The notes beneath the pieces were generated by a model. The model searched no databases. It was not told the origin of the DNA and saw nothing but the letters and a program-made list of their open reading frames with translations. DNA of 64,000 nucleotides from contig OZ037844.1 of NCBI GenBank assembly GCA_964035575.1, forward strand, positions 1,240,001-1,304,000. The letters are read 5' to 3'. This document shows, one piece after another, positions 1-64,000 of the stretch (positions within the stretch are counted from its first letter, which is position 1; each line of letters starts with the position of its first letter). The stretch is from Rhynchopus sp. YZ270_cl-10. Its lineage: Eukaryota. The translations under genes and the position numbers were made by a program.

Positions 1-134
1 CCGGAAAATGGTTATTGGGGTGGTTCTGCGTTAAGGATCACATTGTGTGTTCAAAAAACCTACTTCGGGCGTTGAATAAATGCACCGATTTTTTTCTCTC
101 AAACTTTTGTTTTATCTTTTTCCCCTTTTCACAG

Positions 135-1145
135 AATGGGTGTCAGCAGTCTGCAGGAACAGCTTGTAGAACCTATTCTGACGCATCTGTTCCCTCATGG
201 CCTGCAGTCCATTGGCGAACCCTCACAGAAGAAGCAGCGTGTCAACCAGTCCGACGCAGCTGTCAAGAGCATAGGCGGAACCAAGGTACGACCACAACCC
301 CATTCCTCATTTACCCCAAGCTACGCTTGACCCTATCTTACCAAGCATTCAAAAAAAGCGAATGAGAATAACGCAATGTAAATATCTTCTGCAACAATTC
401 AAGCTTTCCCCCCATTTCCCATAGTTTTTGTATCTGGATGCTTTCATCCAGCTGGCATCGTACGTGAATCAGCGGGAGGTGCCCTGCATCAACAACTTTT
501 TCACTTTGTATTTCAAGTCAAATTTGTTTACATTCCCTCAATTTTCATTCTCCATTCCTTTTTTTTTTTAAACAGTTCCACGCTGCTGGCCGCGAGGATA
601 TGGATGTACGGATGTTTGGCAGCGGGCGTCCTTTTATGCTTGAGGTGCCGAATCCACAGAAGACGCATTTTGGTGGTGACGCGCTGCTGGCGATGGAGGC
701 TGCCATCAACAACTCAAATGGGGCGGCAGAGGTGGTGGAAGGGAGCATGAAGCTTGTTGAGAAGGAGCACTTCCTCTCGCTCTCAGAGGCAAGCGAGAGC
801 AAGCGGAAGCACTACCGCAGTGTGGTCTGGGTTGCCCGCGACGTCACCCCCGAGATGGTCGCGCGCCTCACACTCAACGAAGTGGATATCGAGCAGAAAA
901 CGCCGCTCCGTGTACTCCACAGACGCACCCTTCTCTCTCGCACCAAGACAGTCCACTCCATGACCGTCAGCAGCGTCATCAACAAACATTGGATCGTGCT
1001 AGACATCATCACCCAAGCGGGGACATACATCAAAGAGTTTGTCTGTGGAGACAGAGGACGCACGACACCGTCAGTAGCCTCCCTATGCGACTCACCAGTA
1101 GACATACTACAGCTTGATGTCATAGATGTATTCTGTGATTTGTAG
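135..1145 (+). CDS. PUS10: tRNA pseudouridine synthase Pus10, 3' part (exons 135-285 and 576-1145; GT-AG intron 286-575; upstream exons outside window)
   Basis: Splicing AAG|gtacg...aacag|TTC gives GTK-FHAAGREDMDVRMFGSGRPF, the Pus10 catalytic GRED-x-D motif. It is followed by QKTPLRVLHRR, QAGTYIKEFVCGDRGRTTPS and DILQLDV, typical of the Pus10 C-terminus. Polypyrimidine tracts precede both acceptors. Confidence 0.93.
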
Positions 1146-2015
1146 GTTAACGTTTACTGTACGAATCCACCCCACCCTTTTGCAATGAACAACCAAGCAT
1201 TTTTTTCTGAATTTTTTTTTTATTCCTACGAAGCTTGCTTTAAAGGGGAAATAGTATTACCGGTACGGTCGCCAATCATCCCTCAAACAGGAGGATTGTG
1301 CAATCAACGAAAAAAAAACCTTTTTTCCTTTTACTTACCTACCGATCCTACTATTTTTTTTTCAGTACCTGCGTCCGATGCACGGTGATGCGTATGCACT
1401 TTCTCTTTTGAAAACTTGGTTGTATTAGTGTAGACACCCGAGGATGAACTCCACTATATATTTTTTTTTAAAAATAGCAGCGTTAAAATAGCAACTCTCT
1501 GATGTGACGTTTTTTGAGGAGTAGTCAGCTCTGTACTGAAATTGGGGGTGAGGGTGTCCCGATTCTTCTGCAATACGGACAGAGTAAAAAGAAAAAAGGG
1601 TTCCCATCAGGAAAATAAAATGTCAAACCAAAGTTTCATCTCTGCGCTTAGCGACACTGAGATATCCTACTAGCCCTGAGGATGGACCTTTGAAGACAGA
1701 AGGCATCTCTTTGGTGTTTCGAGACAGTCAACAACACAAAAAAAAGTAGTGCAAAGGCTTCGGCCAACATTGAGTACAGACCCTAGGTTCTCCAAGCGGG
1801 TCCTGAGGTAATTTGTCGACAAAAAAAAAGCTGCAATGGAGTCAATGCTATGAGTGATTCATAACGGCTTTTTTATATGGGGTCGGAGGAATGGATGGGT
1901 CGATCTAGACTCGTTTCTGCCCCTCCGTTTCGAAATAATGAAAAAAAGAGGCAGTTTTTTGTCAATCTCTTTTGATTTTTTGTAAATTAAATTCCTGCCA
2001 AGAAGGGGGGTACAC

Positions 2016-2684
2016 ATGGCACCATTAGTTCGTATCGATGTGACCTCTGATGTGCTCTGCCCGTTCTGCTGGATCGGGAAGCGTTCCCTCGAGACTGCCC
2101 TTGCGCAGCGTGAGGGTGTGGCAGAGTTCGAGGTTGTGTGGCATCCGTTCTTCCTGCGGCCGACCCTGCCTGAGGAGGGGCTTGACAAGATGGAAGAGTC
2201 GGTCAAGCGAGTTGGCAAAGACCGTGCCGAGCAGATGCTTCTCTCCGATGAGAGCCCATTCAAACAGTACGGCAAAGAGCTTGGCCTTGAGTTCAACTAC
2301 GTGAAGGGATGCAAAATCGGGGACACCCACAAGGCACACCGCCTGCTCTGGCTTGTGAAGGACACACACGGTGCGGAGAAGCAGAACAAACTCTCAGAGG
2401 TGCTCTTCAGACGCTACTTCCAGGAGTGTCAGAACCCTGGCGACATGACGATGCTGCTGGGTGCGTGCGAGGAGGTGGGACTTGACACTACGGAGATGCA
2501 GACCTTCCTTGAGGGAGAGGGGTTGCTGGTTGAGGTGGAGCAGTACTTCAGAAGGGTCAAGACACGTGGCATCACTGGTGTACCGCACTTTGACATCACC
2601 GGGCCCACAGGCAGGAAGATCTCCACGGCAGGCGCAAAGGCACCAGAGGACTTCCTCTCCTACATCGACAACCTGCTGAAGTAA
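2016..2684 (+). CDS. DsbA-family (FrnE-like) thiol-disulfide oxidoreductase, copy 1
   Basis: 222 aa; SDVLCPFCWIGKR CxxC motif, WHPFFL, and GITGVPHF cis-Pro motif. Confidence 0.9.
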   Translation: MAPLVRIDVTSDVLCPFCWIGKRSLETALAQREGVAEFEVVWHPFFLRPTLPEEGLDKMEESVKRVGKDRAEQMLLSDESPFKQYGKELGLEFNYVKGCKIGDTHKAHRLLWLVKDTHGAEKQNKLSEVLFRRYFQECQNPGDMTMLLGACEEVGLDTTEMQTFLEGEGLLVEVEQYFRRVKTRGITGVPHFDITGPTGRKISTAGAKAPEDFLSYIDNLLK

Positions 2685-3521
2685 GTATGCAGCTCGGCAG
2701 CCACTCTACACATCCATGCAAGCATCCTATGTCCCGTGCCTCGTAGTAGTCTTTGAATGGAGGGTGTGGCTGAAGGAAGGGTGCGATAAAGTGTGATAAA
2801 GTGCTATTTTGTGCTATTTTGGGGTCGTCGGCGACAGCAGAGTTTTTTTTTTTTTTTTTTTTTTGTTTTGTTCACGCTGGTGTGGTCTCGTACAATGAAA
2901 CACTATGTATCGCATGAACACTACCTAAGGTTACACATCAAAACGAAGCATGCGGAAAAGGAACTGATAGAGGGGGGTGGAAAGGAGGGAGGGATATCCC
3001 GTGGGGGGGTGGTGGCTAGCTCTGTGCAGAATGGGTGGGGGTGGGGTAGGGGGGGGTAGGGGTAGCCCCTTTCCCCCCCCTCTTCGTGTGTTTTTACCCC
3101 AGCAACGTTTGCTGTATGACCGTTCATGACTTTCTCCTTCGCCATTTCCCTGGGGGTGTGGACAGGGTCATATTGTGTGCAAAAAAAAGTGTGGGCTTCT
3201 TTCTTTTTGACATTCTCATTGACGTATGTCCTCGCACAATCAAACAGTGCCCCTCACTCTCTTTTTCCCTGTTCCTGCAGGTTGTCATTGGTTGTTGCCT
3301 GCAATGTGTATACGCCTCCCCACACTCTCACGACAACTGCATGCCATACAAAAGTGGTGATAGTGCTGCAGTCTCCACGACCTGTATGCGAACACCTTCT
3401 GTTCACCTTGTGGGGGTTGGGTTTGCTATTTATTGAAAACTTGGTTGTTGTAGTGTAGACCCCCCGAAGATGAATTTCACTATACTGCACGCGCCAAAAT
3501 TGTATTATTTTTCCACCACAG

Positions 3522-4211
3522 ATGAAAAAGACTCTTTTAAAAATGGCCCCCACAATCAAGGTTGACGTGACCTCTGATGTGCTCTGCCCGTTCTGCTGGA
3601 TCGGGAAGCGTTCCCTCGAGACTGCCCTTGCGCAGCGTGAGGGTGTGGCAGAGTTCGAGGTTGTGTGGCATCCGTTCTTCCTTCGCGACCACGTTCCGGA
3701 GGGCGGGATTGACAAGATGGAGGCGTACACACAGAAGTTTGGCGCCGAGCGTGCAAAGGCCATCATTCTTTCTGACGAAAGCCCAGTCAAACAGTACGGC
3801 AAGCAGCTTGGCCTTGAGTTCAACTACGTGAAAGGATGCAAAATCGGGGACACCCACAAGGCACACCGCCTGCTCTGGCTTGTGAAGGACACACACGGTG
3901 CGGAGAAGCAGAACAAACTCTCAGAGGTGCTCTTCAGACGCTACTTCCAGGAGTGCCAGAACCCTGGCGACATGACGATGCTGCTGGGTGCGTGCGAGGA
4001 GGTGGGGCTCGACAGGGCTGAGATGCAGACCTTCCTTGAGGGAGAGGGGTTGCTGCCGGAAGTGAACAACTACTACCGCAAAATGCAGGCACGTGGCATC
4101 TCTGGTGTACCGCACTTTGACATCACCGGGCCCACAGGGCAAAAGGTGTCTGTAGGTGGAGCAAAACAGCCAGCCGAGTTTGTGTCGGTCATCGACAGTC
4201 TGCTGAAGTAA
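3522..4211 (+). CDS. DsbA-family (FrnE-like) oxidoreductase, tandem copy 2 (start possibly 3543)
   Basis: Same CPFC motif and GISGVPHF; long blocks identical to copy 1. Confidence 0.9.
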   Translation: MKKTLLKMAPTIKVDVTSDVLCPFCWIGKRSLETALAQREGVAEFEVVWHPFFLRDHVPEGGIDKMEAYTQKFGAERAKAIILSDESPVKQYGKQLGLEFNYVKGCKIGDTHKAHRLLWLVKDTHGAEKQNKLSEVLFRRYFQECQNPGDMTMLLGACEEVGLDRAEMQTFLEGEGLLPEVNNYYRKMQARGISGVPHFDITGPTGQKVSVGGAKQPAEFVSVIDSLLK

Positions 4212-5667
4212 GTATAACAGACCTACATAGTGCGGCAGTGGGCGATTGTAAATGCGGCAAAACAACTCTTCTGCTTTTTCCCCCCCCATATTTTCAAAAC
4301 TAGTACAGTCTCTTGGCTGTAACCTCACCAAAAACCCCTTCCTGATTGTCGATACCAACAAAAACAAAAAACAAAATAGTACACAGCAACTTTTTTGAAG
4401 CCAGATTCCATTTTTGCAGGTAGCCAATTCCCTCCGGTTATTTTAGTTTCCCCTTTTTTTTCTCCCTTGTTATTATCCCTGGCGGTACGTGTTCTTTCTT
4501 CTTATAAATTGTTGAAACAGTGTGCATGTGTTTAAAAGGAGGTGTGGGGACATACAAGGCAATATTTAATTAATTTTTTTCTCAGTAATGTGACCCACGA
4601 AATGGATTGTAGAAGTGCTATGGTTTGCGGGGGGGAGAGAAGGAGCCCACCCCCCCTCCCCAGTACAGCCGGTGGTCAATGTACCAAAGGTACACTGTTC
4701 ACGAGCGGGCTGTTGTATTTCAAGTCAACCTTTCTTTGTGTATGCATGTTGGGCATTCTGCGTTTCACGGTTCCCATGATTCATTTCTATTTTATAAGGT
4801 GTCCAAGCACTAGAGGCTCAGGTTCATCTCATAAAACCTTTTATTTTTTTCTTCTAACATCTACAACTTACTCTTGGGGGAAGGGAATGGGGAAAACGTC
4901 TTTTACAGTGTACGCCATCTAGGTGTCTACACTAATGCAAATAAGTTTTCAAAGGAAAAAAAAGCAAAATGAGTTGTGTTATGACCTTCCGGAGCAAAAG
5001 TAAATGACTTTCTCCTTTGCCATTTCCTGGGGGTGGACAGGGTCATATTGTGTGCAAAAAAAAGTGTGGGCTTCTTTCTTTTTGACATTCTCATTGACAT
5101 ATGTCCTCGCACAATCAAACAGTGCCCCTCACTCTCTCTCTCTCTCTCCCGGCACCTGACAGAGAGCTTTAAACTTTGGTTGCGTTCAACGAAAACATTC
5201 TTCCTTCTTTCCTACTAGAGTAATCAAGATCAGGTGGCGATCGTAAAAGTCGGAGATATGCTTTTCTGCAGCTTCGAGCAGAGCTCGAAAGGGCGATTTG
5301 CGGCGGTTGTTCTGCTTCAGGGTGTTCCCCATGCAGAGTGTTTCTTCTGTGAGGGTTTGCGGCGCCTATTCTCTCCATGCGGCTGCAGTGCAGGAGTACG
5401 CTTGCTTGGGTTGGTGGGGTTCTCGTTGGACGCTTCTTGGTTCTGGAGTCTCAGCTTGCACCCCTTCGGGTAGTGGTGATAGTGCTGCAGCCTCTGTGAG
5501 GAGGCATGTTGCTTTGAGGTGGTCGAGGAGTTCAGTTGTGAGGTAGAGAAGTGCAGGTAGGTGTGCGCATGGTGTATGGTGGCGAGGGGGGGTTCATAAC
5601 ATTCACGACACCACAACACACAGAGACCTTCCCTCCCCTTGCTTTGGAGGACACAACATGGGCTGTG

Positions 5668-7479
5668 ATGCCGTTGTGTGAGAGCTGTTCGGCCCCTGCA
5701 CGGCTGCAGTGTGGACACTGTATGGAACTGTTCTTCTGCGACAAGCCTGCCTGCTTCGAAGCTTTGCACAGAGCACGCGACCGTGAGATGCATCTTGCTT
5801 CTGTCACTTCGTATGGAACATCGTCGAACTGTGCACTGCACCCAGTGTTCAAGCTGCACCTTGTCTGTGAAGACCCTGCGTGTGGAGACGCAATGATCTG
5901 TGTCCGCTGTGACAAGCGTGAACATGCGGGGCACAACACAATCGAAATCTCTGAGTACGTTGCACGCCAGCGCTGCATCCTGCACTCACACGCGGCAGAT
6001 TTGACGAAGCAGCGGGCTGCTGCAGATGAGGAGTGCCGTGTGCTTGAGGCAGTCGAACCCCCAGAGGCCACAAAGACCTTGACACACGTCGGACACCTGT
6101 TGATGGGTGAGGATGTGTGGCGCAGCAACGTCGTGTGTGAGGAGGCGTTGGCACGGAGCTTCCTCACACAGGCACTTAGTGCTGCAGGGCAGGTGTGTGC
6201 AGTGAAGACGTTTGTTGCGAAGGCAGAACACATGATTGACGAGTGGGAGCAGGTGTGCCTGCTTGGGGACGACCAGGCACTGCGTGCGGCAACAGAGTCG
6301 CAGGCCGTTGTGCGGAGCATCGACAGCATGGCAGCGTGCAGAGACCGCCACCGCCTTGTGGGTGCTGCATACCCACACGCAGAGTTTTCCCTGACGCTGC
6401 CTGTGTCGGACGTGCACGACGCTCTTGGCCAGAGGTTGGGGCTTGTGGTGCCTGTGCTTGTGGAGGGCGTGGATGGAGTGGAACACTTGATTGAGGTGAG
6501 TGTGGATGACACGGTGTGTGACTTGCGTTGGAAGGTGGCGTCTGCAACAAAGTTGCCTGGAAACAGCTTTGGGATGTGTTTCGGGGGTGAGGTGGTGGGA
6601 GAAGGAGAGGACATGACACAGCTGAGTGCTGACAGGATTGTGCTGAAGCAGACGAAGGAGCAGGTGGCCATTGCAGGACTTGATGCATTGGGTGAGAGAA
6701 ACCTGACAGCAGCGAGGTTGGCAGAAGTGACGGATGCAAAGGTGGCTTGTTTGCTTCTTCAGGCGGGTGTTGCGACTGCGATTCCAAATGAGTTCTGCTT
6801 AGGAGCAGCTTTCGTGAGTCTTGATCTCAGCGCTGTGTCTGGCATTGCTTCGATTGGGGATGAATTTCTGCAGGATTGCACCAGCTTGGAAGGACTCAAC
6901 ATCTCTGGTTTGACCAGTGTCACTTCATGGGAAGTGCTTCCTTCTGGGCTGCAAAGCTTTGACAGAACTTGATCTCACTCCGTTGAGAAGGGTCACAGTG
7001 ATTCAGGAAGGTTTCCTGTATGAGTGCACTTCTCTGACACAACTTGATCTTTCTCCCTCTAGTGGCGTCACTTCAGTTGGGGCTACTTTCTTAAGGGGTG
7101 TACAGCTTTGAACGAAATCGATCTTTCTCCATTGAGTAGCATCACAGCAATTGAGGAGGCATTCCTTGTCGGGTGCACTTCGCTGAAACAACTTGATCTC
7201 TCCGCCTTTGTAAGAGTAACTGCGATCGATTCCCACTTTCTTTCGTACTGTACAGCTTTGGAAGAAGTTAGTCTCGCTGGATTGCTCAATGTGACAGTGA
7301 TTAAGGGTCAGTTCCAGTGCAGCTGTTCTTCGCTGACAGAACTTGATCTCACTCCCTTGAGTAATGTCTTGGAGGTAGGGGATGATTTCCTTGTTGGCTG
7401 CCCTTCTACATTCCACGGAAAGAAGAAATGCAGCAAGGCCGTGTTAGAGAAATTAAAGAATTGGAAGTACTCACGGTAA
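5668..7479 (+). pseudogene. B-box zinc finger / ubiquitin-like / BspA-type LRR protein interrupted by two frameshifts (~6928 and ~7098)
   Basis: CxxC...CxxC...C...H and CxxH...C..C...CxxC...H..H B-box-like motifs, a ubiquitin-like segment (IEVSVDDTVCDLRWKVA), then LRRs (VTxIxxxFLxxCTSLxxLDL) continuing across ORFs 5551-6972, 6917-7111 and 7108-7479. Confidence 0.75.
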
Positions 7480-8137
7480 AGGTTCACCTACCCAGCGTAA
7501 TACTTCCACGGAACGCTGTCACGTACCGCGCATGCCACACTGAAATGCCAAAAAGAACTTTTAATTTTGCAGGCTTTTTTGGGATGTTTCGTTGCACACA
7601 GCTACCCGAGTGGATACCGTGCACGGCCAGTTTGAGTGGAAGAGCGTCAAAAATTTGACGTTTTTTGGGAGACCGTACGCTCTCCCCGCGGGAGAGCATG
7701 ACGCTCTGATAAGTACCCAGACGCTCTCCCAGACGCCCTCCTGCGGGGGTGCAATTCTCAACCAGTATTTTCGTCCACTTTTGACGCTCGCCCACATCAA
7801 ACTGGCCACCGTGCGTGCAAAAAAAAAAAGCTCTGCGTCCGCTGACAATGGCGTAAGGCGTTTGCTCTTTCTGCTTGTCTTTTGTATGTCTCTCCAAACC
7901 CCAAACCCTTTTTGCGGCACCCTTGCTCCTTCTGAGTGGTCGAAGGGCGGCTACTCCTGGTCGTGGAGCTGACGGGAGCGGATGGCATATTGCTCACCTC
8001 CTCTGTCCCTATCCCTGCTTGGCAGCATCAGCATGATGAGACGAAAGAGGTGCTCTTTGCTGTACCAGGGGGTTCGAGTGGAGTCGAGTGAACTCTTCAC
8101 TGTGCTTGCCTTTCATCCAACTTTACCAACATCTTCA

Positions 8138-8391
8138 CAGATGTGAAGATGTTGGTCGAAGCAGGTGCGGATGTGTGTGCCACAGACAACCAAGGAGACA
8201 CATGTCTGACCCTTGCGGCGTATCATGGACACACCGAGACTGTGCGCTATCTTGTGGGCTTGCCTGAGGTGGATGTGAATCACAGGACGAGGGCGGGCTG
8301 CACTGCGTTGCAGCTTGCGAGGAAGAAACCACATGCAGATGTGGTGCAGGTTCTCCTGGAACACGGTGCCAGCGACGAACCCACCACGTGA
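8138..8391 (+). pseudogene. 3' remnant of an ankyrin-family gene (last two repeats and C-cap)
   Basis: KMLVEAGADVCATDNQGDTCL...EHGASDEPTT matches the ends of the downstream paralogues; no N-terminal module. Confidence 0.85.
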
Positions 8392-9105
8392 GTAGCTTTC
8401 TTGGTGGCTTTTCCTCGTATGGTATTTCGTGAGGATCGCGTCAGCTCACAAAGGGGGGATGGAATGACATTTGGAATGAAAAGAGGGAAGTGAAGGTGAC
8501 ACTGCACCAACGTCACAGGCGTGTGATAGCATCCATTATTATTACCGTCTTCATAAACTGTTTGGACCAGACATAGTTTGGTCCGTATTTTGCAGTTTTG
8601 CATTTCATTTGGTACTTCACACGGTCACCATTTTTACGAACACAGTATTTTATTGTCATTCCCAGCTTTCCAACAGGAAATAGAAACGACTGCCTGCCCC
8701 ACTTTTGTTTCGGTACGACATCTCTGTCTTTCTCAACACTCATTTCCCATCGGTTGCTCTTTCCATCTCCCCCACCTCCTCATGGGCAGTCCTCATCCAG
8801 GATCCCGCTTCCAGAGTCGGGTAACGGACAAGGCAAACATGCCTTCTAGGTTGTTTGATTACGATACAGCGAATTAGTTGCCAAGGGCTCTGTCACGAAC
8901 ACCAGGGGATAGGTTATTTTTGGAACACATCTGTGCGATGTGATGTGTGCTCGCGTCGTGGGGTTTGTGCAGGGTAGAGGGTCGGGGTGCTCTGCAGTGT
9001 GGATGCTGCAGGCCAGATCCCTCGAGTTGTCTTTATGGCGAATGTATACCACCCACCACTCACCTCACAACCTCCAGAAAAGAAACAGTATAAAAGACAC
9101 AAACC
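8392..9105 (+). repeat. ~710-bp intergenic spacer of array 1; near-identical copies at 11104-11814, 13378-14086, 16214-16924
   Basis: Identical or near-identical spurious ORFs recur in the ORF track at each copy. Confidence 0.95.
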
Positions 9106-11103
9106 ATGTCGAAGCGACACGCAGACAGCACACCTGACGAGAAGGCATCAAAGAGAAGAAAGCTTTCAGACTCGGTCTTGGTGGAGGCTGCCAGGAACGG
9201 CGACACGACTGCCGTGCGGGTGGGACTTGAGAAGCTCAGCCCAGACACAGACAGCAAAACGGTTGCCTTCGATGCTGTGCACGAGGCATGCAGAGGGAAC
9301 CACGATGAATGCCTCGCACGACTTCTTCCCCACTACGTTGACCGAACGAACGGCTTTGGGATACTGCTGAGTGAGTGCATCCACGCAGACCACACTGCGT
9401 GCACGGAGGTCCTTTTGCAGCATTGGAAGTCATGCTCGGACAACACCCGTGTCTGCTTGGAAGTGGATGTGGACGAGCTCCTGCTGACCTGTCTGCACCT
9501 GAAGCGAGTGGAGGTGCTTGCGATGCTGCTGAAGGAACACAAGCTGGACCTGAATGGGAGGCGCATCAAGCCGTTGTGTGTGGCTGCACACCTTGGGGAT
9601 CTTGCGAGTGCAGAGCTGCTCGTCGCGTCTGGGGCAGGGGTGGAGGTGCAGAGTGAGAATGACGCGAGCTGTGCACGTCCGCTGTACATTGCAGCGTGCC
9701 GTGGCGATGCGGATGTGGTGCAGTTTCTTGTTGCGAAGGGTGCAGACTGCGAACACTGTGTTGATGGGATGACTGCGCTGGATGCTGCTGTTGCTGGGCA
9801 TCACCTTGCCTGTGTGAAGGCACTTCTTTCTGGCGGTGCTGTGGGCAAGCCTGTTGATGAGGAGGCAGCTCTTGTGCTGCGTGCGGTGCTTGCAGGGGCA
9901 GAGGACGTGCTCCACTTCGCCTTGGTGGAGGCTGCCAGGAACGGCGACACGACTGCCGTGCGGGTGGGACTTGAGAAGCTCAGACCAGACGAAGACAGCA
10001 AAACGGTTGCCTTCGATGCTGTGCACGAGGCATGCAGAGGGAACCACGATGAATGCCTCGCACTGCTTCTTCCGTATGTTGAGACAACGCAGATGGGCTT
10101 CGGGATGTTGCTGAGTGAGTGCATCCACGCAGACCACACTGCGTGCACGGAGGTCCTCTTGCAGCATTGGAAGTCAGTCTGCAGCAACGTTGCGTTTGTC
10201 CCACACGGGCAGGAGGCAGACAACGAAGATAATACACCTCGTCCCTGTCCAGCCATGTGGGAGGACCCTGCAGTGGGTCAGGTGCTCATTGATGCAGGGG
10301 CAGACATCGAGACAAAGGATGAGAAGGGACTTTCACCTCTTCTCAGGGCTAGCATTTCAGGCAAGATTGCAGTTGTGAAGATGTTGGTCAAAGCAGGTGC
10401 GGGAGTGTGTGTCACCGACAACGTAGGAGACACATGTCTTATGCTGGCTGCAGTCTTTGGACACACCGAGACTGTGCGCTATCTTGTGGGCTTGCCAGAG
10501 GTGAACGTGAATCACTCAGGTGATGAAGGCTTCACTGCGCTGCACTGGGCATGTCAAGAAGACTACCGCACTATGGTGCAGGTCCTCATTGATGCAGGTG
10601 CAGACATCGAGGCGAAGGACGAGGAGGGATATTCGCCTCTGCTCAGAGCGAGCAAGGATGCGTCTCTCGATACTGTGAAGATGTTGGTCAAAGCAGGTGC
10701 GGGAGTGTGCGCCACAGACAACAAAGGACACACATGTCTTACCCTTGCGGCATGGTGTGGACACACCGAGACTGTGCGCTATCTTTTGTGCTTGCCTGAG
10801 GTGGATGTGACTCAGTCAAATAACAGGGGATACACTGCACTGCATCGCGCAGTGCCAATGAAGCACGCAGATGTGGTGGAGGTGCTCATTGATGCAGGGG
10901 CAGACGTTGAGGGAAAGCGTGATGGGATCTGCAATACACCTCTGCACTATGCTTGTGAGGTTGGGGAACGCGAAATTGTGAGGATGTTACTGGAAGCAGG
11001 TGCAGACATCGAGGCAATAGACGAGAACGCGAGTAATGAAACACATGCAGATGTGGTGCAAGTTCTCCTGGAACACGGTGCGAGCAACGAACCCACCGCG
11101 TGA
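9106..11103 (+). CDS. Ankyrin-repeat protein, 665 aa, with duplicated N-terminal module
   Basis: NLS-like KR-x11-KRRK; VEAARNGDTTAV module present twice; canonical ankyrin repeats. Confidence 0.92.
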   Translation: MSKRHADSTPDEKASKRRKLSDSVLVEAARNGDTTAVRVGLEKLSPDTDSKTVAFDAVHEACRGNHDECLARLLPHYVDRTNGFGILLSECIHADHTACTEVLLQHWKSCSDNTRVCLEVDVDELLLTCLHLKRVEVLAMLLKEHKLDLNGRRIKPLCVAAHLGDLASAELLVASGAGVEVQSENDASCARPLYIAACRGDADVVQFLVAKGADCEHCVDGMTALDAAVAGHHLACVKALLSGGAVGKPVDEEAALVLRAVLAGAEDVLHFALVEAARNGDTTAVRVGLEKLRPDEDSKTVAFDAVHEACRGNHDECLALLLPYVETTQMGFGMLLSECIHADHTACTEVLLQHWKSVCSNVAFVPHGQEADNEDNTPRPCPAMWEDPAVGQVLIDAGADIETKDEKGLSPLLRASISGKIAVVKMLVKAGAGVCVTDNVGDTCLMLAAVFGHTETVRYLVGLPEVNVNHSGDEGFTALHWACQEDYRTMVQVLIDAGADIEAKDEEGYSPLLRASKDASLDTVKMLVKAGAGVCATDNKGHTCLTLAAWCGHTETVRYLLCLPEVDVTQSNNRGYTALHRAVPMKHADVVEVLIDAGADVEGKRDGICNTPLHYACEVGEREIVRMLLEAGADIEAIDENASNETHADVVQVLLEHGASNEPTA

Positions 11104-11814
11104 GTAGCTTTCTTGGTGGCTTTTCCTGGTATTTCGTGAGGATCGCGTTAGCTCACAAAGGGGGGATGGAATGACATTTGGAATGAAAAGAGGGAAGTGA
11201 AGGTGACACTGCACCAACGTCACAGGCGTGTGATAGCATCCATTATTATTACTGTCTTCATAAACTGTTTGGACCGGACATAGTTTGGTCCGTATTTTAC
11301 GGTTTTGCATTTCATTTGGCACTTCACACGGTCACCATTTTTACGAACACAGTATTTTATTGTCTTTCCCAGCTTTCCAACAGGAAATAGAAACGACTGC
11401 CTGCCCCACTTTTGTTTCGGTACGACATCTCTGTCTTTCTCAACACTCATTTCCCATCGGTTGCTCTTTCCATCTCCCCCACCTCCTCATGGGCAGTCCT
11501 CATCCAGGATCCCGCTTCCAGAGTCGGGTAACGGACAAGGCAAACATGCCTTCTAGGTTGTTTGATTACGACACAGCGAATTAGTTGCCAAGGGCTCTGT
11601 CACGAACACCAGGGGATAGGTTATTTTTGGAACACATCTGTGCGATGTGATGTGTGCTCGCGTCGTGGGGTTTGTGCAGGGTAGAGGGTCGGGGTGCTCT
11701 GCAGTGTGGATGCTGCAGGCCACATCCCTCGAGTTGTCTTTATAAGGCGAATGTATACCACCCACCACTCACCTCACAACCTCCAGAAAAGAAACAGCAT
11801 AAAAGACACAAACC

Positions 11815-13377
11815 ATGTCGAAGCGACACGCAGACAGCACCCCTGACGAGAAGGCACCAAAGAGAAGAAAGCTTTCTGCAGACTCGGTCTTGGTGGAGGC
11901 TGCCAGGAACGGCGACACGACTGCCGTGCGGGCGGGACTTGAGAAGCTCATCCCAGACACAGACAGCAAAACGGTTTCCTTCGATGCTGTGCACGAGGCA
12001 TGCAGAGGGAACCACGATGAATGCCTCGCACTGCTTCTTCCGTATGTTGAGACGACGCAGATGGGCTTCGGGATGCTGCTGAGTGAGTGCATCCACGCAG
12101 ACCACACTGCGTGCACGGAGGTCCTCTTGCAGCATTGGAAGTCAGTCTGCAGCAACGTTGCGTTTGTCCCACACGGGAGCAAGACGAAACCTCGTCCCTG
12201 TCCAGCCATGTGGGCGGACCCTGCAGTGTGTCAGGTGCTCATTGATGCAGGGGCAGACATCGAGACAAAGGATGAGAGGGGACTTTCACCTCTGCTATGG
12301 GCGAGCATTTCAGGCAAGATCGAAGTCGTGAAGATGTTGGTCAAAGCAGGTGCGGGAGTGCGTGTCACAGACACAGAAGGGCACACATGTCTTACCCTTG
12401 CGGCATGGAGTGGACACACCGAGACTGTGAAGATGTTGGTCAAAGCAGGTGCGGACCTGAGCGCTACAGACAACAAAGGAGATACATGTCTGACCATTGC
12501 GGCATGTTTTGGACACACCGAAATTGTGCGCTATCTTGTGGGCTTGCCAGAGGTGAACGTGAATCACTCAGGTGATGAAGGCTTCACTGCGCTGCACTGG
12601 GCATGTCAAGAAGACTACCGCACTATGGTGGAGGTCCTCATTGATGCAGGTGCAGACATCGAGGCGAAGGACGAGGAGGGATATTCGCCTCTGCTCAGAG
12701 CGAGCAAGGATGCGTCTCTCGATACTGTGAAGATGTTGGTCAAAGCAGGTGCGGGAGTGCGTGTGACAGACAACAGAGAACACACGTGTCTTACCCTTGC
12801 GGCATGGTGTGGACACACCGAGACTGTGCGCCATCTTTTGTGCTTGCCTGAGGTGGATGTGCATCAGTCAAATAACAGGGGATACACTGCACTGCATCGC
12901 GCAGTGGCAATGAAGCACTCTGCTGTGGTGGAGGTGCTCATTGATGCAGGGGCAGACGTTGAGGGAAAGCGTGATGGGATCTGCAATACACCTCTGCACT
13001 ATGCTTGTGAGGTTGGGGAACGCGAAATTGTGAGGATGTTACTGGAAGCAGGTGCAGACATCGAGGCAAAAGACGAGAACGGAGGATCGCCTCTGCTCTT
13101 GGCCAGCAAGGAAGGGTCTCTCGATACTGTGAAGAAGTTGCTTGAAGCAGGGGCGGACGTTTGTGCCACTAACGAGGTCGGAGACACATGTCTTTTATTT
13201 GCGGCTTATTGTGGACACACCGAGATTGTGCGCTATCTTGTGGGCTTGCCTGAGGTGGATGTGAATCACAGGACGAGGGCGGGCTGCACTGCGTTGCAGC
13301 GTGCGAGGAAGAAACCACATGCAGATGTGGTGCAGGTTCTCCTGGAACACGGTGCCAGCGACGAACCCACCGCGTGA
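11815..13377 (+). CDS. Ankyrin-repeat protein, 520 aa
   Basis: Conserved N-module plus GADIE/GxSPL, GxTCL, GxTALH repeat triplets. Confidence 0.93.
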   Translation: MSKRHADSTPDEKAPKRRKLSADSVLVEAARNGDTTAVRAGLEKLIPDTDSKTVSFDAVHEACRGNHDECLALLLPYVETTQMGFGMLLSECIHADHTACTEVLLQHWKSVCSNVAFVPHGSKTKPRPCPAMWADPAVCQVLIDAGADIETKDERGLSPLLWASISGKIEVVKMLVKAGAGVRVTDTEGHTCLTLAAWSGHTETVKMLVKAGADLSATDNKGDTCLTIAACFGHTEIVRYLVGLPEVNVNHSGDEGFTALHWACQEDYRTMVEVLIDAGADIEAKDEEGYSPLLRASKDASLDTVKMLVKAGAGVRVTDNREHTCLTLAAWCGHTETVRHLLCLPEVDVHQSNNRGYTALHRAVAMKHSAVVEVLIDAGADVEGKRDGICNTPLHYACEVGEREIVRMLLEAGADIEAKDENGGSPLLLASKEGSLDTVKKLLEAGADVCATNEVGDTCLLFAAYCGHTEIVRYLVGLPEVDVNHRTRAGCTALQRARKKPHADVVQVLLEHGASDEPTA

Positions 13378-14086
13378 GTAGCTTTCTTGGTGGCTTTTCC
13401 TGGTCTTTCGTGAGGATCGCGTCAGCTCACAAAGGGGGGATGGAATGACATTTGGAATGAAAAGAGGGAAGTGAAGGTGACACTGCACCAACGTCACAGG
13501 CGTGTGATAGCATCCATTATTATTACCGTCTTCATAAACTGTTTGGACCGGACATAGTTTGGTCCGTATTTTACGGTTTTGCATTTCATTTGGCACTTCA
13601 CACGGTCACCATTTTTACGAACACAGTATTTTATTGTCTTTCCCAGCTTTCCAACAGGAAATAGAAACGACTGCCTGCCCCACTTTTGTTTCGGTACGAC
13701 ATCTCTGTCTTTCTCAACACTCATTTCCCATCGGTTGCTCTTTCCATCTCCCCCACCTCCTCATGGGCAGTCCTCATCCAGGATCCCGCTTCCAGAGTCG
13801 GGTAACGGACAAGGCAAACATGCCTTCTAGGTTGTTTGATTACGATACAGCGAATTAGTTGCCAAGGGCTCTGTCACGAACACCAGGGGATAGGTTATTT
13901 TTGGAACACATCTGTGCGATGTGATGTGTGCTCGCGTCGTGGGGTTTGTGCAGGGTAGAGGGTCGGGGTGCTCTGCAGTGTGGATGCTGCAGGCCAGATC
14001 CCTCGAGTTGTCTTTATGGCGAATGTATACCACCCACCACTCACCTCACAACCTCCAGAAAAGAAACAGTATAAAAGACACAAACC

Positions 14087-16213
14087 ATGTCGAAGCGACA
14101 CGCAGACAGCACACCTGACGAGAAGGCATCAAAGAGAAGAAAGCTTTCAGACTCGGTCTTGGTGGAGGCTGCCAGGAACGGCGACACGACTGCCGTGCGG
14201 GTGGGACTTGAGAAGCTCAGCCCAGACACAGACAGCAAAACGGTTGCCTTCGATGCTGTGCACGAGGCATGCAGAGGGAACCACGATGAATGCCTCGCAC
14301 GACTTCTTCCCCACTACGTTGACCGAACGAACGGCTTTGGGATACTGCTGAGTGAGTGCATCCACGCAGACCACACTGCGTGCACGGAGGTCCTTTTGCA
14401 GCATTGGAAGTCATGCTCGGACAACACCCGTGTCTGCTTGGAAGTGGATGTGGACGAGCTCCTGCTGACCTGTCTGCACCTGAAGCGAGTGGAGGTGCTT
14501 GCGATGCTGCTGAAGGAACACAAGCTGGACCTGAATGGGAGGCGCATCAAGCCGTTGTGTGTGGCTGCACACCTTGGGGATCTTGCGAGTGCAGAGCTGC
14601 TCGTCGCGTCTGGGGCAGGGGTGGAGGTGCAGAGTGAGAATGACGCGAGCTGTGCACGTCCGCTGTACATTGCAGCGTGCCGTGGCGATGCGGATGTGGT
14701 GCAGTTTCTTGTTGCGAAGGGTGCAGACTGCGAACACTGTGTTGATGGGATGACTGCGCTGGATGCTGCTGTTGCTGGGCATCACCTTGCCTGTGTGAAG
14801 GCACTTCTTTCTGGCGGTGCTGTGGGCAAGCCTGTTGATGAGGAGGCAGCTCTTGTGCTGCGTGCGGTGCTTGCAGGGGCAGAGGACGTGCTCCACTTCG
14901 CCTTGGTGGAGGCTGCCAGGAACGGCGACACGACTGCCGTGCGGGTGGGACTTGAGAAGCTCAGACCAGACGAAGACAGCAAAACGGTTGCCTTCGATGC
15001 TGTGCACGAGGCATGCAGAGGGAACCACGATGAATGCCTCGCACTGCTTCTTCCGTATGTTGAGACAACGCAGATGGGCTTCGGGATGTTGCTGAGTGAG
15101 TGCATCCACGCAGACCACACTGCGTGCACGGAGGTCCTCTTGCAGCATTGGAAGTCAGTCTGCAGCAACGTTGCGTTTGTCCCACACGGGCACAAGGATG
15201 AGACCCAAGGTACGACACCTCGTCCCTGTCCAGCCATGTGGGAGGACCCTGCAGTGTGTCAGGTGCTCATTGATGCAGGTGCAGACATCGAGACAAAGGA
15301 TGAGGATGAACGTTCACCTCTGCTCAGGGCGAGCATTTCAAGCAAGTCCGCAGTTGTGAAGATGTTGGTCGAAGCAGGTGCGGGAGTGTGTGTCACAGAC
15401 CACAATGGAGACACGTGTCTTATGCTTGCTGCAGTCTTTGGACACATCGAGACTGTGCGCTATCTTGTGGGTTTGAAGGATGTGGACGTGAATCACGCAG
15501 AGAACAACGGCAACGCTGTGTTGCACTGGACAGTGCTGAAAGGACATGTCGATGTGGTGCAGGTGCTAATTGATGCAGGGGCAGACATAGAAGCGAGGAA
15601 CAAAGATGACGAACAGGGGCGTTCACCTCTGCTCTTGGCAAGTGTCGAAGGGCATCTCGATATTGTGAAGATGTTGGTCGAAGCAGGTGCGGGAGTCCGT
15701 GTCACAGACAACAATGGAGACACATGTCTTGACCTTGCGTCATTTTTTGGACACACCGAGATTGTGCGTTATCTTGTGGGCTTGCCAGAGGTGGACGCGA
15801 GCAAGAAGTCTACCGATGGTAACACTGCGATGATTCTTGCTGCTTTAGTCAGTCATGCAGCCGTGGTGGAGGTGCTCATTGATGCAGGTGCAGACATTGA
15901 TGGCAAGGACGAGAAGGGGAGGTCGCCTCTGCTATGGGCCAGTAAGAGAGGAGCACCGAATATTGTGAAGATATTGGTCAAAGCAGGTGCAGGAGTGTGT
16001 GTCACAGACAACCGTGGAGACACGTGTCTTACCCTTGCGGCTGCCAATGGACACACTGAGACTGTGCGTACTCTTCTGTGCATGCCTGAGGTGGACGTGA
16101 ATCACAGGACGAGGGCGGGCCGCACTGCGTTGCAGCGTGCGAGGAAGAAACCACATGCAGATGTGGTGCAGATTCTCCTGGAACACGGTGTCAGCGACGA
16201 ACCCACCGCGTGA
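14087..16213 (+). CDS. Ankyrin-repeat protein, 708 aa, with duplicated N-terminal module
   Basis: First ~368 aa identical to the 9106 gene; different repeat cassettes afterwards. Confidence 0.92.
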   Translation: MSKRHADSTPDEKASKRRKLSDSVLVEAARNGDTTAVRVGLEKLSPDTDSKTVAFDAVHEACRGNHDECLARLLPHYVDRTNGFGILLSECIHADHTACTEVLLQHWKSCSDNTRVCLEVDVDELLLTCLHLKRVEVLAMLLKEHKLDLNGRRIKPLCVAAHLGDLASAELLVASGAGVEVQSENDASCARPLYIAACRGDADVVQFLVAKGADCEHCVDGMTALDAAVAGHHLACVKALLSGGAVGKPVDEEAALVLRAVLAGAEDVLHFALVEAARNGDTTAVRVGLEKLRPDEDSKTVAFDAVHEACRGNHDECLALLLPYVETTQMGFGMLLSECIHADHTACTEVLLQHWKSVCSNVAFVPHGHKDETQGTTPRPCPAMWEDPAVCQVLIDAGADIETKDEDERSPLLRASISSKSAVVKMLVEAGAGVCVTDHNGDTCLMLAAVFGHIETVRYLVGLKDVDVNHAENNGNAVLHWTVLKGHVDVVQVLIDAGADIEARNKDDEQGRSPLLLASVEGHLDIVKMLVEAGAGVRVTDNNGDTCLDLASFFGHTEIVRYLVGLPEVDASKKSTDGNTAMILAALVSHAAVVEVLIDAGADIDGKDEKGRSPLLWASKRGAPNIVKILVKAGAGVCVTDNRGDTCLTLAAANGHTETVRTLLCMPEVDVNHRTRAGRTALQRARKKPHADVVQILLEHGVSDEPTA

Positions 16214-16924
16214 GTAGCTTTCTTGGTGACTTTTCCTCGTATGGTATTTCGTGAGGATCGCGTCAGATCACAAAGGGGGGATGGAATGACATTTGGAATG
16301 AAAAGAGGGAAGTGAAGGTGACACTGCACCAACGTCACAGGCGTGTGATAGCATCCATTATTATTACCGTCTTCATAAACTGTTTGGACCAGACATAGTT
16401 TGGTCCGTATTTTACGCTTTTGCATTTCATTTGGTACTTCACACGGTCACCATTTTTACGAACACAGTATTTTATTGTCATTCCCAGCTTTCCAATAGGA
16501 AACAGAAACGACTGCCTGCCCCACTTTTGTTTTCGGTACGACATCTCTGTCTTTCTCAACACTCATTTCCCATCGGTTGCTCTTTCCATCTCCCCCACCT
16601 CCTCATGGGCAGTCCTCATCCAGGATCCCGCTTCCAGAGTCGGGCAACGGACAAGGCAAACATGCCTTCTAGGTTGTTTGATTACGACACAGCGAATTAG
16701 TTGGCAAGGGCTCTGTCACGAACACCAGGGGATAGGTTATTTTTGGAACACATCTGTGCGATGTGATGTGTGCTCGCGTCGTGGGGTTCGTGCAGGGTAG
16801 AGGGTCGGGGTGCTCTGCAGTGTGGATGCTGCAGGCCACATCCCTGCAGTTGTCTTTATGGCGAATGTATACCACCACTCACCTCACAACCTCCAGAAAA
16901 GAAACAGCATAACAGACACAAACC

Positions 16925-17921
16925 ATGTCGAAGCGACACGCAGACAGCACCCCTGACGAGAAGGCACCAAAGAGAAGAAAGCTTTCTGCAGACTCGGTCT
17001 TGGTGGAGGCTGCCAGGAACGGCGACACGACTGCCGTGCGGGCGGGACTTGAGAAGCTCAGCCCAGACACAGACAGCAAAACGGTTTCCTTCGATGCTGT
17101 GCACGAGGCATGCAGAGGGAACCACGATGAATGCCTCGCACGACTTCTTCCCCACTACGTTGACCGAACGAACGGCTTTGGGATCCTGCTGAGTGAGTGC
17201 ATCCACGCAGACCACACTGCGTGCACGGAGGTCCTCTTGCAGCATTGGAAGTCATGCTCGGACAACACCCGTGTCTGCTTGGAAGTCGATGTGGACGAGC
17301 TCCTGCTGACCTGTCTGCACCTGAAGCGAGTGGAGGTTTCCAACAGGAAATAGAAACGACTGCCTGCCCCACTTTTGTTTCGGTACGACATCTCTGTCTT
17401 TCTCAACACTCATTTCCCATCGGTTTTTCGCGACCGCACGACTTGCACAGCATACGTGACGCCTACAGACGTGCTGGAGGCACTGCTTGATACTGGGGCA
17501 GACACCGAGGCAAAGAATGTGGAGGGGTGGTCGGCGCTACTCGTTGCGAGCAGCGCAGGTGAAGCAAAATCTGTGAAGCTGTTAGTCGAAGCAGGTGCGG
17601 GAGTGTGTGTCACAGACAACGAAGGACGCACATGTCTTATTCTTGCGTCAGGCGCTGGACACATGTCTTGACCTTGCGTCATTTTTTGGACACACCGAGA
17701 CTGTGCGCTATCTTGTGGGTTTGAAGGAGGTGAACGTGAACTACCTAGGTTATGAAGGCTGTACTGCGTTACACTTAGCTGCACAACAAGTTCTTCCTGA
17801 TGTGGTGAAGCTTCTGTTGGAGCACGGTGCGGACAAGTCGTTGTGCAATGAGGCGGGGGAGACGGCACTTGATAATGCAGCAGCAGGTGGGTGTCGTGAG
17901 TGTTGTCGGCTCTTGAGCTGA
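16925..17921 (+). pseudogene. Rearranged ankyrin gene: truncated N-terminus (16925-17338), inserted spacer fragment, frameshifted C-terminal repeats (~17468-17921)
   Basis: Coding sequence switches at ~17338 into spacer sequence TTCCAACAGGAAATAG; repeats resume at ~17468 with a frameshift at ~17660; C-cap as in the 18301 gene. Confidence 0.85.
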
Positions 17922-18300
17922 ACCATTTGGGTTTCTTTACCCATCTGCCTGTGACGAGAACTATCTAACCATCTGCAAGCAGGTTCAGATTCACATTCAT
18001 ATTTATTTTTGGGTTTTTTACTTTTAGTATTCTCTTCAGTATGTGTCTGAACGCAACCAAACAGTGCCCCTCTCTCTCTGTCCCTATCCCTGCTTGGCAG
18101 CATCAGCATGATGAGACGAAAGAGGTGCTCTTTGCTGTACCAGGGGGTTCGAGTGGAGTACGGCTTCCGATAGTTTCTGGAACAATAAAGTTTCAGAAAC
18201 TTGTGTCAGCGAACTTTGTTTTGTTTGGTTTGAGTACTGTACGTGAACATCCTATACAATACCAGGAGCACACTCAGGGGCTTTCGTTTTTAAACAAACC

Positions 18301-20040
18301 ATGTCGAAGCAACACACAGACAGCACCGAAAAGAAGTCACGGAAGAGAAGAAAGCTTTCAGACCAGGTCTTGGTGGAGGCTGCCAGGAACGGCGACAGGA
18401 CTGCCGTGCGGGTGGGAATTTGGGAGCTCAGCCCAGACACAGTCAGCAAAACGGTTGCCTTCGATGCTGTGCACGAGGCATGCAGAGGGAACCACGATGA
18501 ATGCCTCGCACTGCTTCTTCCGTATGTTGAGACAACGCAGATGGGCTTCGGGATGCTGCTGAGTGAGTGCGTCCACGCAGACCACACTGCGTGCACGGAG
18601 GTCCTCTTGCAGCATTGGAAGTCAGTCTGCAGCAACGTTGCGTTTGTCCCACACGGGCAGGAGGCAGACATCGACGGTAAGACACCTCGTCCCTGTCCAG
18701 CCATGTGGGCGGACCCTGCAGTGTGTCAGGTGCTCATTGATGCAGGGGCAGACATCGAGACAAAGGATGAGGATGGACGTTCACCTCTGCACGTGGCGAG
18801 CTCTTACGGCAATCTTGGCATTGTGAGGATGTTGGGCAAAGCAGGTGCGGACGTGAGTGTCAGAAGCAAGGGTGGCAGCACAACTCTTCACTTTGCTGCA
18901 CATCAAGGACACACCGAGACTGTGCACTATCTTGCGGGCTTGAAGGATGTGGACGTCAATCACTCAGGTGTTGACGGCTACACTGCGTTGCACTTCGCAG
19001 TGCAGCAACAGTTTCCCGATGTGGTGAAGGTGCTCATTGATGCAGGTGCAGACATCGAGGCTAAGGCTGATAGGGGGTCTTCTCCTCTGTTGAAGGCGAG
19101 CAGCACAGGACAACTCAGAGTTGTGAAGATGTTGATCGAAGCAGGTGCCGGGGTGGGTGTAATGAACAACGATGGAAAGACGTGTCTTATGTTTGCTGCG
19201 GATGCTGGACACACCGAGACTGTGCGCTATCTTGTGGACTTGCCGCAGGTCGAAGTGAACCAAGCAGATAGGAGCGACGGGGCTACTGCGTTGCACTTCG
19301 CATGTCAGAAGTATCCCGATGTGGCGCAGGTGCTCATTGATGCAGGTGCAGACATCGAGACAAAGGATTACCTGGAATATTCGCCTCTGCTCAAGGCGAG
19401 CACTTCAGGAGCACTCGATGTTGTGAAGGTGTTGGTCAGATCAGGTGCGGAAATGTGCGAGGCAGACCATGCAGGGGACCCATGTCTTATCCTTGCAGCA
19501 TATCATGGACACATCGAGACTGTGCGCACTCTTCTGTGCATGCCTGAGGTGGGCATAGATAACCCAGGAGCGTGCGGCTTCACTGCGTTGCACCACGCAG
19601 CACGTCAAGGACATGCAGATGTGCTGCAGGCACTGCTTGATGCAGGGGCAGACATCGAGGCAAAGAATGTGGAGGGGAGGTCGGCGCTACTCGTGGCGAG
19701 CATCGCAGGTGAAGCAAAATCTGTGAAGCTGTTAGTCGAAGCAGGTGCGGGAGTGTGTGTCACTGAGAACAACGGACTCACATGTCTTACGATTGCGTCA
19801 CATTTTGGACACACCGAGACTGTGCGTTATCTTGTGGGTTTGAAGGAGGTGGACGTGAATCACGCAGCGAACAGCGGCTGCACTGCGTTACACTTAGCTG
19901 CATATCAAAGGCTTCCGGATGTGGTGAAGCTTCTGTTGGAGCACGGTGCGGACAAGTCGTTGTGCAATGAGGGAGAGGAGACGGCACTTGATAATGCAGC
20001 AGCAGGTGGGTGTCGTGAGTGTTGTCGGCTCTTGAGCTGA
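18301..20040 (+). CDS. Ankyrin-repeat protein, 579 aa
   Basis: Conserved N-module, triplet cassettes, C-cap ...GGCRECCRLLS. Confidence 0.93.
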   Translation: MSKQHTDSTEKKSRKRRKLSDQVLVEAARNGDRTAVRVGIWELSPDTVSKTVAFDAVHEACRGNHDECLALLLPYVETTQMGFGMLLSECVHADHTACTEVLLQHWKSVCSNVAFVPHGQEADIDGKTPRPCPAMWADPAVCQVLIDAGADIETKDEDGRSPLHVASSYGNLGIVRMLGKAGADVSVRSKGGSTTLHFAAHQGHTETVHYLAGLKDVDVNHSGVDGYTALHFAVQQQFPDVVKVLIDAGADIEAKADRGSSPLLKASSTGQLRVVKMLIEAGAGVGVMNNDGKTCLMFAADAGHTETVRYLVDLPQVEVNQADRSDGATALHFACQKYPDVAQVLIDAGADIETKDYLEYSPLLKASTSGALDVVKVLVRSGAEMCEADHAGDPCLILAAYHGHIETVRTLLCMPEVGIDNPGACGFTALHHAARQGHADVLQALLDAGADIEAKNVEGRSALLVASIAGEAKSVKLLVEAGAGVCVTENNGLTCLTIASHFGHTETVRYLVGLKEVDVNHAANSGCTALHLAAYQRLPDVVKLLLEHGADKSLCNEGEETALDNAAAGGCRECCRLLS

Positions 20041-20280
20041 ACCATTTGGGTTTCTTTATCCATCTGCCTGTGACGAGAACTATCTAACCATCTACAAGCA
20101 GGTTCAGATTCACATTCATATTTATTTTTGGGTTTTTTGTATTTCATTGCTTTCTCTCATTCTCATTGCTATATTTCCCAACCAAACTGTGCCCCCTCCC
20201 TCTCTCTCTCTCCCTTTTTCTCTCACCCCCCTCACCACATCCACACCCAGAACCAGACAATATACCCAAAGAGTTCAAAG

Positions 20281-21492
20281 ATGCTGACCGCAGGAAACAT
20301 GAGACGTGCCACACAGGGTGCACTGCGCCGTGCCTCCAGCCACCCCTCGCTGCACACCTTCTCCGAGGACGAGCGTGCCTTGGTTGACATGGTCTCTTCC
20401 TTCGCACAGCAGGAGATTGCACCGAAGGTGATGGCGATGGACGAGGCACAGAAGATGTGCCCCGACCTTATTAAGAAATGCTTCGACCAGGGGCTGATGG
20501 GGGTAGATGTGGACAGCGACTACGGTGGCGCGAATCTGGGACTGTTCGGATCGGTCATTGTGATCGAGGAGCTTGCGAAGGTGGACCCCTCTGTCTCGGT
20601 GATGGTCGATGTGCAGAACACCCTGGTGAACAACAGCTTCAAGAACTACGCGAACGATGCGCTGAAGGCGGAGTTCCTGCCGCGTCTTGCCTCCTCCGAG
20701 ATGGGATGCTTCTGTCTCTCCGAGGCAAGCAGCGGCTCCGACGCCTTTGCGCTCAAGACCACAGCAGAGAAGCGTGGTGATGAATACGTTCTCAACGGCC
20801 GCAAAATGTGGATCACAAACTCCGGCGAGGCTGACATCTTCCTTGTCATGGCCAACGTCGACCCTAGTCAAGGCTACAAAGGGATTACCTGCTTTGTTGT
20901 CGAAAAATCCAACCCCGGAGTGAAGGTCGGACGCAAAGAAAACAAACTCGGCATCCGCAGCAGCAGCACCCACGAAATCGACTTCACAGACTGCGTGGTG
21001 AAGGCCGACCGCATCGTGGGAGACCTGGGGAAAGGGTACAAGATTGCTATTGAGAGTCTCAATGAGGGACGCATTGGGATCGGCGCACAGATGATTGGGC
21101 TTGCTCAGGGGGCCTTCGACGGTGCAGTGAAGTACACCCTAGAGAGGAAGCAGTTCGGACAGCCCATTGGCTCCTTCCAGGCAATGCAGCACCAACAGGC
21201 GCAGGCCGCAGTGCACCTTGAGGGAGCCCGCCTCATGGTCTACAACGCCGCTCGCAAGAAGATGAACGGAGAAGACTTCATCGCCGACGCTGCCATGGCC
21301 AAGCTCTACGCCTCCCAGGTCGCACAGCAGGTAACCAGCCAGGCCATCGACTGGATGGGGGGAGTCGGCTTCGTCAAGGACTACCCTGCCGAGAAATTCT
21401 ACCGTGACTCCAAAATCGGCTCGATCTACGAGGGTACCAGCAACATCCAGCTCACCACCATCGCAAAGATCCTCCAGGCAAAGCACGCATAA
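20281..21492 (+). CDS. ACADSB: Short/branched-chain acyl-CoA dehydrogenase, mitochondrial
   Basis: FCLSEASSGSDAF, GRKMWITNS, KENKLGIRSSST, LNEGRIGIGAQMIGLAQG, ERKQFG and IYEGTSNIQL (catalytic Glu); Arg-rich presequence from Met 20281. Confidence 0.9.
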   Translation: MLTAGNMRRATQGALRRASSHPSLHTFSEDERALVDMVSSFAQQEIAPKVMAMDEAQKMCPDLIKKCFDQGLMGVDVDSDYGGANLGLFGSVIVIEELAKVDPSVSVMVDVQNTLVNNSFKNYANDALKAEFLPRLASSEMGCFCLSEASSGSDAFALKTTAEKRGDEYVLNGRKMWITNSGEADIFLVMANVDPSQGYKGITCFVVEKSNPGVKVGRKENKLGIRSSSTHEIDFTDCVVKADRIVGDLGKGYKIAIESLNEGRIGIGAQMIGLAQGAFDGAVKYTLERKQFGQPIGSFQAMQHQQAQAAVHLEGARLMVYNAARKKMNGEDFIADAAMAKLYASQVAQQVTSQAIDWMGGVGFVKDYPAEKFYRDSKIGSIYEGTSNIQLTTIAKILQAKHA

Positions 21493-22309
21493 AAACACAG
21501 TGGAGATTGCACAAACTGTGGCAACACAACCGAGGCAACTACACTACTCCAACAATTTATCAAAAAAAAGAGCACAAAGGGAGATAAAAAGGATTTTTAA
21601 GGTGGGGTGTGTTTCATATGGAATGTGAGAGTTTTTTTTTTGGGGAGGGGTGCCTGTTCCAGAGGCATTTTTATTTTATAAAGGCATCGTCAAAACGCTA
21701 CTTTGAGTGTTTATTTTTTTTGATCTCCCCCCGGTGTTTATGGCCACACCAAAGGTCTTCCGAGCATATCTGATATGATACTCCGGTAGACTGGGGTCCA
21801 GAAACGACGTGGTGCACCGGGTGTCTGAGTCCCCTGCATCTGGCGATATTTAAAAATTGAAAATGGATATAAATACCCTATGCTGTACAATGTCATGAGA
21901 GGTCGTTGTATTTTTTCAAGCTTCATTTTTCAAGAAAATTTGGTGTCAGTGTAAGACACCCAAGGATGAGCTCCACTTTTCTGTTTTTTTATTTTATTTT
22001 TACAAGGTGTCCACTAGAAACAAAAGGCCAATGTAGACACAGGACCCGAGAGGCTTGACGTACATACACGCATACCTTCTGCTTTCTGCATCATACTGTG
22101 TCGTCTTGCCCACTCCATAGCTAGGGTCTTGTGGGGAGAGGAAAGGGGGGCAGTCAGGTGGAGGGTTCCACCAAAATTGTCTTGGGGTTGAGTTCAAGGG
22201 GAAACAGAGCATCGTGTGTATTATGTACAATTTTTTTTCTTCCTTTTTGTGCAGGGGTGCTCATACGAGATATGACATATGATCCTGATTTTTTTTATTT
22301 TTATTTTTT

Positions 22310-22820
22310 TTTTTTACCCTTGTTTAAGAGTATGGGTTCATATTTTGTGAAAATTTAAGTCACTAAAATTTTGTCCATTTTTTCGAAATGACCCCACCGC
22401 TTTCTGGAAAAGATTCAGAAATGCCAAAAACCGATGTTTTGGGTCACGAATCCCGCACCCCGACTACCGTAGATTTTTGACGATTTTGCTCGGTACGTTT
22501 TTCCTTACTAAAACCAGAGAATCTCATATTTCACAGTAAGGGTACTTCAGAGTGTTTTTGCACACACATATGACCCCACCGTGGAGAGCAATCGGCTCGC
22601 ACAATCAAAAGAAAGCAGAGAAAAGGGAAAAAGAAAAAAGACAAAAGTTGGGTACCGTGCGCCTGCGGCGCTACTGTGTTCCCACTCAAAACACCACAAT
22701 TTCATCTGAAGTTGGGTTTTCAAACCTGAAAATGACCCTTGTTTACGAGTATGGGTTCATATTTTGAAAAAATTTAAGTCAATAAAATTTTGTCCATTTT
22801 TCCAAAATGACCCCATCACT
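22310..22820. repeat. Dispersed repeat family; related copies at ~32650-33340 (+) and ~38810-39220 (-)
   Basis: Shared CCTTGTTTACGAGTATGGGTTCATATTTTG..AAATTTAAGTCACTAAAATTTTGTCCATT and GTACCGTGCGCCTGCGGCGCT blocks. Confidence 0.8.
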
Positions 22821-22939
22821 TTCTGCAATCGCACCGAATCGGACGATGCGATCGACAAAAACGCCCAAAAATGCACCCCATACCCCTTTTTTTTTCGTGA
22901 TCTGGACCAGGTTTTTTTTTTTTTTTGGATCATATCTCA

Positions 22940-23850
22940 CAGGGTTTTATATAGGAATTTTTTCCTGAACAAACAGGGGCAAAAACTGAGGGTTCATTTT
23001 TTCTCACCCAGAAACGGAAAATGTGTTTTGAAAAAAAATTTCCGCGCTGCGCGCGGAAAATTACTACCCCCAACAGCCCTAAAAAATTGATGCTACCCAC
23101 ACGTAACGTAAAGTCGAAGACATCCTTCGCATAATGGAAAGGGATAATTCGATTCCCAACGAACTGCCGGACAATCTCCTAGGGGAGATCGATCATCCAA
23201 GAATGTGTGTCACGAAAGAATCGTGCACTCGAACCTCACCTATGGTGACGATGATCTGTGACAGTCGCCTATCTAGATCGACTAGAAAAGCTCCATAAAG
23301 ATTTTTTATTCAGGAGCAGGGCTTATATAGCGTCACCCAAAGGTTCCTGGCGAAGCCACGGTACGCAACATTTTTAAAAAATGTTGACATAAAATGGCAC
23401 TGACGTTAGTAATTATCGTCAGTTTCCGTAAATTTTACTTAGGTATTTTGCTAAAACGAAAGTTTCTGGCGAAGCCACGGTACGCAACATTTCAAAAAAA
23501 AATCCCTTAAAATTGCACATATTTACAACCAAACTATGTCATGGGAGGGTGGTTGCAATCTTGCGCCGCAGGCGCACGGTACGCTACTTTTTCTTTCGCC
23601 ATGCTGTATGCTTCCTTTTGCCACCGGGCCGTCCTTCCATTTGCCCGGGCTGTAGTTTCTTCGGTACGTATTTCTTTGGCATTTTGTGTTTTTTTTCTTG
23701 TTGTGGCGGGTTCCTACGTCACGAGTCGTGTTCTAAGCCAGTAAAACGCCAAAAAAAAAAATTTTTTTTTAGGTCCGAAAAGGGGAATTTTTTTTTTTTT
23801 TTCAATAACTGAGGATTGCCCTCAGTTCTGACCCCCTATATAAAAGTCTG
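22940..23850. mobile_element. hAT-type MITE, family A copy 1 (nested)
   Basis: Termini CAGGGTTTTATATAGG / CCTATATAAAAGTCTG; perfect 8-bp TSD ATATCTCA. Confidence 0.9.
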
Positions 23851-24861
23851 ATATCTCATATCTGAAAACCGTCATATCTCGAATTCGAGATATGACTTAT
23901 GACCCCGCCAAACCCCTGTTTTATGAGCACCCCTGCTTTTTGTGGGATTGGGTCCCACATAAAAATGCCTATAATATTTTACAACTCTGACTTAAGCACA
24001 GAATGGCGTAGACTTTCATCCCAACACCCTTTTTTTTCTTCTTTGTTTTTCTTCTTCAACACCCCGGGGATTCGATAACCCCGCGGGGTCAGTGCTTGCA
24101 TCTCAGAGGTGTTTTGCACTATCAACTTCACTTTTTTTTTTTTCCATTTTTTTTTTTTTTTTTCCATCTTTTTCGTCCCCCCCTTGCTAATGGTTCTGTT
24201 CATTCTGTATTTTCCCAGAATGCATCAGGGTATGCAATAAAGCCATCCCCCCAACAAAGGTGAGCAGTCTCACCTTATCCCCCCAGCCCCCCAGGTGTAG
24301 TGGAACTCAGAGAGGAAAATATCCCCCCACAAAAAGAAGATTTTTTTTATTTGAAATTCTCTCAAAGCATCCCGTAGGCTGTGTCCAGGTATTGTGTTTC
24401 GAAGTTGTTTGGGAGACGAAAAAAAGGGTTCGATGGCATCCGATTTTGAGTGTGTAACAACTCACCTGCCGAATGAACCTGTCCCGAAAATGGATGGTGC
24501 TCAAGCGACCCACCCATAGTCGGCCGTGCTCCGGTATTGAAAAGCCGTGGCATGCGTAGGAGTGCGTGACCCACGCCGCGAAGGAGTTGGCGTGAGCCTC
24601 TCTGGAGCGTGGGTGAGTGCAGATCTTGGTTGTAGTAGCGAATATTCAATGGAGAACATTGAAGGCCGAAGTGGAGAAGGTTTCCGCGTCAACAGCATTT
24701 GGACAGTGGGTCAGTCAGTCCGAAGGTTTTAGCACGTTTCAACAACTCCTTGTTTGGTTGATGGTCTTGGTTCTTTGCCTCCTTTGTGTCCCTCCTCCCC
24801 ACCTCACAACCCACGCATAAAAAGGAAAACCACAACACACATTAACGAGAAGTTCAAAACC

Positions 24862-26223
24862 ATGTCGAAGCGACACGCAGACAGCACACCTGACGAGAAG
24901 GCACCAAAGAGAAGAAAGCTTTCAGACTCGGTCTTGGTGGAGGCTGCCAGGAACGGCGACACGACTGCCGTGCGGGTGGGACTTGAGAAGCTCATCCCAG
25001 ACACAGACAGCAAAACGGTTGCCTTCGATGCTGTGCATGAGGCATGCAGAGGGAACCACGATGAATGCCTCGCACTGCTTCTTCCGTATGTTGAGACAAC
25101 GCAGATGGGCTTCGGGATGCTGCTGAGTGAGTGCATCCACGCAGACCACACTGCGTGCACGGAGGTCCTCTTGCAGCATTGGAAGTCAGTCTGCAGCAAC
25201 GTTGCGTTTGTCCCACACGGGAGCAAGACGAAACCTCGTCCCTGTCCAGCCATGTGGGCGGACCCTGCAGTGTGTCAGGTGCTCATTGATGCAGGGGCAG
25301 ACATCGAGACAAAGGATGAGGATGGACGTTCACCTCTTCTCAGGGCGAGCGTTTCAGGCAAGATTGCAGTTGTGAAGATGTTGGTTGAAGCAGGTGCAAG
25401 AGTGTGTGTCACAGATGAGGAAGGAGACACATGTGTTATGCTGGCTGCAGCCTGTGGACACACCGAGACTGTGCGTTATCTTGTGGACTTGCCAGAGGTG
25501 GACGTGAACAAGAAGGCTACCGATGGCAACACTGCGATGCTCCTTGTTGCTGAAGGAAGTCATGCAGACGTGGTGCAGGTGCTCATTGATGCAGGGGCAG
25601 ACATCGAGGCAAGGGACGAGGATGGACGTTCGTCTCTGCACGTGGCTTGCTATTCAGGAGAAGTCGCAGTTGTGAAGATGTTGGTCGGAGCAGGTGCAGA
25701 CGTGTGTGTCACAGATGACGATGGAAGCGGATGTCTCATACTTGCGACACGTAATGGACGCACCGAGACTGTGCGTACTCTTCTGTGCATGCCTGAGGTG
25801 GACGTGAATCAGTCGAATTCCGGGGGCTTCACTGCACTGCACCACGCTGTGTCACAGAAGCACTTAGATGTGGTGGAGGTGCTTATTGATGCAGGGGAAG
25901 ACGTTGAGGCAAAGAGTGATGGGATGGGCTATACGCCTCTTCACTGTGCTTGTGAGGTTGGGGAACGCGAAATTGTGAGGATGTTACTGGAAGCAGGTGC
26001 GGACGTGTGTTCCCTTACAGAGGACGATGGAGACACATGCTTTGTTCTTGCTGCTTATTTTGGACACACCGAGACTGTGCGTTATCTTTTGGGCTTGAAG
26101 GATGTGGATGTGAACCACAGGGATTTGTCTGGCCACACTGCGTTGCACCATGCGAGACAGAAACAACATACAGATGTGGAGCAGGTTCTCCTCGAGCACG
26201 GTGGGGAAGTCTTTCCGCAATGA
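24862..26223 (+). CDS. Ankyrin-repeat protein, 453 aa from the conserved Met
   Basis: MSKRHADS start shared with the family; C-cap ...EHGGEVFPQ. Confidence 0.92.
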   Translation: MSKRHADSTPDEKAPKRRKLSDSVLVEAARNGDTTAVRVGLEKLIPDTDSKTVAFDAVHEACRGNHDECLALLLPYVETTQMGFGMLLSECIHADHTACTEVLLQHWKSVCSNVAFVPHGSKTKPRPCPAMWADPAVCQVLIDAGADIETKDEDGRSPLLRASVSGKIAVVKMLVEAGARVCVTDEEGDTCVMLAAACGHTETVRYLVDLPEVDVNKKATDGNTAMLLVAEGSHADVVQVLIDAGADIEARDEDGRSSLHVACYSGEVAVVKMLVGAGADVCVTDDDGSGCLILATRNGRTETVRTLLCMPEVDVNQSNSGGFTALHHAVSQKHLDVVEVLIDAGEDVEAKSDGMGYTPLHCACEVGEREIVRMLLEAGADVCSLTEDDGDTCFVLAAYFGHTETVRYLLGLKDVDVNHRDLSGHTALHHARQKQHTDVEQVLLEHGGEVFPQ

Positions 26224-26461
26224 GGCACATTGTGCCTGGTGGTTATCGGCAACTGAACGAAACAATCTCAGACAAACTGGGCTCGGGCAGGCCAGTCGAT
26301 GTGGCAGCACGCACCTACCATACGTGCACACACGAAGGTGCTATGTGGTCATGTGTGGCCATGATGTGACGTATCTGTACACTTGGTATCGACAGCGATT
26401 ATGCCAGCTGACCCGTGGTCGAACTATGACTCATTGCATGGGTACAAATCGAGGGAACAAC

Positions 26462-26575
26462 TACATGGGTGGGCAAACGTACCTGGAGGAAGAAGCCCTG
26501 TACACCGCTGTTGGGATGTTCAGCGACTCCCCACTGAGCCACACCAGGGTGCTCATCGTCATGGGAGATGGTACT
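26462..26575 (+). pseudogene. Possible von Willebrand A domain fragment
   Basis: YMGGQTYLEEEALYTAVGMFSDSPLSHTRVLIVMGDG resembles the vWA GGT-x-L..AL..A...F.....(K/R)VLIV.(T)DG segment. Confidence 0.45.
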
Positions 26576-27466
26576 GTCTTAGGTGATAGGATGTGTCTGC
26601 TCTAGGGCCTACCAGGTGTGGTTAATATGGGTGGAAGATTGCCCGGTGTATTTGTTCATTAGTTTCTTGAGTATTTCCGACGTTCGGAACATGGCGAAAA
26701 GGTGGGGTGCATGCGTTCTGAGGGTGCGGCGACGTGCTCTGTATATCAGATTGGCATGGCGAGAGAAACTGGGTCAAGAGCCGTCTTTACATAAAGAGAG
26801 TCTTGCGTGTCTGCGTCATCGTGCCCTGTGTGAGTAGGTTCCTTCATTGGTGCCGAAAGCGTGGCATCTTGGTGTTTCGTGGGGGTGTTCTTGAAGGCTG
26901 GGAGAAGGGAGAAGGGGGAAGGGGGAGGTTACCTCCGGCACCTAGGCTACGCTGACTATGGGTAGTTGTGGTTCAGGAGGGTTTTTTTGGGGGGGTTTTT
27001 TTTTCCAGATTCCGCGGGTCTTCACTCACGATGTTGCGTTGTGTGTGGTGTGTGTACTTGCCCCTGGGGTTGGCTGGGGATGGTTGGGGAACAGACAAGG
27101 CAAGAAATAGATTATCTCTTTGCCCTTGGGGATATGCCTTTACTTGCCGCTTTCTGCGTCCACTCAACCCAGCTGTGGGGATGACGGAAGCTGTAGGCAT
27201 GAGTGGCTTAGGTTCACCTTCCCAACTTTTCAATTGTATGCTTTCAGTTGTGGGCAACCCACCCATATGGGATGGGTTTGGGGATGGCATCTCGTATGTG
27301 ACTCTTGGGCCACGTATCGGCATGATATGGGACGTTGTGTATCGTGTGTGCCACCTCGATCGGACAGAAGAGTGCAAAAGCAACCCTGCCGGGTAGGCTA
27401 GGGTGAAGGAGGATACGTTGTCCCCTTGCCTCTTGAGGTCAAATAGGTCGTTTGATGCGGGGATGG

Positions 27467-28210
27467 TATGTGGGTGACTGTGGTTTGGGATCTTATGAGC
27501 CTCTTTGTGTTGCTATGTGACATACCCTGGTGGGTGTAAGGGTGTGCAGGGCACGTTCTCGGCATCGTTGTAGGGTAGGGGGGGGGACTACTAGGGGGGG
27601 GTGGTGTGGTTCCTGTTCGCCTTGTTTGGATGGTCTTGGTTCTTTGCCTCCTTTGTGTCCCTCCTCCCCACCTCACAACCCCCGCATAAAAAGCAAGACC
27701 ACAACACACATTAACGAGAAGTTCAAAACCATGTCGAAGCGACACACAGACAGCACACCTGACGAGAAGGCACCAAAGAGAAGAAAGCTTTCAGGCTCGG
27801 TCTTGGTGGAGGCTGCCAGGAACGGCGACACGACTGCCGTGGAGGTGGGACTTGAGAAGCTCATCCCAGACACAGACAGCAAAACGGTTTCCTTCGATGC
27901 TGTGCACGAGGCATGCAGAGGGAACCACGATGAATGCCTCGCACTGCTTCTTCCGTATGTTGAGACAACGCAGATGGGCTTCGGGATGCTGCTGAGTGAG
28001 TGCGTCCACGCAGACCACACTGCTTCATTGCGATGCTCCTTGCTGCCGGGGGTGATATGTGGGTGACTGGTTTGGGAGCATCTTATGAGCCTCTTTGTGT
28101 TGCTATGTGACATACCCTGGTGGGTGTAAGGGTGTGCAGGGCACGTTCCCGGCATCGTTGTAGGGTAGGGGGGGGGACTACTAGGGGGGGGTGGTGTGGT
28201 TCCTGTTCGC
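27467..28210 (+). repeat. ~155-bp direct repeats (27467-27620 and 28056-28210) flanking the ankyrin fragment
   Basis: TCTTATGAGCCTCTTTGTG...GGTTCCTGTTCGC present twice, nearly identical. Confidence 0.9.
27621..28024 (+). pseudogene. Isolated 5' fragment (leader plus N-module, ATG 27731) of the ankyrin family
   Basis: Near copy of ~24749-25153; homology ends after HADHTA. Confidence 0.88.
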
Positions 28211-29969
28211 ACGCTGAAGGGCTTGAGATCACGACCGTGGGGGGCTCCGCAATGGTGATTGATGTGCGGTGCTTTGCAGTGTTGTGTGCAGTTATCAGTG
28301 GGGTGTGGGGGATGGGGGTGGGGTTCATTGCAGAGGGGATGCGGAGTGTGCATGCTTCTGTTGCATACCACGTGGTGTTGTATGGCTGGATATAGGGCTT
28401 CGTTTGCGTCCAGAACTGCATGTGGCATGCGAGGGGGGTATGGCAGGTGCCTATGGGGATGGGGTGTTCTCTGCCGTTGTATTCGTCGGGTTGAGCACGT
28501 TGTGCATCATCCATGACAGGAACACATCGGCATTGAGAACGGGGCCTTGCTAGTCTCTAGATCTGCACGGTTTGGCTGTCATATATTGCGAACCTTCTGT
28601 CATGGAGGAGCGGGCGCAGGCATGCTCATGCACACCAGGCCAGTCCTGCCACAACACCACACCTACACATATCGCCTTGACGCCAGGTCAAGGTGTATGT
28701 TGTGTTCTCCCGGGGTCGTCTGCCGGCGTCCTGCAAGGTGTGGTGTTGTGGGTTGTGTGGGAAGGGGGAGGGGTGCTTAGGGGTCTGAGGTGCGTCACCT
28801 CTGGCTGTGGTGTGGTGGTGGCCATCTCTGTCAGACAGTAGTGTGCCCTTGAGGTGCGTCGTTGTGATGGATTCTGTTTGGGGTGGTGGCTGTGGTGGTG
28901 ATGGTGCTGTCAATGGCTGGGGGTTTTTTTGTTCTCTCTAGGGTGTGGAGAAGGGGTCATCTTCCTTTTTTATACATCTTCTGTTGTTGGCCGCAGGGTA
29001 TTTGTGCTTTCATCCGGATGGCTGGCATCGTACGTGGGTCAGTCGGAGGTGCCTGCATTAATAACTTCACTTTATATCCTCTCCCATACTGCGAAACGGG
29101 CAGAGGACCCCAACCGGACCCTACATCACAGAGGATCCATGTCCCTGTATTTGCAATGATCCCCGTTCATCTGGCTGATGTAGTGGAAGCGGGAGTAGCA
29201 CATATCAGATGTAAACCACGAAGTGGATGTAGGGCCGCATGGTTGGGTGGTACAGCCGGCCCTGTACCAAAGGTACACTGTCACGAGAGGGCTTTGTGTT
29301 TCAAGTCAACTTTTTTTTTCTCTCTCCCGATCACGGCATCTATAAGCCCTTACTAAGGGATATGAGCTTCCCCCGTAATTTATTACTAAGAGCTTACTAA
29401 GCCCTTACTGAGGGCTTACAAAGAGCTTACCAAGAGTGTACTTACCCCTAGGCGACAAATAGAAAATACTCGCCCAAAACTCTCCCATTTTTGGGGAGCG
29501 AGTTTGGGGCGTTTCTTTTTGGTCGTGGGAAAAATGCACCTACGAAAATGTGAGGGAAATTTCGAGCTTTGTAAATAAATTTTTTCCGTTCCTCTTGACC
29601 AAGACCTCGATAGTTTGCATTCGCTTCCACAAACTCGCAAACCCGCCTTCAACGCGTTGAGATGGTGCTGGGAGTTCAAATCTTCTTCCGGGATGTCGGA
29701 TGTGACGTTCTAGAGCCCTCCCAGGAACTTTCACAGATGCACAGATGGTGCGATGTAGTCGTGGGGGAATACCGCCCACATGGGGTGGCCTGCAGGGTCT
29801 GCCATTTACCGGCATGGCGAGGACATTGTTGTACAGCGAATCTGCCCCGACCCATGCCTTTGTGGTCCTCCATATTGTAGCGCATCTTGTCCCCGGGATC
29901 CATGGCACGCCTGGGATCATTTGCACCCGAGTTTGGACGAATTTTTGGCCAGAAGGTATGCCTAAGCAT

Positions 29970-30133
29970 ACACTCGATGTGAGTCGCATTCTCGGGCTAT
30001 TTTGGTCTGGAGAAAAATTCTCGCACAATTCTCGCTCATTCTCATAATTCTCCGTGGTCATGTAACGCCAAAACCCTCTCTCCGTGATGCGAGAATACGA
30101 AAATGATTCTCGCATACGACTCGCATCGAGTGT
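29970..30133. mobile_element. Small MITE-like inverted-repeat element
   Basis: ACACTCGATGTGAGTCGCAT and ATACGACTCGCATCGAGTGT form a 20-bp IR with 2 mismatches; internal ATTCTC repeats. Confidence 0.55.
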
Positions 30134-30141
30134 GGCTTGGG

Positions 30142-30727
30142 CTATGCTGCGTGCGCACGGCGCACGCACACGGCAGTGTGTACGGCAGTGCTTGTTATGA
30201 AGGAAGAGAAAATATCCGGCAGAACCCCCGAGACTTTGGCCCGTTGGGGCACCTGTTGTACTCCGCCTGCGGCGGCAGCCGACGCACGACATCGATCATC
30301 TCCTGAAACCTCTCAGAAGAGGGGGTGTTCAGGGTTGTAGAACAACCATGAGGCAATCGCGCGATCAGCTTCGTGGGGCACCCGCCAGTGTTCCACACAT
30401 CCGGTGACAACCTCTTTTGCCCCCTTTGCAGAGGTCTTCGCCTTCTGCTGCTGCTCCCCAACCCCTCGAGCCACTGTGTGTGTTCCTCTTCCGTTTTGTG
30501 GAGAGGAAGGTGAGACGCGTTTCTCCGCCTTTCTCGAAGTGCGCTGTAATCCGGGATCCACCCCTGCGCATAGGGGCTGGTACAGTACAACAAAGGGCAA
30601 CGTATAGGAGCTAGGCTTCCTACGTTGAACAAGGGACGTGCGCAAATACGTGCGCACGCGTGCGCACTAACATATCAGAAAGTGCGCACGGCGGACGCGT
30701 ACGTACGGCCGTGCGCACGCAGCATAG
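30142..30727. mobile_element. Nested element with perfect 20-bp TIR
   Basis: CTATGCTGCGTGCGCACGGC / GCCGTGCGCACGCAGCATAG; flanks GGCTTGGG / GGCTAAGG (6 of 8 match). Confidence 0.65.
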
Positions 30728-33700
30728 GGCTAAGGGGGGACATCCGGCCGTTTTTGCTGTCCAAAGCCACCTTTTTTTGTAAAAAAAACCGCGAAAACCC
30801 CGAAAAACATCCCAAAACCCGCCAAATCCCCCAAAATCACCCAAAACCACCCAAAACCACGAAGGAGGACTCAAGCAAGGCTTTACTGCACTTATGCACA
30901 GGATACGTTGTCATTTTCAGGTACAAAAAAGGGTAACCTATCTCTGCTACCAGGTCCTGGGTATGACCTAAAACTGCATCCAGTCGTGGAGGTATGTTCC
31001 TAGTAGGTAGGGGGGGGCTCTATGATGGGATTCCTTTGACCGCGCGAAGGCCTTGTGCCGGGGACGTATGGGGGGATGAACTAGAGCCCTGCGACCGCCC
31101 GTGGGACAATACCTTTGGGGGGGATACATGAGCGACCCCGAGGTGGGCTCTAAGAGCACTCCTTACCCATAACGCACAGCTCCGTCGATGAGTAGGTATG
31201 GTAAGGGATTAACGTACCCAAAGTCGGCGCTCTCAAGACCCTATGGCGGACCCCGTTCGGCTTTGGCCTGGGGACGGGCACGGTGAAGGTGTGCCTATTA
31301 CGGTAGGGGTGCCTGAATCGGAGAGCCGCCACCTAAGAACATGATGAAAATAATATATTCAAGCTTGTCTTCTGGCCACTGCACACTTTTGTGTACGCGA
31401 ATTGACGTCATGATTGACACCACCCACATAAAAACACTTTGTTATTTACATCCGATTCCACGAAAAAAGTCCTGGGCTGGACGTTAAATTGCATCCGGGG
31501 GCCCTTTTGTGGCACTCCTCCTGAAACTCTATGAAGGTCTGACCTGAGGGTAAAAGGTGCTGGGTATGCTACCCTGGGTGCTGAAGGCAGGCACACAACA
31601 TGTGTGGAGGGACCTGCAGAGCCCTAGCCAGTGAAGCCAAGGAGGCCCCCCTAGGAAACTAGGGAACGGATTGGAAGAGACCTCGCCGGTAGCCGGGAAC
31701 CCTCCCTGGGCTAGTACAATGATGAAACTTCAATCTAAAGTCCACACCCACGTGGCGGCCGCTTTGGCATGCGTCTGTAAGGACAGCCTTGACTGATACT
31801 TTCTGTATTAGCACACGATTGCCTCCCTGAAGGCTACGTAGCTACCTGAGTACAAAAAAAAAAAAAAAAAAAAAGGGTACTTTGAAGCGTTTGGGGCACA
31901 CACACCCGCTGCAAAATGCATCTGGAACCCACGCTAGACCCCTAAAAGCTGTAAAAACTGTTTATTTCACCTCGGTACCCCAGCTGATGTGGACCGAGGT
32001 GTTTTTCGGGTGTTTAGAAGGAATTTTGTCTGATTGGAGAAAATTTTTGGTAAGTGTTGCATTTTTGGCCCCACACTCTGAGGATCGGGTATCGGAATTT
32101 TGGGTGATTTTTCACAATTATCGCATTTCAATTTTGGTGAGGTCCAAAACTACCCCTAATGATCTTAGTACACTCTTGGTAAGCTCTTTGTAAGAAATTA
32201 AGCCCTTAATTTTTGAGTGCATTAAATTAAGGGCTGAATGTAAGAGGTGGGAGGGGCTTATGGATGGCGTGGACCGATGGAAAAAATGGCCCCCACAAAG
32301 GTTGTTGTGGGGTCTCTAGGGCGTGGCACAGAGTACGAAAGAGCACGGAGATGTTGCGTTCTCACACGCAGTCGTCTGTTGCTGTGTGTTGTTGGCTATT
32401 GGTTCCGGATGTCCCGCTCCCTCTTTGGCAGTGTGCGTTCATTCACAACATGACAAACAGGTGCAGGGTGGTTCCGTGCTTATCATAGAACCTACCTTGT
32501 GTGTCTCCCAAAAACCAAAAAAGCGTTGTGAAGTTTTGAAGGAAAAATAAAAAAAAACGACGTTTCGTGCAGAGCTCGCGCTAAAGTCCATCCCTCATCC
32601 CGGGATTTTTGGGGGTTTTGGTAGGAACGTTTTTTTTTTGCAGTACGGGGATTTCATTAAGAAACCAGAAGTTCTAATATTGTTGAGTAAGACCACCACA
32701 TAGTGGACTTGCATATACATGTGACCCCGCCGTGGAACGCAATTGGCTCGGAAAGTCAAAAGAAAGAGGAGAAAAAAGAAAAGGAAAAAAAAAAAAAAAA
32801 GTTGGTTACCGTGCGCCTGCGGCGCTGCCTGTTCCCTTCCAGTTTCTACAGGCAAACACTTGCCCCCTTTACCTTACACTGACGGGTTTTGACCAAAACC
32901 AAGAACTTGTCCATTTCGGCAAATTGACCCCACCACAGAACGGACGAATTCCGGAAATGCAAATGCCGGTGTTTTCGCGCATTTTCATGTTGCAAGACGT
33001 CAGGATCAGGGAGAGAAAATCTGGTTGTGGGATTTACATTGGCCCTCTTTACCCACATGGATTTTGACCAAAACCAAAAAAATGGCCATTTCGGCAAAGT
33101 GACCCCACCACAGCGCGGACGGATTCCGGAAATTCCAATCGCGGTATGTTTTGGGGCTGAAAACCCACTGATTTTCAGGAGAAAAATTGCTTCCAAATCT
33201 CGGAATTTTCCGAATTTTCCTGAAAATGACCCTTGTTTACGAGTATGGGTTCATATTTTGCGAAAATTTAAGTCACTAAAATTTTGTCCATTTTTCCGTA
33301 TATACCCCACCACAAGCCGGGATTGGCCCGGAAATGCCACAAAACGGGGTTTCCGGGCCTCCCCAGCTAACCTTTTCAAGGAACGTTTTTCCGTACCCGA
33401 AATCCATTTTTTCCCCATTTTTCCCCATAATTAGCGCGACCACTGGTTTCGTGTAATGCACATCGCATCTCCTGGGTGCAGAGAAAGTGATGGAGGGGTC
33501 AACACATGGGGTGTGCACACCCCAAGAGAAAGTACTGTCCTCACAATAGTGCTGTGATTTGGAGCTCTCTGCCGGGAGCGCAGACTAGGGGAAAATGCGT
33601 TCACACGATGGTCGATCACTACGATCTAACTGGGGTGGGGGTGGGGGGGGGGTAACGTCGCCTACCAAGCGAATGAGATTGTATGAGGTTATGTTGGCAG

Positions 33701-33854
33701 CATACACACCCTCCGCCATGCGCCATGCGCCTGCTGTCCATCTGCATCTTTGCCTGAGCAGTGGAAGGTCACACCCCATACCCCAGACCCCTTCCCGCCC
33801 CCTTCTTCATATTTTTTTTTTTTAATAGAAAAGCCAACAAAACAAAATCTGATC

Positions 33855-35057
33855 ATGGTTCAAAGCGTGCTGTACAAATTCCTCGTTGTGGGGGATGTTG
33901 GGGTGGGGAAGACGACGATTGTGAAGCGTAATGTGCGAGACGTGTTTGCAAACACTAAGCCGACTATTGGGGTCGACTTTGTGCTGAAGGAGGTGAAGGA
34001 CGTGATCCCCGGGGCGCTGATCCGCCTGCAGCTTTGGGATGTGGCCGGGCAGGAACGGTACAAATCTTTGACCCGGGTTTACTACAAGGAGGCTGCGGCG
34101 GCTATTGTGGTGTTTGACACTACACAGTACGCGACGTTGGAGGGTGTGGAGGAGTGGAAGCGGGACATCGACGAGAAGGTGACCCTGCCGGATGGGCGTC
34201 CGATTCCGTGCATCCTTCTTGGCAACAAGGCTGACCTCGAGGCGTCGTGTGTGTCTGAGAAGCAGCTTGCGACGTTCGCAGAGAAGCACGGCTTTGTGCA
34301 CCACTTCTTTACCTCCGCCAAGTCTGGACTCAACATCAAAGAGTCGATGGATTGGCTTGTCGCGCACGTCTACAATGCGAACAAGGAGGCCCTCAAAAAG
34401 ACCGCCCAAATCGCGCCAAGAGACGAAGCGCCGACCAAGACGCTTACCCTGGAAAATGGAGGCTCGCAAAAAAATGTGCAAAAAACGTACAAAATATTGC
34501 TGATGAGTGCAGCCGGGTGTGGGAAGCGGAGTCTTGCGACGAGGTTGTCGAAGGATTCGTTCTCGGCTGCGCAGAAGCCTGCGGCTGCGACGGGGGCGTT
34601 GGGGATTGCGACGAAAGAGATCCAGACAAGGCAGGGGTTGGTCAAGGTGGAGCTGTGGGTCATCCCTGCGAAGCTGAAGCCTACGCTGACGAAGACGTAC
34701 TTCCAGGGCGCCTGCGGGGCGTTCTTCATCTACGATTCATCGAACTTCGCGACCCTGCAGGAGTTCACCCAGCTGCGCGCCACCTTCATGGAGCATGTGG
34801 GCGGGAAGCTGCCCCCTTGCGTCGTCATGGCCAACAAAGTAGACATGCCATCTGCCCGCCTGCTCAGCCCCAAGGAGGTCTCCGAACTGCTCGCGGAACA
34901 TGCCTTTGTGCACTACTTCGACACAAGTGCAGTCACAGGGCAGAACGTTTCCTCAGCCCTCGAATATCTCTGCCAAAACATTGCCGACACAAACCCCCGC
35001 GCCGGCATCAAAGCTGAGAGCAAACCTGCCCCCAAAAAGGGAGGCTGCTGCAAATGA
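33855..35057 (+). CDS. Tandem two-domain Rab GTPase (Rab32/38-like domain plus degenerate Rab domain), C-terminal CC prenylation motif
   Basis: Domain 1: GDVGVGKT, TIGVDF, WDVAGQERY, PCILLGNKAD, TSAK. Domain 2: SAAGCGKRS, no DxxG, NKVD, TSAV. Ends GGCCK. Confidence 0.9.
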   Translation: MVQSVLYKFLVVGDVGVGKTTIVKRNVRDVFANTKPTIGVDFVLKEVKDVIPGALIRLQLWDVAGQERYKSLTRVYYKEAAAAIVVFDTTQYATLEGVEEWKRDIDEKVTLPDGRPIPCILLGNKADLEASCVSEKQLATFAEKHGFVHHFFTSAKSGLNIKESMDWLVAHVYNANKEALKKTAQIAPRDEAPTKTLTLENGGSQKNVQKTYKILLMSAAGCGKRSLATRLSKDSFSAAQKPAAATGALGIATKEIQTRQGLVKVELWVIPAKLKPTLTKTYFQGACGAFFIYDSSNFATLQEFTQLRATFMEHVGGKLPPCVVMANKVDMPSARLLSPKEVSELLAEHAFVHYFDTSAVTGQNVSSALEYLCQNIADTNPRAGIKAESKPAPKKGGCCK

Positions 35058-35112
35058 GTTGTCTCTTGTGGATTGGATTGTGTTGCGCTTTTTTTTTTTG
35101 AAGTAAGGTGCA

Positions 35113-35963
35113 CAGGGTTTTATATAGGAATTTTTTCCTGAACAAACAGGGGCAAAAACTGAGGATTCATTTTTTCTCACCCACCCACCCAAAATCAAAG
35201 TTGTTTTTTCGGCTGGGGCCAGTTGTGGTGTGCCTTGAACCCCCTTGGCTGTAAACCCAATTGATAGCAATTCGTGCACCAGGCGCACGTGGTACACGAA
35301 TTGTAAGTAGCCAGTACATTTATAACAAAGAAAGGGCGGTCATGGCACCCAAAGGTTCCTAGCGAAGCCACGGTACGCAACATTTCAAAAAATTGCGCTT
35401 ATAATCGCACATTTTTACAGCCAAACTATGTCAGGGAAGGGTGGGTTGCAATCTTGCGCCGCAGGCGCACGGTACGCTACTTTTATAATTTCGCCATGAT
35501 GCATGCTTCCTTTTCCTTCGGCGTTTGACCAATTGAGTCGCGTTCTGGCTGTGACGGGGGTGTGGGCAACCCTTGAGATAGACGTGTGTGTTTTCTTTAC
35601 TGACTTCGTTGTTTTCTGTCAACAGAGCTTCGTTTCGGCGACTGACTACCCCGGGCTGCACCCTGAGGCTACACCCCCCGGAGTGGGGTGGGGCAGCCCA
35701 CCCCAGAAAAGTTAAAACCCGAGGAAAACCCAGGCTTAAACCCGGGCTTCGAACCCGGGCTTGCTCTGCGCAAAATTAATTAAGCCCGGGTTTTCCCGGG
35801 CTTACTACCCAAGATTTTCACCGCTGGTCACGAGTCGTGTTCTAAGCCAGTAAAACGCCAAAAAACATTTTTTTTTTTTTTTAGGTCCGAAAAGGGGAAT
35901 TTTTTTTTTTTTTTTCAATAACTGAGGATTGCCCTCAGTTCTGACCCCCTATATAAAAGTCTG
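35113..35963. mobile_element. hAT-type MITE, family A copy 2
   Basis: Same termini as 22940-23850; perfect 8-bp TSD AAGGTGCA. Confidence 0.9.
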
Positions 35964-36756
35964 AAGGTGCATCACGGTCTGACCAGGTGGCCTGGTCATA
36001 TTAGAATTGTCAATCCGGTTATGAGGGGGGTGGGGGGGTGGTGATGGTTGGTGTTGTGTTTTCTTAAGATGCGTAGTGTTTGTCTGTTCCCTCCCGGGCC
36101 CTCAGGGGTCGCTCCCTACCCCCCCTACCCTACCCCTGCCCCGTGTGTATGTAGTGCATTTATCGTTTCATTTTTTCAAAGGTGGCTAAGCAGAGAGGCT
36201 TAAATTCATCTTGTAATTTTTTTCTTCTTTTTTTTTTCCCTGTTTGTCTTCGTACCCTTCCCCATCCTCCGTTCCTCGTTGTGTATGAAAATAATATGAT
36301 ACTGGGGGGGAAAATATAAAACCAAATGGATGCTGCCCGTTACGGGAATTACCAGGGTTAAATTTTTTCATGACCGGGGTAATTACCAGGTCCCACCAGG
36401 TACCACCGGGTTTTCGGTTGTCATTGCTGGGTATTTTCCGTGGCATTATGGGGTTGAAAAAAAAAGCTCCCCGGTAATATCTGGGTGCCATACATGAAAA
36501 AAAATTAGAATAGTGGATATTGCACAAAACAACTGTGGCAACACAAACGAGGCAACTACACTACAACAAATTTATCGAAAAAGAGAAAAAAAAAAAAAGA
36601 AAAACGGACAGACCAGAGTTTCCTAGTTATCATATCTGCCACTCTCTAAGGATGAGCTCTGCTATCTGTACGTTCCGAGCTCTTTTTTTTTAGTTTGTTT
36701 GTTTGTTTGTTTTTTTTTTTTTTGGGTGAATTTCGAGCACAGAACCCACCTATTGG

Positions 36757-36875
36757 CAGTGCTGTAAGAATACGCTTACGGATACGTAAGAATACGTATT
36801 CTGGAGCGTATTCTTACGGAATACGCCCCAGAATACGTAAGAATACGCTTACGGATACGTATTCTTACAGCACTG
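36757..36875. mobile_element. 119-bp hAT-type mini-MITE
   Basis: TIR CAGTGCTGTAAGAATACG / CGTATTCTTACAGCACTG; perfect 8-bp TSD CCTATTGG. Confidence 0.9.
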
Positions 36876-38647
36876 CCTATTGGTGGGGGTGATTTGCCGA
36901 CACTATACAAAACTCATCAACAAAAAAGGAAAAAAAAAATCCAAAAAAAAAAAAAAAAGGATCAAAAAATCTAAAACGAAAAAAGAAGAAAACGTCCCAC
37001 CGTATGATACTTCCGCGTGTGTCCAGCCCCGAGCTGGTTTTTGTGTGTCTCCTCCCCCTCACTACCCCCCTCTTCATTTTTATAAAGAAAACCAAATTGT
37101 GTGTGTTGACAGTTGTGGGGCGTTCCCAAGAGAGGAACATAGCCCCATATGTATGTGTATGTGTACGTGCGCCCCGTGATGGGGTATCTCTTTCATTAAT
37201 TTATGTAGTCTTTTTTCTTTCTCTCTTGCCTTGGCAAAAAAAAAAAGGGCTTCGGCCGACATTGAGTACAGACCTTTATACCATTTTAAAGTGATTGTCG
37301 ATACAAACAAAAAGGAGGGGGGGGGAAGCACATACTTCGTCCGCCCGAGTCTGCCAAAAAAAAAAAATCCCACTAAGGCCCGCCCGAGTTGAGACGGACT
37401 TTTGACTGAGTCCGCCATAGTCCGTATCAAGTCTGTCCGAGTTTTGGCGGATTTGAGACGGACTATGGAGGACTTTGAAAGTCCGTCTCAACTCAGGCGG
37501 ACTCAGGCGGACTACAAAGGATGGAATGGAAACACATTTTTTTTTTCAGTTTTCTGCACCATTTCAAAAGATTTCAAACAAAGCAATACCAGTAGGCTAA
37601 GCACGGAAAAACTTCGAAAAATTTTAAAAAGACGCGTGTGTGTGTGTGCAAATCAGGTGTGGGTAACTCCTGTAAGAATTATTGCCCTGTTTCGGTGTTG
37701 ATTATGTTCCTGCTTACAGCCTCCCTCGTGGTAACCTTGTGCATACCCGATGAAGTGCTCTCTGGGGGTTCGATACCCCGCGGAGAATCGGTGCCTACGT
37801 CCGCCGATGCACGGTGAGGCGTTTGCACCTTTCAACTTCTCTTTTTTTTAATGCAAATGTGTGCAGTTCCCTCCCACCCCTCCTCCACCCCCGCACCCTC
37901 CTGCTTGCGAAGCTTTGCTCGTTTTGGTCACCCCACCCCCCCTTTAAGTCCCCCCCTTATTCTCAATCTGTTGAAGGTGAGCACAGAGGCTTAGGTTCAT
38001 CTTACAAACTTTTATTTTCAACTTTTTCAACTTTTCTTTCTTTTTTTTTCTTGAAAAATACCCCCCTATTCTGTGATGGTCCATTATCAATAGCAACTTT
38101 TTCTTTTTTAAAGATACGTGCACGATACGTGCACATTCATATATCAAGTATTCTTCTTTTTTGCACTAGCATGTGTGATGTGTATACGTGTTGAATCCCC
38201 CCCTCCCCCATCCCCTCAGGGGTTTAGTCAAGAGAGCGAGAAAGGAAGCGAGCGAGAGAAACTATCATTGTGCAACAAGAGAAGTGCTTCGTTGGGGGGA
38301 AGGTATTGGAAGGGTTGGGGAAAAGGGAGCGAGATGGTCTTCAATCTCGTTTTTGTGTGTGTGTGTGTGTTTTTTTTTTTTTTGTTGGAATTTCTTTTTT
38401 TGTTCCTAAAAAAAGGAGGGGAAGTACATGTTACATCCTTTCATGCTTACTGTGTGTCAAAATAGTAGGTATGTGAATTTGTGTCTTGCTTAAAAAAATG
38501 AGGGTGTGGCTAAGAACTGCGAGGGGGGCTTTGGGTTCATCTTACTAGCGTTTTGCATTTTTTTTTTCTTCGAATAGCTACTGTAGCGAGGGTCTATGCT
38601 ACACAATTAGGGAAAGGTGTACTGGCTGTGCCCTACTTTTTTTATTT

Positions 38648-39472
38648 TAGGGTTAGTTGATTTTTTTTTTTTTGTTGCGTGCTCGGTGCTCCAAAAAAAA
38701 TCGTACGTACGTACGTCAAAAAAAAATAAATAGCAAAAAAAAAAGTAATGAAAAACCACCCGTATCTGAAACAGTTGTGCGTCAGGGGGTGAAAAAACAG
38801 TGTTTTGCGGCATGCGGCATTTCCGAACCAATCCCGGGCTGTGGTGGGGGATATATGGATATATACGGAAAAATGAACAAATTTTTAGTGACTTAAATTT
38901 TCACAAAAATGTGCACCCATACTCGTAAACAAGGGGTCATTTTCAGTCTGAAAACCCAACTTCAGATGAAATTGTGGTGTTTTTGACTGGGAACAGGTAG
39001 CGCCGCAGGCGCACGGTACCTAACTTGGGGTCTTTTTCCCCTTTTTCTCTGCTTTCTTTTGATTGCACGAGCCGATTGCTCTCCACGGTGGGGTCACATG
39101 TGTGTGCAAAAACACTATAAAGTACCCGAACTATGAAATACAAGTTCTCTGGTTTTAGTAAGGAAGCCCCAGTCTGTAAAAGAAAACGTACCGAGCAAAA
39201 TCACCAAAAACCTACGGTAGTGTGTAGGCGCGTAGCGCTACCCCTGGTTCCCATGCCCCGCCTTTTTTTTTACGAGTAAGTAACTGGTGGCGCAATAGAC
39301 ACCTTCTCAACCGTGCTCACCGTGGTGGTGCCACTTCCGAAAAAATACCCACAAGATTTGCAACAAAATGACCAACTATTTTTTTTTCCCCCCCTATTTT
39401 TTTTTTTTTCCTGAAATCAAAATATCGTACGTACGTAAGCACGCAACAAAAAATAAAATCAACTTACCCTTA
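38648..39472. mobile_element. Inverted-repeat element with a nested repeat copy
   Basis: AGGGTTAGTTGATTTT...GTTGCGTGCT vs AGCACGCAAC...AAAATCAACTTACCCT; CGTACGTACG subterminal motifs at both ends. Confidence 0.55.
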
Positions 39473-40968
39473 CTTGCAAAATAACAAAAACAAACCAAAA
39501 GATTCTTTTTAAATTTACAAAAAAAAAGAGGAAACGAAGCTGGTGGATAAAACTCCATCTTTCGATTGAAAATTATATCTTAATCTTTCTTCGAATAGTC
39601 TGTTGTTTGAATGGTCTTAGTCTGAATGTCTTTTTTGGTAGCTCACCTTTTTTACAGCCGCATTCCCTCAGATGATTTTACAGTGGACTGGTCGGGGGGG
39701 GCTACTAGTGGAACTACTAATCGTAAGAGTAGTGCTGAACTAGTCGTAAAACACTGGTTATTTGGAGAATTTGGGTAGCACCCCTAGTAGCACCCCCCTG
39801 CCTAGTTCCCCGTCTGCTACCTTACCCCCAGTCAATAAAATTTGGCTTCCCTCACCCGAAGAGGATTCCCCCTAGGGCTAGTGCCCACTAGTAGCACGAC
39901 TAGTGGGTGCTGGTGTAACTACTGGTCGTATTACTAGTGGGATGTGGGAATACCATTTAGGATCACTAGTCGTATTTTACACTAGTGCAGTAGTGACAGA
40001 GGACCATATGAGGTAGTCCCCTGATGAGTTTGAAAATTTAGTATACGAAATGATTTCTGTACTGCGAACAAGGACGCAACGCTTTGAGTAAACGATTTTG
40101 TTTTTTGTTGTTTTGTTTCGTTCAAAACATATTTTCATTAAAAAAAAGTAGTTTTTTTTTGTTTTGTTTTCATTTTATTTTAGATTGTGCAGACTCATGC
40201 AGCTGCACTACCGCCCCCCTCTTCTTAGCATTATCTAAAATCAAAAAAAAAAGTTAGTATAGTGGAGCACACTCTAGGCATACTGTGCAGACGAACGAAA
40301 AAAATCGTCGATGTTCGTTGAGAAACAAAAAGTGTCACTTTCTTAAGTGCCATCCCACACGACGAACCATACCCCCAGACCCAAGACGAATATTGACCTA
40401 TGTCCAGGGTGACACTAATACAACCAAGTTTTCAAAAAAAAAAAAAAAGTGTCAGACCAGAGTTCCCCCAATTATCTCATCTCTGCCACACTCTTTCTAA
40501 GGATGAGGTGTGCTGTCGTGTAGGTAGTTTCTAGCCCCTTCTTTGGGGTGGCATTTTTTGAGAACAGAACCCTCTCTTTTTTTTAGCAAGGTAACTAAGC
40601 GCGGCTTAGGTTTATCTTATAAAGTTTTTTTTTCTTTTTGATGAATTGGAGACGATAGTAGTGGGGACGTTCTTGCTATACTCCAATGGAAAATTTTTTT
40701 TTTCTCGCTCCCTTCCCTGCAAAAAAAAATAGCAACTCTCATTGAAAACTGGCAACACCTTGTGTTGTCTATACCCACTTAAAGATTTTTGATGAGATGT
40801 TGAAGGATCCTGTGAAGAAAAAACATTGTGGCTACTATCCAGTGATAGTAGTCTATAATCAAGCAAAATTTTTCTTTGGCGAGATATCGATATAATCATC
40901 AAAAACAAACCAACGGATTATCAAAATAAAAAATAAAAAATTAAAAAATAAAAATGGATAGTGAACAC

Positions 40969-41076
40969 AGCGAGTCGCAATATTACGGGTGTTCTGTCTA
41001 ATTTAGGTGGGCCCAATATCCACACATAATTAAGTCACCCATAATAAAACACACCCGGGAATATTGCGACCCACTG
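40969..41076. mobile_element. ~108-bp MITE-like hairpin
   Basis: CAGCGAGTCGCAATATT / AATATTGCGACCCACTG imperfect IR; no clear TSD. Confidence 0.5.
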
Positions 41077-41759
41077 TAGTGTGGAGAACAGTTTCAAAAA
41101 AAAGTTTATATTTTTTTGTGTACCGAACCCATCTTCGGACAGGCGAGTGTCGAAACAACACATGAAAAAAAAAAGCACCCACAATTTCCACCCCCTTTCT
41201 CACTAAACAGCCATTTCTCCCTCCAATTTTTTTTTTTTTTTTTTTTTTTCATTTGTTTTACGGAACACGCCCCCTCATCCCAGAGCAACAAACCGTCACT
41301 ATCACACACACCCCCCCCATCCCTCACAAACATCAAACTAAAATGCTTTTTTTCGGCAAAAAAAACAAAAGCCAAAGCAATACAGAGATAACCAGCCAAT
41401 TTTTCAATATACAAACGATCTTTCGATCCCCCATCCCTCACCACAAACACACAGCATTCAACAGACCTAGGGGCCTCCTCTCGCTCCTCCTCCTCTCCCC
41501 CCCATCTCCCCCTTCCTCGCTCTTCCCCTATTAGACAATCCCCCCTTCTTTAGAAGTGTTTCCGTCAAGCCACTAGAGGGAGGGAGGGGGGGGACTTTAT
41601 ACGGTGTTCTTAGAACCCTTTCTCCCCCTTTCTCTGTGTCTCTTTTCTTATTCTTGTCATCCGGGGCTGGCATCGACAGGGTTGTGGAGGTGCCTGCTTC
41701 AATTTCTTTTTCTTCTTTTGATCTTTATTAAAATATTCTTTTTTTTAATTGCATAAACC

Positions 41760-44700
41760 ATGCCTGTCCCGCAGCCATCTCCCCTTAGGGGGAAGCTAGG
41801 CAGCCATCGCATTTCTGAGTCTGCTTCTGGTATTTCGAACGATCTGACGGAAACTCTCTCCTCCCCGAGTAGGTGGTACAAATCACAGCCACGGAGGCGG
41901 TTTGGGCTGCCTTCACAAGGCACTTCAGCACCTCCAGCAGGGGGTCCTGGACGGAGGGAGTCTGGACCGACCTTAACGTATCGCGATCTCTCCCCGACCC
42001 GTACCAGACATGGTCCTGCCACGGCGCTTGGTGTGTCGGGTCTGATCTCTTCCGATTCGCATTTAAATGGAGATTATGTGATTGAAGAGACTGGGCGTTT
42101 TGTGCAGATAGATGGTATCGGGGTGCTGTCGCATAAAGCTGGCAGATGGCGGCTCGGTGCAGGGCAAGAGCAGCACACCTGCAGCAGTAGTGGTCTGCTT
42201 GGTCAATGGCAGCACGACGCTCACGACCAGACCCGCCCCATTGCGTATCCCTTCATTGTCGCAACGCGGACCCGCGATATGGAGAAGGACAGCCGGCCGC
42301 ATGAACCCCACTTTGCGTCGCACCATCCTCCAGAGACAGACTTTGAACAAGAAGAGCGGAAACGCACCGAACGGCATATGGAAGAGGCGAGAGCACGGCT
42401 GGAACGGCAACTGGAGGAGAGCAGACGGGAGTTGGAGGGGGCACAAGGGAGTGTCGAGGAAGCGGTTGGGCGGGTTGCCGCAGGGGAACGGGAGAGGGAC
42501 GCATTAGCACGACAGCTTTTAGAAGCTGCGCAAGGTGAGGCGCGAGCTGCGATCCTTTTCGAAGAGGCTGAGGATCTGTCATCAGCGCTGTTCTGGCTGG
42601 GGGTGCCGCTACACCGCTTCACGGAAGCAGCATTGATGGCAGCACGGTCTGAACGTGCCGCGCATGAAGGTACTGCAGCAGAGCTGGCACAGCATCTGCA
42701 GACAAACCAAAGCCTCCTGGCGGAGCGTGCTGCGTGGGTGCAGCAGATAGACGCAGAGCGTGATGCGCAGCACAAAACTGCGCTAGGTGCAGAGCATCTT
42801 GCACGTGAGATGGAGACCTGGCGGAACGATGTCAAGGACACCCTTCAGGAGGAGGAGATGCAGACGCAGGCCAAGCTGCACGAAGCTAACCTTGCCAGAG
42901 ACGAGGCACGGCGGCACGCAGACCTCGCGGAAGGGCAAGTACAGCAGCTTGTCTCGCAGCTTGATGCATCACGACTAAGAGCGGACCAACTCGAGCAAGA
43001 GAGACAAGGCGTAATATCAGAGCTCCGCAGCCAGCTCCTTGAAATGCGCCAAGCTGCCGCAAGGGAGACGCAGGTGCGTGAAGAGCTGCTAAACGAGCTC
43101 ACCGAGTCACGACGAGAGGCGCAACAAGCAAACCAGCTGTTCCGGGAAAGTATGTTGCGTTTTTTTTTTAAAGGGTATTTTTATTGGTTGTTGGTTGTGG
43201 GTGTGTGTTTCCGACCCCCTAAATGGCTTCGAAGCTAACTTTCCCCCCTGGATGTCCGGATATCGGGTACACAAAAACCAACAGATACATACTTTTGTGG
43301 CAGTGGGGTGGGTGTAAGAGGGTGTTTGAATGCATAAACAACAAAACGCTACTTTCTTGAGTGGACGATCTGCATCGTATTCGTATAGATTATCGACAAT
43401 AATGTTCGACCTTTTCAGGATTTTCCTGGAAGTTGTCGACCTTTTTTCGATAATTTGTACGAATACGGTATATAATTTAAGTACAAAAGCATTCAGGCGA
43501 CACTGTTGTACATAACCTACCCTCGGGTGGGCGAGTTGGTGATGCCACAAAAATACACATTGACATCGAAACCACCCCCCCACAGATATATCCTCTCGCC
43601 TAGACCTGCTAGTCGTCACAGCGAAGCTACCACTCACCGACAAAGACCTCACCCCTGTATGTCACCCCACAAACCCCATCACCAGAAGACACTTTCCCCC
43701 AGCCAATTGCCCCTAACCCATGAGGACCAAAGCTCTTTGCTGTGTTTTTGCATCACCCCCCTATATTATGATACCAAACTAAAAATGCTTTCGACAAAAA
43801 AAACAAAAGCCAAATCAATACAGAGAGAACCAACCATTTTTTTTTTGGGGTTTTTTTTTAAAACCACTTTTCCCCTTATTTATTGTGACCACAGATTCAA
43901 CACAATACGGCTCTATTATTTTCTCCCCCAAACTAACGTATTGACACAATAAGGGTAATTGACGTTCCACATTCCACAAAAAAAAACAATCCTATTTTGT
44001 TCAGGATGCGGCAGTGCTAGCTTCGCGACTGGATGCCATCACGACAAGTCTTGCACAGCGCATGCATGAGATGGAGGAAGACTTGGCGAACAGCTCTATC
44101 TGCGTCAAGCAGCTTGCCGCGCGTGTCAGCGAGCTTGAGGAGCACAACAACGATCTTCAGACGAACCTCGACGTCACAATACGCGAGCGCAACGTCCTCT
44201 CAACCGAGAACGAAGAGCAGAGAAACCGCCTCCAGGTATAGTCTTGGCATATAATGTCTTCTTTTTCTTTTTTCTTTTTTTGGACGAAATAAAAAGGTTG
44301 TGCAAAAAGACTTCATCACCAACTTATTCAGGCTTTAGAAGGATTAAAAACTATAGTGGTCTAGGATACGGATACTCAGCAAAGTTTAAAACAATCTTTC
44401 TTATCGTTTGCATACCAAACTAAAATGCTTTTTTATTCCCCTGGGAAATAAAGTATACGAAGGATTTGGCACTTTTAGCGGGATTTTATTTAATGATAAT
44501 TTCACGCTAAATTTTGGTACATGTAGGTAGTAGGGCTGGAGGGACCGTCCAGCCTTTTTTAGCCTCCCGCCAGCCTCCTCAATCCCGCCAGCCCTCAGCG
44601 GGCCTATCTAGGGGTCCGCGGGACCCGGTAGCGCTGGCGGGAGGGTAATGAGAGCTTTTTTTTTTTTTTTTTCACGCTCTTTTTTTTTTTTTTTCCCTGA

Positions 44701-44976
44701 GAGCTTCCTGTGAGGACACATACTCGTTAGTTATTGCACAATAAATAAGTCACGCTAAAAGTGCCAAATCCTTTCGTATACTTTATTTCCCGTGAAATAA
44801 AATTACGTATTCACCTCCTTTTAGCGGATTATTTTGCGATACTTCACTTATTTTTTTCCCAGGCTCGTGCACTCAATTTGCCTCGCTTCGCTCGGCAAAT
44901 TAAGTAGCCCTCGCCTGGGAAAAAAATGCGTGAAGTTATCGCAAAATAAAACCCCGCTAAAAGGAGGTGAATAAAT

Positions 44977-45019
<43 letters not shown>

Positions 45020-45770
45020 TCCAGTCAGTGTGGTTTTACTTTTTTTTTGAAAATTTCAGCAAAAAAAAGAGCCAAAGCAATACAGAGACGTAGTACTCAT
45101 TTTTGTCAAACCGATTTTTTCTCCATCAAACGCCCCTCTCCCCTTCTTGCAGCTATTGGAGTCCGAAGCAACTGCCCTGCGGCATGGAAAGGAAGCAGCA
45201 GAGGCGAAGAGTGCTCGTCTTGAGCAGGACAATGTCCAGCTTGTGGAGGAGCTGCGTGTGGCGCGTGTGGAGGAAGGGGTGGTGCGGAGGTTGGCTGAAC
45301 AGGTGAGGGTGATAGAGGCAGATATGCGAGCACAGGCGGCAGAGCAGGTGCAGGCGGAGCGTGAGGAGCACAGCCTAGAGAAGGCACGTCTCATGACACG
45401 GCTGCATGATGCTGAGGCACAACTGGCGGTGTACGCACAGCAGCAACAGCAGCAGCAGCAGCCCCAGGCCGAGGCACAGAGCAAGCAGCTCTCTCCGCCA
45501 CGCGAGACACACAGAGCGCGGATGCATGCAGCAGGCCCGGGTGTGTCCGTCCAGCCTGCACAGACGGTACAGCCTGCACCGAGTATCTGGGCGACAGCAC
45601 CAGCGGCAGTCGGGTCGTACGGCAGCCGGTCAGTATCCCCTAGTCTGGCGAGGGTGCAGTACCAGGGTGGTGGTGGTGGTGTTCGTGGTGGTCTGGCCCC
45701 GTCTCACTCAGCAAGCCATGTCCCAGAGACCCGTCATAGCATGCAGGATTGGCTGACCTCGTTGCGATAA
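41760..45770 (+). CDS. Coiled-coil protein of unknown function, ~769 aa; exons 41760-43149, 43586-43656, 44005-44235, 45153-45770
   Basis: All three introns are GT(AT)...CAG with compatible phases (1, 0, 0); E/Q/R/A-rich heptad sequence. Confidence 0.8.
44431..44802. repeat. Intronic long inverted repeat
   Basis: GGGAAATAAAGTATACGAAGGATTTGGCACTTTTAGCG vs CGCTAAAAGTGCCAAATCCTTTCGTATACTTTATTTCCC. Confidence 0.85.
44808..44973. repeat. Intronic ~166-bp palindrome/hairpin
   Basis: TATTCACCTCCTTTTAGCGG ... CCGCTAAAAGGAGGTGAATA, pairing inward to a GCTTCGC apex. Confidence 0.9.
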
Positions 45771-46577
45771 GGCCACGAAGAAGAAAAGTAAGCAATAAAA
45801 GGTACCTCAGCCAGACGCAAGCGATCTCTGCAGCGCGGGGTATCTTTGATAGGTTATCCCCTTATGCTACGATGGCGCCATGCGTGTACTTCAAATCAGT
45901 TACGGGTACTTCCTGCACGAAACACTGCCCCCCCGGTGCTGTACTGCATGCTGGATAACCCGAGGTGCGGGCAACCCGCAGCTTCCTCATTGTAAGGTGA
46001 ACAAAACACTGTCACATTCTCATAAGCTGTTCCCTTTTCCCCTATTTTCCCCCCTTTTTTGTTGCGGTACATAGTGAGTGGCGTGTAACTTTTCGAGCCT
46101 CTTTTTTTTTTTTAAATACAGTGGCAGGTCACCTTCATTGGTGCACACCCTGAGGATGCACTCCACTGTACAAGCTTTTGAAGTAGTTTGTTGTCTCATT
46201 TGCCCACATTCCCCCCCACCCGAACCTGTATTAGCACATTAGAATATTCTGTTAGAAAAACAAAGCTGGAGGGGGGGCATTGCTGCGTCATTTGCACATT
46301 TTGTCTCTGTTTGAGGGCAGGTAACACAGCAGGTGGTCTCTCGCCTCGTGCAGGCGGAAGCGCGTGTTCTTGTGGTCAGGTGTCTGCATGGTGTAGACTG
46401 GCCCTTCTTCTGCGGTGCTAGTGGTATGCTTGCAAGGCGTCACTCTGGAGCTGCGCTTGAACTCCGTTGCAGTTATGTAGGCGTCTTGTGGGGTGTGGTG
46501 ATAGTGGTGTCCTTCCCCACCACACAACCCCCGTAAAAAGGAAAATCACAACACACATTAACGAGAAGTTCAAAACC

Positions 46578-48266
46578 ATGTCGAAGGACGAGGAACACGC
46601 AGACAGCACACCCGACGAGAAGGCATCAAAGAGAAGAAAGCTTTCAGACTCGGTCTTGGTGGAGGCTGCCAGGAACGGCGACACGACTGCCGTGCGGGTG
46701 GGACTTGAGAAGCTCAGCCCAGACACAGACAGCAAAACGGTTGCCTTCGATGCTGTGCACGAGGCATGCAGAGGGAACCACGATGAATGCCTCGCACTGC
46801 TTCTTCCGTATGTTGAGACAACGCAGATGGGCTTCGGGATGCTGCTGAGTGAGTGCATCCACGCAGACCACACTGCGTGCACGGAGGTCCTCTTGCAGCA
46901 TTGGAAGTCAGTCTGCAGCAACGTTGCGTTTGTCCCACACGGGATAGAGGTAGATAGCGAAGATAAGACACCTTGTCCCTGTCCAGCCATGTGGGCGGAC
47001 CCTGCAGTGTGTCAGGTGCTCATTGATGCAGGGGCAGACATCGAGACAAAGAATGAGAATGGACGTTCACCTCTGCTCAGGGCGAGCGTTTCAGGCAAGA
47101 TCGCAGTTGTGAAGATGTTGGTTGAAGCAGGTGCGGACGTGTGTGTCACAGACAACGAAGGAGACTCATGTCTTACCCTTGCGGCATGGAGTGAACACAC
47201 CGAGACTGTGCGTTATCTTGTGGGTTTGAAGGATGTGGACGTGAATCACGCAGAGAACGACGGCGACACTGCGTTGCACTTCGCAGTGCAGGAAGGACAT
47301 GGCGATGTGGTGCAGGTGCTAATTGATGCAGGTGCAGACCTAGAGGCAAAGAACAAAGATGACGAGCAGGGGCGTTCACCTCTGCTCTTGGCAAGCGTCG
47401 AAGGGCATCTCGATATTGTGAAGATGTTGGTCGAAGCAGGTGCGGGGGTGCGTGTAACAGACAACGAAGGTGACACGTGTCTTATCCTTGCGTCACTCCG
47501 TGGACACACCGAGACTGTGCGCTATCTTGTTGGATTGAAGGAGGTGGAAGTGAATCAGAAGGATAACGATGGCTTCACTGCTCTGCCCCTTGCTGCTTCA
47601 GGAAGTCATGCAGATGTGGTGAAGGTGCTCATTGATGCAGGGGCAGACATCGAGACAAAGGATGAGACGGGACGTTCGCCTCTGCACTGGGCTTGCTGTT
47701 CAGGAGCACTCGCAGTTGTGAAGGTGTTGGTCAAAGCAGGTGCAGACGTGTGTGTCACAAACAACAAAGGAAACACGTGTCTCATGCTTGCGGCACATAA
47801 TGGACACACCGAGACTGTGCGTACTCTTCTGTGCATGCCTGAGGTGGACGTGAATCAGTCGAATACCGGGGGCTGCACTGCACTGGTCGGTACAGTGATG
47901 CTGAAGCACTCAGATGTACTGGAGGTGCTTATTGATGCAGGGGCAGACATTGGGGCAAAGAGTGATAGGATGGTACGTACGCCTCTTCACAGTGCTTGTG
48001 AGGTTGGGGAACGCGATATTGCGAAGATGTTGGTCGAAGCAGGTGCGGATGTGTGTTCCACAGACAACGATGGAAACAGTTGTCTTTCTCTTGCTGCTTA
48101 TTTTGGACACACCGACACTGTGCGTTACCTTTTGGGCTTGAAGGATGTGGATGTGAACCACAGGTGTTTGTCTGGCCACACTGCGTTGCACCATGCGAGA
48201 CAGAAACAACATACAGATGTGGAGCAGGTTCTCCTCGAGCACGGTGGGGAAGTCTTCCCGCAATGA
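46578..48266 (+). CDS. Ankyrin-repeat protein, 562 aa from the conserved Met
   Basis: Conserved N-module; C-cap and 3' flank shared with the 24862 gene. Confidence 0.92.
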   Translation: MSKDEEHADSTPDEKASKRRKLSDSVLVEAARNGDTTAVRVGLEKLSPDTDSKTVAFDAVHEACRGNHDECLALLLPYVETTQMGFGMLLSECIHADHTACTEVLLQHWKSVCSNVAFVPHGIEVDSEDKTPCPCPAMWADPAVCQVLIDAGADIETKNENGRSPLLRASVSGKIAVVKMLVEAGADVCVTDNEGDSCLTLAAWSEHTETVRYLVGLKDVDVNHAENDGDTALHFAVQEGHGDVVQVLIDAGADLEAKNKDDEQGRSPLLLASVEGHLDIVKMLVEAGAGVRVTDNEGDTCLILASLRGHTETVRYLVGLKEVEVNQKDNDGFTALPLAASGSHADVVKVLIDAGADIETKDETGRSPLHWACCSGALAVVKVLVKAGADVCVTNNKGNTCLMLAAHNGHTETVRTLLCMPEVDVNQSNTGGCTALVGTVMLKHSDVLEVLIDAGADIGAKSDRMVRTPLHSACEVGERDIAKMLVEAGADVCSTDNDGNSCLSLAAYFGHTDTVRYLLGLKDVDVNHRCLSGHTALHHARQKQHTDVEQVLLEHGGEVFPQ

Positions 48267-48741
48267 GACACATTGTGCCTGGTGGTTATCGGCAACTGAA
48301 CGAAACAATCTCAGACAAACTGAGTTCGGGCAGGCCAGTCGATGTGGCAGGCAACTACACTACAACAAATTTATCGAACAAGAGAAAAAAGCCCGAGTCA
48401 CTTACTTCGCACAAGGATTTGCTCCCTTGTGTTCCAATTATACCCGTTTCGTTGACTGACGAGCGGTAGCGGGAGTAGGACATCTCAACGTAGACCGCGA
48501 AATGGAAGTAAGCTGGGCGGAGGGTGGGCGTGGCGTGGATATATTCTGTTGCGACACGTGATTTTTCCAAGTTTTCAAAAAAGAAGAGAAAAAAAAAAGA
48601 CAGACCAGAGTTTCCTAGTTATCACATCTGCCACTCTCTAAGGATGAGCTCTGCTATCTGTATACGCGTAGTGTCCTTCCCCACCTCACAACCCCCGTAA
48701 AAAGGAAAACCACAACACACATTAACGAGAAGTTCAAAACC

Positions 48742-51700
48742 ATGTCGAAGGAGCAACACGCAGACAGCGAAGAGAACCCACCGAAGAGAAGGCAGCTTTC
48801 AGACTCGGTCTTGGTGGAGGCTGTGAGGAACGGCGACACGACTGCCGTGCGGGTGGGACTTGAGAAGCTCAACCCAGACACAGACACAGACAGCAAAACG
48901 GTTGCCTTCGATGCTGTGCACGAGGCATGCAGAGGGAACCACGATGAATGCCTCGCACTGCTTCTTCCGTATGTTGAGACAACGCAGATGGGCTTTGGGA
49001 TCCTGCTGAGTGAGTGCGTCCACGCAGACCACACTGCGTGCACGGAGGTCCTCTTGCAGCATTGGAAGTCAGTCTGCAGCAACGTTGCGTTTGTCCCACA
49101 CGGGCAGGAGGCAGACAACGAAGATAAGACACCTCGTCCCTGTCCAGCCATGTGGGCGGACCCTGCAGTGTGTCAGGTGCTCATTGATGCAGGGGCAGAC
49201 ATCGAGACAAAGGATGAGGATGGACGTTCACCTCTTCTCAGGGCGAGCATTTCAGGCAAGTCCGCAGCTGTGAAGATGTTGGTCGAAGCAGGTGCAGACG
49301 TGTGTGTCACAGACAAGCAAGGAGATACGTGTCTTACCCTTGCGTCTTGTTTTGGACAAACTGAAAATGTGCGCTATCTTGTGGGTTTGAAGGAGGTGGA
49401 TGTGAATCACACAAGCGAGGACGGCTACACTGTGTTGCACTGTGCAGGTGAAAACAACTACCCTGTAGTGTGTCAGGTGCTCATTGATGCAGGGGCAGAC
49501 ATCGAGACAAAGGAAAACAAGGGACGTCCACCTCTTCACAAGGCTAGCAGTTCAGGAGCACTCAATGTTGTGAAGGTGTTGGTCGAAGCAGGTGCAGACG
49601 TGTGTGTCACAGATAACACCGGACGCACGTGTCTTATCTTTGCGGCAATGTTTGGACACACCGAGACTGTGCGCTATCTTGTGGGTTTGAAGGATGTGGA
49701 CGTGAATTACTCAGGTTATGAATGCTGCAGTGCTTTGAGCCATGCAGTTGTGGGAAACCACGCAGACGTGGTGCAGGTGCTCATTGATGCAGGTGCCGAC
49801 ATTGAGACACAGGAAAAGAAGGGACGTTCGCCTCTTCACAAGGCTAGCAGTTCAGGAGCACTCAATGTTGTGAAGGTGTTGGTCGAAGCAGGTGCAGACG
49901 TGTGTGTCACAGATAACCTGGGACGAACATGTGTTGCCCTTGCGTCTCATTTGGGACACACCGAGACTGTGCGTTACCTTGCGGGTTTGAAGGAGGTGGA
50001 CTTGGAGCACGCTGATAGCACGGGACGCACTGCGTTGAGCCATGCAGTTGTTGCAAACCACGCAGACGTGGTGGAGGTGCTCATTGCTGCAGGGGCAGAT
50101 ATTGAGACAAGAGACAATCACGACCGTACGCCGCTCCTGGTGGCGAGCCAGTGTGGGAATCTCCGAGTTGTGGAGGTGTTCGCCAAAGCAGGTGCAGACG
50201 TGTGTGTCACAGATAACAAAAGACGCACGTGTCTTACCCTTGCGGCTGCCAGTGGACACACCGAGACTGTGCGCTATCTTACGGGCTTGGAGGATGTGGG
50301 CGTAAATCACTCAGGTGATGAAGGCTGCACTGCGTTGCACTGGGCAAGTAAAAAAAGCTATCCTGAAGTAGTTCAGGTGCTCATTGATGCAGGGGCCGAT
50401 ATTGAGGCTAAGGAAGAGAAGGGACGTTCGCCTCTTCACAAGGCTTGCATGTCGGGGCATCTCGATATTGTGAAGCTGTTAGTCAGATCAGGTGCGGGAG
50501 TGCGTGCCACAGACAACAAAGGAGTCACGTGCCTTATCGGTGCGTCATATTTGGGACACACCGAGACTGTGCGCTACCTTGTGGGTTTGAAGGATGTGGA
50601 CATAAATCACGTTGATAGCACAGGCTGTACTGCGTTGAGACATGCAGCTGTGCGAAACCACGCAGATGCGGTGCAGGTGCTCATTGATGCAGGGGCAGAC
50701 ATCGAGGTGAAGGATGAGGAGGGACGTTCACCTCTGCTCGTATCGAACTGTTTGGGCCACCTCGATATTGCGATAATGTTAGTCAAAGCAGGTGCGGACG
50801 TGTGTGTCACAGACAACAAAGGACGCACGTGTCTTACCCTTGCGTCTTATTATGGACACACCGAGACTGTGCACTACCTTGTGGGTTTGAAGGAGGTGGA
50901 CGTGAATCACTCAGGTGATGAAGGCTTCACTGCGTTGCACTGGGCAGGTCAAAAAAACCATCCTGAAGTAGTTCAGGTGCTCATTGATGCAGGGGCAGAC
51001 TTCGAGGCTAAGGAAGAGGAGGGACGTTCGCCTCTTCACAAGGCTTGCAATTCAGGGCATCTCGATATTGTGAAGCTGTTAGTCAGATCAGGTGCGGGAG
51101 TGCGTGCCACAGACAACAAAGGAGTCACATGTCTTATCGGTGCGTCATATTTGGGACACACCGAGACTGTGCGTTACCTTGTGGGTTTGAAGGAGGTGGA
51201 CATAAATCACGTTGATAGCACAGGCTGTACTGCGTTGAGACATGCAGCTGTGCGAAACCACGCAGATGCGGTGGAGGTGCTCATTGATGCAGGGGCAGAC
51301 ATCGAGGTGAAGGATGAGGAGGGACGTTCACCTCTGCTCGTATCGAACTGTTTGGGCCACCTCGATATTGCGATAATGTTAGTCAAAGCAGGTGCGGACG
51401 TGTGTGTCACAGACAACAAAGGACGCACGTGTTTTGCCCTTGCGTCTTATTATGGACATACCGAGACTGTGCGTTACCTTGCGGGTTTGAAGGAGGTGGA
51501 CTTGGAGCACGCTGATAGCACGGGACGCACTGCGTTGAGCCATGCAGTTGTTGCAAACCACGCAGACGTGGTGGAGGTGCTCATTGATGCAGGGGCAGAT
51601 ATTGAGACAAGAGGCAACCACGACCGTACGCCGCTCCTGGTGGCGAGCCAGTGTGGGAATCTCCAAGTTGTGAAGGTGTTGGTCAAAGCAGGTGCGGATG

Positions 51701-52215
51701 TGTGTGTCACACACGACAATGGAGACACATGTCTTGCCGTTGCTGCTGCCAATGGACACTCCGAGACTGTGCGTACTCTTCTGTGCTTGCCTGAGGTGGA
51801 TGTGAATCATTCAAATAACAGGGGCTTCACTTCACTGCACCGCGCAGTGTTAAAGAAGCACTCTGATGTGGTGCAGCTGCTCATTGATGCAGGGGCAGAC
51901 ATTGAGGTGAAGCGAGACAGAATTTCACCTCTTCGTTGTGCTTGTGACGTTGGGGAACTCGACATTGTGAAGATGTTGGTCGAAGCAGGTGTGGACGTGT
52001 GTGAGGTAGACAACAAAGGAAACACGTGTCTTATCATTGCGGCCCATTTTGGACACACCGAGACTGTGCGCTATCTTGTGGGATTACCGGAGGTGGATGT
52101 GAACCACAGAAATGTTTCTGGCCTGACTGCGTTGCAGCATGCGAGCCACAAACAACATGCAGATGTGGTGCAGATTCTCTTCTGTGCTTCAGGCAAAGAT
52201 ATTTTCCCTTTTTGA
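48742..52215 (+). CDS. Ankyrin-repeat protein, 1157 aa (~10 triplet cassettes)
   Basis: 300-bp periodic repeats after the conserved N-module. Confidence 0.93.
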   Translation: MSKEQHADSEENPPKRRQLSDSVLVEAVRNGDTTAVRVGLEKLNPDTDTDSKTVAFDAVHEACRGNHDECLALLLPYVETTQMGFGILLSECVHADHTACTEVLLQHWKSVCSNVAFVPHGQEADNEDKTPRPCPAMWADPAVCQVLIDAGADIETKDEDGRSPLLRASISGKSAAVKMLVEAGADVCVTDKQGDTCLTLASCFGQTENVRYLVGLKEVDVNHTSEDGYTVLHCAGENNYPVVCQVLIDAGADIETKENKGRPPLHKASSSGALNVVKVLVEAGADVCVTDNTGRTCLIFAAMFGHTETVRYLVGLKDVDVNYSGYECCSALSHAVVGNHADVVQVLIDAGADIETQEKKGRSPLHKASSSGALNVVKVLVEAGADVCVTDNLGRTCVALASHLGHTETVRYLAGLKEVDLEHADSTGRTALSHAVVANHADVVEVLIAAGADIETRDNHDRTPLLVASQCGNLRVVEVFAKAGADVCVTDNKRRTCLTLAAASGHTETVRYLTGLEDVGVNHSGDEGCTALHWASKKSYPEVVQVLIDAGADIEAKEEKGRSPLHKACMSGHLDIVKLLVRSGAGVRATDNKGVTCLIGASYLGHTETVRYLVGLKDVDINHVDSTGCTALRHAAVRNHADAVQVLIDAGADIEVKDEEGRSPLLVSNCLGHLDIAIMLVKAGADVCVTDNKGRTCLTLASYYGHTETVHYLVGLKEVDVNHSGDEGFTALHWAGQKNHPEVVQVLIDAGADFEAKEEEGRSPLHKACNSGHLDIVKLLVRSGAGVRATDNKGVTCLIGASYLGHTETVRYLVGLKEVDINHVDSTGCTALRHAAVRNHADAVEVLIDAGADIEVKDEEGRSPLLVSNCLGHLDIAIMLVKAGADVCVTDNKGRTCFALASYYGHTETVRYLAGLKEVDLEHADSTGRTALSHAVVANHADVVEVLIDAGADIETRGNHDRTPLLVASQCGNLQVVKVLVKAGADVCVTHDNGDTCLAVAAANGHSETVRTLLCLPEVDVNHSNNRGFTSLHRAVLKKHSDVVQLLIDAGADIEVKRDRISPLRCACDVGELDIVKMLVEAGVDVCEVDNKGNTCLIIAAHFGHTETVRYLVGLPEVDVNHRNVSGLTALQHASHKQHADVVQILFCASGKDIFPF

Positions 52216-53218
52216 TGTCCATTTGATCTGGGCTGTTTGGGGAGTGTGTTCTAAGTTTTATTTGTAAAAATATGGGTTTATCAGACCCGTGTTACAGCCC
52301 TTGCACCCCTCTTTAAAAATCCCTAAACGTGATCTGGGGATCGGGGATTTTACCCCGAATATTTACAGCTACCCTTGTTCCCCATATGCACAGCACACCC
52401 CGTTTTTTTCTTCTTCATCTTTTTTTCTCTTTCAATTCACAAAAAGGAAAAGTAGTGGAGTGCGGTTTCAATGTTACGCACGTCACTGGACTACTCGATC
52501 CCTTATCCAGTCTGTTAGCTAACTTTGTTCTGTGTACGAGGGATATTCAGTACTGTGTCTCGAACAGTCAGACAACGTGATGTGTTCTACGGCACACCGG
52601 ATGCACTTCTGTATGCAAGAAGCACGCTCCAGGATGCCTCGAATAGCATCACGTCTACGTACACGTGCACGAAAAGGAAACAAAAAAAACAAACGTAACC
52701 TATTACAACCCTTGACCTTTCAGTGCGTACGGCATAGTTAGCGCACCACCTAAACAAAGATGAACAGGGGTATAGTTCTTGGGTGGGTTTCTTTTTCACA
52801 TACATACGAACTGCGCAAATGATTGCCCTTAGGGTCCCCTGCTATGCTCCCATGGTAACTCCGTTCTCTCACGGTACGGAACACGAACGTCCCACCCTTA
52901 GCATGAGCACGACCGAGCTGCGTTTGAGTATTGCAACTCTCTCCTTCTCGATATGCTGTGATGACGTGCACTCCGTTCGACATTCCTTATGTGTGACGAT
53001 ACAGCCGCGAGCATCCCAACACACCAGGGAGATTCGACTCAGGTCAGCAGATTCCCACCACCACCCTCAGGAGGGGGACTTCCACACCCGTTTCGACTGT
53101 GACTGTGCTTGTCAGGGGTGGGAAGGCAGTTCAGGGACACCCACCACTCACCTCACAACCTCCACAAAAAGAAACAGCATAAAAGACACAACATTGAATA
53201 TCAACATCTTCACAAACC
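52216..53218 (+). repeat. ~1-kb spacer of array 2, duplicated at 55178-56178
   Basis: Near-identical sequence and spurious ORFs. Confidence 0.93.
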
Positions 53219-55177
53219 ATGTCGAAGGAGCAACACGCAGACAGCACACCTGGCGAGAAGGCAAAGAGAAGAAAGCTTTCTGCAGACTCGGTCTTGGTGG
53301 AGGCTGCCAGGAACGGCGACACGACTGCCGTGCGAGCAGGACTTGAGAAGCTCAGCCCAGACACAGACAGCAAAACGGTTGCCTTCGATGCTGTGCACGA
53401 GGCATGCAGAGGGAACCACGATGAATGCCTCGCACTGCTTCTTCCGTATGTTGAGACAACGCAGATGGGCTTCGGGATGCTGCTGAGTGAGTGCATCCAC
53501 GCAGACCACACTGCGTGCACGGAGGTCCTCTTGCAGCATTGGAAGTCAGTCTGCAGCAACGTTGCGTTTGTCCCACACGGGTGCAACATGAAACCTCGTG
53601 CCTGTCCAGCCATGTGGGCGGACCCTGCAGTGTGTCAGGTGCTCATTGATGCAGGGGCAGACATCGAGACAAAGGATGAGGATGGACGTTCACCTCTTCT
53701 CAGGGCGAGCGTTTCAGGCAAGATCGCAGTTGTGAAGATGTTGGTTGAAGCAGGTGCAGACGTGTGTGTCACAGACAAGCAAGGAGACACATGTCTTGCC
53801 CTTGCGTCTTGTTTTGGACACACCGAGACTGTGCGCTATCTTGTGGGTTTGAAGGATGTGGACGTGAATCACGCATGCGATGAAGGCTACACTGCATTGC
53901 ACTGTGCAGGTCAAAAAAACCACCCTGTAGTGTGTCAGGTGCTCATTGATGCAGGGGCAGATATTGAGGCAAAGGAAGAGAAGGGACGTTCACCTCTTCA
54001 CAATGCTGGCCTGTCAGGAGCACTCTATGTTGTGAAGGTGTTGGTCGAAGCAGGTGCGGACGTGTGTGTCACAGACAACAAAGGTGACACATGTCTGATA
54101 CTTGCGTCATATTTGGGACACACCGAGACTGTGCGTTACCTTGTGGGCTTGAAGGGGGTGGACATGAAGCACGTTGATAGCATAGGCTGTACTGCATTGA
54201 GCCATGCAGTTGTGCGAAACCACCCGGACGTGGTGCAGGTGCTCATTGATGCAGGGGCTGATATTGAGACAAGAGGCAACCACGACCGTACGCCGCTCGT
54301 GGTGGCGAGCCAGTGTGGGAATCTCCGAGTTGTGAAGATGTTGGTCAAAGCAGGTGCGGGTGTGTGTGTCACTGACAACCAGGGACGCATGTGTCTTACC
54401 CTTGCGGCTGCCAGTGGACGCACCGAGACTGTGCGCCATCTTGCGGGTTTGAAGGAGGTGGACGTGAATCACGTTGATAGCACAGGCTGCACTGCATTGA
54501 GACATGCAGCTGCGGGAAACCACGCAGATGTGTTAGAGGTGCTCATTGATGCAGGGGCAGATATTGAGACAAGAGACAACCACGACCGTACCCCGCTCCT
54601 GGTGGCGAGCCAGTGTGGGAATCTCCGAGTTGTGAAGATGTTGGTCAAAGCAGGTGCAGACGTGTGTGTCACCGACAACGAAGGAGACACATGTCTTACC
54701 CTTGCGGCTGCCAGTGGACACACCGAGACTGTGCGTACTCTTCTGTGCTTGCCTGAGGTGGATGTGAATCATGCAAAGTACAACGGCTTGACTTCACTGC
54801 ACCTCGCAGTGTTAAAGAAGCACTCTGCTGTGGTGCAGCTGCTCATTGATGCAGGGGCAGACATTGAGGTGAACCGAAACAGACTTACACCTCTTCGCTG
54901 TGCTTGTGACGTTGGGGAACTCGACATTGTACAGATGTTGGTCGAAGCAGGTGTGGACGTGTGTGAGGTAGACAACAAAGGAAACACGTGTCTTATCATT
55001 GCGGCCCATTTTGGACACACCGAGACTGTGCGCTATCTTGTGGGATTACCGGAGGTGGATGTGAACCACAGAAATGTTTCTGGCCTGACTGCGTTGCAGC
55101 ATGCGAGCCACAAACAACATGCAGATGTGGTGCAGATTCTCTTCTGTGCTTCAGGCAAAGATATTTTCCCTTTTTGA
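53219..55177 (+). CDS. Ankyrin-repeat protein, 652 aa
   Basis: Conserved N-module, five triplets, C-cap identical to the 48742 gene. Confidence 0.93.
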   Translation: MSKEQHADSTPGEKAKRRKLSADSVLVEAARNGDTTAVRAGLEKLSPDTDSKTVAFDAVHEACRGNHDECLALLLPYVETTQMGFGMLLSECIHADHTACTEVLLQHWKSVCSNVAFVPHGCNMKPRACPAMWADPAVCQVLIDAGADIETKDEDGRSPLLRASVSGKIAVVKMLVEAGADVCVTDKQGDTCLALASCFGHTETVRYLVGLKDVDVNHACDEGYTALHCAGQKNHPVVCQVLIDAGADIEAKEEKGRSPLHNAGLSGALYVVKVLVEAGADVCVTDNKGDTCLILASYLGHTETVRYLVGLKGVDMKHVDSIGCTALSHAVVRNHPDVVQVLIDAGADIETRGNHDRTPLVVASQCGNLRVVKMLVKAGAGVCVTDNQGRMCLTLAAASGRTETVRHLAGLKEVDVNHVDSTGCTALRHAAAGNHADVLEVLIDAGADIETRDNHDRTPLLVASQCGNLRVVKMLVKAGADVCVTDNEGDTCLTLAAASGHTETVRTLLCLPEVDVNHAKYNGLTSLHLAVLKKHSAVVQLLIDAGADIEVNRNRLTPLRCACDVGELDIVQMLVEAGVDVCEVDNKGNTCLIIAAHFGHTETVRYLVGLPEVDVNHRNVSGLTALQHASHKQHADVVQILFCASGKDIFPF

Positions 55178-56178
55178 TGTCCATTTGATCTGGGCTGTTT
55201 GGGGAGTGTGTTCTAAGTTTTATTTGTAAAAATATGGGTTTATCAGACCCGTGTTACAGCCCTTGCACCCCTCTTTAAAAACCCCTAAACGTGATCTGGG
55301 GATCGGGGATTTTACCCCGAATATTTACAGCTACCCTTGTTCCCCATATGCACAGCACACCCCGTTTTTTTCTTCTTCATCTTTTTTTCTCTTTCAATTC
55401 ACAAAAAGGAAAAGTAGTGGAGTGCGGTTTCAATGTTACGCACGTCACTGGACTACTCGATCCCTTATCCCAGTCTGTTAGCTAACTTTGTTCTGTGTAC
55501 GAGGGATATTCAGTACTGTGTCTCAACAGTCAGACAACGTGATGTGTTCTACGGCACACCGGATGCACTTCTGTTTGCAAGAAGCACGCTCCAGGATGCC
55601 TCGAATAGCATCACGTCTACGTACACGTGGGCGAAAGGAAACAAAAAAAAACAAACGTAACCTATTACAACCCTTGACCTTTCAGTGCGTACGACATAGT
55701 TAGCGTACCACAAAAGATGAACAGGGGTGTAGTTCTTGGCTGGGTTTCTTTTTCACATACATACGAACTGCGCAAATGATTGCCCTTAGGGTCCCCTGCT
55801 ATGCTCCCATGGTAACTCCGTTCTCTCACGGTACGGAACACGAACGTCCCACCCTTAGCATGAGCACGACCGAGCTGCGTTTGAGTATTGCAACTCTCTC
55901 CTTCTCGATATGCTGTGATGACGTGCACTCCGTTCGACATTCCTTATGTGTGACGATACAGCCGCGAGCATCCCAACACACCAGGGAGATTCGACTCAGG
56001 TCAGCAGATTCCCACCACCACCCTCAGGAGGGAGACTTCCACACCACCCGTTTCGACTGTGGCTGTGCTTGTCAGGGGTGGGAAGGCAGTTCAGGGACAC
56101 CCACCACTCACCTCACAACCTCCAGAAAAAGAAATAGCATAAAAGACACAACATTGAATATCAACATCTTCACAAACC

Positions 56179-58131
56179 ATGTCGAAGGAGCAACACGCAG
56201 ACAGCACACCTGACGAGAAGGCATCAAAGAGAAGAAAGCTTTCTGCAGACTCGGTCTTGGTGGAGGCTGCCAGGAACGGCGACACGACTGCCGTGCGGGT
56301 GGGACTTGAGAAGCTCAACCCAGACACAGACACAGACAGCAAAACGGTTGCCTTCGATGCTGTGCACGAGGCATGCAGAGGGAACCACGATGAATGCCTC
56401 GCACTGCTTCTTCCGTATGTTGAGACAACGCAGATGGGCTTCGGGATGCTGCTGAGTAAGTGCATCCACGCAGACCACACTGCGTGCACGGAGGTCCTCT
56501 TGCAGCATTGGAAGTCAGTCTGCAGCAACGTTGCGTTTGTCCCACACGGGTGCAACACGAAAGGAAATAAACTTCGTCCCTGTCCAGCCATGTGGGCGGA
56601 CCCTGCAGTGTGTCAGGTGCTCATTGATGCAGGGGCAGACATCGAGGTGAAGGATGAGGATGGACGTTCACCTCTGCTCAGGGCGAGCATTTCAGGCAAG
56701 CCCGCAGTTGTGAAGATGTTGGTTGAAGCAGGTGCGGGAGTGCGTGTCACAGACAACCAAGGACTCACGTGTCTTGCTCTTGCGTCTTGTTTTGGACGCA
56801 CCGAGACTGTGCGTTATCTTGCGGGTTTGAAGGAGGTGGACGTGAACTACCTAGGTGATGAAGGCTTCACTGCGTTGCACTGGGCAGGTCAAAAAAACCA
56901 TCCTGAAGTAGTTCAGGTGCTTATTGATGCAGGTGCAGACATCGAGGTGAAGGATGAGGAGGGATATTCGCCTCTGCTCAGGGTAAGCAAGTCAGGAGCA
57001 CTCAATGTTGTGAAGATGTTGGTCGAAGCAGGTGCGGACGTGTGTGTCACAGACAACAAAGGACGCACGTGTCTTATCTTTGCGGCACATAAAGGACACA
57101 CCGAGACTGTGCGCTATCTTGTGGGTTTGAAGGATGTGGACGTCAATCAGTCAGGTGATGAAGTCTGCAGTGCGTTGAGACGTGCAGTTGTGGGAAACCA
57201 CGCAGACGTGGTGCAGGTGCTCATTGATGCAGGGGCCGATATTGAGACAAAGGACCAGAAGGGACGTTCGCCTCTTCACAATGCTGGCAGTTCAGGAGCA
57301 CTCGATGTGCTGAAGACGTTAGTCAAAGCAGGTGCGGACGTCTGCGTCACAGACAGCACAGGACGCACATGTCTTATCTTTGCGGCACATAGAGGACATA
57401 CCGAGACTGTGCGCTATCTTGTTGGCTTGAAGGATGTGGACGTGAATCACGTTGATACCACGGGCTGGCCTGCATTGAGACATGCAGCTGTGCGAAACCA
57501 CCCGGACGTGGTGCAGGTGCTCATTGATGCAGGGGCAGATATTGAGACAAGAGACAACCACGACCGTACCCCACTCCTGGTGGCGAGCCAGTGTGGGAAT
57601 CTCCGAGTTGTGAAGGTGTTGGTCAAAGCAGGTGCGGATGTGTGTGTCACAGATAACAAAGGACTCACGTGTCTTACCCTTGCGGCTGGTTTAGGACACT
57701 CCGAGACTGTGCGTACTCTTCTGTGCTTGCCTGAGGTGGATGTGAATCAGTCACATAACAGGGGCTTCACTTCACTCCACTGCGCAGTGTTAAAGAAGCA
57801 CTCAGATGTGGTGCAGCTGCTCATTGATGCAGGGGCAGACATCGAGGTGAACCGAGACAGAATTTCACCTCTTCGTTGTGCTTGTGACGTCGGGGAACTC
57901 GACATTGTGCAAATGTTGGTGGAAGCAGGTGCGGGAGTGCGTGCCACAGACAACGAAGGAAACACATGTCTTATCCTTGCGGCACAAAAAGGACACACCG
58001 AGACTGTGCGCTATCTTGTGGGATTACCGGAGGTGGATGTGAACCACAGAAATGTTTCTGGCCTGACTGCGTTGCAGCATGCGAGCCACAAACAACATGC
58101 AGATGTGGTGCAGATTCTTTCTCTCATTTGA
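56179..58131 (+). CDS. Ankyrin-repeat protein, 650 aa
   Basis: Conserved N-module, five triplets. Confidence 0.93.
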   Translation: MSKEQHADSTPDEKASKRRKLSADSVLVEAARNGDTTAVRVGLEKLNPDTDTDSKTVAFDAVHEACRGNHDECLALLLPYVETTQMGFGMLLSKCIHADHTACTEVLLQHWKSVCSNVAFVPHGCNTKGNKLRPCPAMWADPAVCQVLIDAGADIEVKDEDGRSPLLRASISGKPAVVKMLVEAGAGVRVTDNQGLTCLALASCFGRTETVRYLAGLKEVDVNYLGDEGFTALHWAGQKNHPEVVQVLIDAGADIEVKDEEGYSPLLRVSKSGALNVVKMLVEAGADVCVTDNKGRTCLIFAAHKGHTETVRYLVGLKDVDVNQSGDEVCSALRRAVVGNHADVVQVLIDAGADIETKDQKGRSPLHNAGSSGALDVLKTLVKAGADVCVTDSTGRTCLIFAAHRGHTETVRYLVGLKDVDVNHVDTTGWPALRHAAVRNHPDVVQVLIDAGADIETRDNHDRTPLLVASQCGNLRVVKVLVKAGADVCVTDNKGLTCLTLAAGLGHSETVRTLLCLPEVDVNQSHNRGFTSLHCAVLKKHSDVVQLLIDAGADIEVNRDRISPLRCACDVGELDIVQMLVEAGAGVRATDNEGNTCLILAAQKGHTETVRYLVGLPEVDVNHRNVSGLTALQHASHKQHADVVQILSLI

Positions 58132-58399
58132 AACAGTATTGGTAGAAGTGTGTTCGCTTCACCACAACTCTGTTGTCTTTATTTCATGGACAGCACCCGT
58201 TACCGGTATTGTGTATTGACGTGTTTTGCAAATTACAGAGTCATTTCCGTTTTTGGGTATACGTTATGGCATTACCTCGTAAAAAGAAACCCCGGTGATA
58301 CCCGGTATGGGTGAAGGCTTACCCAGGGGGGAGTGGACAACGCTTTCGCATAAATGCGTTCTTGTTTTTATCCATTTTTTCTTTTTTTTTTAAAGCGCG

Positions 58400-58557
58400 T
58401 AAAGGGGGTGTCCAGCGAATATTTACGTTTTTGCAACGTAAATAATAGGCGGAACGTAAATAATAGCTGGAAACCATTTATTTTATTTTTCAAAACGTAA
58501 ATAATAGCTGGAAAGTAAATAGGCCTGGAAGTAAATATTCTCTGGGACCCCCCTTTA
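58400..58557. mobile_element. ~158-bp MITE
   Basis: TAAAGGGGGTGTCCAGCGAATATTTAC vs GTAAATATTCTCTGGGACCCCCCTTTA; internal CGTAAATAATAGCTGGAAA repeats. Confidence 0.7.
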
Positions 58558-59114
58558 GTTGGATCCATGTCTAGGGCCACAGTCATGGTGTATGAGAGCT
58601 TGAGAACGAGTTGCCTCCAAGCATCTGGTTTTTCAGAAACACTGAGACACGTATCCAACACACGCCCAATAGAATTACGTATTTTAGTACAGAGCCTGTG
58701 CATGGTCTGTGGGTGCTGGGCCAAGTATACACCACGTGCCCCAGATGCACTTCCGTATGCAAGAAGCATGGTCCAGGATGTAACGAAATAGCGTCACAGA
58801 GGTTGGCGTAGCACCCCTCATCCTAGTGATTCATTGCTACTTGGTTTTGCACTGAGCCCGAATGACAACCGAACCCAAAAAAGAGAGAGCCCGTTTCAAT
58901 ACATTTCTTGCTCCCCCCCTATCCAACCCCAGCCTCTCCCCCAAAGCACCACACTACCCCTCACAGGTTTCAAGGTTGAGTTTAGTTACTTTTATATATT
59001 TTTGTTGCCTCAGAAGAAGGAGAAGGAGAAGGAGCAAGAGCAAGAGCAAGAGCAAGAGCTCGGACAGTTTTCCTCAAAGGCGCAAGGCGACACACAGCGT
59101 CGTCGAGGCTAGGG

Positions 59115-62100
59115 ATGCGGCGGGATATGAAGAGCCCCGCGTTGCTGCTGGTAGCGTTGTGCTGGATGCTGCTGCTGGGGGCTGTGCCAGGATTTGGGGA
59201 GGAGGTGGCGGAGGAGGAGGAGGAGGAGGGTCCGTGTGGGCTGAAGGAGTGCGCGTCGCTGGGGTCTGAAGCAGCGCCACAGAACCACGCGACGTACGCG
59301 GCGCCGGAGAAGGAGACGCAGACGCCGTTCTCGCTGACAACGCTGACGGGGGCGTTCCGGGAGCCGCTGGTTGCGCTGCAGGGGACGGTTGTGTCGGCTG
59401 CGATGGAGGAGGGGGAGGCGCTGATGAACAAGGTCGGGGCGTCGGAGCTGGTGGACTACGTGAAGTCGGACGCGGTGCTGGGCCCGCTGCAGGACAAGGT
59501 TGGTGCGATGCTTGAGGGGATCACGGACATTGTGGAGGCGGCGAGCGAGGAGGCGCTTGGGGACACTGCGTCGCTGTTCGACGCGATCAGCCAGGACCTT
59601 GTGGGGACTGTCGGGAGCGACGTGTGCAAGGCGGACGGTGCGACGGCGCACCTGCAGGAGCGCCTGCAGCGCCGTGCGTCGGCGCTGTCGTCGTCGAAGA
59701 CGTCGTGCCACCCGCTGGACCTGCCGTGCTGGGTTGCGAAGCTGACGATTGACACGCAGTTTGCGGACGGGCCGGGGACGCCGGAGTACAACCCTGTGAT
59801 TGCTGTGACGGCGGGGATTGGGATGGACTTCCCGTTGAAGGAGGACGGACACGTGCAGGTGGGGCTTGGGCTTGGGTTGGGGCTGAGCAACGCGTGGAAT
59901 GTGTGGGACGGGACGTATACTGCCGGGTTTGACGTGGGGGTGTCGGCGTCTGTGAGTGTGACTGCGGACAGGCCGAAGACGCAGGCGGAGGCGGATGCGG
60001 CGGTGGTGGCTGCGAGGACGGTGCGCACCGATGCGGTGACGACACGTTTGAATGCGCGTGCTGCGATGGCGGGACAGCAGGCGGCCGTGGACGCGCTTGT
60101 TGCGCGGGAGACGGTGTCGGACAGGAAGGTGGCGGCGAAGAAGAAGGCCCTTGCTGCTGCGGAGGTGGACACTGGGGCTGCGCAGAGGCGGACTGCTGCT
60201 GCGGTGCGGGACCTGGCGGCTGCAGAGAAGACGGTGCTTGAGTGCACGACGACGCTGAACACGCAGACGGCACGGAAGAGTGTGGCGGAGGGGCTGAAGC
60301 CGTCTGTGACGACGAGGCTGGCAGACCTGGCAGCGCTGTACTCGACGAAGACGGCGGAGTACGAGGCACACTACAGCACGTACCTGGGGGCAAAGACGCT
60401 CGAGGTGCTGGCGGAGGGCGGGGGCGACGTGGCGGCGATTGCACAGGCCAAGACAGAGACGGCTGTGGCGTTCAAAAAGATGACGGTGGCAGGGAACGTT
60501 GCGAAGGTGGTCGGGACACGGAAGACCGCGGCCCAGGCGGAGCTGGGGGTGCTGAACCGGGAGATCCTTGATGCCGGACGCGAGGTGGCACGCATGACGG
60601 AGCGGCTGCCGATGAAGACGGCGTACAGGGATGTGCTGCGCGACGAGTCGCTGCCTGCAAAGCGTGCGGTGGAGGCGGAACGGGTGTCGGCGGAGGCGGC
60701 TGTGCGGACGGAGCTGTTGGAGGCGAAGACTGAGGCTGCCGGGATTGCGTCGGAGAGGAAGCCGTACGACGCGACTATTGCGACGGCGAACGCGGCGGAC
60801 CGGGCGTACGGGACGGCAAACAAGGCCTACACGAAGGCGCTGGAGGAGGCGGAGGCGATCCGGCTGGCAGCGGGGCCGAAGAAGGCGATGGACTACCTGC
60901 GCGACAACCTGGGGGTCTCGCTCGGGGTGGCCTTCACAGACAGGACCTGGATGGGTGGGCTTGGGCTGTCCCTGTCGTTTTCGCTGTTTGGGCTTGAGCT
61001 GACGGCAATGTTCACGATCCCGACGCACCTGCACTGCCTGTCGCTTGAGATGCACGACCGGGACGGGGCGTTCCCGAAGGAGTTCTTCAAGTGGCTCTAC
61101 TTCACAGGGTTCTCTGTGAACATTCTGTCGTCGTCGATTGTGGACCTGAAGGACGCCGACATCTTTGGGGGCTACGGGGAGAACCTGAAGGAGCAGATGT
61201 TCATTCTCAAGAAGATCAGCCAGGCCTTCAAGAGCGACCCGGTGAAGACGGACCCGTTGACGGGGGAGAAGAAGGGGAAGACGTGGGGGACGTGGCTGAA
61301 GGAGAACTTCGAGGTGAGTGTGAGTGTGGAGATTGGGTTCTCAAACGGGCACGGGTCGACACTTGACGGCGCGTGGTCGAGCCTGAAGTGCTACGACGAG
61401 TGTGCGATTGGGGTGAACGCGAACCAGTGCTCGGAGGAGCATGGGTTTGCGTGCTACGACCCTGCGCCGTACGACAGGAACGACTGGCAGTGCCGTGTGG
61501 TGGACGAGTGTGCGATTCCGGAGGTGCTGAAGATCTGCACGGACGCGCGGCAGACGTGCCACGACCCTGTGCGGGCGTCGGAGGACGACCCGCATGTGTA
61601 CGGGAACTGGATGTGTGTGTGCGCGGGCGCGGATGTGGCCTCGGGCGACGCAGCGGCAATGCAGACGGCGGCTGCGGTGCGCACGTGTGCGACGGCAGAC
61701 ACAGAGTGCGAAGGGAATAGTGTGTGTGCGGACGTGGGGCAGATCTGCGTTGACCCTTCTACGGCGCCCGGGGACTGGCGGTGTGTGTGTGTGTCGCCGC
61801 AGGAGGGGTTTGCGGTGGGGGCTGCTGCAGTGTGTGCGAAGAACGAGTGTCTGGCGGGGTGTGCGTACTGGACGGCGGCGCGCATGCAGGGGCCTGCTTC
61901 GGACCTCCCCGACTGGACCGACCTGCCGAAGGACAAGACGTACTGCTGGAACGGGCTGCACAGCACCACCATTGTGAGTGAGTGTGCCATCAACGAGTGC
62001 GAGACGGACGTGAACCTGGCTGTGTGTGCCGACGAGGGGCAGACGTGTCTGGACCCAAGCCACAACACAGTTGGGGACTGGCGGTGCGAGTGCGTGGGGG

Positions 62101-64000
62101 GCGCGGTTGCGGCTGAGCCCGAGGGGGGCGTGGAGGCTGAGACGCCGACGCAGACGGCGCTTGTGTGTGTGGTGAACGAGTGTGACATGCTGTCGCCGTG
62201 TGGGGCGTACCAGACCTGCACCGACACGGACGAGGAGCACCTGAACAGCTGGGTGTGCGAGTGCAACGCGCCGACTGTGGCAGCGACTGTGGATGTGACA
62301 GGGGTGTCGCTTGTGTGCACGCAGGACGAGTGTGCGGTCGCCGCTGTGGCGGCTGTGTGCACGGCAGTTGGGCAGACGTGCCGCGACCCGACGCCGACGC
62401 CGGGGTCAACCGGGGACTGGGTCTGCGTGTGTGCGTTGCCGCTGTCCGGGTTTGCGCAGGGGGCTGTGGCGAGGTGCTCGGAGTGCACCCTTGCGGGGCG
62501 TGTGGACACGTGTGCGGACGCAGGGAAGCGGTGCTTTGACACGGACGAGACGGACGGGAGCACGGGCGGGACGTGGTCGTGTGTGGAGCCGTCTGCGGAG
62601 GTGGCTGCGGGGGTGGCGCACAACGAGTGTGCTGCCGGCGGTGTGGCCTTCTGTGGGGAGGGGCAGACGTGCTACGACGACGACGAGGCGGCTGCAGGCA
62701 CGTGGTACTGTCTCTGCGACACAGGGGTGGGGCAGGGGCAGCAGCAGCGTGCTGCGGTGTGCGTGCTCAACGAGTGTATGGGGTCGAACCCGTGTGAGCC
62801 CGACACCTGCCTGGACACAAACCCGACTGCGCCTGCCCTTGCGGACTACACGTGCACGGCGGTGTCTGCATCTGCATCTGCGCACGCGGCACACGCTGCG
62901 GCGACACAGAAGAAGAGCGCACACCGGGCAGGGCGCATGGCAGCAGCCCTGTCGGACAGCTCCATTGTGACAGCTGCCCTGGAGGAGGTGATGACACTGT
63001 TTTCACACCTGCGCCCGATTCTTGAGGAGGGGAAGGTGGTGGCGCCGTTCTGCCTGGGGGCGACATGCGACGACGAGACACCGGACACAAAGAAGACCGT
63101 GCAGGGGACGGCGCTGGCGCAGCTGACGGAGACGTGCGATGCACTTGAGGCCCACGTGTACGTCGACGAGCTGCTGCTGAGCAACGTGATCTTTGTGGCA
63201 ACAAACGGGGTGCCGGGCTTTGGGGACGACACGGTGGAGCTGCTTGTGGCAGCTGTGGCCGGGTTCGGGCTGCAGGACGTGGATGTGGAGCTCCTTGTCG
63301 GGGGGGATGGGTTCTCGCTGACCGGGGCCGGGAGGGTGCTGGTGGCCGACGTTGGGGAGGGGCTGCTTGGGACGGTGATTGGTGCCCTTGCGGGTGTGCT
63401 GGAGGACATCCAGGTGGTGGTGACTGTGGATGTTGGGTTTGACGGGTCGGCGTCGGTGCGGTTTGAGGTGTCGCTGGTGGCACCGGACACGGACCTGAAG
63501 GACGTGGCTGTGGTGAACGAGGAGGGGACACTGGGGCTGAATGTCTTCTACGAGGCGGGGACAACGCTGCTTGGGCCGGTGTCGACGGTGGGCGTGTCGC
63601 TGCCGTTGAAGGTGTGTGTGGAGGACTGCGACCCTGTGACGGTGGACAGCCGCTTCATCTACTTCACCGGGACGGTGCAGGCGAAGACGGTTATGGGCAC
63701 GGTTGAGGCGCAGGGGCTGCTGGAGATGGAGGGGACGTGGGACCGGGCGCTGGGGCTGCCGTTTCTGCACATCTCGAACGCACGCCTCGGGGTGGGTGCG
63801 AGCATCAGCCCGACACTGGCGTTTCCAACTAGCATGACGGTTGGTGCAAGCGTGTGCCTGGGTCTGCCCGAGAGCTGTCTTGAGACGCCGCGTGCAGACG
63901 CGAACTACGTGGAGGCGAAGGCGTACCTGTCGTGGAGTGCGGTGGACCCGCAGGAGAACTGGTTTGTGGTGATGGTGTCGGAGCTGACGCTGGAGAAGGT
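59115..64000 (+). CDS. Large secreted/surface protein (>1628 aa, 3'-partial): signal peptide, Ala-rich coiled coil, Cys-rich EGF-like repeats, beta-rich domain
   Basis: MRRDMKSPALLLVALCWMLLLGAVPG signal-like start; frame appears open to the window end (no stop, hence absent from the ORF track); (D/N)EC...C....QTC.DP.....G(D/N)W.C.C repeats at ~61390-62860. Confidence 0.85.
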   Translation, partial: MRRDMKSPALLLVALCWMLLLGAVPGFGEEVAEEEEEEGPCGLKECASLGSEAAPQNHATYAAPEKETQTPFSLTTLTGAFREPLVALQGTVVSAAMEEGEALMNKVGASELVDYVKSDAVLGPLQDKVGAMLEGITDIVEAASEEALGDTASLFDAISQDLVGTVGSDVCKADGATAHLQERLQRRASALSSSKTSCHPLDLPCWVAKLTIDTQFADGPGTPEYNPVIAVTAGIGMDFPLKEDGHVQVGLGLGLGLSNAWNVWDGTYTAGFDVGVSASVSVTADRPKTQAEADAAVVAARTVRTDAVTTRLNARAAMAGQQAAVDALVARETVSDRKVAAKKKALAAAEVDTGAAQRRTAAAVRDLAAAEKTVLECTTTLNTQTARKSVAEGLKPSVTTRLADLAALYSTKTAEYEAHYSTYLGAKTLEVLAEGGGDVAAIAQAKTETAVAFKKMTVAGNVAKVVGTRKTAAQAELGVLNREILDAGREVARMTERLPMKTAYRDVLRDESLPAKRAVEAERVSAEAAVRTELLEAKTEAAGIASERKPYDATIATANAADRAYGTANKAYTKALEEAEAIRLAAGPKKAMDYLRDNLGVSLGVAFTDRTWMGGLGLSLSFSLFGLELTAMFTIPTHLHCLSLEMHDRDGAFPKEFFKWLYFTGFSVNILSSSIVDLKDADIFGGYGENLKEQMFILKKISQAFKSDPVKTDPLTGEKKGKTWGTWLKENFEVSVSVEIGFSNGHGSTLDGAWSSLKCYDECAIGVNANQCSEEHGFACYDPAPYDRNDWQCRVVDECAIPEVLKICTDARQTCHDPVRASEDDPHVYGNWMCVCAGADVASGDAAAMQTAAAVRTCATADTECEGNSVCADVGQICVDPSTAPGDWRCVCVSPQEGFAVGAAAVCAKNECLAGCAYWTAARMQGPASDLPDWTDLPKDKTYCWNGLHSTTIVSECAINECETDVNLAVCADEGQTCLDPSHNTVGDWRCECVGGAVAAEPEGGVEAETPTQTALVCVVNECDMLSPCGAYQTCTDTDEEHLNSWVCECNAPTVAATVDVTGVSLVCTQDECAVAAVAAVCTAVGQTCRDPTPTPGSTGDWVCVCALPLSGFAQGAVARCSECTLAGRVDTCADAGKRCFDTDETDGSTGGTWSCVEPSAEVAAGVAHNECAAGGVAFCGEGQTCYDDDEAAAGTWYCLCDTGVGQGQQQRAAVCVLNECMGSNPCEPDTCLDTNPTAPALADYTCTAVSASASAHAAHAAATQKKSAHRAGRMAAALSDSSIVTAALEEVMTLFSHLRPILEEGKVVAPFCLGATCDDETPDTKKTVQGTALAQLTETCDALEAHVYVDELLLSNVIFVATNGVPGFGDDTVELLVAAVAGFGLQDVDVELLVGGDGFSLTGAGRVLVADVGEGLLGTVIGALAGVLEDIQVVVTVDVGFDGSASVRFEVSLVAPDTDLKDVAVVNEEGTLGLNVFYEAGTTLLGPVSTVGVSLPLKVCVEDCDPVTVDSRFIYFTGTVQAKTVMGTVEAQGLLEMEGTWDRALGLPFLHISNARLGVGASISPTLAFPTSMTVGASVCLGLPESCLETPRADANYVEAKAYLSWSAVDPQENWFVVMVSELTLEK

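What the first reader, a model, noticed from the sequence alone, without database searches (positions are those of the whole stretch)
8138..58131. Candidate natural DARPin-like repertoire: constant NLS module plus hypervariable ankyrin cassettes
Seen: 9 intact paralogues share a nearly invariant ~120-aa N-module. It is followed by roughly 2-10 copies of a ~300-bp A-B-C ankyrin triplet whose framework DNA is almost constant (e.g. CAGGTGCTCATTGATGCAGGGGCAGAC, GGACACACCGAGACTGTGCG). Variation is concentrated in the hairpin and first-helix positions. Established: these positions form the ankyrin binding surface and are the ones randomised in engineered DARPins; high internal conservation plus hypervariable sites also characterises fungal NLR sensor repeats. 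Inference: a rapidly diversifying recognition system (anti-viral, anti-symbiont or anti-transposon) acting in the nucleus and lacking any NACHT/NB-ARC domain.
Basis: partly seen in the sequence, partly recalled or inferred. Interest (0 to 1): 0.9.

Follow-up and report, generated by a model that had tools for sequence, protein, structure and literature searches.

The report
Diplonemid natural ankyrin binder library
A marine diplonemid-like protist carries a large family of ankyrin-only genes, nine intact in this window, whose predicted binding surface is under positive selection while a shared front module stays almost identical; it is likely an inherited library of intracellular binders against intruders such as bacterial symbionts, viruses or transposons, but no target, expression or location has been shown.

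Summary
Nine intact, uninterrupted, same-strand ORFs join a 132-139-aa N-module (doubled in two genes) to 2-10 A-B-C ankyrin triplets. The host is a diplonemid near Rhynchopus. A search found 281 hits; the 120 listed are all family members, 50 on a contig as long as the window's own.

At six DARPin-randomised positions fixed in advance, dN/dS is 2.1 (p=1.5e-5), against 0.64 on the back face and 0.44 elsewhere. Synonymous rates there are not raised. The signal survives a tree-free count, a multi-hit model, a site scan and recombination simulations. It is not significant for C repeats alone.

Corrections:
- The N-module is itself three degenerate ankyrin repeats, homogenised in DNA (98-100%).
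- The NLS is not constant: 24 of 120 members carry a null allele scattered over the repeat tree.
- The framework is 65-79% identical overall, not almost constant.

Best reading: a germ-line-diversified, effector-less ankyrin binder repertoire with a swappable nuclear tag. Targets, expression and localisation are untested. It is a new variant of a known kind.

The parts
9106..11103 (+). g1, 665 aa: doubled N-module with extra ankyrin insert, 2 triplets plus a shortened end
9331..9930 (+). Extra ankyrin insert of the long-N subtype, 100% identical to 14312-14911; the subtype marker is in 16 of 120 listed members
11815..13377 (+). g2, 520 aa, 11 repeats with doubled B-type units
11815..12213 (+). 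Example N-module (133 aa): disordered basic head, three ankyrin-like helix pairs without hairpins, variable linker; the 66-codon core is 98-100% identical in DNA among the nine genes
11860..11871 (+). KRRK, NLS-like basic motif (bipartite pattern with KR at residues 3-4); a null allele stands here in 24 of 120 family members
   Evidence: sequence; the NLS consensus is recalled, import is not tested
14087..16213 (+). g3, 708 aa: 99.7% identical to g1 over 1,787 bp of flank and N-part, then a different repeat array
18301..20040 (+). g4, 579 aa, 4 triplets
24862..26223 (+). g5, 453 aa, 3 triplets; AlphaFold model mean pLDDT 87, one ankyrin solenoid
46578..48266 (+). g6, 562 aa, 4 triplets
48742..52215 (+). 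g7, 1157 aa, 10 triplets, with recent internal duplications (identical repeats 600 and 1500 bp apart)
53219..55177 (+). g8, 652 aa, 5 triplets; shares its 3' end and flank with g7 (97.8% over 929 bp) and its 5' flank with g9
56179..58131 (+). g9, 650 aa, 5 triplets
8142..8391 (+). 3' fragment (last B and C repeats and tail) that lacks its 5' part; a 13-bp inverted repeat sits at the junction
16925..17353 (+). 5' fragment of the long-N subtype, fused to 3'-flank sequence
17489..17921 (+). 3' fragment related to g4's last triplet, broken by a frame change
27731..28066 (+). 5' fragment (N-module only) inside a local duplication

Best explanation
These genes belong to a family with at least 120 distinct members in a diplonemid-like protist, encoding stand-alone ankyrin solenoids whose predicted concave binding face is diversified by positive selection and repeat shuffling, and they likely act as an inherited library of intracellular binders that recognise and neutralise fast-evolving foreign proteins. 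Shown: the architecture; excess amino-acid change at binding-face codons with ordinary synonymous rates; purifying selection on the scaffold; mosaic arrays between paralogues; a DNA-homogenised N-module; and NLS-present and NLS-null alleles spread over the repeat tree. Inferred: each array binds its own target; the invariant three-repeat N-module caps the solenoid and may dock one shared host partner; the NLS allele sends a binder to nucleus or cytosol; with no enzyme or NLR switch attached, action is by sequestration or by handing the target to that partner. Most likely targets are proteins of intracellular bacteria or viruses.
For: dN/dS at positions 33, 2, 3, 5, 13, 14, chosen before the fit: pooled 2.12, p=1.5e-5 (2.32 on trees built without those codons). 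dS there is 0.9-1.2, like the scaffold. Back face 0.64, rest 0.44. Tree-free count on 51 disjoint pairs: pN/pS 1.59-1.93, p=0.0035 to 3e-5. Multi-hit model 1.76, p=3e-8. Site scan without priors: LRT 86.8; of 9 of 100 sites with posterior >0.95, 7 are in the 18 DARPin sites and 8 in the 27 concave-face sites. In neutral simulations with none to free recombination, 0 of 320 reached the B-repeat statistic. The repeats align without gaps to real DARPins, whose repeats differ mainly at these positions. 311 of 384 A, 374 of 411 B and 331 of 366 C repeats have distinct six-residue surfaces. g1 and g3 are 99.7% identical up to the array and then differ; most repeats are closest to one in another gene. 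The N-core is 98-100% identical even between genes with unrelated upstream DNA. The NLS-null allele needs 20 changes on the first-triplet tree against 21.9 when shuffled, with strongly supported KRRK/null sister pairs. Only ankyrin Pfam families pass their cut-offs. Diplonemids are known to host bacterial endosymbionts with many secreted proteins (PMC8061765, passages).
Against: C repeats alone are not significant (1.54, p=0.097). Positions 1, 9 and 10 as a class give 1.07. A18 (posterior 0.99) and A16 (0.87) lie outside the concave set. The dN/dS data come from only nine genes (103 distinct repeats), and one C repeat with an internal shift was kept. Paralogous repeats in general diverge fast, partly by positive selection (PMC5120217, passages), so selection alone does not name a function. 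N-module constancy is largely homogenisation (4 synonymous and 3 non-synonymous variable sites in 66 codons), so a docking role is not shown, and some relatives lack the core (P0271, P0276, P0295, P0298, P0377). Four of 13 copies in the window are broken. Whether this strain has a symbiont or virus is unknown.
Confidence: 0.55

Rival explanations
1. The binders serve a conflict inside the genome: they chase fast-evolving transposon or repeat-binding proteins in the nucleus, in the way KRAB zinc-finger families chase retroelements (comparison recalled).
For: An NLS-like motif is in the majority (75 KRRK and 16 KRR-x of 120) and persists in distant members that lost the N-core. The genes lie among high-copy repeats. 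The same selection signal is expected.
Against: A fifth of listed members have an NLS-null allele. No DNA-binding or repressor domain is detected. The N-module folds as ankyrin.
Confidence: 0.2
2. A largely neutral gene accordion: unequal crossing-over multiplies one ankyrin gene, the scaffold is kept only for folding, and the surface drifts.
For: Broken copies are common (4 of 13 here). The N-module is homogenised at synonymous sites too. Tandem copying of gene ends is described in Diplonema papillatum (PMC10161547, passages).
Against: Drift predicts dN/dS near 1 on all exposed faces. Found: about 2 on the concave face and 0.64 on the back face, robust in four further tests.
Confidence: 0.12
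3. The proteins are offensive effectors that this predatory or parasitic protist delivers into prey or host cells, with the NLS aimed at the victim's nucleus.
For: Bacterial and viral ankyrin expansions act this way (PMC5871332, passages). Parasitic and predatory behaviour is common in diplonemids (bioRxiv 10.64898/2026.01.29.702485, passage).
Against: The N-termini are basic and hydrophilic with no hydrophobic signal stretch (sequence; no signal-peptide predictor was available). No conserved export motif is seen in the C-terminal tails.
Confidence: 0.08
4. Self/non-self or mating-type recognition between conspecific cells, as for some fungal NLRs.
For: It is the same evolutionary regime as Podospora het repeats (PMC4986451, section 17).
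Against: The proteins are predicted to be intracellular, have no death or NOD domain, and cell fusion incompatibility is not known to me in diplonemids.
Confidence: 0.05

Closest known systems
ANK sensor domains of fungal NLRs (Podospora Pa_3_8560; Dyrka et al. 2014, PMC4986451, section 17 read, other passages seen)
   Same: Repeat-number variation, shuffling, and positive selection on the inner helix and hairpin of the concave face.
   Different: No NACHT/NB-ARC and no effector domain here; a three-repeat A-B-C unit; mean repeat identity below the 85% criterion; a multi-gene library rather than alleles of single loci; a constant ankyrin N-module with an NLS switch.
Engineered DARPins (PMC8683736 and PMC8229355, passages; PDB 5leb, 6mol)
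   Same: Cap, then internal repeats with a conserved scaffold and variable paratope; gap-free alignment; closest solved fold.
   Different: Natural and germ-line encoded; three alternating repeat types, about 6-30 repeats per protein; positions 9, 10, 16 and 18 also vary; binding not shown.
Giardia Protein 21.1 / Nek TALM-ankyrin families (PMC3218828, passages)
   Same: Large, dynamic, lineage-specific protist ankyrin family with its own repeat signature and unknown role.
   Different: No kinase, coiled coil or RING here; the passages I saw report no paratope-focused selection test.
Bodo saltans virus ankyrin accordion, 148 genes (PMC5871332, passages)
   Same: Tandem, recently duplicated ankyrin genes of variable repeat number in a euglenozoan host-parasite setting.
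   Different: Here the genes are host-encoded, among ordinary eukaryotic genes; a scan of viral contigs found no real relative.

Membership tests
Fungal-type NLR (STAND) receptors | Central NACHT or NB-ARC NTPase domain | tested here: not met
   None in the Pfam lists of the 120 listed members or in rescans of long members; no Walker A motif in 120. Proteins over 910 aa were seen only as 50%-cluster representatives.
Fungal-type NLR (STAND) receptors | N-terminal effector domain | tested here: not met
   The N-module matches Ank_2 (E 3.4e-5, below the curated cut-off), and nearly all of the top 50 structural matches are ankyrin proteins or DARPin fusions, best Z 8.4.
Fungal-type NLR (STAND) receptors | High internal repeat conservation (85% over 100 aa) | tested here: inconclusive
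   Mean identity is 51-68% in protein, but g7 and g8 hold near-identical internal repeats; T-reks itself was not run.
Fungal-type NLR (STAND) receptors | Positive selection on the concave repeat face | tested here: met
DARPin-like binder architecture | 33-residue ankyrin scaffold in DARPin register | tested here: met
   Gap-free alignment of an A-B pair to 5leb and 6mol; model pLDDT 87. C repeats have one extra residue.
DARPin-like binder architecture | Variation concentrated at positions 33, 2, 3, 5, 13, 14 | tested here: met
   Mean entropy 2.9/2.9/3.4 bits against 1.2/1.1/1.6 at other positions. The position list is recalled; it agrees with the DARPin repeats seen. Position 33 is variable mainly in C.
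DARPin-like binder architecture | Specific binding of different targets by different members | not testable with these tools
   Needs pull-downs or display selection.
Nuclear proteins with a classical NLS | K[KR]x[KR] motif in a disordered N-terminus in all members | tested here: not met
   8 of 9 in the window; of 120 listed, 75 KRRK class, 16 KRR-x, 24 null, 5 other. The head is disordered in the model.
Nuclear proteins with a classical NLS | Importin-dependent nuclear import | not testable with these tools
   Needs tagging experiments.
Diversity-generating (templated or hypermutating) systems | Raised mutation rate at variable codons | tested here: not met
   dS at the six positions (0.9-1.2) equals scaffold dS (0.9-1.3); pS 0.18-0.21 against 0.16-0.17.
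Giardia TALM-ankyrin (Protein 21.1/Nek) | TALM repeat motif, with kinase or RING domains | tested here: not met
   Repeats start SPL (A), TCL (B), TAL-H (C); no kinase or RING family found.

The most novel reading that the evidence does not exclude
A single-celled eukaryote has evolved an antibody-like intracellular immune repertoire from ankyrin repeats: hundreds of germ-line genes, each with a shuffled, positively selected variable region, a recombination-homogenised constant region that recruits one common effector, and an interchangeable address tag that deploys related specificities to nucleus or cytosol.
Probability: 0.3. Interest if true: 0.88.

Novelty: new variant of a known kind. Interest (0 to 1): 0.64.

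Why it matters
Diplonemids are among the most abundant marine protists, and little is known of how they handle symbionts, viruses or transposons. This family is a concrete candidate recognition system that needs no NLR switch. It shows natural selection picking largely the same surface positions that engineers randomise in DARPins. It also offers a three-repeat scaffold with hundreds of natural surfaces, and two simple experiments: localise NLS-present and NLS-null sister genes, and pull down partners of the constant module. I found no description of it: none of ten literature searches listed a paper on a diplonemid ankyrin family, and 'ankyrin' is absent from the main text of the D. papillatum genome paper, the Euglenozoa review and a 2026 Rhynchopus genome preprint. 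Their supplements were not read.

Tried and rejected
No whole genome is held, so there is no true genome-wide count and no codon data beyond the window.

Expression: no RNA holder was listed among 9 runs. The four runs laid are contigs; X1, X2 and X4 cover intergenic DNA as well as a single-copy gene, so they say nothing on transcription, and summed depth is no copy number. A second laying gave no answer.

Searches that found nothing useful: a framework motif gave 0 matches in metagenome contigs. The N-module in viral contigs gave 1 locus at 43% over 34 residues, rejected. An orthologue of the divergent member P0260: after six family hits at 43-54% only generic ankyrins followed (120 of 256 listed). 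The ESM Atlas returned generic ankyrin clusters only. An upstream-motif pattern did not match the intended sites (3 unrelated matches) and was dropped. Earlier findings for this genome, and two word searches, returned none.

Analyses: the first codon-model run failed to optimise for A and C and was replaced. Templated hypermutation was rejected because dS is not raised. An assembly artefact is unlikely because copies differ at hundreds of sites in frame and many distinct run contigs lie over the repeats. Hydrophobic windows in 11 of 120 proteins were not taken as membrane anchors. No complex prediction was run, as there is no candidate partner.
Full report
1. What is there. The window holds nine uninterrupted + strand ankyrin ORFs of 453-1157 aa and four broken pieces. 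They are interspersed with ordinary eukaryotic genes on the same strand: a Pus10 C-terminal part, a DsbA-like protein, an acyl-CoA dehydrogenase and a double Rab-like GTPase. Each gene has an N-module ending in a conserved PAMW motif, then A(33)-B(33)-C(34 aa) triplets with a 300-bp period, 2 to 10 per gene. The quoted framework motifs occur 12 and 23 times. Overall repeat identity is moderate, 65-79% in DNA, so only islands are near-constant.

2. Host. The window's Rab-like protein has its best hit at 75% identity in the EukProt set of Rhynchopus euleeides, and its best NCBI-named hit in Diplonema papillatum. The host is therefore a diplonemid near Rhynchopus. D. papillatum genes are reported as likely co-transcribed in clusters (PMC10161547, abstract and passages), so same-strand neighbours make transcription plausible. 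This is inference only.

3. Family size. The N-module found 281 proteins among 746 candidates of 286-910 aa. The 120 listed are all close members (74-100% identity), 113 from ENA without names and 7 encoded by the window. By my count of that table, 50 lie on a contig of the same length as the window's own, 36 on a second and 34 on contigs of 19 other lengths. That they come from one assembly is inferred; divergent ones could come from sister species. The other 161 hits were not shown. A search without word index gave 31 clusters at E<=1e-10 and then, apart from a few partial family members, mostly generic ankyrins. All 27 family or near-family clusters looked up were ENA-only. No orthologue in a named species appeared, but capped lists cannot prove absence. 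Relatives with triplets but without the N-core exist.

4. Selection. Entropy peaks at positions 2, 3, 5, 10, 13 and 14. That alone is expected of any ankyrin set, so I tested dN/dS on classes fixed in advance. The DARPin positions 33, 2, 3, 5, 13, 14 are recalled; the register was checked against real DARPins. I used 103 distinct canonical-length repeats of the 121 in the nine genes (29 A, 38 B, 36 C), with separate synonymous and non-synonymous rates for each class. Results: A 3.35 (p=0.005), B 2.51 (p=0.001), C 1.54 (p=0.097), pooled 2.12 (p=1.5e-5); positions 1/9/10 1.07; my recalled back-face set 0.64; the rest 0.44. Synonymous rates do not differ between classes, which argues against hypermutation. 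Controls: trees from framework codons only, 2.32; 51 disjoint pairs chosen on framework distance, pN/pS 1.59-1.93; double and triple nucleotide changes allowed, 1.76, p=3e-8; a site scan without priors, LRT 86.8, with 7 of 9 top sites among the 18 DARPin sites, p=6e-5. In 320 neutral simulations of the B set (128 without, 100 with block and 92 with free recombination), 14 passed the nominal 5% level, 1 reached dN/dS 2.5 and none reached the observed statistic. Against: C alone is not significant, A16 and A18 lie off the concave set, and all data come from one window.

5. How diversity is made. g1 and g3 are 99.7% identical over 1,787 bp of flank and N-part and then carry different arrays. g1 and g2 share a 99% block at different array positions. 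g7 has identical repeats 600 and 1,500 bp apart. g8 shares its 3' end with g7 and its 5' flank with g9. Identity among the nine genes falls from 99% in the N-core to 89% by the middle of the first A repeat and lower beyond (g2's extra B repeat lowers the later values). The N-core stays 98-100% identical between genes whose upstream 150 bp are unrelated. This is the pattern of unequal crossing-over and gene conversion plus point mutation under selection. No somatic mechanism is indicated.

6. The N-module. Models show a disordered 20-residue head, three helix pairs without hairpins (pLDDT mostly 80-94) and a loose linker, continuous with the solenoid. Nearly all top structural matches are ankyrin proteins or DARPin fusions, best Z 8.4, which is modest for helical repeats. 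It is thus a degenerate ankyrin cap, not a new effector domain. Most of its core positions are 95-100% conserved in 100 members and it stays about 75-98% identical in distant members. In the window it has 4 synonymous and 3 non-synonymous variable sites in 66 codons, so homogenisation explains much of the constancy and a docking role remains inference.

7. The NLS. Eight of nine window genes carry K[KR]x[KR], four in a bipartite pattern. Of the 120 listed members, 75 are KRRK class, 16 KRR-x, 24 carry an uncharged or weakly basic replacement (mostly N/H-S/G/N-T-T) and 5 are other. On a tree of the first triplet (112 of 120 rows, quick search, many forks unresolved), the null allele needs 20 changes against 21.9 when shuffled, and two pairs with SH-aLRT 99 join a KRRK gene to a null gene. 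The tag therefore appears to be exchanged independently of the array. Its effect on location is untested.

8. Mechanism. Most likely (0.55): a germ-line library of effector-less binders against foreign proteins inside the cell, acting by sequestration or through a shared partner of the N-module, and addressed to nucleus or cytosol. Rivals: conflict with transposons or repeats (0.2), neutral accordion (0.12), offensive effectors (0.08), allorecognition (0.05). That the concave face is being diversified by selection is common to all but the neutral reading and is well supported.

9. Comparison. It evolves like the ANK sensors of fungal NLRs (PMC4986451, section 17) but is not an NLR. It is built like a DARPin. 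Large protist or viral ankyrin expansions are known from Giardia, Bodo saltans virus and lichen partners, and fast divergence of paralogous repeats is general. What is new is the combination in a eukaryotic microbe: an ankyrin-only library of this size, a fixed three-repeat unit, measured paratope selection, a homogenised constant module and a swappable NLS. Papers were read as passages or single sections only, and no supplements were seen; these could mention diplonemid ankyrin families.

10. Verdict. Observation confirmed with corrections; interpretation partly supported; new variant of a known kind; interest 0.64.

Noticed in passing
window 8127-8154, 53202-53214, 56162-56174: A 13-mer in the 5' leaders of g8 and g9 is the exact reverse complement of a framework motif found 19 times on the other strand in the repeats. 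At 8127-8154 the two arms flank the break of a gene fragment, which suggests hairpin-related deletion or template switching.
   Followed up: partly
window 24300-24850: A fragment of eukaryotic large-subunit rRNA (RF02543, E 1.7e-49) lies directly upstream of g5.
   Followed up: partly
window 5569-7479: B-box zinc-finger protein followed, across frame breaks, by BspA-type leucine-rich repeats (LRR_5, E 4e-8); possibly a second recognition family, here broken.
   Followed up: partly
window 59115-63998: An open frame of at least 1,628 aa with cysteine-rich repeats and no Pfam match; looks like a large surface or secreted protein.
   Followed up: no
window 33855-35057: A 400-aa protein with two tandem Rab32-like GTPase domains; full-length relatives appear only among unnamed ENA and EukProt transcriptome proteins.
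   Followed up: partly
window 2016-2684 and 3522-4211: Two tandem, closely related ORFs; the first is a DsbA-like thioredoxin.
   Followed up: no
window 21400-24300: High-copy dispersed repeats between g4 and g5; many run contigs pile up there.
   Followed up: no
protein P0253 (not in the window): A family member with about 280 residues of GGFG-rich low-complexity tail, reminiscent of nucleoporin FG repeats; may be a gene-calling artefact.
   Followed up: no
protein P0260 (not in the window): A 907-aa protein with a divergent N-module, conventional ankyrin repeats and one terminal A-B-C triplet; a candidate for the ancestral form of the long-N subtype.
   Followed up: partly

What the first reader, a model, noticed from the sequence alone, without database searches (positions are those of the whole stretch)
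10381..58020. RVD-like hypervariable di-residue in the B repeat
In TCLxxA(A/S)-XX-G(H/R)TETV the two residues before G take more than 20 states: VF, WC, WS, CF, YC, FF, AN, HQ, DA, YH, HF, AC, RN, YF, LR, HN, MF, HL, AS, YL, YY, HK, HR, GL, QK. The flanking codons barely change even at synonymous sites. This is reminiscent of the TALE repeat-variable di-residue or a CDR. Together with the NLS it raises the possibility of a modular specificity code. The ligand (protein or nucleic acid) cannot be determined from sequence.
Basis: partly seen in the sequence, partly recalled or inferred. Interest (0 to 1): 0.75.

Follow-up and report, generated by a model that had tools for sequence, protein, structure and literature searches.

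The report
Natural DARPin-like ankyrin repertoire, not TALE
The two variable residues are real, but they are the usual variable positions of an ankyrin repeat; in this large gene family of what is likely a marine protist they and three neighbouring positions appear to be driven to diversify, which likely makes a library of protein-binding surfaces rather than a DNA-reading code.

Summary
The tally is exact: 42 B repeats, the same 25 di-residues. They are ankyrin positions 13-14, at the end of helix 1, positions that engineered ankyrin libraries randomise. They are not special: hairpin positions 3 and 5 and helix positions 9-10 vary about as much, repeats A and C vary at 13-14 too, and unrelated ankyrins give more states (33±2 per 41 repeats). 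No TALE feature tested was met; the proteins are acidic (pI 4.9-5.8).

What is unusual is the evolution. In a 78%-identical framework, B positions 3, 5, 9, 13, 14 show diversifying selection (omega about 3-6; likelihood ratio 18.6 against a maximum of 12.2 in 152 null simulations). Repeat pieces are exchanged in short tracts. The family has about 126 clusters or more, with no NOD or effector domain seen, in a likely diplonemid.

Best reading: a natural DARPin-like repertoire of protein binders, evolving like the repeats of fungal NLRs but standing alone, often with an NLS-like motif. Ligand, location and expression are untested.

The parts
9106..11103 (+). Ankyrin gene 1 (665 aa), doubled N-terminal region with a divergent ankyrin insert, 2 B repeats (VF, WC)
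11815..13377 (+). Ankyrin gene 2 (520 aa), 4 B repeats (WS, CF, WC, YC), two of them adjacent
14087..16213 (+). Ankyrin gene 3 (708 aa), doubled N-terminal region, 3 B repeats (VF, FF, AN)
18301..20040 (+). Ankyrin gene 4 (579 aa), 4 B repeats (HQ, DA, YH, HF)
24862..26223 (+). Ankyrin gene 5 (453 aa), 3 B repeats (AC, RN, YF)
46578..48266 (+). Ankyrin gene 6 (562 aa), 4 B repeats (WS, LR, HN, YF)
48742..52215 (+). Ankyrin gene 7 (1157 aa), 10 B repeats, about 9.8 copies of the 300-nt A-B-C unit
53219..55177 (+). Ankyrin gene 8 (652 aa), 5 B repeats (CF, YL, AS, AS, HF)
56179..58131 (+). Ankyrin gene 9 (650 aa), 5 B repeats (CF, HK, HR, GL, QK); folded as an ankyrin solenoid, mean pLDDT 87
56179..56241 (+). 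Low-confidence (likely disordered) N-terminal 21 residues holding the basic KRRK NLS-like motif (function untested)
   Evidence: NLS consensus recalled, from no call
57388..57393 (+). Example di-residue (HR), ankyrin positions 13-14, last residue of helix 1 and first of the turn
8131..8391 (+). 3' fragment of an ankyrin gene (one B, one terminal C repeat), no start
16925..17353 (+). 5' fragment of an ankyrin gene (N-terminal region only)
17466..17921 (+). 3' fragment; two different B cores (GA, then FF) lie in tandem 31 nt apart at 17630/17661, shifting the frame
27731..28023 (+). 5' fragment of an ankyrin gene (N-terminal region only)

Best explanation
These are stand-alone ankyrin-repeat proteins built from a three-repeat 100-residue unit, whose di-residue is ankyrin positions 13-14 and likely forms, with positions 3, 5, 9 and 10 of every repeat, one continuous protein-binding groove that is likely kept diverse by selection. 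Shown: ankyrin identity and register, the spread of variation, excess amino-acid change at these codons in B, short-range decay of linkage, variable unit number, gene fragments. Inferred: point mutations at groove codons are favoured by selection; unequal crossing-over and short gene-conversion tracts between the 70-80% identical 300-nt units recombine them and change array length; tandem gene duplication and loss make a large repertoire. Inferred with less support: the ligands are proteins of fast-changing antagonists (viruses, mobile elements, bacterial endosymbionts or parasites), bound in the nucleus by members that keep the NLS-like motif, and neutralised by binding or passed to a partner, since no catalytic or signalling domain was seen.
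For: Pfam finds only ankyrin families above cut-off in 8 of 8 ankyrin ORFs scanned, apart from marginal low-score hits. Alignment to DARPin 5LE2 puts the di-residue on the DARPin LAA-xx-GH positions; the model puts it at the end of helix 1; top fold matches are ankyrins and DARPins. PMC4308713 (passages) randomises 2, 3, 5, 10, 13, 33 and shows a continuous binding surface on beta-turn and helix 1. Codon models on 38 A-B-C units: M1a vs M2a 2dL = 90 for B, sites 3, 9, 13, 14 with posterior >0.95, omega 2.5-6; pooled positions 3,5,9,10,13,14 give beta > alpha on three different trees (p 5e-7 to 5e-5), and in A (p 7e-4) and C (p 6e-3); with synonymous rate variation LR = 18.6, above 152 of 152 null simulations, half with recombination. 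Tree-free: in 10 pairs chosen on A and C only, pN at the di-residue 0.37 against pS 0.18 (Fisher p 0.007). 26 codon states give 24 amino-acid states and 24 of 26 have a single-base neighbour. r2 falls from 0.21 to 0.05 within about 50 nt (p 0.0005); A, B and C trees reject each other. Precedent in fungal NLR ANK repeats (PMC4986451, passages).
Against: Position 13 alone fails the site test with its own synonymous rate (p 0.67-1.0) and 13+14 pooled is only p 0.02-0.05. Synonymous rates vary widely between sites, so omega is uncertain. The LRs of A (11.9) and C (10.4) were reached by 2 and 4 of the 152 B-tuned nulls, and nulls gave up to 7 sites with posterior >0.9, so single-site calls are weak. 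The codon models are my own grid code with fixed kappa on one window.
Confidence: 0.7

Rival explanations
1. Relaxed constraint: positions 13-14 are tolerant surface sites that drift, while gene conversion and codon preference keep the flanks alike; no selection for diversity.
For: Same positions are the variable ones in any ankyrin; several synonymous sites are nearly invariant, which lowers the neutral yardstick; four gene fragments lie among nine intact genes; position 13 alone is not significant.
Against: Non-synonymous rate exceeds the synonymous rate of the same codons when pooled, survives nulls with recombination and rate variation and a tree-free test; other surface positions such as 25-28 on the far side are not elevated in B.
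Confidence: 0.17
2. Endogenous adaptors: the family binds the cell's own nuclear proteins (I-kappa-B-like inhibitors or chromatin adaptors), diversified by paralog specialisation rather than by conflict. This shares the binding-groove reading of the best explanation and differs in the ligand.
For: NLS-like motif, acidic ankyrin stack, no effector domain; ankyrins commonly bind proteins through the concave face (PMC8229355, passages).
Against: Rapid birth and death, unit shuffling and loss of the basic motif in part of the family fit conflict better than stable partnerships (inference).
Confidence: 0.08
3. TALE-like code: each repeat reads one base of DNA or RNA through the di-residue.
For: Near-identical 33-34 aa repeats with a variable pair just before a Gly, an NLS-like motif, and some His/Asn-containing pairs (HN, HH, YN).
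Against: Ankyrin fold, no TALE match; 117 states in 359 B repeats, led by YF, YH, HH, CF, against a handful of TALE codes with Asn/His first (PMC3978159, passages); variation not confined to the pair; pI 4.9-5.8 with more D+E than K+R in 9 of 9 proteins; K+R only 12% of variable B positions; no constant Lys/Gln after the Gly.
Confidence: 0.04
4. Targeted hypermutation or template-driven diversification (DGR- or cassette-like) of these six nucleotides.
For: High synonymous estimate at codon 13; low synonymous change in the 18 nt behind the pair; a misaligned join of two B cores at 17630/17661; the B core is almost unlinked from its neighbours (rho <= 0.22).
Against: Almost no synonymous variants within the pair (TAT 10 of 10 Tyr, TTT 14 of 14 Phe); changes involve all four bases; all blocks of the unit are weakly linked, not only the B core; no reverse transcriptase among 13 long ORFs scanned.
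Confidence: 0.04

Closest known systems
Fungal NLRs with high-internal-conservation ANK repeats (e.g. Podospora Pa_3_8560; PMC4986451, PMC13449251, passages read)
   Same: Near-identical repeats, about five positively selected positions on inner helix and hairpin of the concave face, repeat-number variation, exchange of repeats between genes.
   Different: No NACHT/NB-ARC and no effector domain here; three-repeat period rather than one; framework identity lower (0.64-0.78); NLS-like N-terminus; far larger tandem family; protist host.
DARPins / ANK-N5C engineered libraries (PMC8683736, PMC4308713, passages read)
   Same: Constant ankyrin frame with variable positions 2/3, 5, 10, 13, 14, 33 (13-14 in the classic DARPin design is recalled and seen in the 5LE2 alignment), capped arrays.
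   Different: Natural, selected in vivo; position 9 also varies in B (the usual His is replaced); Cys frequent; up to about 30 repeats.
TAL effectors (PMC3978159, passages read)
   Same: Tandem 33-35 aa repeats with two adjacent variable residues before a Gly; NLS.
   Different: Different fold; one di-residue per repeat with few states read as bases; phosphate-binding Lys/Gln; none of this is met here.
Generic long ankyrin arrays with high internal identity (unnamed P0350, P0282, P0260)
   Same: Conserved frame (0.78-0.91) with variable 13-14 (39-57% distinct pairs).
   Different: Single proteins from other sources; B repeats here have somewhat higher entropy at 13-14 for the same framework identity (3.14/3.03 against 1.5-2.9/1.1-2.0).

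Membership tests
Ankyrin-repeat proteins | 33-residue helix-turn-helix-hairpin repeat matching Pfam Ank families | tested here: met
   (E 1e-64 to 1e-197)
Ankyrin-repeat proteins | Stacked ankyrin solenoid fold | tested here: met
   (predicted model, pLDDT 87; best matches ankyrin-1/-2 and DARPins)
TAL effectors | TALE repeat sequence and superhelical fold | tested here: not met
   no TALE family in Pfam scan; none among the listed top 50 fold ranks
TAL effectors | Variation confined to one di-residue per repeat with few states | tested here: not met
   about six variable positions per repeat; 117 states in 359 B repeats
TAL effectors | Conserved Lys/Gln for DNA phosphate contact right after the di-residue | tested here: not met
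   G-H-T-E-T-V follows in B; proteins acidic
TAL effectors | Sequence-specific DNA binding, one base per repeat | not testable with these tools
   needs SELEX or similar
HIC-repeat NLRs | NACHT or NB-ARC ATPase domain with N-terminal effector | tested here: not met
   none in window genes, nor in the precomputed domains of the 120 listed and 6 longer family proteins
HIC-repeat NLRs | High internal repeat conservation | tested here: inconclusive
   framework identity B 0.78, A 0.65, C 0.64; 300-nt units 72-78% matches; Psim itself not computed
HIC-repeat NLRs | Positive selection on a few concave-face positions | tested here: met
   for B; weaker for A and C
HIC-repeat NLRs | Repeat exchange within and between genes | tested here: met
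HIC-repeat NLRs | Repeat-number polymorphism between strains and a role in non-self recognition | not testable with these tools
   only short contigs were available
Diversity-generating retroelement | Reverse transcriptase, template repeat, adenine-specific changes | tested here: not met
   no RT among scanned long ORFs; changes at all bases; only this window examined

The most novel reading that the evidence does not exclude
A free-living diplonemid carries an antibody-like innate repertoire: hundreds of stand-alone, nucleus-targeted natural DARPins whose binding grooves are diversified by selection and short-tract exchange to recognise proteins of viruses, mobile elements or endosymbionts, without any NLR-type switch. 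(The still bolder reading, a base-reading code, is not formally excluded but I put it near 0.04.)
Probability: 0.3. Interest if true: 0.75.

Novelty: new variant of a known kind. Interest (0 to 1): 0.42.

Why it matters
As a 'new RVD' it does not stand: these are the textbook variable positions of ankyrin repeats. [quoted passage not shown] If the ligands are foreign, this would be a recognition repertoire in a unicellular eukaryote built from bare ankyrin arrays, and would show that the concerted-evolution-plus-selection regime of fungal NLR repeats works without a NOD domain. It is also a natural map of which ankyrin positions tolerate change (including position 9), of modest use for binder design. 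I found no description of the family in five literature searches; the main text of the D. papillatum genome paper has no 'ankyrin' (its supplements were not read and may mention it).

Tried and rejected
No whole genome is held, so the genome-wide codon tally was not possible; the family-wide tally is at protein level on the 120 best hits of 1024. One search used a wrong pattern and found nothing (corrected); one search had a numerical fault (redone). Pairs picked on B's own framework inflate the contrast and were replaced by pairs picked on A and C. The low synonymous rate of the 18-nt 3' flank was tested as a special element: borderline after allowing for window choice (p 0.051), left open. 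Sequencing runs: no RNA holder listed. Summed contig depth over the shared N-terminal region is over a thousand times that of the unique 3' flank, but the tool states that it is no copy number, so it is not used. ESM Atlas on residues 1-150 returned only ankyrin-like clusters, many viral; no conclusion on origin drawn. Search for longer fused forms: 6 family members, ankyrin only; weak evidence by the tool's own note. Earlier findings of the scan: none in three look-ups. No complex was predicted, as there is no candidate partner. PMC149896 was not held.
Full report
Context. The window is eukaryotic and intron-poor, with nearly all long frames on the + strand. Its acyl-CoA dehydrogenase (20284-21489) has Diplonema papillatum as best named microbial hit at 71% identity (a nematode-labelled fusion protein scored higher by E-value at 57% identity), and in a tree of 26 of the 99 hits it falls in an 8-row group with that protein (support 93/91). 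The host is therefore likely a diplonemid other than D. papillatum. No whole genome is held.

Anatomy. Nine intact single-exon ankyrin ORFs of 453-1157 aa and four fragments lie in the window. Each starts with a roughly 21-residue low-confidence tail bearing a basic motif (KRRK in 8 of 9, KRRQ in one), then three degenerate ankyrin repeats and a loop, then copies of a 300-nt unit of three repeat types, A (SPLL/H), B (TCL) and C (TALH). Pfam finds ankyrin families and nothing else of weight in the 8 ORFs scanned. The AlphaFold model of the 650-aa protein is a regular ankyrin solenoid (mean pLDDT 87.4) whose best matches are ankyrin-1/-2 and DARPins. A search with the N-terminal 200 residues gave 1024 hits; the 120 listed are all unnamed, 54-100% identical, ankyrin proteins on many large contigs; six longer members are also ankyrin-only. 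Whether all come from one genome is not shown.

The observation. 42 B repeats carry 25 di-residues, exactly those listed. The six codons behind the pair are nearly invariant; those before it are not. Across the 100-codon unit this window has the lowest synonymous rate (0.2 of average) but only at p = 0.051 after permutation. Contigs of runs X1 and X3 bridge the GL pair without a difference.

What the pair is. Alignment to DARPin 5LE2 places it on the LAA-xx-GH positions, ankyrin 13-14; in the model they are the last residue of helix 1 and the first of the turn. PMC4308713 (passages) randomises 2, 3, 5, 10, 13, 33 and reports a continuous binding surface over beta-turn and helix 1; PMC8229355 (passages) states that DARPins bind through randomised positions on the concave face. 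In the window, B varies at 3, 5, 9, 13, 14 (entropy 2.99, 2.46, 2.44, 3.14, 3.03 bits) and A and C vary at the same kind of positions. In 120 family proteins (359 B, 279 A, 276 C repeats; 5 proteins gave no B match) the pair has 117, 85 and 103 states, and positions 3+5 have 118, 79 and 113. In 642 repeats from 100 of 134 unrelated ankyrin proteins (10 family-like ones removed; the pattern picks canonical repeats only), 41 random repeats give 33.4 +- 2.3 states. So the pair is neither unique to B nor more variable than in ankyrins at large.

What is unusual. B reaches close to generic diversity inside a frame that is 78% identical, with pi-N 0.66 and 0.61 at 13 and 14 against pi-S 0.24-0.28. 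On 38 complete A-B-C units (4 of 42 B repeats lacked a neighbour), my grid codon models give M1a vs M2a 2dL = 90 with positions 3, 9, 13, 14 in the selected class. With site-specific synonymous rates, pooled positions 3,5,9,10,13,14 keep beta > alpha on three trees (p 5e-7 to 5e-5), in A (7e-4) and in C (6e-3); 14, 3 and 5 pass singly, 13 does not (p 0.67-1.0), 13+14 pooled give 0.02-0.05. A dual-rate test gives LR 18.6 for B, above all 152 nulls (maximum 12.2; 76 with recombination); A (11.9) and C (10.4) lie in the null tail (2 and 4 of 152), and nulls produced up to 7 false high-posterior sites. Ten disjoint unit pairs chosen on A and C alone give pN 0.37 at the pair, 0.29 at other groove positions and 0.05 in the frame, against pS 0.18 (Fisher p 0.007 for the pair, on rounded counts). 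The 26 codon states encode 24 residue states and 24 are one base from another observed state, as expected from stepwise mutation and selection and not from a hypermutator.

Exchange. Linkage between framework sites falls from r2 0.21 (1-10 nt) to about 0.05 beyond 50 nt (p 0.0005); trees of A, B and C reject one another, though each partition favouring its own tree is partly expected, and units are mosaic (50827 and 51427 identical in A, 37% apart in C). Unit number runs from 2 to 10, segments of 1-4.5 kb with flanks are duplicated at 89-96%, and one fragment holds two different B cores joined out of frame.

Against a TALE-like code. TALE repeats vary only at 12-13, have a few codes led by Asn or His, and bind phosphate through a following Lys-Gln (PMC3978159, passages). 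Here fold, spread of variation, number of states and charge all differ: pI 4.9-5.8, D+E above K+R in 9 of 9 proteins, variable B positions 49% aromatic, His or aliphatic and 12% K/R. Nucleic-acid binding itself cannot be tested here.

Comparison. The closest system is the high-internal-conservation ANK array of fungal NLRs, where five positions on inner helices and hairpin are under positive selection and repeats are exchanged (PMC4986451, PMC13449251, passages). This family works like those sensor domains but is not an NLR: no NACHT/NB-ARC or effector was found. PMC13449251 reports HIC in 5.59% of repeat proteins without an ATPase domain, and several unrelated arrays show the same pattern, so the principle is known. 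The stand-alone, three-repeat, NLS-like, multi-copy form in a diplonemid was not found in print (listings, abstracts and passages only, no supplements).

Verdict. Real pattern, ordinary position, interesting family. Best reading (0.7): a natural DARPin-like repertoire of protein binders under diversifying selection with short-tract shuffling; a defence role is a plausible inference (0.3 for the full bold form). Interest 0.42; new variant of a known kind.

Noticed in passing
window 5551-7479: A B-box / ubiquitin-like / BspA-type leucine-rich-repeat gene directly upstream of the ankyrin cluster, broken by two frame shifts in the LRR part; possibly a second variable-repeat family with a TRIM-like flavour.
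   Followed up: partly
window 17630-17691: Two different B cores (GA then FF) joined 31 nt apart at a short shared motif, a trace of misaligned recombination inside B; GA is a 26th di-residue state.
   Followed up: partly
window 9106-11103 and 14087-16213: Both genes carry the N-terminal region twice with a divergent ankyrin block between, a chimeric form also begun in the fragment at 16925.
   Followed up: no
window 8142-17337: Recent tandem duplication of gene plus about 1.1 kb of intergenic DNA, four copies at 92-96% identity.
   Followed up: partly
family proteins P0001-P0120: The basic N-terminal motif is replaced in some members (e.g. P0009, P0021, P0024, P0035), suggesting members with different localisation.
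   Followed up: no
B repeat positions 7 and 9: The usual TPLH motif is replaced by TCL(I/T/M): an almost invariant Cys at 7 and a variable, selected residue in place of His at 9.
   Followed up: partly
window 33750-35057: A protein with two Rab-like GTPase domains in tandem and a C-terminal GGCCK end.
   Followed up: no
window 59115-63998: Large open frame (over 1628 aa, runs off the window) with a signal-peptide-like start, a coiled region and many Cys-rich EGF-like units by eye; no Pfam hit at E 0.5.
   Followed up: no
window 22316-22828, 32606-33352, 38813-39221: A dispersed non-coding repeat of about 350 nt in both orientations, 72-90% identical, possibly a small mobile element.
   Followed up: no
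window 2016-2684 and 3522-4211: Two tandem DSBA-like thioredoxin genes after a Pus10 3' part.
   Followed up: no
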